This document shows, in pieces, positions 1 through 64,000 of a stretch of 64,000 bases of DNA. The stretch is from a virus: the IMG/VR virus record IMGVR_UViG_3300037294_000405, positions 32,001 through 96,000 of that record, one strand, 5' to 3'. Below the pieces are notes generated by a model, which was not told where the DNA came from, searched no databases, and saw only the letters and a list, made by a program, of their open reading frames with translations. Position 1 is the first letter of the stretch; every line of letters starts with the position of its first letter. A program made the position numbers and the translations under genes.

Positions 1-477
1 TACTGTTGTACTACAACCACCACCATTACCAATACCAATTCTAATATAGTCAGCACCAGCGTTAGATAACTCAACATAAGTTTCTGGGTTGGCCACATTA
101 CCAACCATTAATGTCACTTTTGGTAAAATTCTTTTAATCTTTTTAGTAACAGTGATTAATTTTGACATGTGACCATTAGCTATATCAATTAAGTAAAAAC
201 CATTCGATTTTAAGCGTTTAGTTTTTAATTCTTCTTCTATTTCTTGTAAGGAATAAGATTCAAAACCACTATTGTTTTTTTCACCTCTGGGTAAACAGGT
301 GATTATTTTTAAATCAGAATAAATCAACTTATTTTCTTCACTTATAACTGTATCCATAGGTGCAGTTATAAGTGGTAAAAAAAATGTTTGTTGTGGGTTT
401 ATGTCTTGTCTACTACTTATTTTAGAAGTTTTGCTTGGTTTAATTAATATGTCGTTAAAGTCGAATTTTTCGTTCAT
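1..477 (-). CDS. IMP dehydrogenase / GMP reductase family protein (5' part, runs off window start)
   Basis: Not in the ORF track. Manual translation from ATG at 477 gives MNEKFDFNDILIKP...PLITAPMDTV...LIDIANGH...MVGNVAN...GADYIRIGIGNGGGCSTTV, matching the IMPDH/GMPR motifs including the catalytic-Cys loop. No CBS insert is present. Confidence 0.88.
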   Translation of the reverse strand, partial: MNEKFDFNDILIKPSKTSKISSRQDINPQQTFFLPLITAPMDTVISEENKLIYSDLKIITCLPRGEKNNSGFESYSLQEIEEELKTKRLKSNGFYLIDIANGHMSKLITVTKKIKRILPKVTLMVGNVANPETYVELSNAGADYIRIGIGNGGGCSTTV

Positions 478-482
478 TTTGT

Positions 483-1064
483 TTAGTTTTTACCAGTTGA
501 CCCGAAACCACCTTCACCACGTTCTGTGTTTATCGATATTTCGTTAACTTTTGTTAATTTAATAATGTTTTTTGCTGTTACCGATGCCACAACCCCTTGG
601 GCTATTCTATCACCGTGATTAACTATAAAATCTTCGTAACCTAGATTAATTAATATAATTTTTATTTCACCTCTGTAATCAGCATCTATAGTACCAGGCG
701 TGTTTAAAACTGTCACTCCATTTTTAGCAGCTAACCCACTACGTGGTCTTATTTGAATCTCAAAATTTTCTGGGATTTCAAAAAATAACCCTGTTGGTAT
801 GATTTCTCTTTTGCCAGATGGTATCGTTAATGATTCGGTTAAATTAGCTCTTAAATCAAAACCAGATGACCCAGCAGTTTCGTACTGTGGGTCTTCGTTG
901 GTTGATTTATTTAAAAAGCTTAGTTTTATTTTATAATAATCTTCGTCAACACTAATAGTTGATGGGTTACTAGTAAACTCGTTGTCGAAATCTTCTTGCG
1001 AATAAGGGTTATTTGGGTCTACAACTTCTAAAAGTCTCGCTCTCATTTTTTCAACTATCTCCAT
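483..1064 (-). CDS. dut: trimeric dUTPase
   Basis: Motifs [30 protein letters not shown] and the C-terminal [10 protein letters not shown]. Confidence 0.97.
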
Positions 1065-1633
1065 TATTTACCAGCTTTGGTTTTTTCATGTTTAATAGCA
1101 AACGTATTACCCGTTTTTAATAAGTCACCTAATGTGGTGTTATGGTATTCAGCCATTTTATCGTCTGTTTTATCAAACATAATAATAGCAGCGTATTCTT
1201 CTTCATTAAAGACAATACCGTGAGATAAAGCGTAATAAAGACTACGTTCACTTACTCGCATAGACACTAAATCTTCATTGAAGTCATACATCTTACCTTG
1301 ATTCTTACGGTGCCATTCAGAGGCACATGGCGTGTATAGGTTGGCCTTACCTATTTGATGTAACAGACAAACCTTAAGCAAAGATGCTTGGTCTACTTGT
1401 TCAGATTCTGGTAAGACTTTGTTTATTAACACAGCATACTGTGCCACTCTTAATGAATGGTCAATAAGACCACCTTCAAAAGCGTTGTGTAATGATTCCA
1501 TGGTAGATGCTGGCGCTTTGATAAAAGCTTCACCTAAGAAGGTCATCAACTCATTGTTCATGAAACCTAATTTTGTTGCAGTATCAAAATATTTTTTTGT
1601 GTTAGCAACGATTTTTTCTTGTTCTAAAGACAT
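1064..1633 (-). CDS. HD-domain protein (YhaM-like HD fold, degenerate HQ motif)
   Basis: APAS...[15 protein letters not shown]...LLHQIGK resembles the APA..HH...GGL.EH...LLHDIGK pattern, with Asp replaced by Gln. Confidence 0.7.
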
Positions 1634-1667
1634 TGTTTTTTTGTTTAAATGTGTTATATATTTTTTA

Positions 1668-1698
1668 CAAATATACGAACAAAAAACCTAAAAAACAA
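1668..1698 (-). promoter_or_regulatory. Bacteroidota-type housekeeping promoter (TTG-N20-TATATTTG)
   Basis: On the + strand CAAATATA at 1668-1675 and CAA at 1696-1698; lies upstream of the HD/dut/IMPDH run. Confidence 0.65.
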
Positions 1699-1709
1699 GT
1701 CTTTTAGTA

Positions 1710-2180
1710 TTATTTTTTAGGTTTTATTTCATATGTAGTTTTAGAAACTGTATCATCAACAATAACTTTTTCAACACCATTTTCAGTGATTACATTAATA
1801 GTACCACCAGAAACAACAATACCTTCTTCATTAAGTTTTTCTGTTTTTAAATCTTCAGAAATTTTTTCTTTAAGTTTTTTAATTTCAGCACCAAATCCTT
1901 TTCGTTGAATAGCTAATTGATTGTTTATGTGTGCTTGGTCGTTTGTTTTAGTTTCAACTCTATCCATTAAGTTTTTAATATAACTAGCATCAGCACCAAT
2001 ATTATCAATCGGTGATTTTAATTTAGTTATTACGTCATCAGATATTTCTGTGTTAAGTTTAGGGTTAAAATCTTCGATTAATAAACCCTTACCTTTTCTT
2101 ACTTCTGTTTGCTCTTCATCGCTAGTTAAGTATTCAGCTATAAAGTCAAATACTAATTTTAAATCGTTTTTTTTACTCAT
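1710..2180 (-). CDS. hypothetical protein
   Basis: 156-aa ORF co-oriented and tightly packed with neighbours; no recognisable motif. Confidence 0.7.
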   Translation of the reverse strand: MSKKNDLKLVFDFIAEYLTSDEEQTEVRKGKGLLIEDFNPKLNTEISDDVITKLKSPIDNIGADASYIKNLMDRVETKTNDQAHINNQLAIQRKGFGAEIKKLKEKISEDLKTEKLNEEGIVVSGGTINVITENGVEKVIVDDTVSKTTYEIKPKK

Positions 2181-2186
2181 GATTTG

Positions 2187-3425
2187 TTATTTTGTTATTT
2201 TGTTATTTAGTAAATTTAAGTATAAAGTTCTTCTTTGTTCGGTAACTTTATCCATAGAGTAGATGTCTTTAATTGTATTGTGAAGATTTTCTTGTAATGC
2301 TGTCACAACTTCTGGGTTTTGAATCAATTTTTTTATCGCTGAATACCAATCCTTATGGTTTTTATTTGAATCGACCAATACACTGTTGGCTGTCATGTCA
2401 AAACCACCACCATATTTGATTGTATTTTTTAAATCAATTTTATACGGCCCAAAGTTTTGCGCTATAATAGCTTTATGGTGAAAACCAGCTTCAATTACTT
2501 TTAATTGACTTTTAACTTTGTTAAATATGTTTTCTTCTAAAGGTGCTAGAGAAATATCAAATAAATTATAGTTTGAAGCATATGTAGAAATTGGTTTAGT
2601 CCAAACACGTCTATACGGTTCATTACTAATATTAGGGTACTCATCTAAAGTAAATTTCATTAAAAAATCTTTATACTCTGGACTAATCGTTTGATAGTTA
2701 TCAGTAAAAATCTGTTCATATTTATACCAAACACTTTCCAACGGTTTAATAGCTCTAGTTTTTTGTTCACCAGTAGTACTATCAATCATTGTATGCGTAC
2801 CTCTAGTGTCAAAACCACATAACACAAATTGTACTTTATCCAATAAACCATCTGCCCTTAAACGACCAACAACATTGTTAAGTATTTCTAAATCTTTTAA
2901 GTGTGAAGAACCACCTAACCAACCAATTCTAATTCTATCAGATTTTTCTAAGTTTGGTGTAAATTGTTTTTCTGTAGGGTCAATGGCGTTAGGTAAAACA
3001 AAAACATTTTTATTAATTTTTTTGATTTCGTCAGCAAATAAACTAGTAGTAGTTGTAATATTTTTAGCAACTTTAAGGTTGTTAAGTATTTTTTTATCGA
3101 TTTCATTATTTTTAATTAAATGATATGCTGGGTGGTGTGTACCTGGAGCCCAATAATCATCTAAATCCATAATAGAAACAATACCCAAGGAATTAAACTT
3201 TTCAATTAAAGATTCCATTTGTTCGTATGGTCCAAGCGTTCTATGATAATGAATGATATCGTATTGTTTTAACCAATCGTCATTGTTTAACTGTGGTTCG
3301 TAATCCACGTCAACATGGAATTCTGATGGGTATTTATTTTCTAATGCAATATGTGGGTTGGTACTTCTAAAATACGAAACACCTGTTCTATCGCTAGGCA
3401 CAACTAGCACTTTTAATTTTTTCAT
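2187..3425 (-). CDS. glycosyltransferase (GT-B fold, GT4-like)
   Basis: MDLDDYW, VLPNAID, RIGWLGGSSH and DISLAPLEENIFNKVKSQLKVIEAG, typical of phage GT-B enzymes. Confidence 0.85.
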   Translation of the reverse strand: MKKLKVLVVPSDRTGVSYFRSTNPHIALENKYPSEFHVDVDYEPQLNNDDWLKQYDIIHYHRTLGPYEQMESLIEKFNSLGIVSIMDLDDYWAPGTHHPAYHLIKNNEIDKKILNNLKVAKNITTTTSLFADEIKKINKNVFVLPNAIDPTEKQFTPNLEKSDRIRIGWLGGSSHLKDLEILNNVVGRLRADGLLDKVQFVLCGFDTRGTHTMIDSTTGEQKTRAIKPLESVWYKYEQIFTDNYQTISPEYKDFLMKFTLDEYPNISNEPYRRVWTKPISTYASNYNLFDISLAPLEENIFNKVKSQLKVIEAGFHHKAIIAQNFGPYKIDLKNTIKYGGGFDMTANSVLVDSNKNHKDWYSAIKKLIQNPEVVTALQENLHNTIKDIYSMDKVTEQRRTLYLNLLNNKITK

Positions 3426-3458
3426 GGATTTTCTTTTTTAAAACTTTTTATGAATACC

Positions 3459-3466
3459 CAAATATA
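3459..3466 (-). promoter_or_regulatory. TAnnTTTG -7 promoter element
   Basis: TATATTTG on the - strand about 34 nt upstream of the glycosyltransferase ATG. Confidence 0.5.
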
Positions 3467-3489
3467 GAACATTAAAAATATTAGTAAAT

Positions 3490-3519
3490 AAAAAAAGGCC
3501 CGTTTGGACCTTTTTTTTT
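3490..3519. terminator. intrinsic terminator (imperfect hairpin with A and T tails)
   Basis: AAAAAAAGGCCCGTTTGGACCTTTTTTTTT directly after the stop of 3524..4114. Confidence 0.6.
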
Positions 3520-3523
3520 GACA

Positions 3524-4114
3524 TTATTTCTTTTTTGTTGCGATTTTACCTTCTCTGATTAACAAGTTAATTGTTTTTTTGATTGTTTCTTCGGTTATAG
3601 TTTTATCATAAACTTGTTTGAAGAAAGTATTTATACCCTCATTAATCATTTCTTTTAATTCTGTTTTACTAATAGTAACCATTTCAGAATTTTGTTGTGG
3701 TTTTTGAATATTTTCATTAACCATTGGTTTAGGTTGTGTAGGTTTTTTAATTGGAGCACCTGTAATTCTAGAAATATCTTCAGCGGTAAACTTGGATGGT
3801 GGAGCGCTAAGTCTAGGTATTCTATTTTTAAGCATAGCTTCTTTTACGTTAGCTGGTAATTTAGAATTCATAACTTGTTCTTCAGTATAATCTTGAACAT
3901 TTGTTGGGTCGAAACTATTTTGTTGTGTTTCATAGTTTTCATAGATTGGTTCTCTTTCATCTTTTTCATCATAACCAGAGTCATAACTTTCTGCCATAAC
4001 ACTACCTCTTGATTCCTTAACTGGTTTTTCAGTTTCAACCTTGGACATTATTTGCCTAGATTTTGCTAATATCCCACTTAATTCAGATAAATTAACTGGT
4101 ACTGGTGTTTCCAT
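3524..4114 (-). CDS. hypothetical protein (possible internal head protein)
   Basis: 196-aa ORF, low complexity, several [ILMV]-x-E sites. Confidence 0.65.
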   Translation of the reverse strand: METPVPVNLSELSGILAKSRQIMSKVETEKPVKESRGSVMAESYDSGYDEKDEREPIYENYETQQNSFDPTNVQDYTEEQVMNSKLPANVKEAMLKNRIPRLSAPPSKFTAEDISRITGAPIKKPTQPKPMVNENIQKPQQNSEMVTISKTELKEMINEGINTFFKQVYDKTITEETIKKTINLLIREGKIATKKK

Positions 4115-4128
4115 ATTTCTTCTTATTT

Positions 4129-4608
4129 TTATATTTCTTTATTTGTTGGTGCTTGACTAATATCGCTTCTTTGTCTAGTAAATGTATCTGGATTAACTTT
4201 TTTATTAACAACAGACATACTTCTATCACCTGTTTGATTATATGCTGGAATACCTGTATTAATATCGGATACTGGGTTTTGCCATTTCATATTTGTTGGA
4301 TACCAACCTTCAATTCTATCTAATCTAAATATTTTCCAAGCACCACTTTTTGGTGTTGTTTTAGAACCACCAAAAATTTGATAAGCCCTTATACAATCAT
4401 TACCCGCTTTAGTTTTAGCTAAATTGTAAACTTGAATATATCTTTTACTAGGTTCTTGACCTTCATAATCTCTATATAAAATGTTTACGTTATATTTACC
4501 ATCTATAGCAGCATTAACATCATTAACAGCTACACCCTCAGAAATAATCTGACGAGTTTTGTTAATTTCTTCTAATATAACTTCTTTAAATAGATTGTAA
4601 AGTTTCAT
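4129..4608 (-). CDS. WYL-domain protein
   Basis: ILYRD...SKRYIQVY...IRAYQ...WKIFRLDRI matches the WYL-domain R.FRLDRI signature; no HTH is attached. Confidence 0.7.
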   Translation of the reverse strand: MKLYNLFKEVILEEINKTRQIISEGVAVNDVNAAIDGKYNVNILYRDYEGQEPSKRYIQVYNLAKTKAGNDCIRAYQIFGGSKTTPKSGAWKIFRLDRIEGWYPTNMKWQNPVSDINTGIPAYNQTGDRSMSVVNKKVNPDTFTRQRSDISQAPTNKEI

Positions 4609-4617
4609 TGTTTTTTT

Positions 4618-5076
4618 TTAAATAATTACTTGTCCTATATTAAGAGAGGTGTTTGGTAATGTGTAATCATCACCAGCAACTTGAGAAGGTCCATAACCCC
4701 AAGTAGCAGCGTTAAGTGTTACTTGTGAGTTTCTACCAGAACCATTAACACCCAAAGTACCATTGATGTCTTCAACGTTACCACCGTTATAGTTTGTTAT
4801 TGCCCCGTAAATACCTTGAGAAATACCGTCACCAGTACCTCTACCATTGTATGGTGATTGTAGGTCAGTGATAGCATTGGTGTTAGTAGCACCATATTTA
4901 TCATTTACGTTACCAGTTATTTGAGGGTTTTTGTAGGGTCCTTGGAAAGCGTATTTTCCAGTACCGATAGCTGATTGGTTGATTATGGCTAATCTACCAG
5001 AACCAGGGTATAATGTATTACCATTAATTGCATAAAATTCTAGCGGGGATTGCCCACCATTGTAAACTTGTGGCAT
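4618..5076 (-). CDS. Gly/Asn-rich hypothetical protein, probable virion component
   Basis: 152-aa ORF with G/N/T-rich composition in the same operon. Confidence 0.6.
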   Translation of the reverse strand: MPQVYNGGQSPLEFYAINGNTLYPGSGRLAIINQSAIGTGKYAFQGPYKNPQITGNVNDKYGATNTNAITDLQSPYNGRGTGDGISQGIYGAITNYNGGNVEDINGTLGVNGSGRNSQVTLNAATWGYGPSQVAGDDYTLPNTSLNIGQVII

Positions 5077-5079
5077 GTT

Positions 5080-5520
5080 TTATAAGTTTTGTTTTTTGTT
5101 ATTATTCATGTATTCTATTAAATATCTGATTTCAGAAATTTCTTTTGTTATTCCCTCACTTAAAGCTTGAGAGTTATTTAATATTTTATGTTTTTCACCA
5201 CCATCATGGTTACTTTTTCTAGATACACTAGGTATATTAATATCAGTTGGTGATTTTTCATCTTGATACATATTGTTAGGGTTTGTATCTTTTTGAGTTT
5301 TTCTTCTGAACTCATCAGCTTTTTTAGGGACTTCAACAACTGTTTCGATTTCATTAAATCTAGCGTCACCACCTAATGTGTTATATTCAACACAATTTTT
5401 GGTGTTAAGACAAATTTCTTTTGCTGTTTTAAGTCTAGATAATTCCATAGCATATGCTTGGTGTTTTTTACCTTCTTCTTTACCAGTAGTTAAAACTTTG
5501 TCTTTTATATTGCTGTTCAT
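5080..5520 (-). CDS. hypothetical protein
   Basis: 146-aa ORF, tightly packed. Confidence 0.65.
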   Translation of the reverse strand: MNSNIKDKVLTTGKEEGKKHQAYAMELSRLKTAKEICLNTKNCVEYNTLGGDARFNEIETVVEVPKKADEFRRKTQKDTNPNNMYQDEKSPTDINIPSVSRKSNHDGGEKHKILNNSQALSEGITKEISEIRYLIEYMNNNKKQNL

Positions 5521-5522
5521 CG

Positions 5523-6014
5523 TTAAATATTTTTTGGTTTGTTTTCATTTTTTTTACCATCCAATGCTTTTTTAATATCTTCAATTTGAGTATCGGTTAA
5601 ATCAATATCATTAATTGTGTCAATTATTTTAGCTAATTTTGGGTTATGGTTTTTATCAGTAACATCAGAATTTTTACTTTTTTTAACCAAATCTTCTATT
5701 TTTTCTTCTACTGTTTTCTTTTTTACAATGGTTTTTACATCATCTTCCCTTAAACCATAATTAACCGCCACACCACCAGTCCTAGAACCGCCAAAACTAT
5801 AAACAGCAAACCATGGAATGTTTTGTCTGTAACGACCAAATACCTTGTCTGTTGTTGTTGCCATACCTTTTTCGTAATCAGAATTATCATTGTATGGTTT
5901 TTCAATTGGTCCAGTTTCTATTTCACTGTCATTAGTGACATTTCTATCACTTCCATCAGAAAAAATATCACCGCCAACTGATTCAGTCAATTGTTTCTTT
6001 TTAAATGTTGCCAT
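5523..6014 (-). CDS. hypothetical protein
   Basis: 163-aa ORF preceded by the ATATTTAT motif on the - strand (6031-6038). Confidence 0.65.
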   Translation of the reverse strand: MATFKKKQLTESVGGDIFSDGSDRNVTNDSEIETGPIEKPYNDNSDYEKGMATTTDKVFGRYRQNIPWFAVYSFGGSRTGGVAVNYGLREDDVKTIVKKKTVEEKIEDLVKKSKNSDVTDKNHNPKLAKIIDTINDIDLTDTQIEDIKKALDGKKNENKPKNI

Positions 6015-6029
6015 AAATTATTGTTTTAT

Positions 6030-6061
6030 TATAAATATATTCAAAAAGTAGAATATTTATA
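6030..6061. promoter_or_regulatory. divergent pair of ATATTTAT(A) candidate late-promoter motifs
   Basis: - strand copy at 6031-6038 and + strand copy at 6053-6060, each 16 nt from the ATG of its divergent gene. Confidence 0.55.
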
Positions 6062-6076
6062 ATAAAACCTATAAAT

Positions 6077-7894
6077 ATGGCATTTAGAACAAAATTAGAT
6101 TTTTCTAACAATAGACAAGTTAAACAAGACATAGAAACAACTACTGTTTTATCTGGTGCGACTAATTTTGGTGTACCGTTTGGTAATCTACCAACAGGTC
6201 CAAACCTTTTAACTAGTGGTGTAACTCAAAATTATTTTGTTTTGAGTGATTTTTCTGGGAATAATACAACAACAAATTTTACGTGGGGTGACCCTATTAT
6301 GGTCTTAGGTGAACCATATTTATCTGCAATAACACCCACTAATTCGGCAACAACTCAAACAATCGACCCCGTTTTTTATTCTGAAACAACAACTGTAATT
6401 GATGGAAATTTAGTAAATTTAACATACACTGGTTTTTCATACGATGTAGATGTTTTAACTATGGATGATTTAGGTGGTGGAAATTATAGTGGTACGGTAC
6501 AAACTAACGACTTATTTTATTTATCAGCTGGGACTTTAGATTTTACTGGAAGAACAATATGGGCTGACGTGTCTGGTATTACAAGAACCGATAGATTAAT
6601 TGTTACAAATAACCCACAAGTAGGTTATGTATTGACATGCATCGACTCTGAAGGCATGGTTGGGTTTTTACCTAGTTCTGGTGGTACTAGTGGGTTAACA
6701 CCAAGTATTTGGGTGGCTGGAACTGGTATTTCTTCAGCAGTATTGAGTGGGTCTGGTGGTTTTGCTAGTGGAGATTATTCTGTTGTTGAGGGTTATTATA
6801 GTTCAGCTTCTGGTTTTAGTAGTCATGCTGAAGGTGCTACTACTGTTGCGTCTGGTGCTTATTCACATAGTGAGGGTAAGGATACATTTGCGACTGGTAA
6901 TAGTAGCCATGCTGAAGGTGATAGTGTAACAGCGATTGGTGTGGGAAGTCATGCTGAAGGTAATGGAACACAAGCTAATGGTGACGCATCACATGCTGAG
7001 GGGGTTGGAACGATAGCTAGTGGTAATGCATCACATGCTGAAGGTAGTGCAACACAGGCTAACGGTATTGCTTCATTTGCTGGTGGTACTAAGACCATAG
7101 CAAATGGTAACACATCTTTTGTTTATGGTTCTGGTTCGACAACTAACGCTGATTATACTATTGTTTTAGGTAACGGTATTACTGGTTCAACAACAAACAC
7201 AACATACGTTGATTATTTAAACATTAAGCGAATACTATCAACAGCATCAGTTAATGATGTTAGAGTTGATGCCAATGGTAATCTTACTACCAATACTTCA
7301 GATGAACGACTTAAAGAAAACATAACACCATTGACTGGTGCGTTGGCTAAAATAAAAGCTCTTCAAGGAGTTACCTATCAATGGAAAGATAGAAAAGCTG
7401 GAACTGATGCTGTCAAATTAGGTTTTATAGCACAACAAGTAGAAATCGTTGAACCTTTATTGGTGTTTACAAATAAAGATGAAGATGGTTATAAAGGATT
7501 ACATATTGATGGTGTGATACCTTTGTTAGTTGAGGCAATTAAAGAGATAACTTCTGGGGTAGCATCTAATCAATTTTTAGAAACACAAACAATATTAGCT
7601 GAAGATAATAATATTGATTTGAATTATAATGGTACAGCGGAAACAGGGGTTGATGGTGGAATCAGAGTTTTACACGCAAAAGGTAGTGATTTATCAGCTG
7701 ATTTAGTTACAGATTCAGAAGGTAACTGGACCACAAATAATGATTTTAAACCTAACACATTAACAATACCACAATACACACCAACTTCATCTAGTGATAT
7801 GTTTGGAACATTAGGTAACATCGCTAGAGATGAGGATTACGTATATGTTAAAACAAGTACTGGGTGGAAACGTGCTAACTTAGAAAGCTTTTAA
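6077..7894 (+). CDS. tail fibre/spike protein with SHAEG beta-roll repeats and a peptidase S74 chaperone domain
   Basis: 14-aa periodic SHAEG repeats (YadA-head-like); SDERLKENI...GFIAQQVE intramolecular chaperone motif. Confidence 0.82.
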   Translation: MAFRTKLDFSNNRQVKQDIETTTVLSGATNFGVPFGNLPTGPNLLTSGVTQNYFVLSDFSGNNTTTNFTWGDPIMVLGEPYLSAITPTNSATTQTIDPVFYSETTTVIDGNLVNLTYTGFSYDVDVLTMDDLGGGNYSGTVQTNDLFYLSAGTLDFTGRTIWADVSGITRTDRLIVTNNPQVGYVLTCIDSEGMVGFLPSSGGTSGLTPSIWVAGTGISSAVLSGSGGFASGDYSVVEGYYSSASGFSSHAEGATTVASGAYSHSEGKDTFATGNSSHAEGDSVTAIGVGSHAEGNGTQANGDASHAEGVGTIASGNASHAEGSATQANGIASFAGGTKTIANGNTSFVYGSGSTTNADYTIVLGNGITGSTTNTTYVDYLNIKRILSTASVNDVRVDANGNLTTNTSDERLKENITPLTGALAKIKALQGVTYQWKDRKAGTDAVKLGFIAQQVEIVEPLLVFTNKDEDGYKGLHIDGVIPLLVEAIKEITSGVASNQFLETQTILAEDNNIDLNYNGTAETGVDGGIRVLHAKGSDLSADLVTDSEGNWTTNNDFKPNTLTIPQYTPTSSSDMFGTLGNIARDEDYVYVKTSTGWKRANLESF

Positions 7895-7896
7895 CG

Positions 7897-9630
7897 ATGG
7901 GAAATATTAAAAATTTTAACTTTAACAAACTAGACCTAAAATTGTCCAATAGCGATTATTGGGACTTTTATTTGGCCAATGATTCCCAAGATGAAATAAA
8001 TTATGGTGGTTTAGATTCTAATGGCTGTTTAGCTGTATGGTATGATTTTAATGACCCTTTGATATATCAAAATAGTATTGGTATAGAAACCATTGTTAGT
8101 TTAGCAGCTTGGGATGGAGCGGTTAATAGTGGTTATACTTTCCCCACATTTGGTTTAACTGGTTTAGATAATGGTAAGTTAAGATATGTTAAATCGTTTG
8201 GCGATGAGTCTAATATTGGTTTATTAGATATTTTAAATACAACTAACTTAACAATACCAGCTAATGATTTTAGATTAAAATTAAATTTAGTTAGTGGTTC
8301 AACCAACCAATTTGTTTACCCTATCGAGTTGGTTAATGACACTACCCCTATTGGTACTAGATTAAGACTAAGTGGTGGTTTTTATCAAGGTTTTTATAAA
8401 ATAGATGGTTCAACATATGAAGTATTACCTACTAGGACTAAGAAAGCGTGGGTTGCTGATTTTTGGTTAAATAAAACAGAAATATCGCATACTGGCACTA
8501 CTTTAAATGACTTATACCCTAACAATAAGGGTTTTTTCTTTTACATGGGTACTAGAGCGGAAAATAAATTTTGGAATATTTTTGATGGAAATAATACAGG
8601 CTGCACAATAAATTGCACATCTGATACAGGTTGTACTGATACGATAACAAATTTTTGTACAACAATTAAAGAAACAACTATTGATATTTTAGATGAACCA
8701 TCTAGTATTATGGTGCCTTTAAGTCCCCCACAAATAAAAATTGAAAAAATCACAAACCAATTTTTGATTTATGGTAGAGCTGATGATAATTATAAGTGCA
8801 ACAAATGTGGTTCGGGTAGAGACAACCGACCATTTGGTCGTGAAACAGTTTGTTCTTATAGTGGTGGTGGTATTTTTGTTAGTAGTTTAGAAACAAAAAA
8901 AACAGATTATACTAACCCATTTTTGGTTTATGGTAGAGCAAAAGATAACCAAACATGTACTGGTTGTGGTAATAGAACTAGTGATGGTTATGGTCGTGAA
9001 ACAGTTTGTTCTTATAGTGGTGATAGCGAACCTAAATATGAAGTAGATAAAGATGTAGACATAATTGATAACGCTGTTGGTTTTAGAATTAAAGACGATG
9101 GTAGTATTGGTTATAGAAGCTTAAAATTGACTGGTCAGTGTAGTGACGATATTTATGTTACTGGTGTTACAATAGATGAACATTATTCACCAGCTGGTAT
9201 TGTAAAAGATGATGAATGGAGTAAAATAAGTATACGTTTTGTTGCAAATGAAACGTATACTGAACAAGAATTAATATGTAAAAATAGAAGAAAAGGGCGT
9301 TTAATGATTTATGTTAATTGTAGATTAAAAGTCGTTTTTGATAATTTTGAAGAGTTTATAGCTAAAAGATTAGACGAATATTACGCCAAACAAATTGGCG
9401 TACCGTTTAATCTAAGTATTGGAGGTGGTTCACAAGGATTGCTAGAAAACATGACTTTTGATGGGCAAGATATTAATGATTTAGGTTTAAACATAGAGAG
9501 AAATTTTGCTGGTACTTTTATCGGTGAAATATCAGAGTTTAAGTTTAACATTTGTGATATAACTTTTAACGATATAGATATCAGTTGTAAAGTAGATGGT
9601 GGGAAATATGGTTTACCAAGCAATAGATAG
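7897..9630 (+). CDS. virion structural protein with LamG/ConA-like C-terminal signature and Cys-rich repeat
   Basis: W..I.....LMIYVNC...LSIGGG...FIGEISEF pattern; two YGRA...CxxCG...GRETVCSYSG repeats. Confidence 0.6.
   Translation: MGNIKNFNFNKLDLKLSNSDYWDFYLANDSQDEINYGGLDSNGCLAVWYDFNDPLIYQNSIGIETIVSLAAWDGAVNSGYTFPTFGLTGLDNGKLRYVKSFGDESNIGLLDILNTTNLTIPANDFRLKLNLVSGSTNQFVYPIELVNDTTPIGTRLRLSGGFYQGFYKIDGSTYEVLPTRTKKAWVADFWLNKTEISHTGTTLNDLYPNNKGFFFYMGTRAENKFWNIFDGNNTGCTINCTSDTGCTDTITNFCTTIKETTIDILDEPSSIMVPLSPPQIKIEKITNQFLIYGRADDNYKCNKCGSGRDNRPFGRETVCSYSGGGIFVSSLETKKTDYTNPFLVYGRAKDNQTCTGCGNRTSDGYGRETVCSYSGDSEPKYEVDKDVDIIDNAVGFRIKDDGSIGYRSLKLTGQCSDDIYVTGVTIDEHYSPAGIVKDDEWSKISIRFVANETYTEQELICKNRRKGRLMIYVNCRLKVVFDNFEEFIAKRLDEYYAKQIGVPFNLSIGGGSQGLLENMTFDGQDINDLGLNIERNFAGTFIGEISEFKFNICDITFNDIDISCKVDGGKYGLPSNR
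8835..9022 (+). repeat. 32-nt exact direct repeat, 156-nt period
   Basis: TGGTCGTGAAACAGTTTGTTCTTATAGTGGTG at 8835-8866 and 8991-9022. Confidence 0.9.
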
Positions 9631-9717
9631 CTTGAAACTGATTTAACAATTTTTGGTGATGGAGACAACCAATTTTATATTATAGATAAAGAATAAAAAA
9701 TTATATTAAAAAAAACT

Positions 9718-10092
9718 ATGGAATTTCACATAAATAAAGACTCAACATTACCAGTATTAAAATTAGAATTAATAAATGATGGTAGAAACGATTTTAAAAA
9801 ATTTAACTATAAAATTCAAAACGCAAATATATTTTTTACCATGACCGATGTTATAACTGGTGTTAAACGTATTGCTAGAAAATTAACGACTATTGAACAA
9901 GTAGAACCTAGAACCGATTGTACAGGTGATGAATTTTATTTAACTTTTAAGTTTAATAAAAAACAAACTAGCCACTCTGGTAGGTATGTGGGCCAATTTG
10001 AAATTGATTTCTTAGATGGCTCTGGTAATTTAATAGTACCTATTAGGGAAGAGTTATTTATCAATATATTAGATGGGAGTATAAAAAAATAA
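9718..10092 (+). CDS. small beta-rich virion protein (BppU N-terminal-like)
   Basis: FHINKDSTLPVLKLEL...SGRYVGQFEIDF...P pattern, located after fibre genes. Confidence 0.55.
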   Translation: MEFHINKDSTLPVLKLELINDGRNDFKKFNYKIQNANIFFTMTDVITGVKRIARKLTTIEQVEPRTDCTGDEFYLTFKFNKKQTSHSGRYVGQFEIDFLDGSGNLIVPIREELFINILDGSIKK

Positions 10093-10100
10093 CTATTTAG

Positions 10101-10199
10101 TTGCAATATTAAGAATAAAATCGTAACTTTGTAAACTACAAAGTTAAAAAAATATTTTGTGTTTTTACTTGTCAGATTCATTTTTGTTTAGTACCTTTG
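10101..10199 (+). promoter_or_regulatory. two tandem Bacteroidota-type promoters upstream of DNA polymerase
   Basis: TTG(10101)-N20-TAACTTTG(10124-10131) and TTG(10169)-N20-TACCTTTG(10192-10199). Confidence 0.75.
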
Positions 10200-10214
10200 T
10201 AAAAAAATATAACA

Positions 10215-13200
10215 ATGAGTCAAACAAAAACAAAGGTAAGTAATGAACTTATCGAGTCTTTCCTTCAAGGTACCGACCCACAACAATACATAGTAGCGAT
10301 AGAAGCTAATTATGATAAACCAATGGTTACGCTTGTAATCAACGACAAAGATGCCACCCCAACCAAAAGGTTAGAGGACCACCCTTATAAACCATTTCTA
10401 TGGTTTAAGGATAGTGTGATTGATAAATTATACGGTGGTAAGCGTATGAAAGTAATAGAAGCATGTAGAAAATACGATATTAAAATTACATTACTTAGAA
10501 CTAATGATGACGAAGGGAATATCCCATTACGTATTGAAAACGGTTACAAGTACATGGCTATATGTAAAAAATCATACAATAACCTAGTAAATTTTTTTAA
10601 AGAAGGTGGTGTTGACGTGTTTAGTAAAGACAAAAATAGAGAATTTGTTATATTTAGTCCTACTGAACAATTTCTTATTCAAACAGGTAAGCGTTTATTT
10701 AAAGGAATGGATGATTATGACGATGTGCATAGATTTCAATTTGACTTAGAGACTGAGGGGTTATACGCTAGCAAAAACGCAATATTTCAAATTGGGGTTA
10801 GAGATAATCGAGGTTTGGAAGAAGTAATGGAAGTTAAAGGAACTAACGGCTACGAAAAACGTGATTCAGAAAGAGAAACTATCCAGAAATTCTTTAGAGT
10901 AATCGATATGGTTAAACCAGATATAATTACTGGTTATAATTCTGAAAATTTTGACTGGCCTTTCTTATTTGAACGTGCTGAACGTTTATCTGTTCCAATC
11001 ACTGAATTAGCTATCACCCTTAATAGGATTTCTAAGATTAAACGTAAACCATCAACACTTAAGTTAGGTGGTGAAACAGAAGCTTACAACCAGACACATA
11101 TGTATGGTTATAATATCATTGATATTTCACATGCTGTACGTAGAGCGATGGCAATTAATACTGAAATTAAATCATGGGGTTTAAAGTACATCACACAATA
11201 TTCCGAAATAGCTAAACCTAATCGTGTTTATGTACCTGGGGATAAAATTAATTCAACTTGGGCTGATAAGTTAAACGATTACGCTTTCAACGATGAAAAT
11301 GGTGATTGGTTTAAAATTACAGACAAGAACCCATTAAAAGAGAATTATATTAAAACTACTGGTCAATTTATTGTACAACGATACTTATGTGATGACCTTT
11401 GGGAAACTGAACAAATCGATAACATATTCAACCAAGCTAGTTTCCTTATTGCAAAGATGTTACCAACAACACTCCAACGTTCATCAACAATGGGTACTGC
11501 TGGTCAATGGAAACTTATCATGGCTGCATGGTCTTATGAAAATGGTTTAGCTATTCCAGAAACACAAACAAAAAGAGAATTTACTGGTGGTCTTTCTCGT
11601 CTACTAGAAGTAGGATACGCTAGAAATGTGGTAAAGCTGGATTATGCAGCTCTTTACCCTAAAACACAGCTTACACACAACATTTTTCCAGACTTAGATA
11701 TTAGTGGTGTAATGGAGGGAATCTTGACCTATGTGGTTGATACACGTGATAAGTTTAAATTCTTAAACGGTAAAGAAAAGAAAATCTACAAAAATTTAGA
11801 AACAAAACTTAAAGAGGAAAAAACTTTATTAGACAAAGAAAAAGAAACACTTAAAAAAGAAATACAAGAACATAAAGCTTTAGCTAACTTGTACGATAAA
11901 AAACAATTACCGCTTAAAATTCTTGGCAACTCATGGTTTGGTTCATACGGTGCACCTCATATTTTTAATTGGGGTGATACTGATTCAGCAGAAGAAACAA
12001 CATGTCGTGGTCGTCAGTATTTACGTTTGATGGTTCGACACTTTACTGAAACACATGGGTTTCGTGCACTAGTTGGTGATACCGATGGATTTAACTTTTC
12101 ATTTCCAGACAACGTTAATGACATAAAATATATAGCCAAGGGTAGCCATTGGAAAACAACGGAGGATGCTGGAAAAGAATTATCTGGGCTAGATGCTGTG
12201 TTGGCTGAGTTTAACGAAAATTATATGGAAGGTCGTATGGGGTTAGATATTGACGATATTTGTAATTCTACAATTAATTTTGCTCGTAAAAACTACGCTA
12301 ACGATATTGGTGGAAAGATTAAACTAGTAGGTAACTCGGTAAAATCTAAAAGAATGTCTGTTTACATAGAAGATTTCTTGGGTAAATCTATTCGTATGTT
12401 GTTAGACGGTGATGGTCATTCATTCATTAATTATTATTATGAATATGTCGATAGAATTTATAATTACCAAATACCTTTGGTTAAAATAGCTTCTAAAGCT
12501 AAAGTTAAGTTATCAATGACTGATTACAAGAAAAAAGCTACGATGAAAAATAAAGCTGGTAACCCATTACCTAAACAAGCACACATGGAACTAGCCATGA
12601 GAGAAGCTTTAGATATTACTTTAGGTGATGTTTTATATTACATAAATATTGGTACCTCTAAATCACAAGGTGACTTAAAAACAGTTGAGATTAATAAAAT
12701 GACTAAGAAACAAGCTGATGCTTGGAAATTGGAAAATCCAGATATGTCATTACCAGTTGTTAGGAAAGAGGTTCAATTAAACAGTAAATTAATAGACCCA
12801 GAGACTGTTGAGCGTGATTTTGAACTGATTAAAGAACTCGAAATGTTGAAAAAAGCAGTTGCTGCTTTGGAAGAAGGTGATGGGAATATTGAAGCACTAA
12901 AACTTAGAATGGAAAGCATTGATTCTCAACTATTCACCGATGAGTATAATGTTGCTCGTTACTTAGACGCATTTAATAAAAAAGTTAAACCATTATTAGT
13001 TTGTTTTGACCCAGAAATACGTGATAACATTCTTTTAGATATTGTTAAGATAAAAGATAAAGAAACTAAAAAAGTAACTGAAAAGTTAAAAGAAAGACAA
13101 ATATTCACTAGAAATGAATGTGAGTTGGTTTCTGGTATGCCTTTTAAGGAAGCTGACCAAGATTCTTACCAAGACCTAATGCGAATGGAAGATAAAGAAA

Positions 13201-14024
13201 TAAAGTTTTGGGATAAAGTTGATAAGTTACCAAATAACATGGAAGAAACTGAATGGGAAAAACTTAGAGTTGATTACCACGAACGTATGCGTATCGCTAA
13301 AATAGAAGGTCTTATTCGTGAAAAAGAAACGATAGAAGATATAATTAAACATTTAGAACTTAACGATTTAAAAAAAGCAATGCAAGGTGTGTTGCCTGTA
13401 GATATATTAGTTTTTTGCGATATTTCAGATGATGATTCGTTTTCACTTATTTCTAGAAAATGGCATGAACCATTATGTTATTTTAACGATATATTTAAGT
13501 ATGAAAAACAAGCAGTAGAACGAGATAACTACTACAAAATAGTTGGTAAAGAAAATGAGGATAATCGGTATGAAGAATGGTTAGATTATTTAGCCGAGTG
13601 TAAAGTAATGACTGGGGAAACAATAAGTTACGAATTTGAAACCATTGTTGACACTAAAAATATGAGTTTTGTGCTTGATAAGGTAAAAGAAAATTCATCC
13701 AACGTGGTTGTTGAACAAATAGTAGAGGTTAAAAAAAAGCGTGTTATGTCTGAAGGTGATGATGAAGATGATGAAATTGAAGAGGATGAAGATGGTAATT
13801 TAGTTAGAAATGATGAAGATTTAAAATTAGATGATGAATTTGATGACACGTATGGTGAGGTACCAGAAGGGTATGTAGTCGATGATACACCGTACTATGT
13901 TGATGCTGACGAACTGGCTAGTGTAAACGGAATGGATGAAGAAGCTGAATTACAACAACCAGAACCACCTAAACCAGTGGTAGAGTTTAAAAAAGAAGAA
14001 CCAGAAGATGATTGGGGTTTCTAG
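10215..14024 (+). CDS. family B DNA polymerase with long acidic C-terminal extension
   Basis: Exonuclease motifs FDLETEG, GYNSENFDWPF and YLCDD; polymerase motifs LDYAALYP, KILGNSWFG and GDTDG. Confidence 0.95.
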   Translation: MSQTKTKVSNELIESFLQGTDPQQYIVAIEANYDKPMVTLVINDKDATPTKRLEDHPYKPFLWFKDSVIDKLYGGKRMKVIEACRKYDIKITLLRTNDDEGNIPLRIENGYKYMAICKKSYNNLVNFFKEGGVDVFSKDKNREFVIFSPTEQFLIQTGKRLFKGMDDYDDVHRFQFDLETEGLYASKNAIFQIGVRDNRGLEEVMEVKGTNGYEKRDSERETIQKFFRVIDMVKPDIITGYNSENFDWPFLFERAERLSVPITELAITLNRISKIKRKPSTLKLGGETEAYNQTHMYGYNIIDISHAVRRAMAINTEIKSWGLKYITQYSEIAKPNRVYVPGDKINSTWADKLNDYAFNDENGDWFKITDKNPLKENYIKTTGQFIVQRYLCDDLWETEQIDNIFNQASFLIAKMLPTTLQRSSTMGTAGQWKLIMAAWSYENGLAIPETQTKREFTGGLSRLLEVGYARNVVKLDYAALYPKTQLTHNIFPDLDISGVMEGILTYVVDTRDKFKFLNGKEKKIYKNLETKLKEEKTLLDKEKETLKKEIQEHKALANLYDKKQLPLKILGNSWFGSYGAPHIFNWGDTDSAEETTCRGRQYLRLMVRHFTETHGFRALVGDTDGFNFSFPDNVNDIKYIAKGSHWKTTEDAGKELSGLDAVLAEFNENYMEGRMGLDIDDICNSTINFARKNYANDIGGKIKLVGNSVKSKRMSVYIEDFLGKSIRMLLDGDGHSFINYYYEYVDRIYNYQIPLVKIASKAKVKLSMTDYKKKATMKNKAGNPLPKQAHMELAMREALDITLGDVLYYINIGTSKSQGDLKTVEINKMTKKQADAWKLENPDMSLPVVRKEVQLNSKLIDPETVERDFELIKELEMLKKAVAALEEGDGNIEALKLRMESIDSQLFTDEYNVARYLDAFNKKVKPLLVCFDPEIRDNILLDIVKIKDKETKKVTEKLKERQIFTRNECELVSGMPFKEADQDSYQDLMRMEDKEIKFWDKVDKLPNNMEETEWEKLRVDYHERMRIAKIEGLIREKETIEDIIKHLELNDLKKAMQGVLPVDILVFCDISDDDSFSLISRKWHEPLCYFNDIFKYEKQAVERDNYYKIVGKENEDNRYEEWLDYLAECKVMTGETISYEFETIVDTKNMSFVLDKVKENSSNVVVEQIVEVKKKRVMSEGDDEDDEIEEDEDGNLVRNDEDLKLDDEFDDTYGEVPEGYVVDDTPYYVDADELASVNGMDEEAELQQPEPPKPVVEFKKEEPEDDWGF

Positions 14025-14031
14025 AAATAAT

Positions 14032-14055
14032 AAAGGGGCTTACGCCCCTTTTTTT
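14032..14055. terminator. bidirectional intrinsic terminator
   Basis: AAAGGGGC-TTAC-GCCCCTTT followed by a T run, between convergent units. Confidence 0.85.
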
Positions 14056-14058
14056 ATT

Positions 14059-14136
14059 TTAATAAACCCAGAACCCTAGTGGTCTGTATTTCATCGATGT
14101 ATTTAAGTCTGTTGCTTCTTTAGCACCTCTTTCTAA
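14059..14136 (-). pseudogene. displaced duplicate 3' end of the neck gene
   Basis: Translates LERGAKEATDLNTSMKYRPLGFWVY* versus LERGALEAGYLNTSMKYRPLGFWVY* at 15077-15154. Confidence 0.9.
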
Positions 14137-14185
14137 TTTTTTTTTTATCTTTTTAAATTTATCACATATTTATTATTAAAAAGAT

Positions 14186-15097
14186 ATGTGTATTAAAAGA
14201 ACAAACAGTAAAGGGACAACAGAGGGTTTTATAATTAAATCTAAAAACATTCACGGAGATAAATTTGATTATTCTAGAGTTATTTATATTAAAAGTAAAG
14301 AAAAAGTGAAAATTATTTGTTTATATCATGGGGAGTTTGAACAAACACCAGATAACCATATAAATAATAAGCAAGGTTGTCCACTATGTGCTAATAATGT
14401 TAAACTTTCCACTAAAGAATTTATAAAAAAATGTAACCAAATACATAATTTTAGATACGAATATTTAGTTACAATATATATAAATGATAAGACTAAAGTG
14501 TTAATAACTTGTAACTTACACGGTGTATTTGAACAAAAGGCTGGTAATCATTTTAGGGGGGATGGTTGTCCAAAATGTAGTGGTAATTATATGGATACAA
14601 ATTATTTTATTAACAAGGTTAAATTAATTCATGGGGGTAAGTATGATTATTCGTTAACTAATTATATATCACAACAAAAAAAAATAAAAATAATTTGTCC
14701 AAAACACGGTATGTTTAAACAAAACCCAAATAATCATATTAATGGTAATGGTTGCCCTATTTGTAAAGAATCTAAGGGTGAGCGTTTTATTAGTGAATTT
14801 CTAATAAATAATAATATTAATTTTATCCCACAATATAGGTTTAGTGATTGTAGGGATATATTACCATTACCTTTTGACTTTTATTTACCAGATTATAATA
14901 CATGTATCGAATTTAATGGGAGACAACATTATATACCAATAAAAATTTGGGGTGGGGATAATACTTTAAAAGAAATTAAGAAAAGAGATAAGATAAAAAT
15001 GGAATATTGTACCACTAACAATATTCCATTAATAAGTATTAAATATAATCAAAACATATTATCTAAATTGAATTATTTAATAAACCCAAAAACCTAA
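14186..15097 (+). mobile_element. free-standing putative homing endonuclease (repeated CxxH...GCPxC zinc modules plus C-terminal PD-(D/E)XK / Vsr-like nuclease)
   Basis: Three IICxxHGxFxQ...H...GCPxC repeats; ESKGE...PFDFYLP...IEFNGRQHY nuclease motif. Confidence 0.85.
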
Positions 15098-16216
15098 AGG
15101 TCTGTATTTCATCGATGTATTTAAGTATCCAGCCTCAAGAGCTCCACGTTCTAGTTGTGTTGTGGATGAAAGTCTAAGTAGTCTAGCCTCCAATCTTTCT
15201 AACACAGCTTTTTTCTCTTCATTACCTTCGGAGATAAGTGTTTCATAATCCATAGTTCTTTCTGCTTCTGGAGGTCCAACAACCCCACCAAACTTACCTC
15301 TAGTTCTACCTAAAGCTCTTTTAGCTTCTGCAATAAATAATTGACGAATAAGTGTTTTTGTTGGTTCGTTAAATTCAGCGTAATCTAATCTGGCTAAAGG
15401 GACTTGGTTTGGCATTTTAATTATATCTGGGTTATCCTCTTTACATTTATCTAAATTTTCTGGAGTCGTGTCATAATAATGATACCAAACTTGGCAACCT
15501 GTCATATTTATTGAGCTACCTACCCCACCCATTCCTTGTCCAAATGATAATTTAGAGCCAGGAGTACTCATTAAATGCAATAATTTAGTACCATTTGGAC
15601 CAGCAGTAACTTTGTGAACTAATTCACTTCTAACGATACGATTTTTTAAGTTCATATCGGCAGCCGTTAAAAGAATATCAAAAGCTGGTGCGATATAATA
15701 ACCTTGTCTACCGTTAGGACCACCTGTACCAACGCCACCACCTGTTTGTGCAAACCCACCACCAAAACCGTAATCAATACCACCATAGTTAGCCAATAAT
15801 GCTTGACTAGTTGGAGGAGGGGTAACCCATAATACTTCATTTATTTCACGACCAGCTGGAATAACATAAACTTGTCTACCAGCCTCAATTTCAACGTAGT
15901 CTTTTTTTAACTCCCACGGACCATTAGACTGCAAACCAACTTGTTTTGAGTACGCATAAGTATATTGTGTCATGAAATCAAAATTTCTAACACTCAAAGC
16001 AAATGCCATGTCTGTCGTATCTAAATTTTGCCCTAATAAAGATTGCCATTGGTGTTCAACTAACCATTCTTGGACATATTGAGCATAGTCCTCTATTGAA
16101 ATTTCTAATAGGGTACAAAGTTGCTCATCTTCCAATTCAATTTTACGCACTGGTGCGCCCAATGAATGTCTGAATTGTCGAAATAATTTTTCTTTTTCTT
16201 CTATAGTTACTGACAT
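15077..16216 (-). CDS. neck / head-tail adaptor protein (T4 gp13-like)
   Basis: N-terminal LGAPVRKIELEDEQL and C-terminal LGRTRGKF.G...G.EEK..L motifs characteristic of gp13-like neck proteins. Confidence 0.75.
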   Translation of the reverse strand: MSVTIEEKEKLFRQFRHSLGAPVRKIELEDEQLCTLLEISIEDYAQYVQEWLVEHQWQSLLGQNLDTTDMAFALSVRNFDFMTQYTYAYSKQVGLQSNGPWELKKDYVEIEAGRQVYVIPAGREINEVLWVTPPPTSQALLANYGGIDYGFGGGFAQTGGGVGTGGPNGRQGYYIAPAFDILLTAADMNLKNRIVRSELVHKVTAGPNGTKLLHLMSTPGSKLSFGQGMGGVGSSINMTGCQVWYHYYDTTPENLDKCKEDNPDIIKMPNQVPLARLDYAEFNEPTKTLIRQLFIAEAKRALGRTRGKFGGVVGPPEAERTMDYETLISEGNEEKKAVLERLEARLLRLSSTTQLERGALEAGYLNTSMKYRPLGFWVY

Positions 16217-16255
16217 AATAATTTTGTTTTATTATAAATATCAATAAGTTTTAAT

Positions 16256-16510
16256 TTAAGCTAAAAACTTCTTAGTTATCTCAACAGCTTCACTAATTGA
16301 TTGGAAGGAGACATTAGGTACCAATAATTGTCTATCTATTTTTATTACTGGGACTTCTTCAGCTTTTGAGACTTTAGAAATTTCATCCCATTCTTTAATA
16401 TTTTCTTCTAAGTTTATGTTTACGTCACGATATTTAATCCCTTGTGAATCGTAAATCTCTTTTAATTCCTTACAATAAGGGCATTCTGGGAAACTATAAA
16501 TTGTTATCAT
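16256..16510 (-). CDS. glutaredoxin / NrdH-like redoxin
   Basis: CPYC active site and VP motif, 84 aa. Confidence 0.9.
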   Translation of the reverse strand: MITIYSFPECPYCKELKEIYDSQGIKYRDVNINLEENIKEWDEISKVSKAEEVPVIKIDRQLLVPNVSFQSISEAVEITKKFLA

Positions 16511-16511
16511 A

Positions 16512-16739
16512 TTACATTGTTATTAAGTCATCTACCAATAAAGCAGTTATTTCATCTTCTGTTAATTTTTTATCACCCATAATTATATTGATGATGTCTT
16601 TTTTACTATTTAACATAGACCACATTCTACTCGAAATAGTATCGTCAAATAATTGATAGTAAACATTGACATCATTTTTTTGACCAATACGGAATGCTCT
16701 ATCTTCTGCTTGTTCATTGTTCCAATTATAAATCACCAT
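16512..16739 (-). pseudogene. duplicated alternative C-terminus of the SNF2 helicase (possibly translated as a 75-aa peptide)
   Basis: NNEQAEDRAFRIGQKNDVNVYYQLFDDTIS is 29/30 identical to the helicase motif VI region and then diverges. Confidence 0.85.
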
Positions 16740-18573
16740 TCAATATTTTTTGGATTAATAAATCTGTTTCATTTTCTTTGGTTATATTTTCAACACCTAA
16801 TATTATGTTAATTATTTCTTGTTTTTGTTTTAAAGTTTCCCACATCCTTATTGATATAGTGTCGTCAAATAATTGATAATAAACATTAACATCATTCTTT
16901 TGTCCAATTCTATACGCTCTATCTTCAGCTTGTTCGTTATTACCAGTAACCCAATCAAATGAGTTAAAAATAACCACAGTTGCTTCAGTAAGTGTGATAC
17001 CAACACCAGCAGATTTTATATTACCAACAAAAACTTTTACTTTATCATTGTTCTGAAACACATCAACTGATTTTTGTTTTTGTAATGTTGTCATTGGGCC
17101 ATTGTGTTTAACCGCCAATTTACCAAAGTGATTAGATATCATTTCTAATTCATCAGTGAAATTAGTGAATACTATCACTTTACGACCCATTTCAATAGCG
17201 TTTTCTACCATTTCAATAGTATAAGGGATAGCTTCTTGTGCGATAAATTGTCTAAGTAGGATAAGTTCAACTAAATCTTTTTGTAGGTTATCTGTTTTCT
17301 TACCCTCTAATTTTCTTTTTTGTAAGTATTCTTCCCAAAGTAATTCATATTGTTTAAGACCTTTTTTATCTAATATATGGTGCATAGGTGTCACTACTTT
17401 ATCTGGCATATCCAATACTTCAGTTTTTAAACGTCTAATAATAGTGTTTTTGGTTTTATTGGCTAATTCTTCTAAATTACTAGCACCATCAGTAAGCCAT
17501 ATTTGTTTTCTTTGACCATTCTTAAGGGTTCTAAAGAACTTTCTACCGTCACAATACCTTACAGCATAATGTTTCCAATTATCTGCGATAGGGGACTTAA
17601 TAATCTTTAAAAGATTAAAGAAATCCATAGGTCTATTTGCGACAGGTGTACCAGTTAACAACCAAACTCTCTCTATTTTTTCTTTAGCACAAAGTTCCAC
17701 CATTATTTTACCTCTAATACTTTCATTATTTTTTAAATAATGAGCCTCATCAATAATACATAAATCATAATTAGCGTTTATCAATTCTCTATTTAAAATT
17801 TCTTCTGGTTCACCTTCTTTTGGTTTTTTACCAGAAGATAAAGTATGGAAATTTTTAAGGATATCAAAATTAATTATCGTAAATTTAGCGTCACTCCATT
17901 TTTTACCGTCAATAATTGTTGTGTCATCACAAAAAACATTAATTTCACGCTCCCAATTAATTTTTGTTGATGATGGGCAAACAACTAATATTTTTTTAGC
18001 ACCGCTTTCTAAAGCGGCAACAATTGACTGAATAGATTTACCTAAACCCATGTCATCTGCTAGTATACAACCTTTCCTAGATAACAAAAACTTTATACCA
18101 TCTTCTTGATGTTGGTAAAGTTTTTTGTTATCTAAAGATAAAACTTCATTGTATTTTGAAAAATCAACGTTTACATTTATCGATTCAAAATATGGGTCAT
18201 CAGTTAGTTGTGTTTTAGGCAACCAATACATTTTAGACTCTTTTTGGTTTTGTTTTAGTTTACCGTATATATGAAATGTTTTATCTGTATCAGCAAGGAT
18301 GAATTCAATTAAAACTTTTTCTGGTGTAAAAGATAACTCATCTATTTTTTTTAGTTCTTCACCTAGATAAGGTGTTATACCAACAACCCTATTAATGAAG
18401 AGAGGTTCCCTTTCATGGTTTTCAGTAATGTATTTTGATTGGTTTTCAGTTAAAGCCAATTTATTATTTTTCAAAAAAGCTATTTTTAGTTTTTTGATGT
18501 ATGGATTTATCCCTTCATATGCCTCAAGCAATGAAATAGCTGAATGTCCTCGTATATCGTCTAAATTTATCAA
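16726..18573 (-). CDS. SNF2/SWI2-family helicase (HARP/SMARCAL1-like)
   Basis: LADDMGLGKS, IIDEAHYLKN, LTGTP, GVGITLT and QAEDRAYRIGQ motifs. Confidence 0.93.
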   Translation of the reverse strand: MINLDDIRGHSAISLLEAYEGINPYIKKLKIAFLKNNKLALTENQSKYITENHEREPLFINRVVGITPYLGEELKKIDELSFTPEKVLIEFILADTDKTFHIYGKLKQNQKESKMYWLPKTQLTDDPYFESINVNVDFSKYNEVLSLDNKKLYQHQEDGIKFLLSRKGCILADDMGLGKSIQSIVAALESGAKKILVVCPSSTKINWEREINVFCDDTTIIDGKKWSDAKFTIINFDILKNFHTLSSGKKPKEGEPEEILNRELINANYDLCIIDEAHYLKNNESIRGKIMVELCAKEKIERVWLLTGTPVANRPMDFFNLLKIIKSPIADNWKHYAVRYCDGRKFFRTLKNGQRKQIWLTDGASNLEELANKTKNTIIRRLKTEVLDMPDKVVTPMHHILDKKGLKQYELLWEEYLQKRKLEGKKTDNLQKDLVELILLRQFIAQEAIPYTIEMVENAIEMGRKVIVFTNFTDELEMISNHFGKLAVKHNGPMTTLQKQKSVDVFQNNDKVKVFVGNIKSAGVGITLTEATVVIFNSFDWVTGNNEQAEDRAYRIGQKNDVNVYYQLFDDTISIRMWETLKQKQEIINIILGVENITKENETDLLIQKILNGDL

Positions 18574-18684
18574 ATCTTTTTGTTTTTAGTCTTGGTGTAA
18601 TTATATATAAAGATAATAAAAATATAAATAAAAATCAATAGTTTGTGGTTATTAATAAAAAGATAAATATTTATAATTAAAACC

Positions 18685-19206
18685 ATGGACAATAAAAAAA
18701 TCACACCTATAACACGTATCAACAAGTTCTTTTCCGAAGAGGATTTTAACTTAGAGATTTCTATGGGTAGAGAGGCGATTGAAGGTGATGGAAATTTTAC
18801 TATTATATTGTATAGAGTTAATAGAGATATTAGCGAATATGATAATCTTTATGGTGAAGCATCTAAAGATGGTATTAGATTTTTTCCACCAGTAGAATTA
18901 AAAGTAATTCCTATTATGGCAACACCAGAAAACAAAGCATACAATAAAAATGGTGGGTTAAGGTATTTGCAAGATGGAAATTTAACATTTGGGATTTATG
19001 ATTCACAATTGTCAGAATTAGATACTATACTTAGCTACGGTGATTACATAGGTTACCCAGTTACTGAAACTGAAATTAGATATTTTAGTGTTGTTAATGA
19101 TGGGGTTAAGAATTACGATAACAAACATACTATTATGGGTTACAAAGGTGCTTTTAGAACTGTTGAATGTGCAGCAGTTGACGCTAATGAATTCAGAGGT
19201 TTATAA
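18685..19206 (+). CDS. head completion / neck protein (T4 gp14-like)
   Basis: LYGE..K....FFPPVEL...GDYI pattern; preceded by the late motif and followed by tail genes. Confidence 0.55.
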   Translation: MDNKKITPITRINKFFSEEDFNLEISMGREAIEGDGNFTIILYRVNRDISEYDNLYGEASKDGIRFFPPVELKVIPIMATPENKAYNKNGGLRYLQDGNLTFGIYDSQLSELDTILSYGDYIGYPVTETEIRYFSVVNDGVKNYDNKHTIMGYKGAFRTVECAAVDANEFRGL

Positions 19207-19220
19207 ATAAAATATAAGAT

Positions 19221-20279
19221 ATGGCAATGCCTAAAGGATATATAACCGACATAAATATAAAAAGTCAAAAAATTGGCCCAGAAAGAAGACAGGAAATTCT
19301 AGATGGTATTGCTGATAAAGGTACATTTTTACCTAAAGGTGTGTTGGAAGAAGATATGGACCAAAGTTTTATCGATTTTATGAATAACGATAAAGGGTTT
19401 TCGATTAGCGTTGGTGAAGATAAAATACCAGTAATTTTTTTAACCATACAACGATGGACTGAATTTACTAAAACATGGCAATTTACTGATAAATATAAAA
19501 ACATTGAAATGCCTTTTATAACTGTTGTCAGAAAACCAGATATTCAACAAGGCCAAAATCAAGCTGGTCTATGGAATATCCCAGGAAACAGAACCTATAC
19601 TTATATGAAAGTACCAACATGGGATGGTGTAAGACGTGGTGTTGATTTATATAAAGTTCCACAACCAACATCGGTAGATTTAACTTATGAAGTAAGAATT
19701 TTTACTAACAAAATGAAGGACTTAAATAAGTTCAATAGAAAAATTCAAAGAGCTTTTCAATCTAAACAATGCTATTTGAATGTAAACGGACATCCTATGC
19801 CTTTGCATTTAGAATCAATTGGTGATGAAAGTAATATAGATGATTTTGAAAATAGAAGGTTTTATGTTCAATTGTTTGAAATGAAATTGTTAGGTTATAT
19901 ACTAGATGAAGATGACTACGAAGTTATACCAACAATGAATAGAAATATATTAACTGTTGAGTCTGAAGACCCTAAAGTTTATGACAATAATATCATTAAA
20001 GAAACTAAAAAAGGTAATACAGTAACTTACGCTTTTGTTTTTAAACCAAGAGCTGAAACACAATTTTCTTTTATCGCACAATATTCTGTTAATTTTACAA
20101 ATATTATTGAGGTTGAAGATATAAGTAGAATAACAATAAAAATTAACGACATAGTTGTTTTTGACGGTTTAAACTTGAACACGCCCTTAATCGTTAATAG
20201 TAACGATACGGTTTTTGTTAGGGTTTATAAACCACTAGCAATTATAGGTTCGTTTAAATTAATAGGTAGTACAATATAA
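19221..20279 (+). CDS. tail completion / terminator-like structural protein
   Basis: P..VDLTYEVRIFT..MKDLN pattern reminiscent of gp15-like tail terminators; genomic position. Confidence 0.5.
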   Translation: MAMPKGYITDINIKSQKIGPERRQEILDGIADKGTFLPKGVLEEDMDQSFIDFMNNDKGFSISVGEDKIPVIFLTIQRWTEFTKTWQFTDKYKNIEMPFITVVRKPDIQQGQNQAGLWNIPGNRTYTYMKVPTWDGVRRGVDLYKVPQPTSVDLTYEVRIFTNKMKDLNKFNRKIQRAFQSKQCYLNVNGHPMPLHLESIGDESNIDDFENRRFYVQLFEMKLLGYILDEDDYEVIPTMNRNILTVESEDPKVYDNNIIKETKKGNTVTYAFVFKPRAETQFSFIAQYSVNFTNIIEVEDISRITIKINDIVVFDGLNLNTPLIVNSNDTVFVRVYKPLAIIGSFKLIGSTI

Positions 20280-20677
20280 TGAGTTATTTTTTCAACACAT
20301 CGGACATTAACCAAACATTTATTCTAGAACCTTTAGAAACAACTGGAGATACCACTACTTTATCTGCTTGTACAGCTATTTACACTAATAGATTGGTTGG
20401 TTGTGATGATAATGGAACAACAATAATTTTAAGCAATAATATAGAAGTAAGTAAAAGCATAATACCACTTATTGATGGGATGAATGATTTAGGGATACCA
20501 AGTCTTAGGTTTAGAAATATAAACACAATTAGTGGAGTATCTTCTGTTTGGACATCAACACAAAAAATAAACACACCAGAAATAGATTTAGGTTTAGACT
20601 CTATAGGTGAAAATAGAATAATCACAGCAGATAATTCAATTATACAAGAAGATAACTTAAATGGTGGCGAATACTAA
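20279..20677 (+). CDS. short tail-fibre-associated protein
   Basis: DLGIPSLRFRNI fibre-type motif; ends in LNGGEY. Confidence 0.6.
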   Translation: MSYFFNTSDINQTFILEPLETTGDTTTLSACTAIYTNRLVGCDDNGTTIILSNNIEVSKSIIPLIDGMNDLGIPSLRFRNINTISGVSSVWTSTQKINTPEIDLGLDSIGENRIITADNSIIQEDNLNGGEY

Positions 20678-20730
20678 AAAACCACATATTTATAATAAAA
20701 CAATAAAACAATAAAAAAAAATAATTAATT

Positions 20731-22461
20731 ATGGCAAATAGAATAACAACACACATATTAAAGAATAGTAATATTGTTAATCGACCATTACCAACATCTT
20801 TATTGGCTGGTGAACCAATAGTAAATACAGCAGATGGTATTGTTTACTTTTCTGGTGTGACAAGCTCTACAAATAACTGGGTTCCAGCTGGTGTTGGTTC
20901 AGCAGCAAACTTTTTTGAAGCTGGTTCTAATCTTTACGATTTACAATTAAGAAATAGAATTACTAAATATGAAGGCGTTTCTGGTGCTGGTTTAGTTGGT
21001 AAATTCTTATCTGGTACAACTAATGGGTTTGTCTTGGCAGACATTTCTAGTATTGGCGGTATTGACACATATGTAACTGGGTTTACATACTCAAATAACG
21101 TTGCTACAATTAAAAGAAATCAAGGTCAAGCTGATTTATCAATATTGATAAACACAATGACTGGTTTAACTGTCAACGGTACGTTAGCAGCTACAACTGG
21201 AAATATAACTACAATTAATACTGGTACTTTAAACGCAACAGGTGGTACTATCACAACGTTGGGTTCGACAACTGCTAATTTAGGGACTGCTAATATTACA
21301 ACAGCAAATGTTAATGCGTTAAACGCTACAGGTATAACTGTAACAAATAACGTAACAGCTACAACTTTCATAGGTAACCTTACTGGTTTGGCTTCATTGG
21401 CTACATCAGCAACCACTGCTTTGAATGCTACTAATGCAACATCTGCATTAAACACTACTAATGTTGGAATAACAAATAATACTACAACTAACGCAACATA
21501 TTATCCTACGTTTGTATCAGCAACATCTGGTAATTTACCATTACAAGTTGATTCAGCTGCGTTAACATTTAACCCTAGTACAAATACATTAACTGTTGCT
21601 AATTTAACTGGATTAGCAAGTTTAGCGACTAGTGCTACTACCGCTTTAAACGCTACTAATGCAGTAAATGCTCAAATTGCTAATAACGCACCTGTTAGTG
21701 GTACTTATAATGCTGGGACAATAACATTAACTAACCTAACTGGTGGTACGTTTAACATTACTGGTTTAAGTGGTACAGATACTTTTGTAACTGGATTTAC
21801 ATATTCACCAACAACAAATACTATTACTTTAGCTCAAAATCAAGGACAACCAAATAAAACTGTTTCTATAAACACGGTTTCTGGTTTAACTGTTTCTGAT
21901 TTAACAGCTAACAGACTTGTTTATACAACAACTGCTGGTAAATTAATTACAGGTACAGCAACATTTGATGGAACTAACATGGCGTTGCCAACAGCTGGTT
22001 CATTATCAGTTGGTACTGGTGGATTAATTGTTGGTAGTGGTGGTTCGGCTGGTATACCTGGTACTGGTGATGTAGTTATTAATGGTTCATTAACAGTATT
22101 TGGTGCTGGCGTTTCTGCATTTACTTCTCAATTATACGTAGAAGATAACAACATTACCCTTAATTTTAATCCAACAGGAAACACTACTGCAACGTCAATT
22201 GGTGCTGGTTGGACAATACAAGACGGTAACGGTGTTAGTGCTGGTAATGTTAATTTAGATATTAGAGCGATGAATACCTTTACAGGTTTAACATCAACTC
22301 AAATCCCTTCAATTGCGGAATATGGTGGTTCAACTGGTTATGCGAATAGAGCTTGGGTTACACAATTAAATGACGTTGTAATCAGAAGCACTAACGTAAC
22401 TACACCAAATGGTGTTAGAGTGTTGGCTGAGTTCGACATTTTAGATGGGGGTATTTACTAA
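20731..22461 (+). CDS. tail fibre protein
   Basis: N-terminal P..L..GE..VNTADG domain, T/A/N/G-rich repeats, DTYVTGFTY repeats, C-terminal LDGGIY. Confidence 0.78.
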   Translation: MANRITTHILKNSNIVNRPLPTSLLAGEPIVNTADGIVYFSGVTSSTNNWVPAGVGSAANFFEAGSNLYDLQLRNRITKYEGVSGAGLVGKFLSGTTNGFVLADISSIGGIDTYVTGFTYSNNVATIKRNQGQADLSILINTMTGLTVNGTLAATTGNITTINTGTLNATGGTITTLGSTTANLGTANITTANVNALNATGITVTNNVTATTFIGNLTGLASLATSATTALNATNATSALNTTNVGITNNTTTNATYYPTFVSATSGNLPLQVDSAALTFNPSTNTLTVANLTGLASLATSATTALNATNAVNAQIANNAPVSGTYNAGTITLTNLTGGTFNITGLSGTDTFVTGFTYSPTTNTITLAQNQGQPNKTVSINTVSGLTVSDLTANRLVYTTTAGKLITGTATFDGTNMALPTAGSLSVGTGGLIVGSGGSAGIPGTGDVVINGSLTVFGAGVSAFTSQLYVEDNNITLNFNPTGNTTATSIGAGWTIQDGNGVSAGNVNLDIRAMNTFTGLTSTQIPSIAEYGGSTGYANRAWVTQLNDVVIRSTNVTTPNGVRVLAEFDILDGGIY

Positions 22462-22560
22462 GACATTGATTATTAATTAGTTATAATTAATATTTTATTT
22501 AGACCGAGGAAACTATTGACTTTTAAAATACTTTTATTATATTAAAAATAAAAAATCGTC

Positions 22561-23337
22561 ATGAAAGGTATTTACAAAATTACAAATTTATCAAATAATA
22601 AAGTTTATATTGGTCAAACAGATAGACTTAATGAAAGAGAAAGAGAACATTTTTATCGTCTTGGTCGAAATGAACACCATAATGACCATTTACAAAAATC
22701 ATATAATAAACATGGTAAAAGTAATTTTAAATTTGAAATTATTGAGCAATCCGAAGATTTAGATAGTAGAGAAGTTTATTGGATTAATAAATATGGCGGT
22801 ATTAATTCTAAACTAAATTATAATTTAAAAGACCCATTAACAATGAAATGGTCAGACTATACTAGGGTTAAACAAAGTAAATCTATGATTGGTGATAAGA
22901 ATCCTAATTATGGTAATACATGGTCTCAAGAACAGAAAGATGTAGCATCTAAAAAAAGAAAAGGTGTTACTTTAGAAAATAGAATTGGTAAGGGTAAAGC
23001 TGATTTAACTAAACAAAAAATGAGCGAATCACAAATTGGAAGAAAACACCCAGAAGAAGTTAAAGAAAAAATACGACAAGCTAATGTTGGTGATAAGAAT
23101 CCAGCATATGGTAAAGGTGATAGACAAATTGGTGATAAAAACCCAATGTGGGGTAAAGCTAATAAAAATAGGAAGCCAGTTCAACAATATACTAAAGATG
23201 GTATTTTTGTTAAAGAATATGAATATCTGACACAAGTATTAGATGGCGGTTTTAACGTTGGTAATGTTGGTAATGTTTGTAATGGAAAAGCTAAATCAGC
23301 TGGTGGTTTTATTTGGAAATTTAAAAATAAAATATAA
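22561..23337 (+). mobile_element. free-standing GIY-YIG homing endonuclease with NUMOD3/NUMOD1-like DNA-binding repeats
   Basis: MKGIYKITN...VYIGQT...R; GDKNPxYG repeats; C-terminal KPVQQY...SAGGFIWKF. Confidence 0.92.
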
Positions 23338-23462
23338 CAAAAAGGGGCTTCGGTACATTTTTTTATTAACTAAACTTTATTTACAACATATTTATAATAT
23401 AATGGTTATATAACCAAAAAATTATAACACTTCTACATAGAAGTTTCATTAATACCATAGAT

Positions 23463-26039
23463 ATGGCAACTAGAAAAAATACATTTTTACTTAAACGTTC
23501 TAATGTCGCTGGAAATATACCAACAGCTGGACAAATACAATTAGGTGAATTAGCGTTAAACACTTCTGATGTTAAATTATACGCATCTGGAACGACAACC
23601 AATTCTATTCTACAAATAGGTTGGGATAGGGTATCACGAACAGGTGATACTATGACGGGAACTCTTTACGCACCAACTTTTACGGGTAACCTTAATGGTT
23701 TAGCTTCATTAGCTACATCAGCAACAACCGCTTTGAACTCAACACAACTGAACGGGCAATTAGCTTCGTTCTATTACCCAGCTAGTAACCCTAACGGATA
23801 TACAACGAATACAGGTACAGTAACTGCTGTTAATAACGGTAATGGTATGAACTTTAGTAATTTTACTACATCTGGTACGATTACTTTGGGTACACCATCA
23901 TCATTGACCCTAAGTAGTACGAATAGTGTTACAACAAATAGTCATACACATGCTTTTGCTCCTGGTGGGACAACTGGTCAATACATAACTGGTGCTGGAA
24001 CATTGGTAACGTTCCCAACAATACCTACTGTTAATGACGGTACGTTGAGTATGGCGACAAGTGGTATAGCTACGGGGTCTGCTTCGTTTACGGCTAACCA
24101 AGCTGGGGGTAGCACTTTTACTGTAAACGTACCAGCAACTAATTTAAGTATTGGTTCTAATACCTCAACAGTTGTTAGAGTTGATTCATCAACTGGTACT
24201 AATACTACATTACCTGTGGCCACAGTATCATTGGCTGGTGTGCTTACATCGACTGATTGGTCGACATTTAATGGTAAACAAACTCAAATTAATGGGACTG
24301 GTTTTGTTAAAGCAGTTGGTACAACGATAAGTTATGATAATAGCACTTATTATTTAGCTAGTAATCCTAACGGATATACAACAAATGTTGGTACGGTAAC
24401 TGCTGTTAATAGTGGTAATGGTATTAATTTCACCAACTTTAGCACATCTGGTACAATTACTTTGGGTACACCTTCTAGTACCACACTTGCTTCAACCAAC
24501 GCAACGACAACAAATAGTCATACGCATGCGTTTGCTCCTGGTGGAACAACAGCACAATATATAACTGGTGCTGGAACTTTGGTTACATTTCCAACAATAC
24601 CAACGGTGAATGATGGTGCTCTTACCCTAGCAACTAGTGGTATAGCTACTGGTAGTGCTTCGTTTACAGCAAACCAAGCTGGTGCAAGTACCTTTACGGT
24701 GAATGTACCAGCAACTAATTTAAGTATTGGTGTTAGTAGTGGAACACAAGTTAGGGTCGACTCCTCAACTGGTGCTGATGTTGACTTACCTGTTGCTAGT
24801 GCAACTTTAGCTGGAATTGTAACAACAGGTGCTCAAACATTTGCTGGGACAAAAACATTTAGTAGTACAATAAACGGTAGTGTTACTGGTAGTGCTGGTA
24901 GTGCAACAAATACTAATTTTGTTTATTTAAACGATACGAATACCAACGCTAATTTTTATATTTCTTTTGGCGATGTAACTAACAATTATTCTCGTTTGTT
25001 TACTGATGCTGCAAGTCTTTATTATAACCCTAGTATTGATACGCTTTACTCTAGTTATTTTGTGGGATTGGCATCAAACGCAACTGATTCGGTAAATTCC
25101 GCATTTGTTGGTATTAATAATACACCATCTACAAACGCAACATATTATTTAACATTTACCTCAAGTATTTCTGGGAATCAACAATTAAGAGTTGATTCAA
25201 GTACTTTAACATTTAACCCAAGTACTGATACGCTTACGGTTGCTAATTTAGCTGGTAACGCATCTACAGCAACTAATTCTGCAAATATCGCAGTTACTAA
25301 CACCACAACCACTAGTGGTACTTATTATTTAACATTTACATCTGGTGTTTCTGGTAACCAAGTTTTAAGAACTGATTCAAGTACTTTAACATATAACCCA
25401 AATACTAATGCGTTAGCTACTGGTATTTTAAGTGCAAGCGATTATGTTGAATGTGTTGGTTATGGTCAATTTAGGAGTGGTGTTTCTGGGGATAGAGTTT
25501 TTATTGGTGACCCATTTGGTAATGGCCCTGTTGGTGTTTGGGATGCATCATCCCAAAAAGATATAGCAGTTTTTAGGGTTAGTAATGGGATATTCTACTA
25601 CGCTAATCAAAAAATACAAAGTAGTATTAGCACAGGTTATGTTTCTATTGGTGGTAGCCCTACTGGTAATGGTAGATTTGAAGTAATTGGTGATAACGGT
25701 GCTGGTGTATCTATCTACGCTAGTGATGATATAGTAGCTTTCTCTGATGTATCAGTTAAAGAAAATATTAGACCAATTGTTGATGTTATTGGTAGAGTTC
25801 TAAACTCTAGAGGTATTATTTATGATAGAATTGATAGTAAAACTAAAAATAATATTGGTTTTATTGCACAAGAATTAGAGGAACAATTTCCAGAGTTAGT
25901 TGTGACCAATGAAGACGGTACAAAAGCAGTTAAATATCAAAACGCTGTGGCTGTTCTATTTGAAGCAGTTAAAGAGCAACAGAAACAACTTGATGGGATG
26001 CAAGAACAAATAAATAACATATTAAGTAAATTAAAATAA
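23463..26039 (+). CDS. long tail fibre protein with C-terminal peptidase S74 chaperone
   Basis: N-terminal LKRS...P...GELALNT.D, T/S/G-rich repeats, FSDVSVKENI...GFIAQELE...coiled coil. Confidence 0.85.
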   Translation: MATRKNTFLLKRSNVAGNIPTAGQIQLGELALNTSDVKLYASGTTTNSILQIGWDRVSRTGDTMTGTLYAPTFTGNLNGLASLATSATTALNSTQLNGQLASFYYPASNPNGYTTNTGTVTAVNNGNGMNFSNFTTSGTITLGTPSSLTLSSTNSVTTNSHTHAFAPGGTTGQYITGAGTLVTFPTIPTVNDGTLSMATSGIATGSASFTANQAGGSTFTVNVPATNLSIGSNTSTVVRVDSSTGTNTTLPVATVSLAGVLTSTDWSTFNGKQTQINGTGFVKAVGTTISYDNSTYYLASNPNGYTTNVGTVTAVNSGNGINFTNFSTSGTITLGTPSSTTLASTNATTTNSHTHAFAPGGTTAQYITGAGTLVTFPTIPTVNDGALTLATSGIATGSASFTANQAGASTFTVNVPATNLSIGVSSGTQVRVDSSTGADVDLPVASATLAGIVTTGAQTFAGTKTFSSTINGSVTGSAGSATNTNFVYLNDTNTNANFYISFGDVTNNYSRLFTDAASLYYNPSIDTLYSSYFVGLASNATDSVNSAFVGINNTPSTNATYYLTFTSSISGNQQLRVDSSTLTFNPSTDTLTVANLAGNASTATNSANIAVTNTTTTSGTYYLTFTSGVSGNQVLRTDSSTLTYNPNTNALATGILSASDYVECVGYGQFRSGVSGDRVFIGDPFGNGPVGVWDASSQKDIAVFRVSNGIFYYANQKIQSSISTGYVSIGGSPTGNGRFEVIGDNGAGVSIYASDDIVAFSDVSVKENIRPIVDVIGRVLNSRGIIYDRIDSKTKNNIGFIAQELEEQFPELVVTNEDGTKAVKYQNAVAVLFEAVKEQQKQLDGMQEQINNILSKLK
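23775..24810 (+). repeat. internal tandem duplication of a fibre module, 576-nt (192-aa) period
   Basis: ASNPNGYTTN...NSHTHAFAPGGTT...VPATNLSIG...VRVDSSTG starts at 23781 and again at 24357. Confidence 0.9.
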
Positions 26040-26042
26040 CAC

Positions 26043-26687
26043 ATGGCTTTACCGTTAAATGGTCAAATAAGTATCGGGATGATTAGAACTGAATTAGGTA
26101 TACCTAATCAAAGCCCATTTTCGTTAAATACATCTGTTCTACAAAACTATGTAACTTTAAACCAATTCAGCCCATATCTACCATCTGAAGCTAGATTATC
26201 TTCTTGGCGTGGATATGACCACACATCTGGAGGGGGTGGGTTACCTAGTGGTAGTTATGAACTATACTTAGCTTGGGGTGAAACTAAAGCTTCAAGTTGT
26301 ATAGGGTTAGTATATACATATTATACAGATGGGGTTACTTTAGATGAATCCACAGTTTTATATACTGTATATGGTCAAACGGACCCTTCATATTTAGCAC
26401 AAGCTGGGTGGTATTCAGACGGGTTATTTTCAATATATTGGGATGGTTCTGGTTTTGTTGGGGTTCTTTCACTTTGTCGTAGACCATCATTTGTATTATA
26501 TGATAATTGCTTTTTCGGACAAAAATTAGGTAGTTTTTATTTAGAAAACGATGATTTTTCAACATCTAATTATATATACACAGATGATGAGTTAAGAAAA
26601 GTATATAATTATCAAGGTATTGTTTCAGATAACACTTACTATAGAAACTACGATTCGAAAGGTTTAGGTGAATTAAATAATTGTTAA
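26043..26687 (+). CDS. tail-fibre-associated protein (distal tip / adhesin candidate)
   Basis: MALP..GQISIG.IRTELG N-terminus of the type that follows S74-containing fibres; aromatic-rich C-terminus. Confidence 0.6.
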   Translation: MALPLNGQISIGMIRTELGIPNQSPFSLNTSVLQNYVTLNQFSPYLPSEARLSSWRGYDHTSGGGGLPSGSYELYLAWGETKASSCIGLVYTYYTDGVTLDESTVLYTVYGQTDPSYLAQAGWYSDGLFSIYWDGSGFVGVLSLCRRPSFVLYDNCFFGQKLGSFYLENDDFSTSNYIYTDDELRKVYNYQGIVSDNTYYRNYDSKGLGELNNC

Positions 26688-26693
26688 TAATTT

Positions 26694-27326
26694 ATGAAAA
26701 ACACATCGGTTTACGGAAAAACGTTCTTTTATCAAAAAGGACCAATAGTTACAACACTACCATGGTCTAGACCAGACCATTTAAAAATGAGAGCTTTTTT
26801 TGAAGACATTAGAGATAACACGTCTATAATGGAAAGATATGATTTATATATCTTAGGAGGCGTTCTTTGGGATTATAAAAACACTTGGGATTTGGATATA
26901 AACATTACAGGACCGATTGAAAACTACATTAAGCTAGAAGAAGATTTTTCTAAGTTATATGACTTAGCTTTAAATAAACACAAAATACTTATAGATGTAT
27001 CTTGGGTGAGTGAAAGACCTTTAGATAGAAATTATGAAGAATTAGAAAATTCTAACTTTATGGGAGAAGACATAGATTCAATAAGATTTTCTTACACAAA
27101 AAAACAGATAGGTGATGTATTAAACGAAATAGATTTATCTATATTAGCAAAAGAAGAAGATAGAATAACTAACAATTTGGTAAAAAACAATTGGTCAAAC
27201 TGGAAAATAAAAAAAGGGCTTGTTGATAAGTTAAAGAATATAAGTCCTAAGAAAGCAATTATAACCTACCCAGTAGAAACTTTTTTAAATAATAACGATG
27301 AACACTATTATTTAAACATAAATTAA
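26694..27326 (+). CDS. putative nucleotidyltransferase (pol-beta superfamily)
   Basis: LYILGGV...TWDLDINI (hGG-x-DhD) plus a later LIDV acidic residue. Confidence 0.55.
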   Translation: MKNTSVYGKTFFYQKGPIVTTLPWSRPDHLKMRAFFEDIRDNTSIMERYDLYILGGVLWDYKNTWDLDINITGPIENYIKLEEDFSKLYDLALNKHKILIDVSWVSERPLDRNYEELENSNFMGEDIDSIRFSYTKKQIGDVLNEIDLSILAKEEDRITNNLVKNNWSNWKIKKGLVDKLKNISPKKAIITYPVETFLNNNDEHYYLNIN

Positions 27327-27357
27327 AAACCATGTGGTAGATAAACGAATAATTATT

Positions 27358-27507
27358 TTATTCATCATATAAATCTTTTTTAGGTGTACATTTTTCCCTA
27401 ATTAATTTTTCAACGAAAGCAAACATTTTTAACCCGTTATCATCACAATACTTTTTTAAAAGTTCGTGAGTGGTTGGTGTTATTTTTAAGTTTTTATCCC
27501 TTTTCAT
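27358..27507 (-). CDS. small ribbon-helix-helix-like DNA-binding protein
   Basis: From ATG at 27507: MKRDKNLKITPTTHELLKKYCDDNGLKMFAFVEKLIREKC, a beta-alpha-alpha pattern. The ORF track start at 27564 is probably too long. Confidence 0.65.
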   Translation of the reverse strand: MKRDKNLKITPTTHELLKKYCDDNGLKMFAFVEKLIREKCTPKKDLYDE

Positions 27508-27530
27508 AATGTTTTTTGATATAAGTATTT

Positions 27531-27601
27531 CAAAAGTATGACAAAAGTATGAAAAAAAACACACTAAAACGAATTTATCTTTTTAATCATCCCTACTTTT
27601 G
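27531..27601. promoter_or_regulatory. CAAAAGTATGA tandem repeat plus inverted TACTTTTG copy
   Basis: 11-nt direct repeat at 27531-27552 and inverted core at 27594-27601; each core also matches TAnnTTTG. Confidence 0.5.
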
Positions 27602-27671
27602 AGAAAAACTTAATATTTATAATAAAGAAAACTATAAAGTAAATAATAACAAAAAATAAAATCTTAAAAAA

Positions 27672-30530
27672 ATGGCAACAAAAGTATTCGTAAGTCCTGG
27701 TGTTTATACTTCAGAAAAAGACTTAAGTTTTATTACACGTCAAGTAGGTGTTACAACATTGGGGTTAGTTGGAGAAACAACAATAGGACCAGCTTTTCAA
27801 CCAATCTTTGTTAGCAACTATGGTGAATTTCAATCTTTCTTTGGTGGTACAAACCCAGCAAAAATAAAAGACAACGGAGCACCAAAATATGAACTTCCAT
27901 ACATTGCAAAATCATATTTAACACAATCTAACCAATTATTCGTAACTAGAGTATTAGGTTTTTCTGGTTTCTATGCTGGTTTATCGTGGGGTATTACACT
28001 TCAAGGTGCATTAGACCCAGCTACAGTTGTAGCAAGTGCTACCAATACTTATACTGGTGGTACCTCTGATTCATTAATTTCATTTACCGCAACATCTGCT
28101 GGTACTATTGTTACTCTTGTTTCCGCTGAACCAATTATTCAAGACCTTATCGATAACGGAATATTAGATAGTACATTATCTGTATTACCTTTTTCAAATA
28201 TAGGATACGCTTCTCAAATTGGCGCTAACTATATTAAAAACGGTGCTAATTTTAGTGGGGCCGAATTTAGTGTTTATTTAGACGCTAAAGGTCAAGACCC
28301 ATCTGGTGCTTTTATTACAGGTACAACTAGTGGTGTTACTACATTATATAATGGTACTGCTTATGTTGATGTTGAAAATAAATTAGTAGCGTTATTACGC
28401 TCTAGAGGTGGAATTAACTCAGATACACAGTACCCAGCATTCGAAGTTACTGGCGTAACAAACGCTGTTGTGTTTGACCCAAATGTTGTTGGTGCAATAA
28501 CTAATCCATTAGGTGATTTTGCTTTAACTGGTGTTTCTAATACCCAAGGTTTATTTAACAACTTAATGTCTTTGGATAAAACTAAAAAGAACTATTTACC
28601 TAGAGTATTAGGTAGAACAGTTCCAGATGGTAATACACCATTGTTCCTTGAAGAATTTTATGACAAAATGTTTGAAACTCTTAATGACAACGATAAAATA
28701 TACGGTATTAACTATGATGTTGTTGAATATAATGATGAATTTTCTGATTATCAACAACAATTCCAACCAGCTGTAACACCTTATGTTGTATCTGAGTTAC
28801 GTGGTAATAAATTATTAAGATTATTCAGATTCTGGACTATATCTGATGGTAACGCTGCTAATGAACAATTTAAAATATCTATTAGAAATATTAAATTGGA
28901 CACTAAAGAATTTGATGTTGTAGTTAGAGCTTTCTTCGATACTGATGCTCAACCAACAGTATTGGAAGCTTTTGGCCGTTGTACAATGGACCCAACTTCT
29001 AACAACTATATTGGTAGAAGAATAGGTACACTTGATGGTTTTTATCCTTCTAAATCTTCTTATGTGTTGTGTGAATTAGATGAATCATCTAACACTAGCG
29101 ATGCGTTCCCAGCTGGTTTCGTGGGTTACCCAATACGTGATTACCAATTAAATTCTAACACTACGGTTGTTGACCCTAAGTTAACTTACAAAACTGAATA
29201 TGGTGCATTTGAAAACAAACGTAAATATTATTTAGGTATTTCTGAAACTATGGGTATTGACGCTGATTTCTTTGATTACAAAGGTAAACCACAAACAATA
29301 TCTCCAGATATGTGGACAGGTATGACAAATGGTTTCCACATGGATATAGATGCATCTGCTTCTACAATCGATAACGTAACTATGGTTATTAATAGCACGG
29401 GTGGTACTTATAGTCCAATCTTCTTGTTCGACACAGGTGACTGGCAATTTAGAACTGATAGTGGGTTGGTTAATGGACCATACGAAAAAATTTACGCTCG
29501 TAAATTTACATTTGCACCATATGGTGGATATGATGGATGGGATATTTATAGAACTAGAAGAAGTAATTTAGATAGTTTTATTATCAACGGTACTAACGGT
29601 GCTAAAGGTAAAGATTCACAAGCATTTAAAATTAAAACACTTACAAATGGTGACATTGGTATTAACTCTGATTACTATGCTTATTTAGAAGCTATCTGGA
29701 CATTCAAAAACCCAGAAGCTGTTAATGTTAGTGTATTTGCTACGCCTGGTATTGATAATTTTGACAACACTAATTTAATTGAAGCAACTATTGATATGAT
29801 TGAAACCGATAGAGCTGACTCATTATACATTATGACAACTCCAGACACTGACGGTGGTGATGTGATGGGTGTAGAAGACGTAACTGATTTCTTAGATGGA
29901 ATGTACGATAGTAACTACTCATGTACTTACTGGCCTTGGATTCAAGTAAACGATACAGAAAACAACGTTTATATTTTCATGCCACCAACAAGAGATGTAG
30001 TAAGAAACATTGCTTTAACTGACAACATTTCATTCCCATGGTTCGCAGTTGCTGGTATTCAAAGAGGTGATGTTGATGCTGTACAAGCTCGTAAAAAATT
30101 GACTCTTGCTGAAAGAGATGAGCTTTATGATAACAGAATTAACCCAATTGCTACTTTCACATCTGACGGTATTAAAATTTGGGGTAATAAAACGTTACAA
30201 GTTAAAGAGTCTGCTCTTAACAGAATTAACGTTAGAAGATTGTTATTACAAGCTAGAAAACTTATTTCTGCCGTATCTATCAGATTGTTGTTTGAACAAA
30301 ACGATAGTGTTGTTAGAAACCAATTCTTAGCACTTGTAAACCCAATCTTGGATAACATTAGAAGTGAGAGAGGTTTAACCGACTTCCGTGTGGTTCTTTC
30401 AAACGACCCAGAGGACATCGATAGAAACCAATTGACTGGTCAAATCTTCTTGAAACCGACTAGAGCTTTAGAGTTCATTCAATTAGAATTCGTAATTATG
30501 AATACAGGTGCGTCTTTCGACAATATCTAA
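27672..30530 (+). CDS. contractile tail sheath protein
   Basis: VSPGVYTSEKD N-terminus; PWFAVAG..RG, NRINPI, IWGNKTLQ, LNRINVRRLL, IFLKPTRALEFI. Confidence 0.96.
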   Translation: MATKVFVSPGVYTSEKDLSFITRQVGVTTLGLVGETTIGPAFQPIFVSNYGEFQSFFGGTNPAKIKDNGAPKYELPYIAKSYLTQSNQLFVTRVLGFSGFYAGLSWGITLQGALDPATVVASATNTYTGGTSDSLISFTATSAGTIVTLVSAEPIIQDLIDNGILDSTLSVLPFSNIGYASQIGANYIKNGANFSGAEFSVYLDAKGQDPSGAFITGTTSGVTTLYNGTAYVDVENKLVALLRSRGGINSDTQYPAFEVTGVTNAVVFDPNVVGAITNPLGDFALTGVSNTQGLFNNLMSLDKTKKNYLPRVLGRTVPDGNTPLFLEEFYDKMFETLNDNDKIYGINYDVVEYNDEFSDYQQQFQPAVTPYVVSELRGNKLLRLFRFWTISDGNAANEQFKISIRNIKLDTKEFDVVVRAFFDTDAQPTVLEAFGRCTMDPTSNNYIGRRIGTLDGFYPSKSSYVLCELDESSNTSDAFPAGFVGYPIRDYQLNSNTTVVDPKLTYKTEYGAFENKRKYYLGISETMGIDADFFDYKGKPQTISPDMWTGMTNGFHMDIDASASTIDNVTMVINSTGGTYSPIFLFDTGDWQFRTDSGLVNGPYEKIYARKFTFAPYGGYDGWDIYRTRRSNLDSFIINGTNGAKGKDSQAFKIKTLTNGDIGINSDYYAYLEAIWTFKNPEAVNVSVFATPGIDNFDNTNLIEATIDMIETDRADSLYIMTTPDTDGGDVMGVEDVTDFLDGMYDSNYSCTYWPWIQVNDTENNVYIFMPPTRDVVRNIALTDNISFPWFAVAGIQRGDVDAVQARKKLTLAERDELYDNRINPIATFTSDGIKIWGNKTLQVKESALNRINVRRLLLQARKLISAVSIRLLFEQNDSVVRNQFLALVNPILDNIRSERGLTDFRVVLSNDPEDIDRNQLTGQIFLKPTRALEFIQLEFVIMNTGASFDNI

Positions 30531-30553
30531 TCATAAAAACATATTTAAACATC

Positions 30554-30579
30554 AAAGCTTCCATAACGGAAGCTTTTTT
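30554..30579 (+). terminator. intrinsic terminator
   Basis: AAAGCTTCC-ATAAC-GGAAGCTTT followed by T residues. Confidence 0.8.
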
Positions 30580-30611
30580 GTTTTATAAGATATTTATAAT
30601 AAAATAATATT

Positions 30612-31001
30612 ATGGCTAGGCTAAAAATTACACAAGAACAATATAACAAAATTATTTTACATGAACAAGCTTCACGTTCATCGTTGTTAGTTGAAACGAC
30701 AAATGAAGTTGTTTTAGGTGTTGCAAAGTTAGCTGGGTTAAAACTATCTGGTCAAAACGAAATAATCGCTAACAAAGCTTTAAATGACGCTAAAACTATG
30801 GGTTTAATCAAATCTACGTTAGAGGACGAAAATAAAGTTAAAGAATTGGTTGGTAAAATGGAAGAAAAAGGTATGAAGGACGTTGAAAGTTTTTTATCTA
30901 AGAATGTTGATTCGTTAGTTAAAAAATATAACCAATACGCAAAATCTGAAAAATTAGATTTTATATCAAAAACAAACCTTTTAGATTTAGGTAGTAAGTA
31001 A
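30612..31001 (+). CDS. hypothetical protein with KITxxQYN N-terminal motif
   Basis: 129-aa ORF preceded by ATATTTAT; N-terminus shared with 33840..35309. Confidence 0.65.
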   Translation: MARLKITQEQYNKIILHEQASRSSLLVETTNEVVLGVAKLAGLKLSGQNEIIANKALNDAKTMGLIKSTLEDENKVKELVGKMEEKGMKDVESFLSKNVDSLVKKYNQYAKSEKLDFISKTNLLDLGSK

Positions 31002-31285
31002 TTCACATAATAAGTCATAAACAACATCTATAACTTGTTTAGTATTTAAAGTAGTTGAATCTTCATTCGTTAACAATTTTTCATTATATTTTAATAAATA
31101 TAACTCATGAAATTCTTCAATTGGTAATGGGTTATCGATATCATTTTTAGATAAAATACCATAAACAAAACCACAAACTTTTTACTATCAATATAAGTAA
31201 CCCAATCACAAATATCTAAATATTCGTCTATACTTTTATCATATTGTTCAAATAATTCTTTTTTAGTGATTTTGATTTCTTTCAT
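30987..31285 (-). pseudogene. frameshifted small gene (one base missing in an A run)
   Basis: MKEIKITKKELF...YIDSK continues in the -1 frame as VCGFVYGILS...LLCELLTT*. The span is 299 nt and it has its own TACCTTTG element at 31304-31311. Confidence 0.55.
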
Positions 31286-31458
31286 GATATTTATATTAAA
31301 GGACAAAGGTACGATTTTTTTTTTGACATTTACTAGTATATTTTTAAAAATGATTATATTTATAGGTAAGAAGAAAAATCTAAGAAAAAATTCTTAAAAA
31401 ATAACTCTTATGATATTTATTATTAAATAAGAACAACTAAAATTAAAAACACAAAGAC

Positions 31459-31947
31459 ATGCCTGATTTATTGATGAAAATGCCCTTACCATACGAACCT
31501 AAGAAAAAGAATCGTTGGTTAATTACATTCCCAGCAGATTTGGGTATCCAACAATGGTGGTTAGCATCTGCTTCTAGACCTTCAATTACACAAAATGAAG
31601 TTGAAATCCCGTTTCTTAACACATCTACTTGGGTAATCGGTAGATTTACTTGGGAAGCAATTGATGTAACATTCCGTGACCCAATCGGTCCTTCTGCTAC
31701 ACAAGCAATTATGGAGTGGGTACGTCTTCACTCTGAATCAATCACAGGTCGTCAAGGTTACGCTGCTGGTTACAAACGTCCAGTTGAACTTGAAATGCTT
31801 GACCCAACGGGTGTTGTTATCGAAAAATGGTTACTTGATGGAACAATGTTAACTAACGTTGGATTTGGTGACTTATCAATGGATGATGATGGTATTGCTG
31901 AAATTACAGCAACCCTTAGATTTGATAGAGCAATTTTATTATTCTAA
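31459..31947 (+). CDS. tail tube protein (T4 gp19-like)
   Basis: YEPKKKNRW, GRFTWEAIDVTFRDPI, MEW, GYKRPVELEMLDPTG...W.L...LRFDRA; follows the sheath gene. Confidence 0.9.
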   Translation: MPDLLMKMPLPYEPKKKNRWLITFPADLGIQQWWLASASRPSITQNEVEIPFLNTSTWVIGRFTWEAIDVTFRDPIGPSATQAIMEWVRLHSESITGRQGYAAGYKRPVELEMLDPTGVVIEKWLLDGTMLTNVGFGDLSMDDDGIAEITATLRFDRAILLF

Positions 31948-32067
31948 TTATTATTTCTAAGGCTAAAAAGATGGTAAACCTAAACCTAAAGCTAATAGAG
32001 GTAACCTAGTTAAGAGACTAAATATAATTAAAAAAAAACGAAGAAATTTTAAAACAATACAAATAAT

Positions 32068-32095
32068 AAAAAACCATCTGAAAAGATGGTTTTTT
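32068..32095 (+). terminator. intrinsic terminator
   Basis: AAAAACCATCT-GAAA-AGATGGTTTTTT. Confidence 0.85.
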
Positions 32096-32173
32096 ATTTA
32101 CACCTATTTACAAAAAAAATTCATTTCCTATATTTATTCTTAAATGTTATAATACAAATAAATAAGTTTTAAA

Positions 32174-33517
32174 ATGGATAAAAAACCAAACGTGATTCCT
32201 AGTAAGGAACAAATGAATGCCGCTGCTACAGAAAAAGCTAAATTAGAAGCGTATGAAACCGAAAAAGCTTTGGTTACTAATGAAGTATACGGTACTGCTA
32301 TGGCACCAGAGGATACACCTTATGGTCATATGAATGCTGTTGAAATGATGCGTCAAAGAACTTTTAATCAATTACAGCAACAACAAGAAAGTGGTGTGGT
32401 TCAAGACTCTTCATTAGCTGAAAAAACTGCTGCTAGTGTTTACGCTGAAGCGGCTCGTGAAAAAAATGAAGAACAAATGAGACTTCGTGATGAGCAGTTA
32501 AGAATAAACAATGAAAATATTCAAAAATATCAACAGCAAGCTAATCAAGCTTCTGCTAGAGAAAATAAAAACCCAGAAACAAACACTGGTTTATATAATC
32601 CAACACATAAAATGAACGAAAATACTCAAAGTACAGGTAATAACTATACTAATGATAACAACAATAGTAACAGTTATTATACCCCACCAACACCACCTAG
32701 TGTTCCACCAGTAAATTTAAACCAAAATTTTGGTCAGAACCCTTCTAATATCGACCCTTATATTTTAGAGTTAAGTCAACCTAATTACAACGCACCATTT
32801 GATGTGATTCCGTTACCTTCTAAAGGTAAAACTTATAGAAATAAAAAGGCTAATGTTAAATTAGCTTATATGACAACGGCAGATGAGAATATCCTTACTA
32901 GTCCTAACTTATTACAAAGTGGTGAATTTTTAGAAATTTTAATCAACAGAAAAATACTAGACCCAGAATTGCGTTACAAAGACCTTTTACCAGGAGATAG
33001 AAACGCAATCATGATTTGGTTACGAGCAACTGGTTATGGTGAGATGTATCCAGTAACTTTGTTAGATGAAAACGATGTTCCTTTTGATACGGAGGTTAAT
33101 TTGAACGATTTAAAAACAAAAGAATGCGCAATTGAACCAGATGAGGATGGTTTATATTCTTTCGATTTACCGATAATGAAGGTAAATGTTAAATTTAAGT
33201 TGTTGACATGTGGAGAAATAGATGGTTTGGAAAAAACAATCACTGATGAAAAAGAAAAAGGTATTCCAGTAAACAATCTAACAACTTATAAGTTTGAAAG
33301 GATGATTAAGGAAGTTAATGGTTCTAGAGATAAAAATATGATTAGAGATTTCGCTAATATTATGAGAATTTCAGACGCAAAAGTATTGGATAATTATATT
33401 GAAGAATTAGAGAGTGGCATCGACTTAAATATTACGGTTGCGACCCCTGGAGGTGGGTCTGTGGCCACCTTTCTTCCACTTAACATCCAGTTTTTTTGGC
33501 CTAACTACAGAGTATAA
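32174..33517 (+). CDS. baseplate hub / tail assembly chaperone (T4 gp26-like) with low-complexity N-terminal extension
   Basis: LPSKG..Y...MTTADENIL...DRNAIMIWLRATGYG...FFWP; located between tube and tape measure genes. Confidence 0.7.
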   Translation: MDKKPNVIPSKEQMNAAATEKAKLEAYETEKALVTNEVYGTAMAPEDTPYGHMNAVEMMRQRTFNQLQQQQESGVVQDSSLAEKTAASVYAEAAREKNEEQMRLRDEQLRINNENIQKYQQQANQASARENKNPETNTGLYNPTHKMNENTQSTGNNYTNDNNNSNSYYTPPTPPSVPPVNLNQNFGQNPSNIDPYILELSQPNYNAPFDVIPLPSKGKTYRNKKANVKLAYMTTADENILTSPNLLQSGEFLEILINRKILDPELRYKDLLPGDRNAIMIWLRATGYGEMYPVTLLDENDVPFDTEVNLNDLKTKECAIEPDEDGLYSFDLPIMKVNVKFKLLTCGEIDGLEKTITDEKEKGIPVNNLTTYKFERMIKEVNGSRDKNMIRDFANIMRISDAKVLDNYIEELESGIDLNITVATPGGGSVATFLPLNIQFFWPNYRV

Positions 33518-33776
33518 AATACCTTTATTAGAAGAAATATATATTTGTACACAATATTTAAAAGGTATGAGTTATAATGATGTTCTATCTATGCCTGTTT
33601 ATGAAAGACGATTCTTTTTAGGGTTGTTAACCAAAGAAAATAGGGAGAAAGAAGAACAAGTAGAAAAAATGAAAGAACAACAAAAAACAAAAGGTACCAA
33701 AGGTAATCGAACAACAAAGGTTAGCGGTGAAGGTCTTAAAAATAGAATGAAAAATGGGGATATACCATTAACATAA
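33498..33776 (+). CDS. gp51-like small tail chaperone segment, probably reached by +1 frameshift
   Basis: LLEEIYI...GMSYNDVLSMPVYERRFFL motif; no good start codon ahead of the motif; overlaps the upstream gene at a T7 run. Confidence 0.6.
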   Translation, partial: GLTTEYKIPLLEEIYICTQYLKGMSYNDVLSMPVYERRFFLGLLTKENREKEEQVEKMKEQQKTKGTKGNRTTKVSGEGLKNRMKNGDIPLT

Positions 33777-33777
33777 T

Positions 33778-33807
33778 AAAATACCCGCTTTTTTAGTGGG
33801 TATTTTT
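33778..33807 (+). terminator. intrinsic terminator
   Basis: AAAATACCCGCT-TTTT-TAGTGGGTATTTTT hairpin. Confidence 0.75.
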
Positions 33808-33839
33808 GTTTTATACGATATTTATAAACAAATAATAAA

Positions 33840-35309
33840 ATGATGAATAAAAAAATAAAAATAACAGAAGCACAATACAATCGATTAATCAATTTAATGG
33901 TTGAAACACCTTTTGATGTGATGACTAAATCTAGTATTCAAAACGGAGATGTGATATCTATTACGTGGAAAGGTAGTAAAAATAACTTTAAAGTTATTAA
34001 TAATGCTTCTGGTCAAATTACTATGGACAACATCGATAAAGGTTCCACCAATATTAATTATCGTTATTTTATGGTTTATACGTCTTTAGATGGTGATGAT
34101 TTGGAATTAAGAAGAGCACATAAAACAAAAGAAGCTGATAAATTAGATGACCAAAAAAAATGGGCAAACGTTACTGTTAAAGACATTACTGATATTCAAG
34201 TCATTAGAGACGGTAAAGTAATTGATAGAGTTGACCCAGTTTCACCTAGTGCAGCTAAACAACAAAAACAAGGTAATACTGGTACTACTGAGTCTAATGA
34301 TTTTATTACAGATATAAATAATAATTTAACAATAATCTTAGAACAATTAATTGAAGGGAAGGGATTGAAATTAATTTTAAATAACGCTGAAGTTATTTTT
34401 TGTTGTAACAAAAAAACGGGAGGTGTTTTTGATTTAGAAATAATCGAAAATAAATCGATACCAGAGCTAAATAAATGGCAAACTTTTGTTTTAGATATTA
34501 AGGGTAACCCTAATGATAGTGAAACATCTATTTACGAAGCAAACAAAGATATAGTAAAAACACCAGATAACGGAAAAACTTTTAGTCTAAAATTTAAAGT
34601 TATAACTAGCGATAAAGAATCTGAAGTTTGGGTTATTGGTGGTCAAGGAGTTGCTATCACAAAATCATGTGAAGATAAAACCGATGATGATATAGAAGAT
34701 AATGAAGAAGTTAACACCAAAGAAGAAGAAGAATTAAAATTGGACGCTAAAGAAGCTTTTGAAAAAATACTTGCTGACCCAATGATACAAAAAGCTTTTT
34801 ATTCACAACCAACATTTTGGCAATCATTCGTAGCTGAATTAAAAGGTAAAAAACATCCAGGAAATGGTATAATAACCGTTTTAAATATAGTTAAAAACTA
34901 TGAATACAAACAAATAATCGAACAGATTGGTGAAGGATTTAGCGATAAAAAAGGTGATATTGTAGAATTCAAACCTTTAAAACCAACAACGATTAATTAT
35001 AACGCACAAAAAGAAGGTCGTAAAGAATTTACATTACAAACATTAAAACCAACAGAGATTAAAACTTCTGCCGATAAAAGAGAAACGGGGTTGGTTTTGG
35101 AGGTTAACTTACCTCAAGACCCAAATTATATTTTAAGGGTTATTGTTGATGGTAAAACCGAAACTGAAAACATAAAAGAATGTAGGTTAATAATAGGTAG
35201 ATTAACTAGTAATAACGTTTTTACCGCTGTTAGTAAACCAATAACTACCGAATTAGAGTTTTTAAATTCAGATGGGTATAAGATTCCAAAAAAAGAAAAT
35301 ATTAATTAA
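33840..35309 (+). CDS. hypothetical protein with KITxxQYN N-terminal motif
   Basis: 489-aa ORF with the late motif upstream. Confidence 0.7.
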   Translation: MMNKKIKITEAQYNRLINLMVETPFDVMTKSSIQNGDVISITWKGSKNNFKVINNASGQITMDNIDKGSTNINYRYFMVYTSLDGDDLELRRAHKTKEADKLDDQKKWANVTVKDITDIQVIRDGKVIDRVDPVSPSAAKQQKQGNTGTTESNDFITDINNNLTIILEQLIEGKGLKLILNNAEVIFCCNKKTGGVFDLEIIENKSIPELNKWQTFVLDIKGNPNDSETSIYEANKDIVKTPDNGKTFSLKFKVITSDKESEVWVIGGQGVAITKSCEDKTDDDIEDNEEVNTKEEEELKLDAKEAFEKILADPMIQKAFYSQPTFWQSFVAELKGKKHPGNGIITVLNIVKNYEYKQIIEQIGEGFSDKKGDIVEFKPLKPTTINYNAQKEGRKEFTLQTLKPTEIKTSADKRETGLVLEVNLPQDPNYILRVIVDGKTETENIKECRLIIGRLTSNNVFTAVSKPITTELEFLNSDGYKIPKKENIN

Positions 35310-35311
35310 TT

Positions 35312-37915
35312 ATGACTCCAGCAGAGATTAAACAACTTACCGAAGAGCTTACTAAACAAGCTAAGATACAACAACAAATTGGTCAATCCATTGAATCTTA
35401 TATGAGTGGAATGGATGAATATAAAAGAACTTTAAAGGAGATTAATAAAAACAAACAGCGTGAAATTGAGTTACAAAAATTAACAACTGTTGGTACCCAA
35501 AAGGAAAAAGATATAGCTAATATAAAACTTCAAGTATTACAGGACCAAACAGAGGAACTTGAAAAACAAAGTAGAATAATGGGTGGTGCTTTAGCTTCCG
35601 TCAATAAAAAATCTTTGGCTGGTGCTAAATTAATGGGTGATGCCGCAAAAGGTTTAGGTAAAGCTTTTGTTAATTTACCTGGAATGATTCAGTCGGCATA
35701 CGGCAAAATTAAAGGTTCAGGTTTATTTGAAATGGAGAAGGAGATTAAAAAATCTGCTTTATCCATGGGTGTTTTATCTAAACAAAGTGATTCTTTTAGA
35801 ACTACAATAGTCAATGCAGCTAAAGAAACCGCTATGATTGGTATAGGTGTCAAGGAATTGTCTCAAATGCAATCAGCTTATAGTGAAGAATTAGGTAGAA
35901 CGGTTACTTTAAGTAAAGAAGGCTTGGTTGCTATGGGTCAAATGGCTGTGGTTACTGGTTTAGGTGCGGAAGGTGCGGCTAAGATGTCGGCTGAAATGGA
36001 AAATCAAGGTTTATCCGCTGAAAGAACTGGTGCGTATGTTGAACAAACATTGAATGATGCTAGTGCTATGGGTATCAACGCAACCAAGGTTATGAAAAAC
36101 ATAGCCAACAACACAAAAATGCTTAATCGTTACAACTTCAAAGATGGTGTAAAAGGTTTAACTAAAATGGCTTCTCTTGTAACTAAATTAGGTGTAGATA
36201 TGGAATTTGCGTCTGGTTTTGCTGATAAATTATTTGATATCGAGGGAGCTGTTGATATGTCTGCTCAATTGCAAGTTATGGGTGGTGAATGGTCTAAGAT
36301 GGCTGACCCATTTCATTTGATGTACATGGCTAGAAATGATATGGCTGGTTTAACTGAAGAAATAGCTAAAGCTGCTTCTTCTTCTGCTACATTTAACACA
36401 ACAACTAAAGAATTTGAATTGGGTTCTATGGAAATGCATAGACTTAGAGTTATTGCGGAACAGACTGGTATATCTTACGATGAACTAGCTACAGCTGGAA
36501 AAAATGCAGCTAAATTTACAAAAATTAAAGGTCAAGTAAGTTTTACCATGGATGAGGATGAAAAAGAATTTTTAGCCAATACAGCTAAACTTGATGAAAA
36601 CGGTAAAGCTAGAATTGAAGTTGAAATTGGTGGGACACCAAAGTTATTAAGTCAGTTAACTAGTGCTGATAGAGAAGCTATAAAAAGCAGAATCACGGAA
36701 CAAGCTACTATGAAAGAAAGAGCTGAACAATCTATAACTTTTGATGAACAAATAAGTTTTTTAATAAATCAATTAAAAGTATTTATATTGCCATTGGTTC
36801 AAACAATGAATGAAAAACTTATTCCTAAATTAAGAGACTTAAGCGATAAATTCACAGGTAAAGGTGGTTGGGGGAAAAAAGTTGAGAAATTTGCTGAAGT
36901 TGTTGGTGAGATGGTTTCAGCTATTGGTGGGTTTATTATTGATAACCCTATTATGTCAGCAATGATTTATGGTGCTACTACATTTGGTGGTATGTTCTTC
37001 GATGCGGCTAAATGGTTACTTAACGGTATTGCATTGGCTAAAGGGTTTAATATGGCAGCTAGTATGGGTGGTGGTGATAGTGACCCAACAGATGGTGTTG
37101 AAAGTGTTTTAGATAAATTTGGTAAAAAAATATTTAATCAAAAAATAACAGGTGCTGCCGCAAAAACAAGTAAAGGTATGGCGGGTAATTTTAAAGGTGG
37201 ACTTAAAAGTTTTGGTGGTGTTGGTGCTAGTATTTTAGCTGGTGGTTTAGCTGCATGGGGTGAATGGAGTGAAAACGCTGAAAAAGGTATGGATAAAAGT
37301 GAAAACACTGGAAGAACTGCCACTAAAGGTGCTGGTGCTGGTTTAGGAGCATGGGGTGGTGCCGCTGCTGGTGCCGCTATTGGTTCTGCTTTTCCTATTG
37401 TTGGGACTATTATTGGTGGTCTTATTGGCGCTGCTCTAGGTGGTTTTGCTGGTGGTGCTTTAGGTGAAGCTGGTGGTGACGCAATATATGGTGATGAAGA
37501 TAGAATGACCAGACCATTAAATGATGGTATAATAGGTGGAATGGGTAGCTCTCCTTTATCTGGTATGTTAGGTTCTGCTATTAGTTCGTCTAGTAATATG
37601 TTAGGTTCTGATTTTTCTAAAGGTAGAGGGATAATACAAGGTGGTAAAATAACACCAATTGATAATAAAGACGATTTGTTGGCTATGAAACCTGGAGGTG
37701 CTATTGATAAAACTTCTAAATCACAAGGTAGTAATGTGGTTACACATTCATTTGGTAATATAAACATAAACGGTGAAATATTATTAAAAAGTCCAGGAAA
37801 TAATCCTGGAGAAGCAGTAGACTTATTAAAAGACGCTTCTTTCAAAAGAGATATATCCAGGATTATTCAAGTTGAACTTGAAAAGAATAGAAATGGTGGT
37901 AAAAATAAAGCATAA
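35312..37915 (+). CDS. tape measure protein
   Basis: Long A/M/K/E-rich helical region followed by a glycine-zipper hydrophobic segment; lies between chaperone and baseplate genes. Confidence 0.8.
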   Translation: MTPAEIKQLTEELTKQAKIQQQIGQSIESYMSGMDEYKRTLKEINKNKQREIELQKLTTVGTQKEKDIANIKLQVLQDQTEELEKQSRIMGGALASVNKKSLAGAKLMGDAAKGLGKAFVNLPGMIQSAYGKIKGSGLFEMEKEIKKSALSMGVLSKQSDSFRTTIVNAAKETAMIGIGVKELSQMQSAYSEELGRTVTLSKEGLVAMGQMAVVTGLGAEGAAKMSAEMENQGLSAERTGAYVEQTLNDASAMGINATKVMKNIANNTKMLNRYNFKDGVKGLTKMASLVTKLGVDMEFASGFADKLFDIEGAVDMSAQLQVMGGEWSKMADPFHLMYMARNDMAGLTEEIAKAASSSATFNTTTKEFELGSMEMHRLRVIAEQTGISYDELATAGKNAAKFTKIKGQVSFTMDEDEKEFLANTAKLDENGKARIEVEIGGTPKLLSQLTSADREAIKSRITEQATMKERAEQSITFDEQISFLINQLKVFILPLVQTMNEKLIPKLRDLSDKFTGKGGWGKKVEKFAEVVGEMVSAIGGFIIDNPIMSAMIYGATTFGGMFFDAAKWLLNGIALAKGFNMAASMGGGDSDPTDGVESVLDKFGKKIFNQKITGAAAKTSKGMAGNFKGGLKSFGGVGASILAGGLAAWGEWSENAEKGMDKSENTGRTATKGAGAGLGAWGGAAAGAAIGSAFPIVGTIIGGLIGAALGGFAGGALGEAGGDAIYGDEDRMTRPLNDGIIGGMGSSPLSGMLGSAISSSSNMLGSDFSKGRGIIQGGKITPIDNKDDLLAMKPGGAIDKTSKSQGSNVVTHSFGNININGEILLKSPGNNPGEAVDLLKDASFKRDISRIIQVELEKNRNGGKNKA

Positions 37916-37971
37916 TTATAGTTGATAATCAACAAGTTATGTTTTTTATTAAAAATTAATGTTATAATCAC

Positions 37972-38002
37972 TTGACTTTGTGGTATAAAAACCGTATTTT
38001 TG
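37972..38002 (+). promoter_or_regulatory. Bacteroidota-type promoter
   Basis: TTG(37972)-N20-TATTTTTG(37995-38002). Confidence 0.6.
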
Positions 38003-38020
38003 TATAAATAAAAAGTATTA

Positions 38021-38060
38021 TATATATTATTATATATTATTATATATTATTATATATTAT
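38021..38060. repeat. (TATATATTAT)x4 tandem repeat in a G/C-free tract
   Basis: Four exact 10-nt units; only A and T from 38016 to 38094. Confidence 0.95.
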
Positions 38061-38091
38061 TATAAATATTTAATTATAATATAAATTAATT

Positions 38092-38116
38092 AAAGACACG
38101 TATTGTGTCTTTTTTT
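38092..38116 (+). terminator. intrinsic terminator
   Basis: AAAGACAC-GTATT-GTGTCTTT followed by a T run. Confidence 0.8.
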
Positions 38117-38194
38117 ATTTGACCTTCTTTTACAATAAGCATTTATTTTATCAAAATTTTTATTAGTATAGTATTTATATATAAATAAATAACT

Positions 38195-41100
38195 ATGCCA
38201 ATTTTTTATAATACTTCAGCCCCTACACCAACAACTAAAAATACTATTACAGATGTTGCAACTAACTATGGTATTAGGGACTTCTTATTGAACTTAAATC
38301 TACTACCAACTTACCCACAGATATCAACTTCATTGAATGGTAGTCCTAAGATTGGTGAGCCAGTATTAGACACACTTGTCAATAACGGTAGTAATGTTAT
38401 TCCATTATATTTGCCTTTGGAAACAAATGGTATTTTATTCAAGGATTTAAACATTAACATCAACACATTTCAAAACGGTTCTTCAACTGCAAATGCTTTA
38501 ACTGATATAAATTACATTAGTGCAATACCTAACGTTAATTTTCCAAATAGTGTTTGGCCACAAGGTACTCAAAATTATCCAACTACAGCTAATCAAGATG
38601 TAAATGATTACGGATTGATTGGTAAAACTATTGATGGACAATTTAGAAAGAAAAACGTAATAAAAAATTTATATTTAGATGTTTCTAAACAAATAGATAT
38701 GGCTGATTTCATCAACCTAAACCCATTAGATATAACTCAACAAGTTTCTGGTTATTTAGACACTTATGGTGGTTTAAATTTAGGTGGTAGTGGTGCTATT
38801 CAAGCTGCAAATGTTATCGGTAGCGTTATAAGTGGTCAAGGATTAGGTTTTAGTAAAGGCGGTGTAGTACCTAATTTTGATATTAGGTCTTCGTTAGCTG
38901 GTAGAATATTAGGCGCTACAGGTATTGTAAAAGATACCAAGCTAGGAAACATAGGTGGACAACAATTGGCTTTGGCTTTAGCTAATAACGCTGCTTTTAA
39001 TGTTCAACAAGAAATACTTGGTTCATTAAACGTTAAAAATAATATACTTAGTCTTATAAAAGGTGACGGTTTGGTTGGTTTAAGGCCAAGCTACAAAATT
39101 ACTATACCTAAAAGTGGTGGTGGTAGGATATTAGACACTGCTGGTAAAATATTAGGGTTTACAATACCTAGAAGTTATTTAGAACCAGAGGGTTCTATTT
39201 TTCAAACAGAAAATAATGGAGCTGGTAACATTGAACGAGCTAACTCTATGATTCTAAACACAGGTAAAGGTCAAATAGAAACCCTTTTAAAAAACATTAA
39301 AGCAAATCAAATAGGGACTAACGCTGGAGGTTCTGATAACCCTTCTAAATCTTTATTTAGAAGCGGATACGCACCAGCTTTCGCAAATAACAAAGGTCAA
39401 ACGCAAATCACCGATGCTTTGGTTTATGCTTTTAGTAAAAATGGTGCTAAAATAAATTTATTTAGCTCTACTGATGGTATTGCTGATTTAAGTTATTTAA
39501 GAGAAGAAAAAGTCAGTGGTGATGGATTTAAAAGTCCAGAAGAAAACTTTACTGGTACTTATCAAGTTTATGACTCGGTTAATGATAGAATCAAATTCAT
39601 ATCTAATTCTGGTTATGATGAAAGAAAAATTAGTGATGTTGGTTTCACATGGACTAGTAATTCTAGTAGTAAGTCAGTAAACGCTAGAGCGGATTATGAC
39701 GGAATGACTGGTGATAAAAAATCACTATTAGTTAAAACACAAATATTATTTAATAGTATTGGTATGAAAAATGTTATTTCCAGAAAAGGAGATATGAATA
39801 AACAGTCAACACAAATACAAACAGCTAACGGTAAAGGTTTTTCTAAAGGTAACGCTGTATTACAAGAAGGGTTATTCGATTTATCAACAGGTAGATATAG
39901 TGGAGGTACTTATAGTGCTGAAGATACCTATTGTAGAAGTTGGACAACATTAGATAGGTACGATACCGTGTCCAAAATGGTTAGAAGTCACGGTTTATGG
40001 GATTCAAATAATGTACCGTACAGATTAAATTCAGAAAATTCAATATTAGATGAGTATGGTTTTCCAAAAATAGCTCCTTACGCCAACGCACCAAGTGACC
40101 CTAAAAAATTTATGTTTTCTATAGAAAACTTAGCGTGGAGTGATGAATATGAAAATTTACCAGAATGTGAAGTTGGTCCAGGAGATTTATTATCTGGTAA
40201 AAAAGGTAGAATTATGTGGTTTCCACCATATGATATACAGTTTAGTGAAAATAACAGCGTTAGCTGGGAAGCTAATAATTTTATAGGTAGAGGTGAATCG
40301 GTATATACATATAACAATACTGAAAGAAGTGGTAACTTATCGTTTAAGATAGTTGTCGACCACCCAAGCTACGTAAATTCTTTTAGGGGTTCAAGTGGAC
40401 CAGATGACCATTATATTAATTCATTTTGGGCTGGTTGTATTGACCCAAATAGTGAAATGGGTAAAAAACTAACAGTTAGTGAAAGAAGTGTTTCAACCCC
40501 AGATGATTTAACAATACCAGTTAAGAAAAATCCAACACCAGAAAAACCACCAGGACCTTTATCTGTTTATTTCCCTAATGATAATTCAGAAATATACAAA
40601 CCATATGAAAATGGTTTAATGTCTGCTTCAACTACACCTATTGATTATTTAATTAATAAAAATGGCGCTGGTGAAGGTTTGGGTTCTTATAAAGCTGATT
40701 TTACACCTGGTAATCATAATAATAGTAAATTAAGTGATGGTGAAGGTTGGCCAGACAGGTATGATTATGGTTTAAATTATTCACAATCTGGTGCTTCTGG
40801 TAGTTTAGAAACAAAAACAACCCTTGTTGGTGCTGATGATTTTGAAATTAGAGGTTATTTTGACCCTAATACTGATGTTTTTATTATAAAACATTTAACT
40901 GAGGTTTGTCCACATTGTGTTGCTACAATAACTGGTTATGCTAGTCAACAAGGTAGTCCAGTTTATAATGAAAAACTAGCTAAATCTAGAGCAGAAAAAA
41001 TTAAAGAAGATATTAAACAAAAATGGTGGCCAAGTATTAAAGCTGCTTTACCAAAATTAACTGAATCAGATTTTGATAAACGTTTTAAAATTGGTGAAAC

Positions 41101-42394
41101 AAAACAATTAACTGGTACTGGTTGTAAAAAATGCCCACCAAATGTAAGCAATAAAGATAGAGATATTTTATGTCCTAACGATACGTTGCAGTGTAAACAA
41201 GATAGACGTGCAACTATTAATTTCGAGTATAGCAGTCAAATGGCAGAAGATGAAATGGCTACACCACCACCAATAATTAAAAAAAGGACTAAAACTATAA
41301 ATACAACTATAACAAATAGATTTTATACTGAATGTAATTATTTTGAACAATTAACCTATAGCGACCCTTTTGTGTTTGATAGTTTTAGAGAAAAAATTCG
41401 TTATTTTCACCCAGCCTTCCACTCAACAACACCAGAAGGTTTAAACTCTAGGTTAACGTTTTTACTACAGTGTACCAGACAAGGTAAAACTAAAGAAGAC
41501 CAAGGCGCTAATAATTTAGCTTTTGGTAGAGCTCCAGTTTGTATACTTAGAATAGGTGATTTTTACAATACAAAAATTATTATCGATAGTATTAATATTG
41601 ATTACGAACCATTGGTTTGGGACCTTAACCCAGAAGGTATAGGTGTACAACCTATGATAGCAAATGTTAGTATGTCTTTTAAATTTATAGGTGGTTCAAC
41701 ACTTATGGGACCATTAAATAAATTACAAAATGCGTTATCATTTAATTATTTTGCTAACTCACAAGTTTATGACCCTAGAGCTGATTATATTTCAAAGGAT
41801 AAACCATTAAGAAAAGATAAAGACGGTAACGATTTAGCTGATGCACCATATTATCTTAATAATTTAATTGATGAGCCACCATACAATGGAAGTGTTAAAG
41901 CTTATATTGAGGGAGGTACAGCTACAAATGAAACAATAACCGATAACACACCAGAAATCGACCAAGAAAAAGCGGCTGAACAAGCTTCTGTAGCTTTTGG
42001 ACCACAACAATCTCCCGCACCACAACCAACAACAATTGAAAAAATAGAGTGTATTGATATAAAAGTAGATGGTGTTAAAATTGGTAATGATTTTAATGGT
42101 TTATGTATATTAACTTTTAAGGCAGACAATTTAATAAAAGATTATGATTATAGAGTTACACTTTATGATGCTAAAAACACAGCAATAGAACTTGGTATTG
42201 GTAAATTAATAAAAACAGAAGCGACACCATTACCCATACCATATCTTAACGCTTTTGAGTTTCCAACTCAAAAGCGAGAATTTGTTGCTCAATTTAATTA
42301 TTTATTTAAAAGAAGTACGTATAATGAATATGTTTTTAAAATTGATGTTATTGGTAAAACAACAATAAATATAACTAAAGAAATTATTATTTAA
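38195..42394 (+). CDS. large baseplate / tube-initiator protein with an embedded OmpA-like domain
   Basis: FSENNSVSW....IGRGESVYTY..TERSG.LSF and P.C.LRIGD...IIDSI..Y tube-initiator-like segments flank ITGYAS..G...YN.KL...RA...DRR. Confidence 0.7.
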   Translation: MPIFYNTSAPTPTTKNTITDVATNYGIRDFLLNLNLLPTYPQISTSLNGSPKIGEPVLDTLVNNGSNVIPLYLPLETNGILFKDLNININTFQNGSSTANALTDINYISAIPNVNFPNSVWPQGTQNYPTTANQDVNDYGLIGKTIDGQFRKKNVIKNLYLDVSKQIDMADFINLNPLDITQQVSGYLDTYGGLNLGGSGAIQAANVIGSVISGQGLGFSKGGVVPNFDIRSSLAGRILGATGIVKDTKLGNIGGQQLALALANNAAFNVQQEILGSLNVKNNILSLIKGDGLVGLRPSYKITIPKSGGGRILDTAGKILGFTIPRSYLEPEGSIFQTENNGAGNIERANSMILNTGKGQIETLLKNIKANQIGTNAGGSDNPSKSLFRSGYAPAFANNKGQTQITDALVYAFSKNGAKINLFSSTDGIADLSYLREEKVSGDGFKSPEENFTGTYQVYDSVNDRIKFISNSGYDERKISDVGFTWTSNSSSKSVNARADYDGMTGDKKSLLVKTQILFNSIGMKNVISRKGDMNKQSTQIQTANGKGFSKGNAVLQEGLFDLSTGRYSGGTYSAEDTYCRSWTTLDRYDTVSKMVRSHGLWDSNNVPYRLNSENSILDEYGFPKIAPYANAPSDPKKFMFSIENLAWSDEYENLPECEVGPGDLLSGKKGRIMWFPPYDIQFSENNSVSWEANNFIGRGESVYTYNNTERSGNLSFKIVVDHPSYVNSFRGSSGPDDHYINSFWAGCIDPNSEMGKKLTVSERSVSTPDDLTIPVKKNPTPEKPPGPLSVYFPNDNSEIYKPYENGLMSASTTPIDYLINKNGAGEGLGSYKADFTPGNHNNSKLSDGEGWPDRYDYGLNYSQSGASGSLETKTTLVGADDFEIRGYFDPNTDVFIIKHLTEVCPHCVATITGYASQQGSPVYNEKLAKSRAEKIKEDIKQKWWPSIKAALPKLTESDFDKRFKIGETKQLTGTGCKKCPPNVSNKDRDILCPNDTLQCKQDRRATINFEYSSQMAEDEMATPPPIIKKRTKTINTTITNRFYTECNYFEQLTYSDPFVFDSFREKIRYFHPAFHSTTPEGLNSRLTFLLQCTRQGKTKEDQGANNLAFGRAPVCILRIGDFYNTKIIIDSINIDYEPLVWDLNPEGIGVQPMIANVSMSFKFIGGSTLMGPLNKLQNALSFNYFANSQVYDPRADYISKDKPLRKDKDGNDLADAPYYLNNLIDEPPYNGSVKAYIEGGTATNETITDNTPEIDQEKAAEQASVAFGPQQSPAPQPTTIEKIECIDIKVDGVKIGNDFNGLCILTFKADNLIKDYDYRVTLYDAKNTAIELGIGKLIKTEATPLPIPYLNAFEFPTQKREFVAQFNYLFKRSTYNEYVFKIDVIGKTTINITKEIII

Positions 42395-42403
42395 TATATA
42401 ATT

Positions 42404-42724
42404 ATGGGACAATATGTAGATAGATATAATGCGTTCAGAGTTAACGCTAATATGAAGCCAGTGATTGGTATAACAATACCTAATTCTGGTCAAGATAAAA
42501 ATATGATTTATAAACATGGGTTAACTAGACTTGACAAATTGAGTCAGATGTATTATAATAATCCATATAGTGGTTGGTTAATTATGTTAGCTAACCCAGA
42601 ATTTGGTGGTTTAGAATTTAATATACCAGATATGACATTAATTAGGGTACCATACCCTTTTGATAGTGCTATAGGTAGGTATAACGAACAAATTACAAAA
42701 CATAAAATATTATATGGCGAATAG
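42404..42724 (+). CDS. LysM-like baseplate wedge protein (gp53 / tail X-like)
   Basis: RLDKLSQMYY......WLIMLANP......IP....IRVP. Confidence 0.75.
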   Translation: MGQYVDRYNAFRVNANMKPVIGITIPNSGQDKNMIYKHGLTRLDKLSQMYYNNPYSGWLIMLANPEFGGLEFNIPDMTLIRVPYPFDSAIGRYNEQITKHKILYGE

Positions 42725-45700
42725 AATAACAAATAAGATAGGTTGTGAGGCTGGTAGAACAAAAATTGTTGACCCAAATAATTTTAGTGGTTTTGATTCT
42801 GAAAGTAATATATCGGTACCATTAGAGGACTTAAATATTTCGGTTGTTTTATCTACAACAAGAATGGGTAGAACAGTTTTAACTAGTAGTGATGATGAAA
42901 ATACTGTAGGTACTAGAGAAAGCTCTAAAACTATGACAATAAATTTTATTGAGGGAAGTGATGTTTCTGGTAGAAAAGTGTTAACTACTAACTATACCGA
43001 TTTAACTTCTCTGGGTTCAGATAGTAGTAATGATGAGGCTTTAGGTATTACAAATATTGAGATTGATTTTAATTCGTCTTATGCACCAATGGTTAATATT
43101 GATTTTGTTGATGTTAGAGGTAGCGCTATTTTCCAAAACGAACAAAATATTTCTGGTAATAACACATCAAACAAATATTCTACTTTTTTTCAATTACCAT
43201 ATCCAAAATTTGAATTAGAAATTAAAGGTTATTACGGTAAACCAGTTACATATTGTTTACACATGCTTAAATTTAATTCAAAATTTAATTCAAAAACAGG
43301 TAATTTTGAAATTTCATGCCAATTTATTGGTTATACTTATGCTATGTTATCAGATATGTTACTAGGTTATCTTAAAGCAATACCATACACAAAAATCGGT
43401 GAAGAAATACATAATAGATATAACGATGAACGTGGTTACGAAGTGATAAGATTGGTAACTTTAATGGAAAATATCCAAAAAATAAATGGTGGTGTTGAAA
43501 AAATAGCTCAAAACTCAAAAAATGCTGATTCTTTTGGTAGAGGTAATGAAGCTATTGAAAAATTAAATAATATTGAAGCGATAATTAATTCGTTAGGTAG
43601 TAATTTAGATTTAAGTCGTGAAGTAAAAGATAAACATTTTTTCGTTGTAAAAAAAAATATAGCGTTAACAGACGAACAAACTGGGTATACAGAAGATTAT
43701 AAAGTATCAGTAGTTGAAAAAATAAAAGAATTTAAAGAAATGAATTCTGGTGGTAACTTAGACGAAAATTATTTTTTACTTTTTGATAAAGTAGATACGA
43801 ATAAAGGTTTATACACATCAGTTACTAGACAAATGTTCGACCCAACTAAAAATGATTTATTTGACCAAACAACTTTATCTAAAACTTTAGGTTCACCAAA
43901 TAATTTAGAAAAATTAAAAAAAGAAATATTTTCTTATTTAAAAGATTATGAAATTGCTGATAATGTTAAATTAGACATATACAATTTTAATGGTTTATAT
44001 GATAAAATAAGCGCTGCTAGATTAGTTGTAAATGAACAAATTAATTCTAGTAAAAAAGAATTAGCTTTAGAATTAAAAGAGAACGTTGCTGAATCTTTAG
44101 GTTTTGACCCAACAGTTAGAAGGATAATTGAAATTTTCACAAATGCGATTGAGGTATTCATGGAAAGTATTTATACTGTTTCTACCGCAGCTGAAGAAAA
44201 AGGTGATGGTAGAAGAATTTTACAACTAGAATCAAAATTTGGTGTTGAAATAATAAATTCGGATATAAAAAAAGAAAAATTACAAGAAAAAGAGTTTTAT
44301 GCTTGGCCAGCTTATAGAGAAAAAGACCAATTAACCAAAACATACGTTGATAAATATTTAGGTGAAGATGGTGTCTTAGAAAAACCAGACCATGTTGATG
44401 AATTAGTTTTTATTGATGATTTATTAGATGCGTTTATATTCGCTCAAAAAGCATCCGATGACGTACTTGATGATATAACACAAAGTGAAACTACTTGGTT
44501 TCCGATTTCACCTATAGATACTAGTATTTTTATAGATACAGAACCTTATTCTAGAACTGAATTGTTAAGTAAACAAGATGTTATGAGGCTTATGTTAATA
44601 AGAGGTATGACTTTTTTAGCTTATACTAATGACCAAGACTCATTAAGTGTTAAAGAAATTGAAACAATGGCAATAGCTGAAGCAGACGCTATTGTTAGAG
44701 GTGTAACAAATAAAGATTTAAAACAAATTATAAGCAATATAAGTGCTAGTACTGTAGCTAACACCACTGGTACTATAAATGGGGTATCTAGAAACGTAGT
44801 TAAATTAGCTACAAGTATTGACGGAAAACCAGTAGACCCTTATTATTATTATGATTATATCTATAAAGACCCAAATAATTTTAAAATTATCCCAATACAA
44901 AATGGGTTTAATAATAAAACATGGGGTGATGTTAGTGGAGGTGTAAACACACAAAAAAACTATGCTAATTTACAAAAAGATAGTGAAAGTGGTAATTTAT
45001 TTTTAACAAACTATTCCTCTTCTTTTGGTTCAGCAGTACAAACGAATGTTTTAAATGGTTTTAAATCACCAATCGACCAACATTATAAATATTTAGATGG
45101 TGGTACATATATTAAAATATTAACATTAAATGAATATAATAAAACAAAACAATTATACCCTGTTGAAGGTGGCGTGGAAACAAAAATTTCACCTTTAAAA
45201 TTAAGTGTTTTAAACAATGTAGTTTTAACACCATCACAAGTGTCAGAAGCTGGTTTTAACGTATTTGCTGGTCCTTTAGGTATGCAAGAATTTTCTTTAA
45301 TGGATTTTGGTAATGGTATCCAAGGCCCATTAAGTTTTGCTTTTTACCGAGATAAAAGACCAGGTTTAGCACACACCAGAAAAGCTTCTGGTGGTAATAG
45401 TTCTATTTTTGATTTAAGTAAAAACCCACAAACAGTACCAGAAAACCAACAGAATATTAATTGGGGTGATATTATTAGTAAAAAATTACACAATAAATGG
45501 GGTAGTAATAGAGAATTATTGCTAGCTTATTATTCGGGTTATACTTCTGACTTAACTTTTCCTTTTTTATTATTACCTTTTCAATATGGTGACCCAAACG
45601 CATTTGAACCAGATTTTATTGAAAATACTGAAAGTAAAGGTATTAGTTTATTTGGCTCTACTTTATACTATAATCAAACTAGCGAATACTCTAAAGCGAT

Positions 45701-48700
45701 GTTGTTTTTACACACATTGCCTTTTGTGGGTAACGGTATTGACCAAAACTCACAATCGGATGGCCTTCTTACAGGAGAAGACTGGCCAGAAACCATTAAT
45801 TATATTAGAAATATTTTTAGTGTACGTGGTGGTTTTGTAACTGTACCAAGACTTTGGTGTGCTTATATTGGTAGTATTCTTTGGAGGTTGTCAACTGAAG
45901 CTCCAGAATTAACAGATGGAAAACAAACTGGTGGTGGTTCTGGTACTAACGACCCCATAATTTGGCGAAAAAATAAATTACCAGATAACACCATAGAAAC
46001 TTATAAAGAACCCACTAAATTTAGCTATATTGTAAGTCTTTATGATAAAGATAAAGGGTATACTGGACCTGTGTTAATCAGCCCAAGAGATTTATTAAGA
46101 ACGTTACCACAACAAGTTAAAAATGAATTTAGAAAAATATTTTTTAATTTTGTTAATGGTAGTGATAATTTAATATCATGGGATACAATTAAAAATGGTT
46201 TAGAAATTTGGGATGGTAATGGTGTTGGTTTTGAAACTTTACTAAACAATTCATATACTAACCTGTCCCAAATTAATAATTTAAAAAATAAAGATAAATA
46301 CGAGGTAATAATACCACAAAATATTTTAGGGGAAAAAGATAATTTTAGATTAGAATTAAAAGATGGTTATGGTACTAACGATTCAGTTAAAACGTTAATA
46401 AATGCTTTGGTCGAACCACTTATAATAGCTAATAATAACTATGCTATCTGGAGAGGTCCACAAAAAGAAAAATATGGTACTGATGGTGATTATAAAACAA
46501 ATCTTAGAGGGGGGATAAATGTTTACAAGGAAATTTTTGATAAATATTTCGAAAAATTAACTAACCATTTAGAAGCTACTGCGGATTCTTATTCACCTAC
46601 AAATGAAGATAAACAAATACGACAAGAAATTTTTGGTACCGCAAATGAGGATGTAATAAAACTATTATTATATAAAACATGTAAAAACGTACATGATAAG
46701 TGGTTAGCTGGTACTACAGATATAAATAATATCATTTTTCAATGCGGTGCAAATAATAGAAGTAATACTGATTCTAAATTAGCTATTCAATATAAAAGTA
46801 AAACATCGCCAAAATTAATTGACAGTTTTAGGTTTATTAGTAGGTCATTTAAAGATATTGGTGATAAATTATATGTTAATCCGTTACCAATTAATGATTT
46901 TTTATTAGAAAACCCTAACACTTCGTCTTATAGTGCTATTAGTCAATTATTATCCGATAATAATTTTGATTTTATTGCATTACCTAGTTTTATTAATTTT
47001 AAAAATAAAGAAGAAGTAGAAGCGATATTTCAACCTTATGGTAGTTACACCGAAGCTATTGCTGGTGGAACTTGTGGGCCTTCATTTGTTTGTGCGTATG
47101 TTGGTAATAAATCACAGCATTTGGATTATAGTACTTCTGATTATCCTAACGATGGTTTCGACCTTAGATGTTTATATGATGAAAAAGGTGTAAATATTAA
47201 CCCTAGTATTCCAGATGATTTTAAAACAGATGATGAGCCTTATGAGGACGCTGTTGGTGCTTTTGTGGTAAGGTACAGTCAACAAAATCAAAATTTATTT
47301 AAGGACATTAGTTTGGACCAAAGTGAGTTTACTGAAACGGATGAATCGTTACAGATACAAGATGATATATCTCAAAAAGGTGGTGCAAATAATAGAAGTA
47401 TTGCTGGTCAAAATCTTTACAATGTTTATTCAGTAAGAAGCTATACGGCCCAAATTGAAATGATGGGTAACGCTATGATACAACCTATGATGTACTTTCA
47501 ATTAGATAATATACCTATGTTTCATGGTGCATATATGATTACAAGAGTCAAACACTTAATAAAACCAAATCACATGTCAACAAATTTCACAGGTGTTAGG
47601 ATTAGGTATGCGGAAACACCTTTAATTACTGCATTGGATTTATATATGTCATTTATTGATAATTTAGGGATTACAGGTGGAAATAGTAGTGGTAGTGGTA
47701 GTGGTAGCGCTACAAGCGGTTCTTTTCCACCAATAGTTAGAACAATTATGGACAATGGTGGTTTTAACGGTGATATAGAAAAAGGTGATAACATTAAACT
47801 AACACAAACCCCTAAAATTAATAATGTTGGAAATACAGCCACAAGTAAACAAATGTTAGACGAAGCTGTTTTACCTTTAAAAGAAATGCTAGAAGCGTTT
47901 GTTATATTTGCTAAAGACCAAAATTACCCTAAAATAGGTGAAAATTATTTATCCATAACTAGTCTATATAGAAGTCAAACATATCAAAAGTCATTATATG
48001 ATGCGTGTCAGCGTAACCCTAATTGTACAAAAGGCTCTGTAGCACGACCTGGTTCATCAAATCATTCTTGGGGTATAGCTGTAGATATACAAATGATTGT
48101 TCAAAAAACTAGCCCAACTAATACGTTAAAAAAAGGTAATTTCACACCAATTAAGGCAAGTGCCGCTAAAGAAGGATTTAATTTTGAATATAATACATCT
48201 TTAAAATGGTTTATGGACAATAGCTATAAATTTGGTTTCATAATACCAATAAATTTAAGGGATGGTGTTGGTGTTGATGAGTTTTGGCATTTCGAATATC
48301 ATGGTACAGCGGCAAAATGTTTATATGACGACCAACCAACAACTTATGGTTATACTCCAGATTATAGTAAACCATATAAACCTGTGGTAAAAAACCCTAA
48401 AAATAAAGATGGTAACCCAGCAGTATATTCAGATGGAGATTGTAAATATGTTTACGTTAAAGGAGTTGCTGATGGTGGTGACAACGGCCCATCGGGTTCT
48501 AGTTATCCAAATATCAAACCTAACCAAAAACAAATAGAAATGGTTAATAATTTAAAAGGTGGCTGGGTAGAAAGAGCTAGTGAAATCATTAAATCATTTG
48601 AAGGTTTTAGTACTAAAACAACTTTTGACCAAGATAAATATAGAGGTGGTTATGGTACTGATAATATAGTTACTTCTTCTGGTGCCGCACCACAAAAAGT

Positions 48701-49037
48701 AACAAAAAATACCGTATTTACTGAACAAACAGCTTTATTAACACTACAATACGATATTAATGTTAGATTTAAAAATTCGGTGATTGATGTTTTAGGTCAA
48801 ACAAATTGGGATAAATTAAATGATAACCAAAAAGCTAGTATTATATCATATACATATAACACTGGTTCTGGTACTTTAAACACAAGAGGTATTAAAGACG
48901 ATATCGATAACTCAAATTATGATGAAGCAGCTAAAGCTATTATGGGAGGACCAATTACTGGTAAAAAAGATGGTGTTTTAAAGGGTTTGATTATTAGAAG
49001 AAAAGTTGAATCTATGATTTTTAGTAAAAAAGTTTAG
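42714..49037 (+). CDS. giant baseplate hub protein with M15 peptidase and GH24 lysozyme C-terminal domains
   Basis: MMGNAMIQP...FHGAYMITRVKH hub motif; SLYRS...ARPGSSNHSWGIAVD...EFWHFEY; IKSFEGF...GYGT...SYTYNTG...GLIIRRKVE. Confidence 0.82.
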   Translation: MANRITNKIGCEAGRTKIVDPNNFSGFDSESNISVPLEDLNISVVLSTTRMGRTVLTSSDDENTVGTRESSKTMTINFIEGSDVSGRKVLTTNYTDLTSLGSDSSNDEALGITNIEIDFNSSYAPMVNIDFVDVRGSAIFQNEQNISGNNTSNKYSTFFQLPYPKFELEIKGYYGKPVTYCLHMLKFNSKFNSKTGNFEISCQFIGYTYAMLSDMLLGYLKAIPYTKIGEEIHNRYNDERGYEVIRLVTLMENIQKINGGVEKIAQNSKNADSFGRGNEAIEKLNNIEAIINSLGSNLDLSREVKDKHFFVVKKNIALTDEQTGYTEDYKVSVVEKIKEFKEMNSGGNLDENYFLLFDKVDTNKGLYTSVTRQMFDPTKNDLFDQTTLSKTLGSPNNLEKLKKEIFSYLKDYEIADNVKLDIYNFNGLYDKISAARLVVNEQINSSKKELALELKENVAESLGFDPTVRRIIEIFTNAIEVFMESIYTVSTAAEEKGDGRRILQLESKFGVEIINSDIKKEKLQEKEFYAWPAYREKDQLTKTYVDKYLGEDGVLEKPDHVDELVFIDDLLDAFIFAQKASDDVLDDITQSETTWFPISPIDTSIFIDTEPYSRTELLSKQDVMRLMLIRGMTFLAYTNDQDSLSVKEIETMAIAEADAIVRGVTNKDLKQIISNISASTVANTTGTINGVSRNVVKLATSIDGKPVDPYYYYDYIYKDPNNFKIIPIQNGFNNKTWGDVSGGVNTQKNYANLQKDSESGNLFLTNYSSSFGSAVQTNVLNGFKSPIDQHYKYLDGGTYIKILTLNEYNKTKQLYPVEGGVETKISPLKLSVLNNVVLTPSQVSEAGFNVFAGPLGMQEFSLMDFGNGIQGPLSFAFYRDKRPGLAHTRKASGGNSSIFDLSKNPQTVPENQQNINWGDIISKKLHNKWGSNRELLLAYYSGYTSDLTFPFLLLPFQYGDPNAFEPDFIENTESKGISLFGSTLYYNQTSEYSKAMLFLHTLPFVGNGIDQNSQSDGLLTGEDWPETINYIRNIFSVRGGFVTVPRLWCAYIGSILWRLSTEAPELTDGKQTGGGSGTNDPIIWRKNKLPDNTIETYKEPTKFSYIVSLYDKDKGYTGPVLISPRDLLRTLPQQVKNEFRKIFFNFVNGSDNLISWDTIKNGLEIWDGNGVGFETLLNNSYTNLSQINNLKNKDKYEVIIPQNILGEKDNFRLELKDGYGTNDSVKTLINALVEPLIIANNNYAIWRGPQKEKYGTDGDYKTNLRGGINVYKEIFDKYFEKLTNHLEATADSYSPTNEDKQIRQEIFGTANEDVIKLLLYKTCKNVHDKWLAGTTDINNIIFQCGANNRSNTDSKLAIQYKSKTSPKLIDSFRFISRSFKDIGDKLYVNPLPINDFLLENPNTSSYSAISQLLSDNNFDFIALPSFINFKNKEEVEAIFQPYGSYTEAIAGGTCGPSFVCAYVGNKSQHLDYSTSDYPNDGFDLRCLYDEKGVNINPSIPDDFKTDDEPYEDAVGAFVVRYSQQNQNLFKDISLDQSEFTETDESLQIQDDISQKGGANNRSIAGQNLYNVYSVRSYTAQIEMMGNAMIQPMMYFQLDNIPMFHGAYMITRVKHLIKPNHMSTNFTGVRIRYAETPLITALDLYMSFIDNLGITGGNSSGSGSGSATSGSFPPIVRTIMDNGGFNGDIEKGDNIKLTQTPKINNVGNTATSKQMLDEAVLPLKEMLEAFVIFAKDQNYPKIGENYLSITSLYRSQTYQKSLYDACQRNPNCTKGSVARPGSSNHSWGIAVDIQMIVQKTSPTNTLKKGNFTPIKASAAKEGFNFEYNTSLKWFMDNSYKFGFIIPINLRDGVGVDEFWHFEYHGTAAKCLYDDQPTTYGYTPDYSKPYKPVVKNPKNKDGNPAVYSDGDCKYVYVKGVADGGDNGPSGSSYPNIKPNQKQIEMVNNLKGGWVERASEIIKSFEGFSTKTTFDQDKYRGGYGTDNIVTSSGAAPQKVTKNTVFTEQTALLTLQYDINVRFKNSVIDVLGQTNWDKLNDNQKASIISYTYNTGSGTLNTRGIKDDIDNSNYDEAAKAIMGGPITGKKDGVLKGLIIRRKVESMIFSKKV

Positions 49038-49057
49038 GTATATTAAAAATAATTTTG

Positions 49058-49065
49058 TACCTTTG
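49058..49065 (+). promoter_or_regulatory. TAnnTTTG element 4 nt before an ATG (possibly leaderless transcript)
   Basis: TACCTTTG-TAAA-ATG. Confidence 0.55.
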
Positions 49066-49069
49066 TAAA

Positions 49070-49720
49070 ATGAAGATTGCAAATATAGTATCAAACCAAA
49101 AGGTAAGTGTTTCAGAAGAATTTAATGTGGTGGTATCCATGGATGATATTATTCATGGATTACCTACATTAATAGTTGGTTTTGATTATGTTAATAAAAA
49201 TTATCCAAATTTTGATGTTATGGATAGAAAATTGGGTGAAAAACTATATTGGACACTTAAACGAACAGAAAAAAGAGATAAATATGAAGAAGATTTATCT
49301 TGGTTTATAAATAAAGTCCTTACCGACTTAATTTCAGATATAAGCTATGTTTTTGTTGACCCAATACAATATAATGCTAAAACTATTAGAAAAATAATTA
49401 GAAAATTCCATTCTATGGAAAATAAAATTACTTACCAAAATGGGCAAATGTTGTATGTTTACTCAGACAAAATTATTTTTGGTGTTGATTTAAAATTGTT
49501 AAAATATATTGGTTTAGATTATAGTAAAATAAAAGATAAAATAATTATAAAAAGCTCAGTCTTTTTGACCAATGATAAGATACTTATAGAATATAAAAAT
49601 ACCATCAATGAACTTGACAATCAAGTTAGATATATACCATATTTATATTCTATAACAAATGAACAAAACAATACTTCTAGCTTCATTCATATTCCCAGAG
49701 AGAGTGGAGTGGTTTCTTAG
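49070..49720 (+). CDS. hypothetical protein
   Basis: ATG at 49070 (MKIANIV) is preferred over the TTG at 49055, which overlaps the promoter element. Confidence 0.65.
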   Translation: MKIANIVSNQKVSVSEEFNVVVSMDDIIHGLPTLIVGFDYVNKNYPNFDVMDRKLGEKLYWTLKRTEKRDKYEEDLSWFINKVLTDLISDISYVFVDPIQYNAKTIRKIIRKFHSMENKITYQNGQMLYVYSDKIIFGVDLKLLKYIGLDYSKIKDKIIIKSSVFLTNDKILIEYKNTINELDNQVRYIPYLYSITNEQNNTSSFIHIPRESGVVS

Positions 49721-50060
49721 TTACCTAGACTCAAGATTTAAAGTTACTAAGGATAAAGTTTTCTGTTATAAAAATTTGGATGATGAGTCCAAATTAATTA
49801 TGACATTTAAAATATCAATACCAGAAGATAAACAATTAAACCTTAAAAATTTATTTACTAGTGCCGTCCCAATACATAAAAAAGGTGATGCTTTATACAC
49901 AATAAATGCTTTAAACAAACTAATCCAACAAAAATTTCCAGAATCAATTGGTAATATTGATAATAAATCGATAAAAATAGATTGGGAATTATATCAAAAC
50001 AAAATGATTCTTATTAATAATGGTGAACTCACTATTTTCAACATAAGTAGAGTTTTTTAA
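49659..50060 (+). CDS. hypothetical protein
   Basis: 133-aa ORF overlapping the upstream gene. Confidence 0.7.
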   Translation: MNKTILLASFIFPERVEWFLSYLDSRFKVTKDKVFCYKNLDDESKLIMTFKISIPEDKQLNLKNLFTSAVPIHKKGDALYTINALNKLIQQKFPESIGNIDNKSIKIDWELYQNKMILINNGELTIFNISRVF

Positions 50061-50111
50061 TGGTTTTGTGATATTTATATTAAAAAGATAATATTTACAA
50101 AAATATAAATC

Positions 50112-50303
50112 ATGGAAAATAAAGAAAACAAAAAAGAAGTTAGTAAATTAGATAAAGCCTTAGAAGGTTTTTTAAATACTGAAGGTCAAGACCCAAATTT
50201 AGATTGTAGTTCTGGTGTTTGTGTTATTAAAGGTGATAAAAGCCTTATTGAAAGAATTAATAAAAAAATAATAACAGAAGACGGAAGACAACTATTATTC
50301 TAA
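50112..50303 (+). CDS. small hypothetical protein (CSSGVC motif)
   Basis: 63-aa ORF with the late motif at 50071; TAATG coupling to the next gene. Confidence 0.65.
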   Translation: MENKENKKEVSKLDKALEGFLNTEGQDPNLDCSSGVCVIKGDKSLIERINKKIITEDGRQLLF

Positions 50304-51058
50304 TGAGAAAAAATAAATTTAACCCAGAATTACTTAAAGAAGAATTGAAAAGATTCAAGGTACTTGAAAATTATGATTTCTATCATGAAGAAAAAAAAGA
50401 ACCAGAATATAATAGTGAAGCTCTTTTACTAGGTAATGATTTAGAAGAAGCTGAAGATGATGAAAACCTAAACAACTTACAACCAGCAGATGCTGAAGGT
50501 AACGGTGATGTAGACGCAAACGCTGCTGATGCTGTTGCTGGAGAGTTAGGTGTTGACTCTGAACCAACAGGTGATGAAGCGCCAGTTGGGGATATGCCAG
50601 AACCAGCTATTGAGGAACCAGCTATTGAGGAACCAGTAGATGATTCGGTTGAAGTAGACGTTACTTCTTTAGTGCAAGGTTCAGAAGAAGCTAAAGCAGC
50701 TGCTGATAATGCTAGTAAAAATTCAGAAATGTTATTGAATAAATTATCTGATTTAGAAGCACGTATAGCTAGAATGGATTCTGTTTCTGCTAAGATTGAA
50801 GATTTAGAAAAAGAAATAGTCAAAAGAAACCCAACACCTGTTGAAAAATTAGAAATGCGTTCGTTGAGTTCATTCCCTTACAGTCAGAAATTAACTGATT
50901 ATTGGGCAGATAAAGAAGGGGCATATGATGTAATGGGTAATGATAAAAAAGAAGAATACGTATTGAAACAAGATGACGTTGATTATGATTACAGTGAACC
51001 AAACATCAAAAAAAGTTTTACTGTTAACACAAACGAATTTGAAGAAGAAGACATCTAA
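50303..51058 (+). CDS. acidic coiled-coil hypothetical protein (scaffold / internal head candidate)
   Basis: 251 aa, D/E-rich linker with EPAIE repeat, heptad segment. Confidence 0.65.
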   Translation: MRKNKFNPELLKEELKRFKVLENYDFYHEEKKEPEYNSEALLLGNDLEEAEDDENLNNLQPADAEGNGDVDANAADAVAGELGVDSEPTGDEAPVGDMPEPAIEEPAIEEPVDDSVEVDVTSLVQGSEEAKAAADNASKNSEMLLNKLSDLEARIARMDSVSAKIEDLEKEIVKRNPTPVEKLEMRSLSSFPYSQKLTDYWADKEGAYDVMGNDKKEEYVLKQDDVDYDYSEPNIKKSFTVNTNEFEEEDI

Positions 51059-51078
51059 AACAAAACAAATATACTTAT

Positions 51079-51104
51079 AAAGACCCTATTTTAGGGTCTT
51101 TTTT
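51079..51104 (+). terminator. intrinsic terminator
   Basis: AAAGACCCTA-TTT-TAGGGTCTTT followed by T residues. Confidence 0.8.
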
Positions 51105-51134
51105 GTTTTATTACAATAAATGTTATTTTTTTTG

Positions 51135-51273
51135 TTGCATATACAGTAAAATCTTCGTACCTTTGTATAAAATTATGTGTTTATGGTTTCTTTATTTAGA
51201 AAAATAATTTAACAATATACCTTAATTTAGGGTTAAAAGCTATTGACTTTTCACCTAAAAGTTACTATATTTG
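51135..51273 (+). promoter_or_regulatory. two tandem Bacteroidota-type promoters upstream of the replication operon
   Basis: TTG(51135)-N20-TACCTTTG(51158-51165) and TTG(51243)-N20-TATATTTG(51266-51273). Confidence 0.75.
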
Positions 51274-51327
51274 TATAACAATTTAAAAGAAAATAAATAA
51301 CGTAAATATATAAAACAAGAAAAAAAA

Positions 51328-52218
51328 ATGACTACAGAAAACAACACATTAGACGCTATGCTTGCGCAGTATGAAAAAAACAATGCTCCAAGACCAGTAA
51401 AAACTGAAGCTAAGGTTTATGACCTTAAAAACTACTTTAATACTTATATTAAAGAAGGTATTGATAAAGCAACTAAGCAAATTAGAATTCTTCCAACAAA
51501 TGATGGTTCTACACCAATTGTGGAAATACACACCCATAAAGTTCAACTGGACGGTGAGTGGAAAACATTCGCATGTTTAAAACATGAAAAAGGTGAGGCT
51601 TGTCCTTTTTGTGAAGCTCGTGAGGCTCTATTATCGACAGGTAAAGATTCTGATAAAGAACTAGCTAAAAAATACAACGCACGTAAAATGTATGTGGTTA
51701 AAGTAATTGACAGAGAACGTGAAGATGAAGGCGTTAAATTCTGGAGATTTAACCATGATTACCGTAAAGAGGGTATCTATGATAAAATCATTGGTGTTCT
51801 TAATGCAATCAAAAAAGACGTTACAAACGCAGAAAATGGTCGTGATTTATTATTAACCATTAACAGAAACATGAATAGCATAGTTGTGTCGGGTGTCGCC
51901 TCACTTGACCCTTCTACGTTATCAGAAGACCAAGAATTAAAAGACTTGTGGTTGTCTGATTCTAGAGTATGGGAAGACGTTTATTCGGTAAGAACTTACG
52001 ATTACTTAGAAATTATAGTTAAAGGTGGAATTCCAGTATGGGATAAAGAAGAGAGAAAATTTGTTGCTAAAGAAGCATTAACCTCTGAAAACCCTAACGC
52101 TACTTTAGAGGCTGAGTTAACAATGGGTGTTGAGAACATCAAAGCTAACTTACAAGTTGCTGAAACTGCTGAAACTTCTTCTACTACTACTGAAGAAGAA
52201 GATGACTTACCTTTCTAA
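51328..52218 (+). CDS. single-stranded DNA-binding protein (T4 gp32-like)
   Basis: IRILP, H...C......CPFCE zinc ligands, VIDR, GRDL and an acidic tail ending DDLPF. Confidence 0.85.
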   Translation: MTTENNTLDAMLAQYEKNNAPRPVKTEAKVYDLKNYFNTYIKEGIDKATKQIRILPTNDGSTPIVEIHTHKVQLDGEWKTFACLKHEKGEACPFCEAREALLSTGKDSDKELAKKYNARKMYVVKVIDREREDEGVKFWRFNHDYRKEGIYDKIIGVLNAIKKDVTNAENGRDLLLTINRNMNSIVVSGVASLDPSTLSEDQELKDLWLSDSRVWEDVYSVRTYDYLEIIVKGGIPVWDKEERKFVAKEALTSENPNATLEAELTMGVENIKANLQVAETAETSSTTTEEEDDLPF

Positions 52219-52236
52219 TTTAAAATTAAACAAAAC

Positions 52237-52265
52237 AAAAAGAGGTGAGGAATTACCTCTTTTTT
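52237..52265 (+). terminator. intrinsic terminator
   Basis: AAAAAGAGGT-GAGGAATT-ACCTCTTTTT. Confidence 0.75.
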
Positions 52266-52304
52266 GTTCTAAAATAATAAACAAACAAATAAAATTTATA
52301 ATAA

Positions 52305-53417
52305 ATGGCGACAAAACCACAAAAAAAAACAATTGAAAAAAAAGAATTTGATAATAAATCTATGAAAGCGTCATTAGGTTTAGGTGGTCAAATCGTTAAA
52401 GAAAAAGAATTAGCTTGGATTCCGTTTAAAAAAGCGTTCCACGATGCCGTAGGTCTTCCAGGGGTTCCACGTGGTTATACCTCACAATTTAGAGGTTTCT
52501 CGGATGTAGGTAAATCAACTAGTATTTACGAAACAATTTCTGGTGCTCAAAAATTGGGTGACTATATTGTAATATTTGACACAGAAGGAAGTTTTAGTTG
52601 GGAACACGCACGATTAGTTGGGTTTAAGTATACTGAAGTTTGCGATGAAGAAACTGGTGAGGTGATTGATTATGAAGGTGAAGATTTCCTTTATTTAGGT
52701 GGAATGGATTTAGTTAGTATGTATCAAAATTTTGACTACAAATCTGGTAAGCTGACAACATCACCACAACGTTACATTCCAGTCGTTGAAGATGTTGCAC
52801 ATGCAATGAATGACCTTATGGATAAGCAAATGAGAGGTGAATTAAATAGAAATATTACGTTCCTTTGGGATTCAATTGGTTCTATTGGTTGCTACGAAGG
52901 TGCTGTTTCAAACACAAACAACAACCAATGGACTGCTGGTGCGTTAAAAAGAGCTTTTGAGTCAATTCTAAACTTTAGAATTCCAGCTTCTAGAAGAGAA
53001 GACGCTCCTTTTATAAATACATTTGTCGCTGTGCAAAAAATCTGGTTAAGACCAAATGCCGTAGGTCAACCAACTGTTATGCACAATGGTGGTGAAGGTT
53101 TCAAATATGGTGTTAGACTCATTTTTCACATGGGTGGTATGACAACATCTTCAGCGAAAAAATTGGATGCGGTAAACGCTGGTAGAAGTTACCAATTTGG
53201 TGTTATGACTGACATAAAATGTGTTAAAAATCACGTAAATGGAATCGAACAAATGGGTTCTATCTGCTCAACACCACATGGGTTTGTGAACCCAACTGAA
53301 AAAAACGATTACGTTAAAGCAAACAAAGATTTCATTAACCAAAAGTTAGGTACATCATTTGATGATTTTGATGTTAAAGAAATCGCTTTAGATGCTGATG
53401 CATACGAAAAAGATTAA
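52305..53417 (+). CDS. RecA/UvsX-like recombinase
   Basis: GVPRG, Walker A GFSDVGKST, FDTEGSF, Walker B FLWDSIGS, GGEGFKY, KCVKNH. Confidence 0.85.
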   Translation: MATKPQKKTIEKKEFDNKSMKASLGLGGQIVKEKELAWIPFKKAFHDAVGLPGVPRGYTSQFRGFSDVGKSTSIYETISGAQKLGDYIVIFDTEGSFSWEHARLVGFKYTEVCDEETGEVIDYEGEDFLYLGGMDLVSMYQNFDYKSGKLTTSPQRYIPVVEDVAHAMNDLMDKQMRGELNRNITFLWDSIGSIGCYEGAVSNTNNNQWTAGALKRAFESILNFRIPASRREDAPFINTFVAVQKIWLRPNAVGQPTVMHNGGEGFKYGVRLIFHMGGMTTSSAKKLDAVNAGRSYQFGVMTDIKCVKNHVNGIEQMGSICSTPHGFVNPTEKNDYVKANKDFINQKLGTSFDDFDVKEIALDADAYEKD

Positions 53418-53448
53418 ATCTATTTATTAACCCTTTAAATGTTCTAAT

Positions 53449-54501
53449 ATGAACAAAAGACCACCACGTAATGGTGAAATTATTTTAAAAACACAAAATA
53501 CATTATTGGTAGATGGAAACGCCCTGTTTAAGACAGGGTTTTTCGGAGCCAAAAGTCAATATAACCAACACGGTAATCATGTTGGTGGTATTTATCAATT
53601 CCTTACTACACTTAGAATGATATTAGACGATGATTTATATCATAGGGTCTATGTTTTTTGGGACGGTAACTTTAGTGGTAAGTTAAGATATGAAATTTAC
53701 GAACCATACAAAAGCGGTAGAGGTAAGGATTATAAAAACGGTACCCAACCTATTGATGAGTCTGAATTATTACAAAGAGAAATTGTTTGGGAATATCTAA
53801 ATGAAATGTATATTAGACAATTAAAAGATGAAATAATTGAGGGTGACGACTTCATAGCTTACTATTGTTTAACGAAAAAAGAAAACGAGAAAATAACTAT
53901 CATGACTAATGATAGGGATATGGCACAGTTAATTCAAGAAAATATTAAAGTTTATTTTCTAGATTTGAAGAAATATGTTGATAATGTCAACTTTTCTTCG
54001 TATTTTTGTTATCATTATGAAAATGCAGCGTTGATAAAAACAATGACTGGTGATTCAAGTGATAGTATCAAGGGTATAAAAGGTTTAGGTGAAACAACAC
54101 TAATATCATTATTTCCAGAATTGACACAAAGAAAAGTAAGTTTAACCGAAATTTTAGAAAATGCAAAAAAACAACAAGAACAAAGATTAGTCGATAAGAA
54201 AAAACCACTTAAAGTATTGGATAATATTATCAATGCTGTTACTGAAGGTGTACAAGGTGAAAAAGTTTACGAAATAAATGAAAAATTAGTTAACTTAAGA
54301 AAACCTATGATGACCGAAGATGGTATAAGAAATTTAGAAGAGTTAATTGACGGAACCCTAGACTCATCGGGTAGAGACTTAAAAAACGTTCTAATATACA
54401 TGAAAAGAGATGGGATTGATAAAACTATAGGCGAATACAGGTATCCAGAATATCTTATACCCTTTAAAAACTTAATAGCTAGAGAAAAACTAATATTTTA
54501 A
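53449..54501 (+). CDS. 5'-3' exonuclease / flap endonuclease (T4 RNase H-like)
   Basis: LLVDGN, YKSGR, EGDDFIA, NDRDMAQL, GDSSDSIKGIKGLGE. Confidence 0.92.
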   Translation: MNKRPPRNGEIILKTQNTLLVDGNALFKTGFFGAKSQYNQHGNHVGGIYQFLTTLRMILDDDLYHRVYVFWDGNFSGKLRYEIYEPYKSGRGKDYKNGTQPIDESELLQREIVWEYLNEMYIRQLKDEIIEGDDFIAYYCLTKKENEKITIMTNDRDMAQLIQENIKVYFLDLKKYVDNVNFSSYFCYHYENAALIKTMTGDSSDSIKGIKGLGETTLISLFPELTQRKVSLTEILENAKKQQEQRLVDKKKPLKVLDNIINAVTEGVQGEKVYEINEKLVNLRKPMMTEDGIRNLEELIDGTLDSSGRDLKNVLIYMKRDGIDKTIGEYRYPEYLIPFKNLIAREKLIF

Positions 54502-54515
54502 AAAAAAACAACTAT

Positions 54516-55013
54516 ATGAACGCAAAAGAAAAAACAACCGCACCAATTATGAAAAAAATAGAAGAACAAAGATTTGAATTCGTACTTTATATTAATAATA
54601 ACATCATTTGTCAAAGATATTTCCATATTTTTGATTTTAACGAGGACTCAATCAATTCGCTAGATATTAAAGAAATGGTTGATGAAATTGCTGGTATGAA
54701 CAAGGGTGAATTTGGTACGTTAGGTATCATACCTAATTATTTAAAAAGAAAATCAATGCAGTACCTTTGGGAAAATTATAACCCATACTTTGTACAAACA
54801 GATGAATCTTATAGAGCACCAGCCAAAAAAGGTGACGAGTTTCAATTTGAATTTAAGGTCGATAAAAGAGTCGTTGTGTCAGCACAATTTTCAAACGAAT
54901 TTTTTACTTTAAACCCTAGGGTTAGTGTTGATATTAGAGAAGTTATCCCAGAAATTATGTCTGAGATTAGACAAACAACTAGTAGAAATAAATATTCAAT
55001 GGTGACAGTTTAA
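54516..55013 (+). CDS. hypothetical protein
   Basis: 165-aa ORF in the replication cluster. Confidence 0.7.
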   Translation: MNAKEKTTAPIMKKIEEQRFEFVLYINNNIICQRYFHIFDFNEDSINSLDIKEMVDEIAGMNKGEFGTLGIIPNYLKRKSMQYLWENYNPYFVQTDESYRAPAKKGDEFQFEFKVDKRVVVSAQFSNEFFTLNPRVSVDIREVIPEIMSEIRQTTSRNKYSMVTV

Positions 55014-55067
55014 TAATTATCATTAAATATTTATTATAACACAGGTGAAAAAAAATATAAAAATAGA

Positions 55068-56471
55068 ATGGCAAAAATAGATAAAAATAATTTCGGTTAT
55101 TTAGGATACGACTACCAATTAAGGCTTATAGCACAATTTTTAACGGATAGAAAGTTTGCAAATTCTATATTAGATATCGTTGACCCAAACTACTTTGAAG
55201 ACCAGTATTTGCGAGTAATCGCTGCAACAATAAAAGATGCAAAGGCTACTGATGACATCGTTCCAGATGTTGGTAGCCTTGAATTCAGATTACTAGAAGA
55301 TGTTAAGGACGAATACCAAAGAAAATATGTTATCAGTCAACTACGTAAAATCCAAGAAGCTGACTTGAATGATACCTTGAAAGTCCAAGATATGGCGATG
55401 AGGTTTTGTAAACAACAAGAAATGAGAAAATCGATGATGCAAGTTAATAAAATCATCGAACGAGGTAACCTTGAAGATTACGAACAAGTTGAAGCTATTA
55501 TAAGGAAAGCACTTGAGCATGGTGATGCTAAAGATGATGGTATTAACGTTTTTGATGGTATAGAACATGTTTTAATTGATGATTTTAGAAAACCAATTGC
55601 TACTGGAATAAAAGGATTAGATGAAGTCATGGATGGTGGGTTATCCAGAGGTGAGTTAGCAGTAATATTAGCACCATTCGGTGTTGGTAAAACAACCATG
55701 ATGACAAAATTAGCTAACACCGCAATGGCAGATGGTTATAAAGTTTTACAAATATTTTTCGAAGACAACCCAAAAGTTATCCAAAGAAAACATTTAGCTT
55801 GTTCTTCTGGATATGAACTAAATAGTTTAAGCTTACACAAAGAAGAAATATTTGAAATTGTTGCAAAATTACCTCATGAAAACCTTAAACTTAAAAAGTT
55901 CTCTAGTGATGGTACTACAATTCCAATTATTAGACAACACATTAGAAAGTTGATAGCGCAAGGTTTTAGACCAGATATAGTTTTATTAGATTATATTGAT
56001 TGTGTTGAACCATCAAGAAAATTTGATGATATTAACGCTGGTGAAGGTAGTGTTATGCGACAATTTGAAACACTTTTATCTGAATTAGATATAGCTGGAT
56101 GGACGGCTGTTCAAGGTAATAGAAGCTCTATTTCGGCTGATGTGGTTGAAGCTAACCAAATAGGTGGTTCAATTAAAAAAGGCCAAATTGGTCACTTTAT
56201 TGTGTCTATAGCGAAAAACTTAGACCAAAAAGAAGCTAGTACTGCGACAATGGCGATACTTAAATCTCGTTTTGGTAAGGATGGTCTCATCTTTCAAGAT
56301 ATTAGATTTGATAACGCAAGAATTCAAATAGATATGGGTCAAAGTAAAGGTGCCAGAACTCAAACGGAACATAAGACTGATAAAGAAGAAGTTAACCAAA
56401 ATAGAGTTAACACAGTATTAGCGGCTGCTCAAAACAGAAACACTATATTGAATAATCCAACTCAAAGATAG
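55068..56471 (+). CDS. replicative DnaB-like helicase (gp41-like)
   Basis: TGIKGLD...GGLSRGEL...APFGVGKT, LLDYID, AVQGNR, KSRFG. Confidence 0.93.
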   Translation: MAKIDKNNFGYLGYDYQLRLIAQFLTDRKFANSILDIVDPNYFEDQYLRVIAATIKDAKATDDIVPDVGSLEFRLLEDVKDEYQRKYVISQLRKIQEADLNDTLKVQDMAMRFCKQQEMRKSMMQVNKIIERGNLEDYEQVEAIIRKALEHGDAKDDGINVFDGIEHVLIDDFRKPIATGIKGLDEVMDGGLSRGELAVILAPFGVGKTTMMTKLANTAMADGYKVLQIFFEDNPKVIQRKHLACSSGYELNSLSLHKEEIFEIVAKLPHENLKLKKFSSDGTTIPIIRQHIRKLIAQGFRPDIVLLDYIDCVEPSRKFDDINAGEGSVMRQFETLLSELDIAGWTAVQGNRSSISADVVEANQIGGSIKKGQIGHFIVSIAKNLDQKEASTATMAILKSRFGKDGLIFQDIRFDNARIQIDMGQSKGARTQTEHKTDKEEVNQNRVNTVLAAAQNRNTILNNPTQR

Positions 56472-56474
56472 CGC

Positions 56475-56509
56475 AAAATAAAATAAAATAAAATAAAATA
56501 AAATAAAAT
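56475..56509 (+). repeat. (AAAAT)x7 microsatellite
   Basis: Seven exact 5-nt units between the helicase stop and the nrdB start. Confidence 0.95.
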
Positions 56510-56528
56510 AACTATTTAATAAAAAAAA

Positions 56529-57482
56529 ATGACTGAACCAATATTAACTAACAACCCAAACAGATTTGTACTTTTCCCTATTGAACACCAAGATATTTGG
56601 GATTTGTATGAAACACAATTAAGCGCTATGTGGACAACTCAAGAAGTTGATTTATCTAAAGACATTGACCACTGGAATAATAAACTAACTGAAAAGGAAA
56701 GATTTTTTGTTAAAAACGTGTTAGCCTTCTTTGCTGCCAGTGATGGTATAGTGAATGAAAATCTAGCTATAAATTTCTTAAATGAGGTTCAATACACCGA
56801 AGCAAAGTTTTTTTATGGTTTTCAAATTATGATGGAAAACATACATAGTCAAATGTATTCCTTACTTATTGATACATACATTAAAGACACTAAAGAAAGA
56901 CAAGAATGCTTTAATGCTATTGAATACATGCCACCAGTTAAGAAAAAAGCTGAATGGGCGTTAAAATGGATTGAATCTGAATCTTTTGTTGAGAGATTAA
57001 TAGCCTTTGTTGCTGTAGAAGGTATTTTCTTTTCTGGTTCTTTCTGTAGTATTTTTTATTTAAAATCTAGGGGTTTAATGCCAGGTTTATGTGATTCAAA
57101 TACATTCATTTCTAGAGATGAAGCTATGCACGCTGATTTTGCCATTCATTTGTTAAATAACCATATAGTTGACAAACCATCTAAAGAAAGAATTAAAGAA
57201 ATTTTCTTATCTGCTTTAGAGATTGAGAAAGAATTTATTACCGAATCATTACCAGTTTCGCTTATTGGTATGAACTCTAATGTTATGAAACAATATTTAG
57301 AGTTTGTTGTTGATGGTTTATTACAACAATTAGAGTGTGATAAAGAATTTAATAGTAAAAACCCTTTTGAGTTTATGAATCAAATTGCTTTAAAAACAAA
57401 GGCAAATTTTTTCGAGGGTCGTTCAACGGAATATAAATCAGCTGATTTAAGTGGGCCAATCTCATTTGATGAAGAAATTTAA
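56529..57482 (+). CDS. nrdB: ribonucleotide reductase class Ia beta subunit
   Basis: [48 protein letters not shown]. Confidence 0.97.
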
Positions 57483-57499
57483 CATTAATAAATAAAAAT

Positions 57500-59074
57500 A
57501 TGCAAGTAATAAAAAGAAACGGTAATAAAATAGATTTCAACCCAAATAAAATTCTTACCAGAATAAAAAAACAATCCGAAGGGTTAAAAGTTAACGCTGA
57601 CGAGGTGTTTATAAAGGTTACGCAAGGTATTGCTGATGATATGACAACAAATGAGTTAGATGATTTGATTTCAGTCGTATCTGAATCATTAGCTATGAAT
57701 CATCCAGACTATTCAAAATTGGCTGCAAATATATCCATAACTAAATTACATAAAGAAACCGATGACTCGTTCATGAAGGCAATAAAAAAAATGTACAATT
57801 TAGGTTTATTGAATGATGTGTATTTTAATAAAGTTAAAGAAAATATAGAGTTAATCGAATCAACAATCGATTATTCTAGAGATTTTAATTTTGATTATTT
57901 TGGTTGGTGTTCTCTTAAAGACATATATCTTTTAAAAACAAAAGATGGTGTGATAGTAGAAAGACCACAACAAATGTATGTTAGGGTCGCTCTTATGGTG
58001 ACAGAAAACGCTGAAGATTTTATTGAAAAATACAATTACATAAGTAATCAAAAAGAAAGCCCAGCAACGCCTATAAAAATGAACATAGGAACAACAATTG
58101 GTCAAATTGCCTCGTGTAATTTATCGATTGTCCCAGATGATTCAACAGAAGGGTTATTAGATATCCTAGGTAGAATTGCTATATCATCATCAAAAGCAGA
58201 AGGTATAGGTTTAGCTATTTCAAATATTCGTTCAAAAGAAAGTAATGTGGGTAATTCAAACGGAAAAGCTGGTGGTATTTTAAAATACCTTAAAGTTGTT
58301 AATGAAACACTTAGATTCTGGAACCAAAGAGGTAAAAGACCTGGCTCTTGTGCTGTTTATATTGAACCATGGCATAAAGATGTTTTTGATGTTTTAGATA
58401 TAAGAAAAAAGACAGGTGATGATACTTTAAGGGCTCGTGACTTATTTTCAGCACTATGGATTCCAAATAATTTTATGAGAGCTGTTGAAACAAATGATGC
58501 TTGGTATTTATTCTGTCCAAACGACATAAAAGAAGCTGGTTTAAAGCCATTTTATGGTATTTATGGTAAAGAGTATGAGGAAGAATATAATAAGGCCGTA
58601 GAGATGGGTATTGGTACCAAAATTAAAGCACATGATTTATGGCTTAAAATTTTGGAATCACAAATTGAAACTGGTATGCCATATATGTGCTTTAAAGACC
58701 ACGTTAATGAGAAATCCAACCAAAAAAATATTGGTATGATTCACTCTAGTAATTTGTGTGTTGATGGTAAAACAATTATTAAAACAAAATATCATGGTAA
58801 GGAAGTTGATTTTAATATTTCCGATGTTGTTAACGATTTTAATGTAGAACACGGTATAGAAGTATTAAGTTATAATATTGAAACAAATAAACCAGAATAT
58901 AAAAAGATAACAAATGCTGCCTTAATGAATGAGTCAGCTGATGTTTTAAAGATAACTGATGAGGAAACTGGTAAACATATTATTTGCACACCAGAACACC
59001 AAATATTCACAAAAAATAGAGGATATGTGTTAGCTAAAGATTTAGTTGAGACTGATGTATTAGAAATATTTTAA
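57500..59074 (+). CDS. nrdA: ribonucleotide reductase alpha subunit, N-terminal half, fused to N-intein
   Basis: ATP cone (MQVIKRNG), ERPQ, SPATP, ASC, RPGS..VYIEPWH, ETGMPY and SSNL, followed by intein sequence. Confidence 0.95.
   Translation: MQVIKRNGNKIDFNPNKILTRIKKQSEGLKVNADEVFIKVTQGIADDMTTNELDDLISVVSESLAMNHPDYSKLAANISITKLHKETDDSFMKAIKKMYNLGLLNDVYFNKVKENIELIESTIDYSRDFNFDYFGWCSLKDIYLLKTKDGVIVERPQQMYVRVALMVTENAEDFIEKYNYISNQKESPATPIKMNIGTTIGQIASCNLSIVPDDSTEGLLDILGRIAISSSKAEGIGLAISNIRSKESNVGNSNGKAGGILKYLKVVNETLRFWNQRGKRPGSCAVYIEPWHKDVFDVLDIRKKTGDDTLRARDLFSALWIPNNFMRAVETNDAWYLFCPNDIKEAGLKPFYGIYGKEYEEEYNKAVEMGIGTKIKAHDLWLKILESQIETGMPYMCFKDHVNEKSNQKNIGMIHSSNLCVDGKTIIKTKYHGKEVDFNISDVVNDFNVEHGIEVLSYNIETNKPEYKKITNAALMNESADVLKITDEETGKHIICTPEHQIFTKNRGYVLAKDLVETDVLEIF
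58757..59074 (+). mobile_element. split intein, N-terminal part (105 aa)
   Basis: Block A CVDGKTII and block B ICTPEHQIFTKNRGYVLAKDL, then a stop codon. Confidence 0.93.
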
Positions 59075-59108
59075 TCTTTTTGTGATTTCCATTATATTTA
59101 TTGTTATA

Positions 59109-59867
59109 ATGGAAATCACAATGGAAAAAAAATATTACGTATACGCTTACCTGGACCCTAGAGAAATTGGTGAGTATAATTTTGGAAATTATATTTTTAA
59201 AAATAAACCTTTTTATATTGGAAAGGGTAAAGATAGTTCTAATAGGTTAGAAAAACATTTAAAATTAATAAAAGAACAAAATAAAGATTTAACAAATAAT
59301 ATTTATAAGTTAAATGTTATTAATCAAATATTAAAAAATGGGTTAGAACCCATAATAATAAAAATAGTTGAAGGGTTAGAAGAACAAACCGCTTATGATA
59401 TTGAAAGTTTATTAATAGATATAATGGGTTTTAGACATAATAAAAGTGGTATTCTAACCAATTTAACTAAAGGTGGGTTAGGTGGTGATACGTTTACTAA
59501 TAACCCAAATAAAGAAGAAATACGTGAAAAACATAGGTTAAACGCTACTGGTGTTAATAACAATATGTATGGGTTATCTTTAAAAGAACGACCATCACAT
59601 AAAGCTAAAATAAATGGTAATCATTGGAACTTAGGTAGAAAAGCTAATGATGAAACTTTAAAAAAGATGTCTATTAATAATACTAGAGAAAATAACCCAA
59701 ACGCTAAAACTGTTGTTAAAATGAGTGTAAATGGTGAAGAAATTGACACTTACTTAACTACTGTTGAAGCAGCTGAAAAGAATAATATTAAACATAAGTC
59801 TGGAATTAGTAGAGCTTGTAAACAAGGAACCACTGCTGGTGGTTTTAAATGGAAATTTAAAAATTAA
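59109..59867 (+). mobile_element. free-standing GIY-YIG homing endonuclease between the split nrdA halves
   Basis: YYVYAYLDP...PFYIGKG...R...H, LTNLTKGGLGG, C-terminal ISRACK...TAGGFKWKF. ATG at 59109 or 59121 is preferred over the GTG at 59082. Confidence 0.88.
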
Positions 59868-59872
59868 AATAA

Positions 59873-59971
59873 ATGATAAAAATAGAAAAATTAAACGAAA
59901 AAATACCAGTATACGATATTACTGTTGAGGATAACCATAATTTTTTTGGTAATGATATATTAGTACATAAT
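59873..59971 (+). mobile_element. split intein, C-terminal part (33 aa)
   Basis: MIKIEKL...VYDITVEDNHNFFGNDILVHN followed by Cys+1 (blocks F and G). Confidence 0.93.
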
Positions 59972-61027
59972 TGTTCGGAAATTATGGAGACGACCAATGC
60001 TGAAACAACAGCTATTTGTACACTTACTAGCATCCCAGTTCAAAAATATATTATAGATGGAGTTTACGACTTCATAGAATTAGGTAAAGTAGCACGTTCA
60101 ATAACAAAATCATTAAACATAGCTTTAGAGGTTAACGAATATTCAACACCAGAAGGTAGAAAAGGTGGTTTAGAACAAAGAGCATTAGGTATTGGTATAC
60201 AAGGTTTAGCAGATGTGTTTGCTATATTAAAATTAGCGTTCACTGGTGAAATAGCTAGACAATTAAATAAAGACATATTTGAAACGATTTATTTTAATGC
60301 TTTAAGTGAATCTTGTGCTTTAGCTAAAAAAACTGGGTTAACGTATGATGGTTACGAGGGCTCACCAATTTCTGAAGGCATTTTCCAATGGCAAATGTGG
60401 GGGTTGACTGAAGATAATTTATCTGGTATGCATGATTGGAAAGGGTTAAGAAAAGACATTAAAAAATATGGTGTTAGAAACTCTTTAGTTACAACATGCC
60501 CACCAACAGCTAGTTCAGCTCGTGTAATTGGTTCGAACGAAGCTTTCGAACCGTTCACTTCAAATCTTTATGTTCGAAGAGTGACTGGTGGTGAATTTGC
60601 TATGGTAAACAAACATTTAGTTAAAGATTTAGAGTCGGAAGGTCTATGGAATAGAGAAATTCTTAGTGAATTGATAAAAAATAATGGTAGTGTTCAAAAC
60701 ATACCAGTTATTAGTTTAGAGATGAAAGAAAGATATAAAACAGTTTGGGAGATTTCACAAAAAGCGTTAATTGAAATGTCTGCTGATAGAGCACCATTCA
60801 TTGACCAATCACAAAGTCTTAATATTTTCTTCAGCACACCTACCGTTGGTAAATTAACGACATCACATAATTTGTCTTGGAAATTAGGTCTTAAAACTGG
60901 TCAGTATTATTTAAGGAGTGAGTCCGTTGATATGAAAGCTAAACATTTAGCTATTGATATGACAAAACAAAAACAAGTAGAAAAACCTACCGAAAGTCAA
61001 TTTGAGTGTGTGGGTTGTTCAAGTTAA
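59873..61027 (+). CDS. nrdA: C-intein fused to ribonucleotide reductase alpha subunit, C-terminal half
   Basis: HN/CSEI, AICTL, RALGIGIQGLAD, PPTASS, FIDQSQSLN, GLKTGQYYLR, C-terminal CVGCSS. Confidence 0.95.
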   Translation: MIKIEKLNEKIPVYDITVEDNHNFFGNDILVHNCSEIMETTNAETTAICTLTSIPVQKYIIDGVYDFIELGKVARSITKSLNIALEVNEYSTPEGRKGGLEQRALGIGIQGLADVFAILKLAFTGEIARQLNKDIFETIYFNALSESCALAKKTGLTYDGYEGSPISEGIFQWQMWGLTEDNLSGMHDWKGLRKDIKKYGVRNSLVTTCPPTASSARVIGSNEAFEPFTSNLYVRRVTGGEFAMVNKHLVKDLESEGLWNREILSELIKNNGSVQNIPVISLEMKERYKTVWEISQKALIEMSADRAPFIDQSQSLNIFFSTPTVGKLTTSHNLSWKLGLKTGQYYLRSESVDMKAKHLAIDMTKQKQVEKPTESQFECVGCSS

Positions 61028-61044
61028 TAAAAGATAAATAAATT

Positions 61045-61070
61045 AAAGGGTCCAATAGGGCCCTTTTTTT
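61045..61070 (+). terminator. intrinsic terminator
   Basis: AAAGGGTCC-AATA-GGGCCCTTT followed by a T run. Confidence 0.8.
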
Positions 61071-61129
61071 ATTTCCCATATTTACTTATAAAAATTGTTT
61101 AGTATTATATTTATCAAATAAACACAATT

Positions 61130-61879
61130 ATGGCAAACGGTAAATACATAAACATAAATTACCCCAATATATACATATATGCTTTGGTTTCAGAAGAAGA
61201 CCAAAAAAACATTAAATATATTGGAGTAACTTCTAAAACACCTTCAAATCGATTAAGTAATCATATTTATGAAGCAAAAAAAACACCTAATAAAACTGAT
61301 AAAACAAAATGGATTACATCTGTAAATTATAAGTTAAAACAAATAATTTTAGATATTGTTGATTTTGAAACAGCATATTTTTGGGAACAATATTGGATAT
61401 CACAATTTAAAACATGGGGTTTTGTTTTAGTAAATTCAAATAATGGTGGTGGTGGTTTAGGTAAAAGAAGCATTGAATTTTCAGCTTGGTTAAGTAATAG
61501 GAATAAAGGTAATAAATATAATTTAGGTAAAACACATTCTGAAGATACTAAATTAAAAATGAGTAATAAAAAACTTGGTAAACCATCACCTAGAAAAGGT
61601 ATTGAAGTGTTAGAAAAAACCAAAGAAAAACAATCTAAAGCTAAAATAGGTAGTGTTGGTAATGCAACTGGTTTTAAACATACAGAAGAAACTAAAAATA
61701 AGAAAAGAAAAAAAGTTTTACAAATAAGTATTAATGGTCAAATAATAAATGAATTTACATCAGTATCTGATGTCTCAAATTATTTTTCTGTAAATATTTC
61801 TACTATATCAAAAAGATTAGATAAAAATAAAGAATATAAAGGTTTTATATTCAAAACTAAAATAGAAAACAATGGCTAA
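61130..61879 (+). mobile_element. GIY-YIG homing endonuclease fused to the first 12 codons of the gp25-like gene
   Basis: MANGKYININYP followed by YIYAL...KYIGVT....RL..H, EQYWI and NUMOD3-like GKTHSEDTK / GFKHTEETK repeats. Confidence 0.9.
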
Positions 61880-62258
61880 TGGTCGCTTTATAAACATAAA
61901 TTACCCCTTTAAGGATAGTAACAAAGGTTTTTTCTTAGATTTGAATGATGAAGATAGTCAAGCGATAAAAGCCGACCTTCTACATATAATATTAACTAGA
62001 AAAGGTCAAAGACTTTATAAACCAGACTTTGGTACTGATTTATTAAAATTTATCTTTGAACCACAAGATGGAATGACGTTAAATGCCGTTAAAGAAGAAA
62101 TTAAATCAGTAGTAAAACTTTATTTACCAAAATTACAATTAGATGAAATTTTAGTTGAAGAAGCTACCGAAAGCGAATACGCTGCTGTGTTCACTTTAAA
62201 ATATACAATAACAGATGCTGTTTTTACAACATCAGACATAGTAGTAGTAAAACTATAA
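61872..62258 (+). CDS. baseplate wedge protein (T4 gp25 / gpW-like)
   Basis: AIKADLLHIILTRKGQRLYKPDFGTDL..FIFEP. Confidence 0.88.
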   Translation: MANGRFININYPFKDSNKGFFLDLNDEDSQAIKADLLHIILTRKGQRLYKPDFGTDLLKFIFEPQDGMTLNAVKEEIKSVVKLYLPKLQLDEILVEEATESEYAAVFTLKYTITDAVFTTSDIVVVKL

Positions 62259-62265
62259 ATAAATT

Positions 62266-64000
62266 ATGGCAAATCAAGGAATAAATTATACAGCAAGAAA
62301 TTTTGCTGATATACGTGCAGAATTAGTCGATATGGTAAGACAATATTACCCAGACATATTTAATGATTTTAATGACGCTAGTGTTGGTATGATGCTTCTA
62401 GAATTAAATGCGGCTGTAGGTGATATGTTATCAGTTAATACTGATAGAATGTTTCAAGAAACACAAATAGATTACGCAAAAGAAAGAAAATCAGTTTTAT
62501 CTATGGCTAGAACTTTTGGTTTAAAAATTCCAGGAAAAAGACCTAGTGTTACTATTGTTGATTTTAGTATAACATTACCTGTATTAGGTGACACCTTTGA
62601 TGTTTCTTATGCACCAATTATTACAACTGGTACCCAAGTTTCTGGTGGTGGTAAAATTTTTGAAACAACAAATGACATAGATTTCTCAAATCCATTCACT
62701 ATAGGTGGAGTACCAAATAGATTAATTTTACCAAATTTTGATTCTAATGGTATATTGCTTAACTATACTTTAGTGAAAAGGGAAATTGTTACAAACGGAT
62801 ATTCAAAAATTTATAAAAGAGTTATCACACAATCTGATGTTAGACCATTTTTAGAAGTTATATTACCAGAAGATAACGTAATAAGTATTGAATCTATTAT
62901 AATGCTTCCTGGTACTAATTTTGTTGGTACACCTAATATTTCTGATTTTGCAAATATAGAAAATAAATGGTTTGAGATGGGTGCTTTAGCTGAAGACAAA
63001 GTGTTTATTTCTGATAATTCAAGAACAACAGATAATGCTGGTGTAAGACCAGGAAAATGGATAACCACTAATAAAAAATTTATTAGCGAATACACTGATT
63101 TAGGTTTTACTAAAATTATATTTGGTGCTGGTACCCAAGACACTAGTAGTTTATGTGATTTTGATACTAATAAAGAATTAGTAAATCAAATTGGTGATTT
63201 TATAAATAATTTATCTTTAGGTATTGTACCAAATGCAAATACTACGATGTTTATAAGATATAGATTAGGTGGTGGTGCTGATAGTAATATAGGTCCAAAT
63301 GTTTTAAAATCTCTTGGTCTTTTAAATCTAACAATCAATGGACCAAACGAATCAATAAATCAAGCGGTTAGAAGTTCATTAAAAGTAAATAATTTGTTTC
63401 CAGCGTTAGGTGGTAAAGACGTTCCTAGTGTTGAAGAAATTAGGAATATGGTTAAATATAATTTTTCATCACAAAACAGAGCAGTAACTATTAAAGATTA
63501 TCAAACTAGAATTGCTCAAATGCCTGGAAATTTTGGGATACCTTTTAGATGTGGGGTAACTGAGGAACAAAATAAAGTTAAAATTTATGTTTTAGGTTTA
63601 GATTCAGCTGGTAAATTATCAAATAATTCAACTAGTGCTTTAAGAGAAAACATAACAACTTATTTGGCTGATTATAGGATGTTAAATGATTATGTTCAAG
63701 TAGGTAATGGTAGAATAATTAATTTATCTTTTGAGGTGGATTTGTTTATTGATAAAAAAATGCCACAATCACAAATCATTAGTCAAGTAATTACTGAGGT
63801 TAAAAACTATATGGATATTAGTAAATACCAAATGGGTGATAATATTTACATGTCACCATTAGTAGAGGTTATTAATAATGTTGGAGGCGTTATGAACGTT
63901 TTAGATGTTAGAGTTTTTAATAAAGTTAATGGTAACTATAGTTTAAATGAAATATCACAAGAATATTTTGATGTAACAACTAGACAAATTGATTTAGGTG
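62266..64000 (+). CDS. baseplate wedge subunit (T4 gp6 / baseplate J-like), partial, runs off window end
   Basis: Not in the ORF track. Manual translation MANQGINYTARNFADIRAEL...FNDASVGMMLLELNA...SMARTFG, and later GGKD....EEIR...QNRAVTIKDY. Confidence 0.88.
   Translation, partial: MANQGINYTARNFADIRAELVDMVRQYYPDIFNDFNDASVGMMLLELNAAVGDMLSVNTDRMFQETQIDYAKERKSVLSMARTFGLKIPGKRPSVTIVDFSITLPVLGDTFDVSYAPIITTGTQVSGGGKIFETTNDIDFSNPFTIGGVPNRLILPNFDSNGILLNYTLVKREIVTNGYSKIYKRVITQSDVRPFLEVILPEDNVISIESIIMLPGTNFVGTPNISDFANIENKWFEMGALAEDKVFISDNSRTTDNAGVRPGKWITTNKKFISEYTDLGFTKIIFGAGTQDTSSLCDFDTNKELVNQIGDFINNLSLGIVPNANTTMFIRYRLGGGADSNIGPNVLKSLGLLNLTINGPNESINQAVRSSLKVNNLFPALGGKDVPSVEEIRNMVKYNFSSQNRAVTIKDYQTRIAQMPGNFGIPFRCGVTEEQNKVKIYVLGLDSAGKLSNNSTSALRENITTYLADYRMLNDYVQVGNGRIINLSFEVDLFIDKKMPQSQIISQVITEVKNYMDISKYQMGDNIYMSPLVEVINNVGGVMNVLDVRVFNKVNGNYSLNEISQEYFDVTTRQIDLG

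Follow-up and report, generated by a model that had tools for sequence, protein, structure and literature searches.

Endonuclease cassettes that probably carry a copy of the gene end they sever in an uncultured 155-kb phage and its relatives

In an uncultured phage with a 155-kb genome, selfish endonuclease cassettes lie within the ends of the neck, SNF2 and gp25 genes. We consider it likely that these are free-standing cassettes inside genes, each supplying a duplicate of the terminus that it severs. A sequence-only reading of the window (the whole stretch of 64,000 nt analysed here) had claimed three duplicated gene termini, with an endonuclease between the two copies at the neck and gp25 genes and nothing between those of the SNF2 gene. 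Sequence comparison within the window located all three duplications where that reading had put them, and the ORFs confirmed the layout (Table 1). The two neck 3′ ends, both on the minus strand and both closed by TAA, share 23 of 26 residues and 62 of 78 nt; the two gp25 5′ ends are identical at 10 of 12 residues and 29 of 36 nt; and the SNF2 3′ end is repeated in tandem over about 70 codons (16512-16721 and 16726-16941). Chance is rejected for these duplications on the basis of the tblastn E-values of the displaced copies, or orphans (2.6e-7 for neck and 3.7e-21 for SNF2), and of the 12-residue gp25 peptide, which at a match of at least 10/12 occurs at exactly two sites in the six-frame translated window and at none in 20 shuffles.

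About 160 related loci from uncultured phages served for comparison. A cultured-phage collection gave no match to the window DNA or to the neck protein, and the phage group is known from metagenomes only. We call the gene end linked to an endonuclease H-type and the native end, as found in empty alleles, E-type.

Table 1. Positions in the window of host genes, carried and displaced gene ends, endonucleases and junctions
Feature	Position	Strand	Remarks
Working neck (head-tail-adaptor-like) structural gene, 379 aa	15077..16216	-	ORF; H-type terminus
Replacement H-type neck 3′ end, ...LERGALEAGYLNTSMKYRPLGFWVY and stop	15077..15154	-	LEAGY signature
Endonuclease 1	14186..15097	+	Antisense to neck gene; 21 nt overlap with neck stop
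Region upstream of endonuclease 1, right-hand insert junction	14137..14185		A-run adjoins orphan
Displaced native E-type neck 3′ end, orphan without start codon	14059..14136	-	
Native hairpin terminator, GGGGCGTAAGCCCC and T-run	14025..14058		Between orphan neck end and DNA polymerase stop
SNF2-family helicase gene, 615 aa	16726..18573	-	Pfam SNF2-rel_dom and Helicase_C
H-type SNF2 end, last ~70 codons	16726-16941	-	H-type clade, support 100/99
Displaced native E-type SNF2 3′ end, 75-aa orphan ORF	16512..16739	-	ATG made by deletion
Deletion joint, one ATTTATAAT copy left	16725..16733	-	From comparison of window, L017 and L001 junctions
Working gp25-like baseplate wedge gene, 128 aa	61872..62258	+	Pfam GPW_gp25, E 7e-12
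Native gp25 upstream region, conserved TAGTATTATATTTATC..., probably now driving endonuclease ORF	61100..61129	+	
Displaced native E-type gp25 codons 1-12 (endonuclease 2 codons 1-12)	61130..61165	+	
Endonuclease 2, GIY-YIG and NUMOD3, 249 aa	61130..61879	+	Opens with displaced gp25 start
Replacement H-type gp25 codons 1-12	61872..61907	+	ATG/endonuclease stop overlap of 8 nt (ATGGCTAA)

Endonucleases and the absence of splicing elements

Endonuclease 1, at the neck locus, matches PHROG 559 (E 2e-81) and Pfam DUF4379, and combines three treble-clef zinc-finger repeats with a putative Vsr/EDxHD-like nuclease domain. Structural matches for the C-terminal domain of its model (pLDDT 85) are Vsr (1cw0) and I-Bth0305I (3r3p); Foldseek gave a TM of 0.66 and a probability of 1.0 for 3r3p and a TM of 0.53 for 1cw0, with whole-model E-values of 0.02-0.04. 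We take I-Bth0305I to represent the endonuclease family of the split-intein ‘fractured gene’ loci. Across 14 homologues, residues D231, E242, H248, D268 and K271 do not vary, and the Pfam matches to RAP and DUF2726 were sub-threshold. Endonuclease 2, at the gp25 locus, scores 29.2 bits for Pfam GIY-YIG (cut-off 22.6; residues 14-96), with further matches to NUMOD3 and PHROG 314. An EndoVII/HNH enzyme, seen in relatives only, belongs to the SNF2 cassette, which brings the nuclease families to three, one more than the two unrelated families first proposed.

Host ORFs at the studied loci are continuous, and the endonuclease ORFs lie outside any intron or intein. An Rfam scan of the whole window at gathering score gave no matches, so no intron was found; there was no intein match at the neck, SNF2 or gp25 site, and the sole intein match in the window fell in the ribonucleotide reductase gene. 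These results agree with the suggestion of a splicing-free strategy. Its use at both gene ends was likewise seen, with a C-terminal form at the neck and SNF2 genes and an N-terminal form at gp25.

Carried and displaced gene ends among relatives

The neck gene, which has a weak match to PHROG 211 (E 4e-7), has homologues at 80 loci with 75-92% identity. The LEAGY signature of its working end occurs elsewhere only in the endonuclease-bearing L033 and the endonuclease-free L043/L044. The orphan agrees at 75 of 78 nt and at all 26 residues with the end in use in the empty alleles L017/L018; the flanks of these alleles are 95-97% identical to the window, homology with L017 (95.3%) starts again at 14138, and in L017 the same hairpin terminator directly follows the neck gene. 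L033 has an endonuclease 1 homologue (65% amino acid identity) and a LEAGY-type end. As in the window, an A-run precedes the LERG codons at its junction, and its orphan encodes the same residues as the gene end of L046, its own backbone. The window and L033 are the only two endonuclease-bearing neck alleles found; a metagenome scan with endonuclease 1 returned no further neck-site allele, the best match being 53% identical. Beside its 95-97% identical flanks, the body of the window neck gene is a patchy mosaic relative to L017 (64-98% per bin) with no clean conversion tract. In L065/L066, an apparent duplication of the neck N-terminus was due to a small ORF lying upstream, whose N-terminal segment is neck-like; no endonuclease is present there.

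At the SNF2 locus, the orphan corresponds to the gene ends in use in empty alleles (L002 and L014 among them) and, together with its flank, is 96.6% identical to the orphan and flank of L017. In this relative, which is 96-97% identical to the window, two copies of the 9-nt repeat ATTTATAAT flank a 2.5-kb endonuclease cassette between the SNF2 copies; the window has the L017 arrangement less these 2.5 kb. The junctions indicate that the tandem repeat in the window is a scar, its cassette having been lost between the 9-nt repeats; a tandem scar after endonuclease loss had been anticipated, and the relatives hold the EndoVII/HNH cassette exactly between the copies. All 12 H-type SNF2 loci (11 relatives and the window) have a cassette, its remains or a tandem scar, as do none of the remaining 67. 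In the SNF2 tree the H-type ends group in a single clade (support 100/99), and the orphans are dispersed among endonuclease-free alleles. Directly 5′ of the junction, H alleles read WVTG whereas E alleles read WVPG. Since L038 and L040 have the cassette and an H-type end but no orphan, duplication is not obligatory. Two other apparent duplications in relatives were set aside: one within the SNF2 gene (residues ~180-194) is an intein rather than a terminus replacement, and one in ribonucleotide reductase (residues ~195-214) is a second split intein.

Among 80 related gp25 loci, 6 including the window have an intact endonuclease (5 distinct) and 7 have fragments (3 distinct). The gp25 start ATGGCTAATGGTCGNTWT is present at 13 of 13 endonuclease-bearing or decayed loci and in no endonuclease-free allele; the latter begin ATGGCNAAYGGNAARTAY, behind the conserved upstream motif. 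Almost every endonuclease-free relative has the core of this motif, TA(T/C)(T/C/G/A)ATATTTAT, 5′ of gp25, and all endonuclease-bearing alleles have it 5′ of the endonuclease. Against L081, its closest backbone, the window has a clean insertion (95.7% identity up to 61164 and 94.9% from 61872). The displaced start is identical to that of the empty allele L081 at 33 of 36 nt, the first 36 nt of the working gp25 gene are the sole differing stretch (26/36), and past codon 12 identity is 32-36/36 nt per bin. Given the in-frame fusion of the endonuclease to the native start and the overlap of its stop with the gp25 ATG, gp25 is probably translated by coupling with endonuclease 2. A candidate promoter motif, TATATTTAT, was rejected: its 11 copies against 5.95 expected, a number reached in 4 of 100 shuffles, are too weak an enrichment for a promoter class, and we therefore relied on upstream gp25 conservation alone.

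At all three sites the survey turned up empty and occupied alleles, along with decayed ones and scars. On differing backbones the endonuclease and the end that it bears move together, and orphans follow the backbone of each recipient. When the relatives were aligned, the empty alleles resembled the displaced copies and not the endonuclease-borne ones, the opposite of the outcome that the sequence-only reading had named as refuting it. The swapped end persisted after decay or loss of the endonuclease, in line with the earlier idea that new termini are swapped onto core proteins. The H-type ends are a conserved type of their own, tied to the endonuclease or its remains except in three endonuclease-free lineages with H-like ends (L043/L044 at the neck, L080 at SNF2 and, in part, L118 at gp25), which may be the source of the H type or old scars. 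The description of the carried ends as ‘recoded’ was overstated: they diverge no more than natural lineages do, and this divergence, together with the H-like ends lacking an endonuclease, means that recoding for resistance is not demonstrated. Substitutions between H and E ends lie at the junctions or at most about 30 nt away, and their positions suggest where target sites and immunity may reside; candidates for these uncharacterised nucleases are the Pro to Thr change of SNF2 WVPG and gp25 codons 2-6.

Among relatives of endonuclease 1, six loci, at three sites, have a flanking duplication, but 36 of 42 usable loci have none (tblastx E below about 1e-2 to 1e-3). Members of this family, with the same antisense stop overlap, flank C-terminal duplications in two other genes (L163/L164 and L176), and ruvC of the phage genome is invaded at both ends. 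LAGLIDADG and GIY-YIG candidates elsewhere in this genome were not counted, since their matches spanned no more than 8-9 residues. No flanking duplication was seen at any of 17 metagenome relatives of endonuclease 1 with usable flanks, nor in the homologue of the cultured Cronobacter phage GAP32, which overlaps the start of the next gene.

Proposed spread and alternative explanations

In the C-terminal form (neck and SNF2), the gene body is followed by the carried end, an opposite-strand endonuclease gene that abuts or overlaps the host stop, and the stranded native end, in this order. In the N-terminal form (gp25), the endonuclease ORF is joined in frame to the first 12 native codons behind the native promoter region, and the carried start codon overlaps the endonuclease stop. 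From the sequences we infer that, upon co-infection with a cassette-free relative, the nuclease would cut the relative's empty allele near the junction, and that the carried end, which differs at or near the junction, would presumably be immune to cutting; in the N-terminal form, translation of the host gene would be coupled to the element. Repair would copy the carried end and the endonuclease, with the gene body and native end serving as homology arms, and the native end of the recipient would become the new orphan. The clean insertions relative to the closest backbones, and the divergent neck body beside its 95-97% identical flanks, are compatible with one-way transfer and co-conversion of flanking sequence. 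The endonuclease may later degenerate or be deleted, leaving the swapped end with or without a tandem orphan; the window SNF2 gene represents a decay stage with the tandem orphan.

The duplications might instead be neutral by-products of intergenic endonucleases that home imprecisely, by one-sided or microhomology-mediated repair, in which case they would be neither heritable nor involved in spread. Such an origin would suit the many endonuclease 1 family members without flanking duplications, the orphans without a start codon or evident function, and L038/L040, whose arrangement could be the ancestral intergenic state. However, the junction recurs in diverged cassettes, at eight SNF2 loci (about five backbones), in two neck backbones and at five gp25 loci, and each orphan matches its own backbone. 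Given that recurrent junctions and backbone-matched orphans fit an architecture regenerated with each transfer rather than separate accidents, we regard this explanation as unlikely.

Less probable still is general recombination between co-infecting, diverged phages, with passive or inactive endonucleases and duplications arising through unequal crossing-over. The phage family is highly mosaic, as the body of the window neck gene illustrates, and recombination could move a cassette without nuclease activity, which is predicted here. Nevertheless, H-type ends are linked to the endonuclease at the SNF2 (12/12) and gp25 (13/13) loci, the endonuclease ORFs are intact and conserve residues of the catalytic domain, and the insertions are clean and precise relative to the closest backbones; moreover, unequal crossing-over would not put a foreign gene of 0.7-2.5 kb between the copies. 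An assembly artefact joining two strains with different gene ends in one contig, conceivable for an uncultured source, is highly improbable, since each of the three architectures recurs in separate metagenome assemblies of other samples (neck, L033; SNF2, eight loci; gp25, L090, L091, L098, L145 and L160) and the orphans occupy the native-end position of empty alleles, adjoining the native terminator or next gene.

Beyond the cassettes themselves, it is possible, although we put it forward tentatively, that carrying a spare gene end is a general adaptive mode of homing in large phages, including the homology arm, costly loss, end swapping and orphan ORFs. If so, the stranded native end would act as a built-in homology arm, enabling invasion of coding sequence despite a diverged downstream region, and stop overlap or promoter/start capture would tie expression of the host gene to the element, making clean loss costly. 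As side effects, the ends of core proteins would be repeatedly exchanged between lineages, and small orphan ORFs would confuse annotation. Under the main explanation, too, the termini of core proteins (neck, baseplate and helicase) are exchanged between lineages, and stranded ends account for short orphan ORFs and gene-end tandem repeats in phages, which annotation will probably label as hypothetical genes or put down to misassembly.

Comparison with known homing systems

A full-text literature search found no description in phages of terminal duplications linked to endonucleases. Homing endonucleases with a duplicated gene end are, as the sequence-only reading stated, best known from fungal mitochondria, and the closest system is that of the mORF ‘gene hybrids’ of Allomyces macrogynus atp6 and Glomus sp. 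atp6, atp9, cox2 and nad3 (Beaudet et al. 2013, PMC3630166); Endoconidiophora resinifera also has C-terminal duplications with endonuclease ORFs (PMC6279837). There, too, an endonuclease ORF in the 3′ part of the gene brings with it an in-frame C-terminus of foreign origin and leaves the native one stranded downstream, and the native copy is closest to relatives while the carried copy is more diverged. The fungal elements reside in an organelle rather than a phage genome and use LAGLIDADG and GIY-YIG nucleases, as against Vsr/EDxHD-like, GIY-YIG and EndoVII/HNH enzymes here. The atp6 and nad3 mORFs are in phase and co-transcribed (PMC3630166), whereas the phage C-terminal cassettes are antisense and overlap the stop, and only the gp25 form is in phase with its host gene. 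In addition, the phage has an N-terminal mirror form, with promoter/first-codon capture and a stop-start overlap, and its relatives display the full series of invasion, decay and scar.

Free-standing endonucleases of phage T4 such as SegF, SegG and MobE perform intronless homing (Edgell, Gibb and Belfort 2010, PMC2988022). Like the cassettes studied here, Seg/Mob genes lie outside introns and inteins, are sporadic among relatives and use host promoters, with a presumed double-strand break in the endonuclease-less allele and repair with flanking co-conversion. They are described as intergenic, however, whereas the present cassettes lie inside coding sequence and supply the missing end; the review of T4 homing does not describe duplicated gene ends, and no word that starts with ‘duplicat’ occurs in it (PMC2988022). 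In Aeromonas phage Aeh1, mobE lies within nrdA, a case of ‘genes in pieces’ in which the gene is still functional (PMC2988022). Aeh1 mobE/nrdA and T4 mobA/gene 60 resemble our loci in having a free-standing endonuclease inside an essential, still functioning gene. There the solution is split polypeptides or ribosomal bypassing, but here the host protein remains a single polypeptide owing to the replacement end. According to what Bonocora and colleagues reportedly found in 2011, the bypass segment of gene 60 protects against MobA.

In ‘fractured genes’, a free-standing endonuclease occupies the gap of a split intein (Dassa et al. 2009, PMC2677866), and the window ribonucleotide reductase gene has such a split intein at 59082-61027. 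Endonuclease 1 is predicted to share the Vsr-like fold of I-Bth0305I, but the three studied loci have no intein or protein splicing, and the gene is repaired by duplication of its end at the DNA level. A DNA-level patch brought by a homing endonuclease would represent, besides introns and inteins, a third route into essential coding sequence, one taken in phages and fungal mitochondria, at both gene ends and by at least three nuclease families.

Duplicated gene ends and their endonucleases

The phage genome is a single contig of 155,282 bp with a G+C content of 30.8%. The sequence-only reading had placed three duplicated gene termini in the window, at the 3′ end of a neck gene, the 5′ end of a gp25-like gene and the 3′ end of an SNF2 helicase gene, and all three lie exactly where it had placed them. 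The stranded native copies, here called orphans, were recovered by tblastn at the neck (E = 2.6e-7) and SNF2 (E = 3.7e-21) loci, while the six-frame window contained just two occurrences of the 12-residue gp25 peptide at a match of at least 10/12, against none across 20 shuffles. Chance is far too weak to account for these terminal matches.

Duplicated termini and associated endonuclease ORFs in the window
Feature	Position	Strand	Second copy or remarks
Neck-like gene, last 26 codons	15077-15154	minus	Second copy 14059-14136; 23/26 residues and 62/78 nt identical
gp25-like gene, first 12 codons	61872-61907		Second copy 61130-61165; 10/12 residues and 29/36 nt identical
SNF2 helicase, last ~70 codons	16726-16941		Tandem second copy 16512-16721
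Endonuclease 1 ORF	14186-15097	plus	303 aa; between both neck ends; 21-nt antisense overlap with the working neck stop
Endonuclease 2 ORF	61130-61879		249 aa; opens with the displaced gp25 codons; ends 8 nt inside working gp25 (ATGGCTAA)

Two of the invaded genes code for the gp25 baseplate wedge protein and an SNF2/Helicase_C helicase; the product of the third is a structural protein, for which the match to a head-tail adaptor is weak. Endonuclease 2 is a GIY-YIG enzyme with a NUMOD3 motif, its Pfam GIY-YIG domain (29.2 bits; cut-off 22.6) spanning residues 14-96, directly past the 12 captured codons. Endonuclease 1 matched PHROG 559 (E = 2e-81) and contains three treble-clef zinc-finger repeats. 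In a structure model built with 14 homologues as input (pLDDT 85), its C-terminal domain appears similar to the Vsr endonuclease 1cw0 and the I-Bth0305I catalytic domain 3r3p (TM 0.66, probability 1.0), the whole-model E-values being weak (0.02-0.04). No Rfam family scored above threshold across the window, and group I and II introns are hence absent at that threshold.

The neck orphan adjoins the C-terminal tail of a very long (1269 aa) family B DNA polymerase (10215-14024); this tail is highly acidic and poorly conserved, and no other flank of the neck locus is conserved as little. Putative fibre genes (6731-7201 and 21000-25400) carry long internal repeats, a SHAEG-type set and a set of ~140-residue units, which are unrelated to the endonucleases.

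Allele stages in related phages

The gp25 locus was compared across 80 homologous loci (L numbers) in related uncultured-phage contigs, several of which are near-duplicates, so that locus counts exceed independent alleles. Endonuclease-free alleles start MANGKY... (ATGGCNAAYGGNAARTAY) and are preceded by a conserved upstream stretch, TAGTATTATATTTATC... The same GIY-YIG gene (63-71% identity) occupies the same spot in six loci, of which the window is one and five are distinct; in 6/6 its ORF opens with native-type gp25 codons behind the conserved stretch, and in 6/6 a working gp25 gene beginning ATGGCTAATGGTCGNTWT (MANGR[FY]) lies directly 3′ of it. This special start has also been kept in another seven loci (three distinct), where the endonuclease is reduced to fragments, and its 18-mer is present in none of the endonuclease-free alleles of the 80-locus set. 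Compared with its closest gp25 backbone, L081, the window has a clean insertion, with 95.7% identity up to 61164 and 94.9% from 61872; within gp25 the difference is confined to the first 36 nt (26/36), later 36-nt bins matching at 32-36/36.

At the neck locus, empty alleles form most of the 80 loci, the polymerase stop lying 34-120 nt past the neck stop, and only two endonuclease-bearing alleles were found, in the window and in L033. As the sequence-only reading would have it, the empty alleles resemble the displaced copy: the window orphan and the working end of L017/L018 are identical in protein and in 75/78 nt, with flanks 95-97% identical, and homology to L017 resumes at 14138, at most two bases from the orphan's first base. 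L033 shares with the window the endonuclease (65% identity), the antisense overlap and the form of the junction; its orphan has the same protein sequence as the neck end of L046, the backbone to which L033 belongs (flanks 91-93% identical). The working neck end of the window bears the signature LEAGY, which recurs only in L033 and the endonuclease-free L043/L044. Since each orphan matches its own backbone and the endonuclease-linked working end (H-type) is common to the window and L033, the carried end moves with the endonuclease and the orphan is the recipient's. Compared with L017, the body of the neck gene in the window is a patchy mosaic.

Endonuclease 1 also has homologues (48-52% identity) between the glutaredoxin and neck genes in L007, L053 and L055-L061; the 3′ ends of these genes run into the glutaredoxin stop, and no duplication beside them was detected by tblastx. 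In L065, a small ORF (5001-5450) precedes the neck gene, with no endonuclease nearby; 45 of its residues resemble the neck N-terminus (49% identity), and it is possibly a paralogue or an old scar.

At the SNF2 locus, the working end is of H-type (...ILGV...QKILNGDL-like) in eight loci, where it is followed by an opposite-strand cassette and then an orphan of E-type, the native end of endonuclease-free alleles. The cassette codes for an EndoVII/HNH-type nuclease (PHROG 1035, E = 2.5e-25) and a weakly Arc-like protein, and is present in 0/67 loci with non-H ends, five of which are interrupted by a motif VI intein. In a tree of terminal segments the H-type ends form a single clade (100/99), the endonuclease-free L080 included, and the orphans are dispersed among endonuclease-free alleles. 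Immediately 5′ of the junction, H alleles read WVTG and E alleles WVPG. L035 combines an H-type end with a scrap of the nuclease gene, and in L038/L040 the cassette stands next to an H-type end with the orphan absent, so that the duplication is a derived, non-obligatory state. On the two sides of the 2.5-kb cassette of L017, identity between L017 and the window is 96.4% and 96.6%, and the window lacks this cassette precisely between two ATTTATAAT repeats; the tandem repeat in the window is therefore a deletion scar. Such a scar had been predicted to follow loss of the endonuclease, and the SNF2 repeat is the L017 arrangement minus the cassette.

Neighbouring mobile elements and further invaded genes

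The SNF2 cassette of L017, the window's closest relative, includes a TnpB-like transposase gene (L017:1030-2196; PHROG 506, E = 6e-32). Contiguous inteins interrupt SNF2 in relatives at two sites, the P-loop (GLGK/...) and motif VI (DRA/...RIGQ) (L004:2053-3702; L050, L054 and L064, ~3460-4706). As the motif VI site is only ~8 codons from the EndoVII/HNH cassette junction, two kinds of selfish element target one conserved motif.

In the window, the gene for the ribonucleotide reductase large subunit (57500-61027) is interrupted by a split intein, whose C-terminal piece ends ...VHN before CSEIM and whose gap holds a GIY-YIG (LEM-3-like) endonuclease gene (59082-59867), a 'fractured gene' arrangement. 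Farther along this gene (CPPTAS/C...), the closest relatives (L081:1925-3897 and L147:1158-3838) contain another split intein, accompanied by an endonuclease gene or what is left of one; the window has no such second intein.

Members of the endonuclease 1 family with an antisense stop overlap also stand beside C-terminal duplications of 41 codons in a 302-aa structural gene (L163/L164) and of 51 codons in a 177-aa gene (L176); around relatives of endonuclease 1, the sensitivity used revealed no duplication in 36/42 loci with usable flanks. Some cultured jumbo phages are rich in this endonuclease family, with 18 matches in Klebsiella phage KP13-7. Outside the window in the same genome, ruvC is invaded at both ends (C1:117419-120074): one orphan start lies upstream of a gene pair (RHH and GIY-YIG), and an orphan end of 45 codons lies downstream of an HNH gene that runs antisense and overlaps the stop of ruvC.

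Terminus replacement and its known counterparts

Empty, occupied, decayed and scar stages are all represented across the three loci, and the comparison of relatives supports the overall interpretation offered by the sequence-only reading, in which a cassette would cut near a gene terminus and supplies a replacement end. Its term 'recoded' is too strong, the divergence of carried from native ends being about that between natural lineages. The anatomy of the loci, their polymorphism, the linkage and the decay series are the observed part of the mechanism. By analogy with free-standing homing endonucleases and the fungal elements, the nuclease would cut the empty allele close to the junction, and the cassette-bearing genome would template repair of the break, with the gene body and the native end as homology arms. 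The carried end may be immune through substitutions at or within ~30 nt of the junction, and the recipient's own end would become the orphan. At gp25, host-gene signals presumably drive expression of the endonuclease, and gp25 itself is probably translated by stop-start coupling. Subsequent deletions would drop the endonuclease and leave the swapped end fixed. The H-like ends without any endonuclease in L043/L044 and L080 could be source lineages or old scars.

As reviewed, the literature on T4 intronless homing and gene-splitting insertion does not describe duplicated gene ends (PMC2988022). We found no phage description of endonuclease-linked terminal duplications in full-text literature searches, the coverage of which is incomplete, hence this is no proof of novelty. 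The principle of terminus replacement is already known from organelles; the comparative series is unusually complete and provides testable target and immunity positions. Candidate immunity positions are a proline-to-threonine change (CCN to ACT) in the SNF2 motif WVPG, gp25 codons 2-6 and, in the neck gene, AKEATD to ALEAGY. The closest known counterpart comes from fungal mitochondria, where a mobile endonuclease ORF brings a foreign C-terminus into atp6, atp9, cox2 or nad3 and leaves the native C-terminus stranded, the native copy being nearest to the version of relatives (PMC3630166; also PMC6279837). The phage loci likewise strand the native end, which is the copy closest to relatives, but they differ from the fungal elements in host, in their antisense C-terminal cassettes, in the N-terminal mirror form and in the nuclease families involved.
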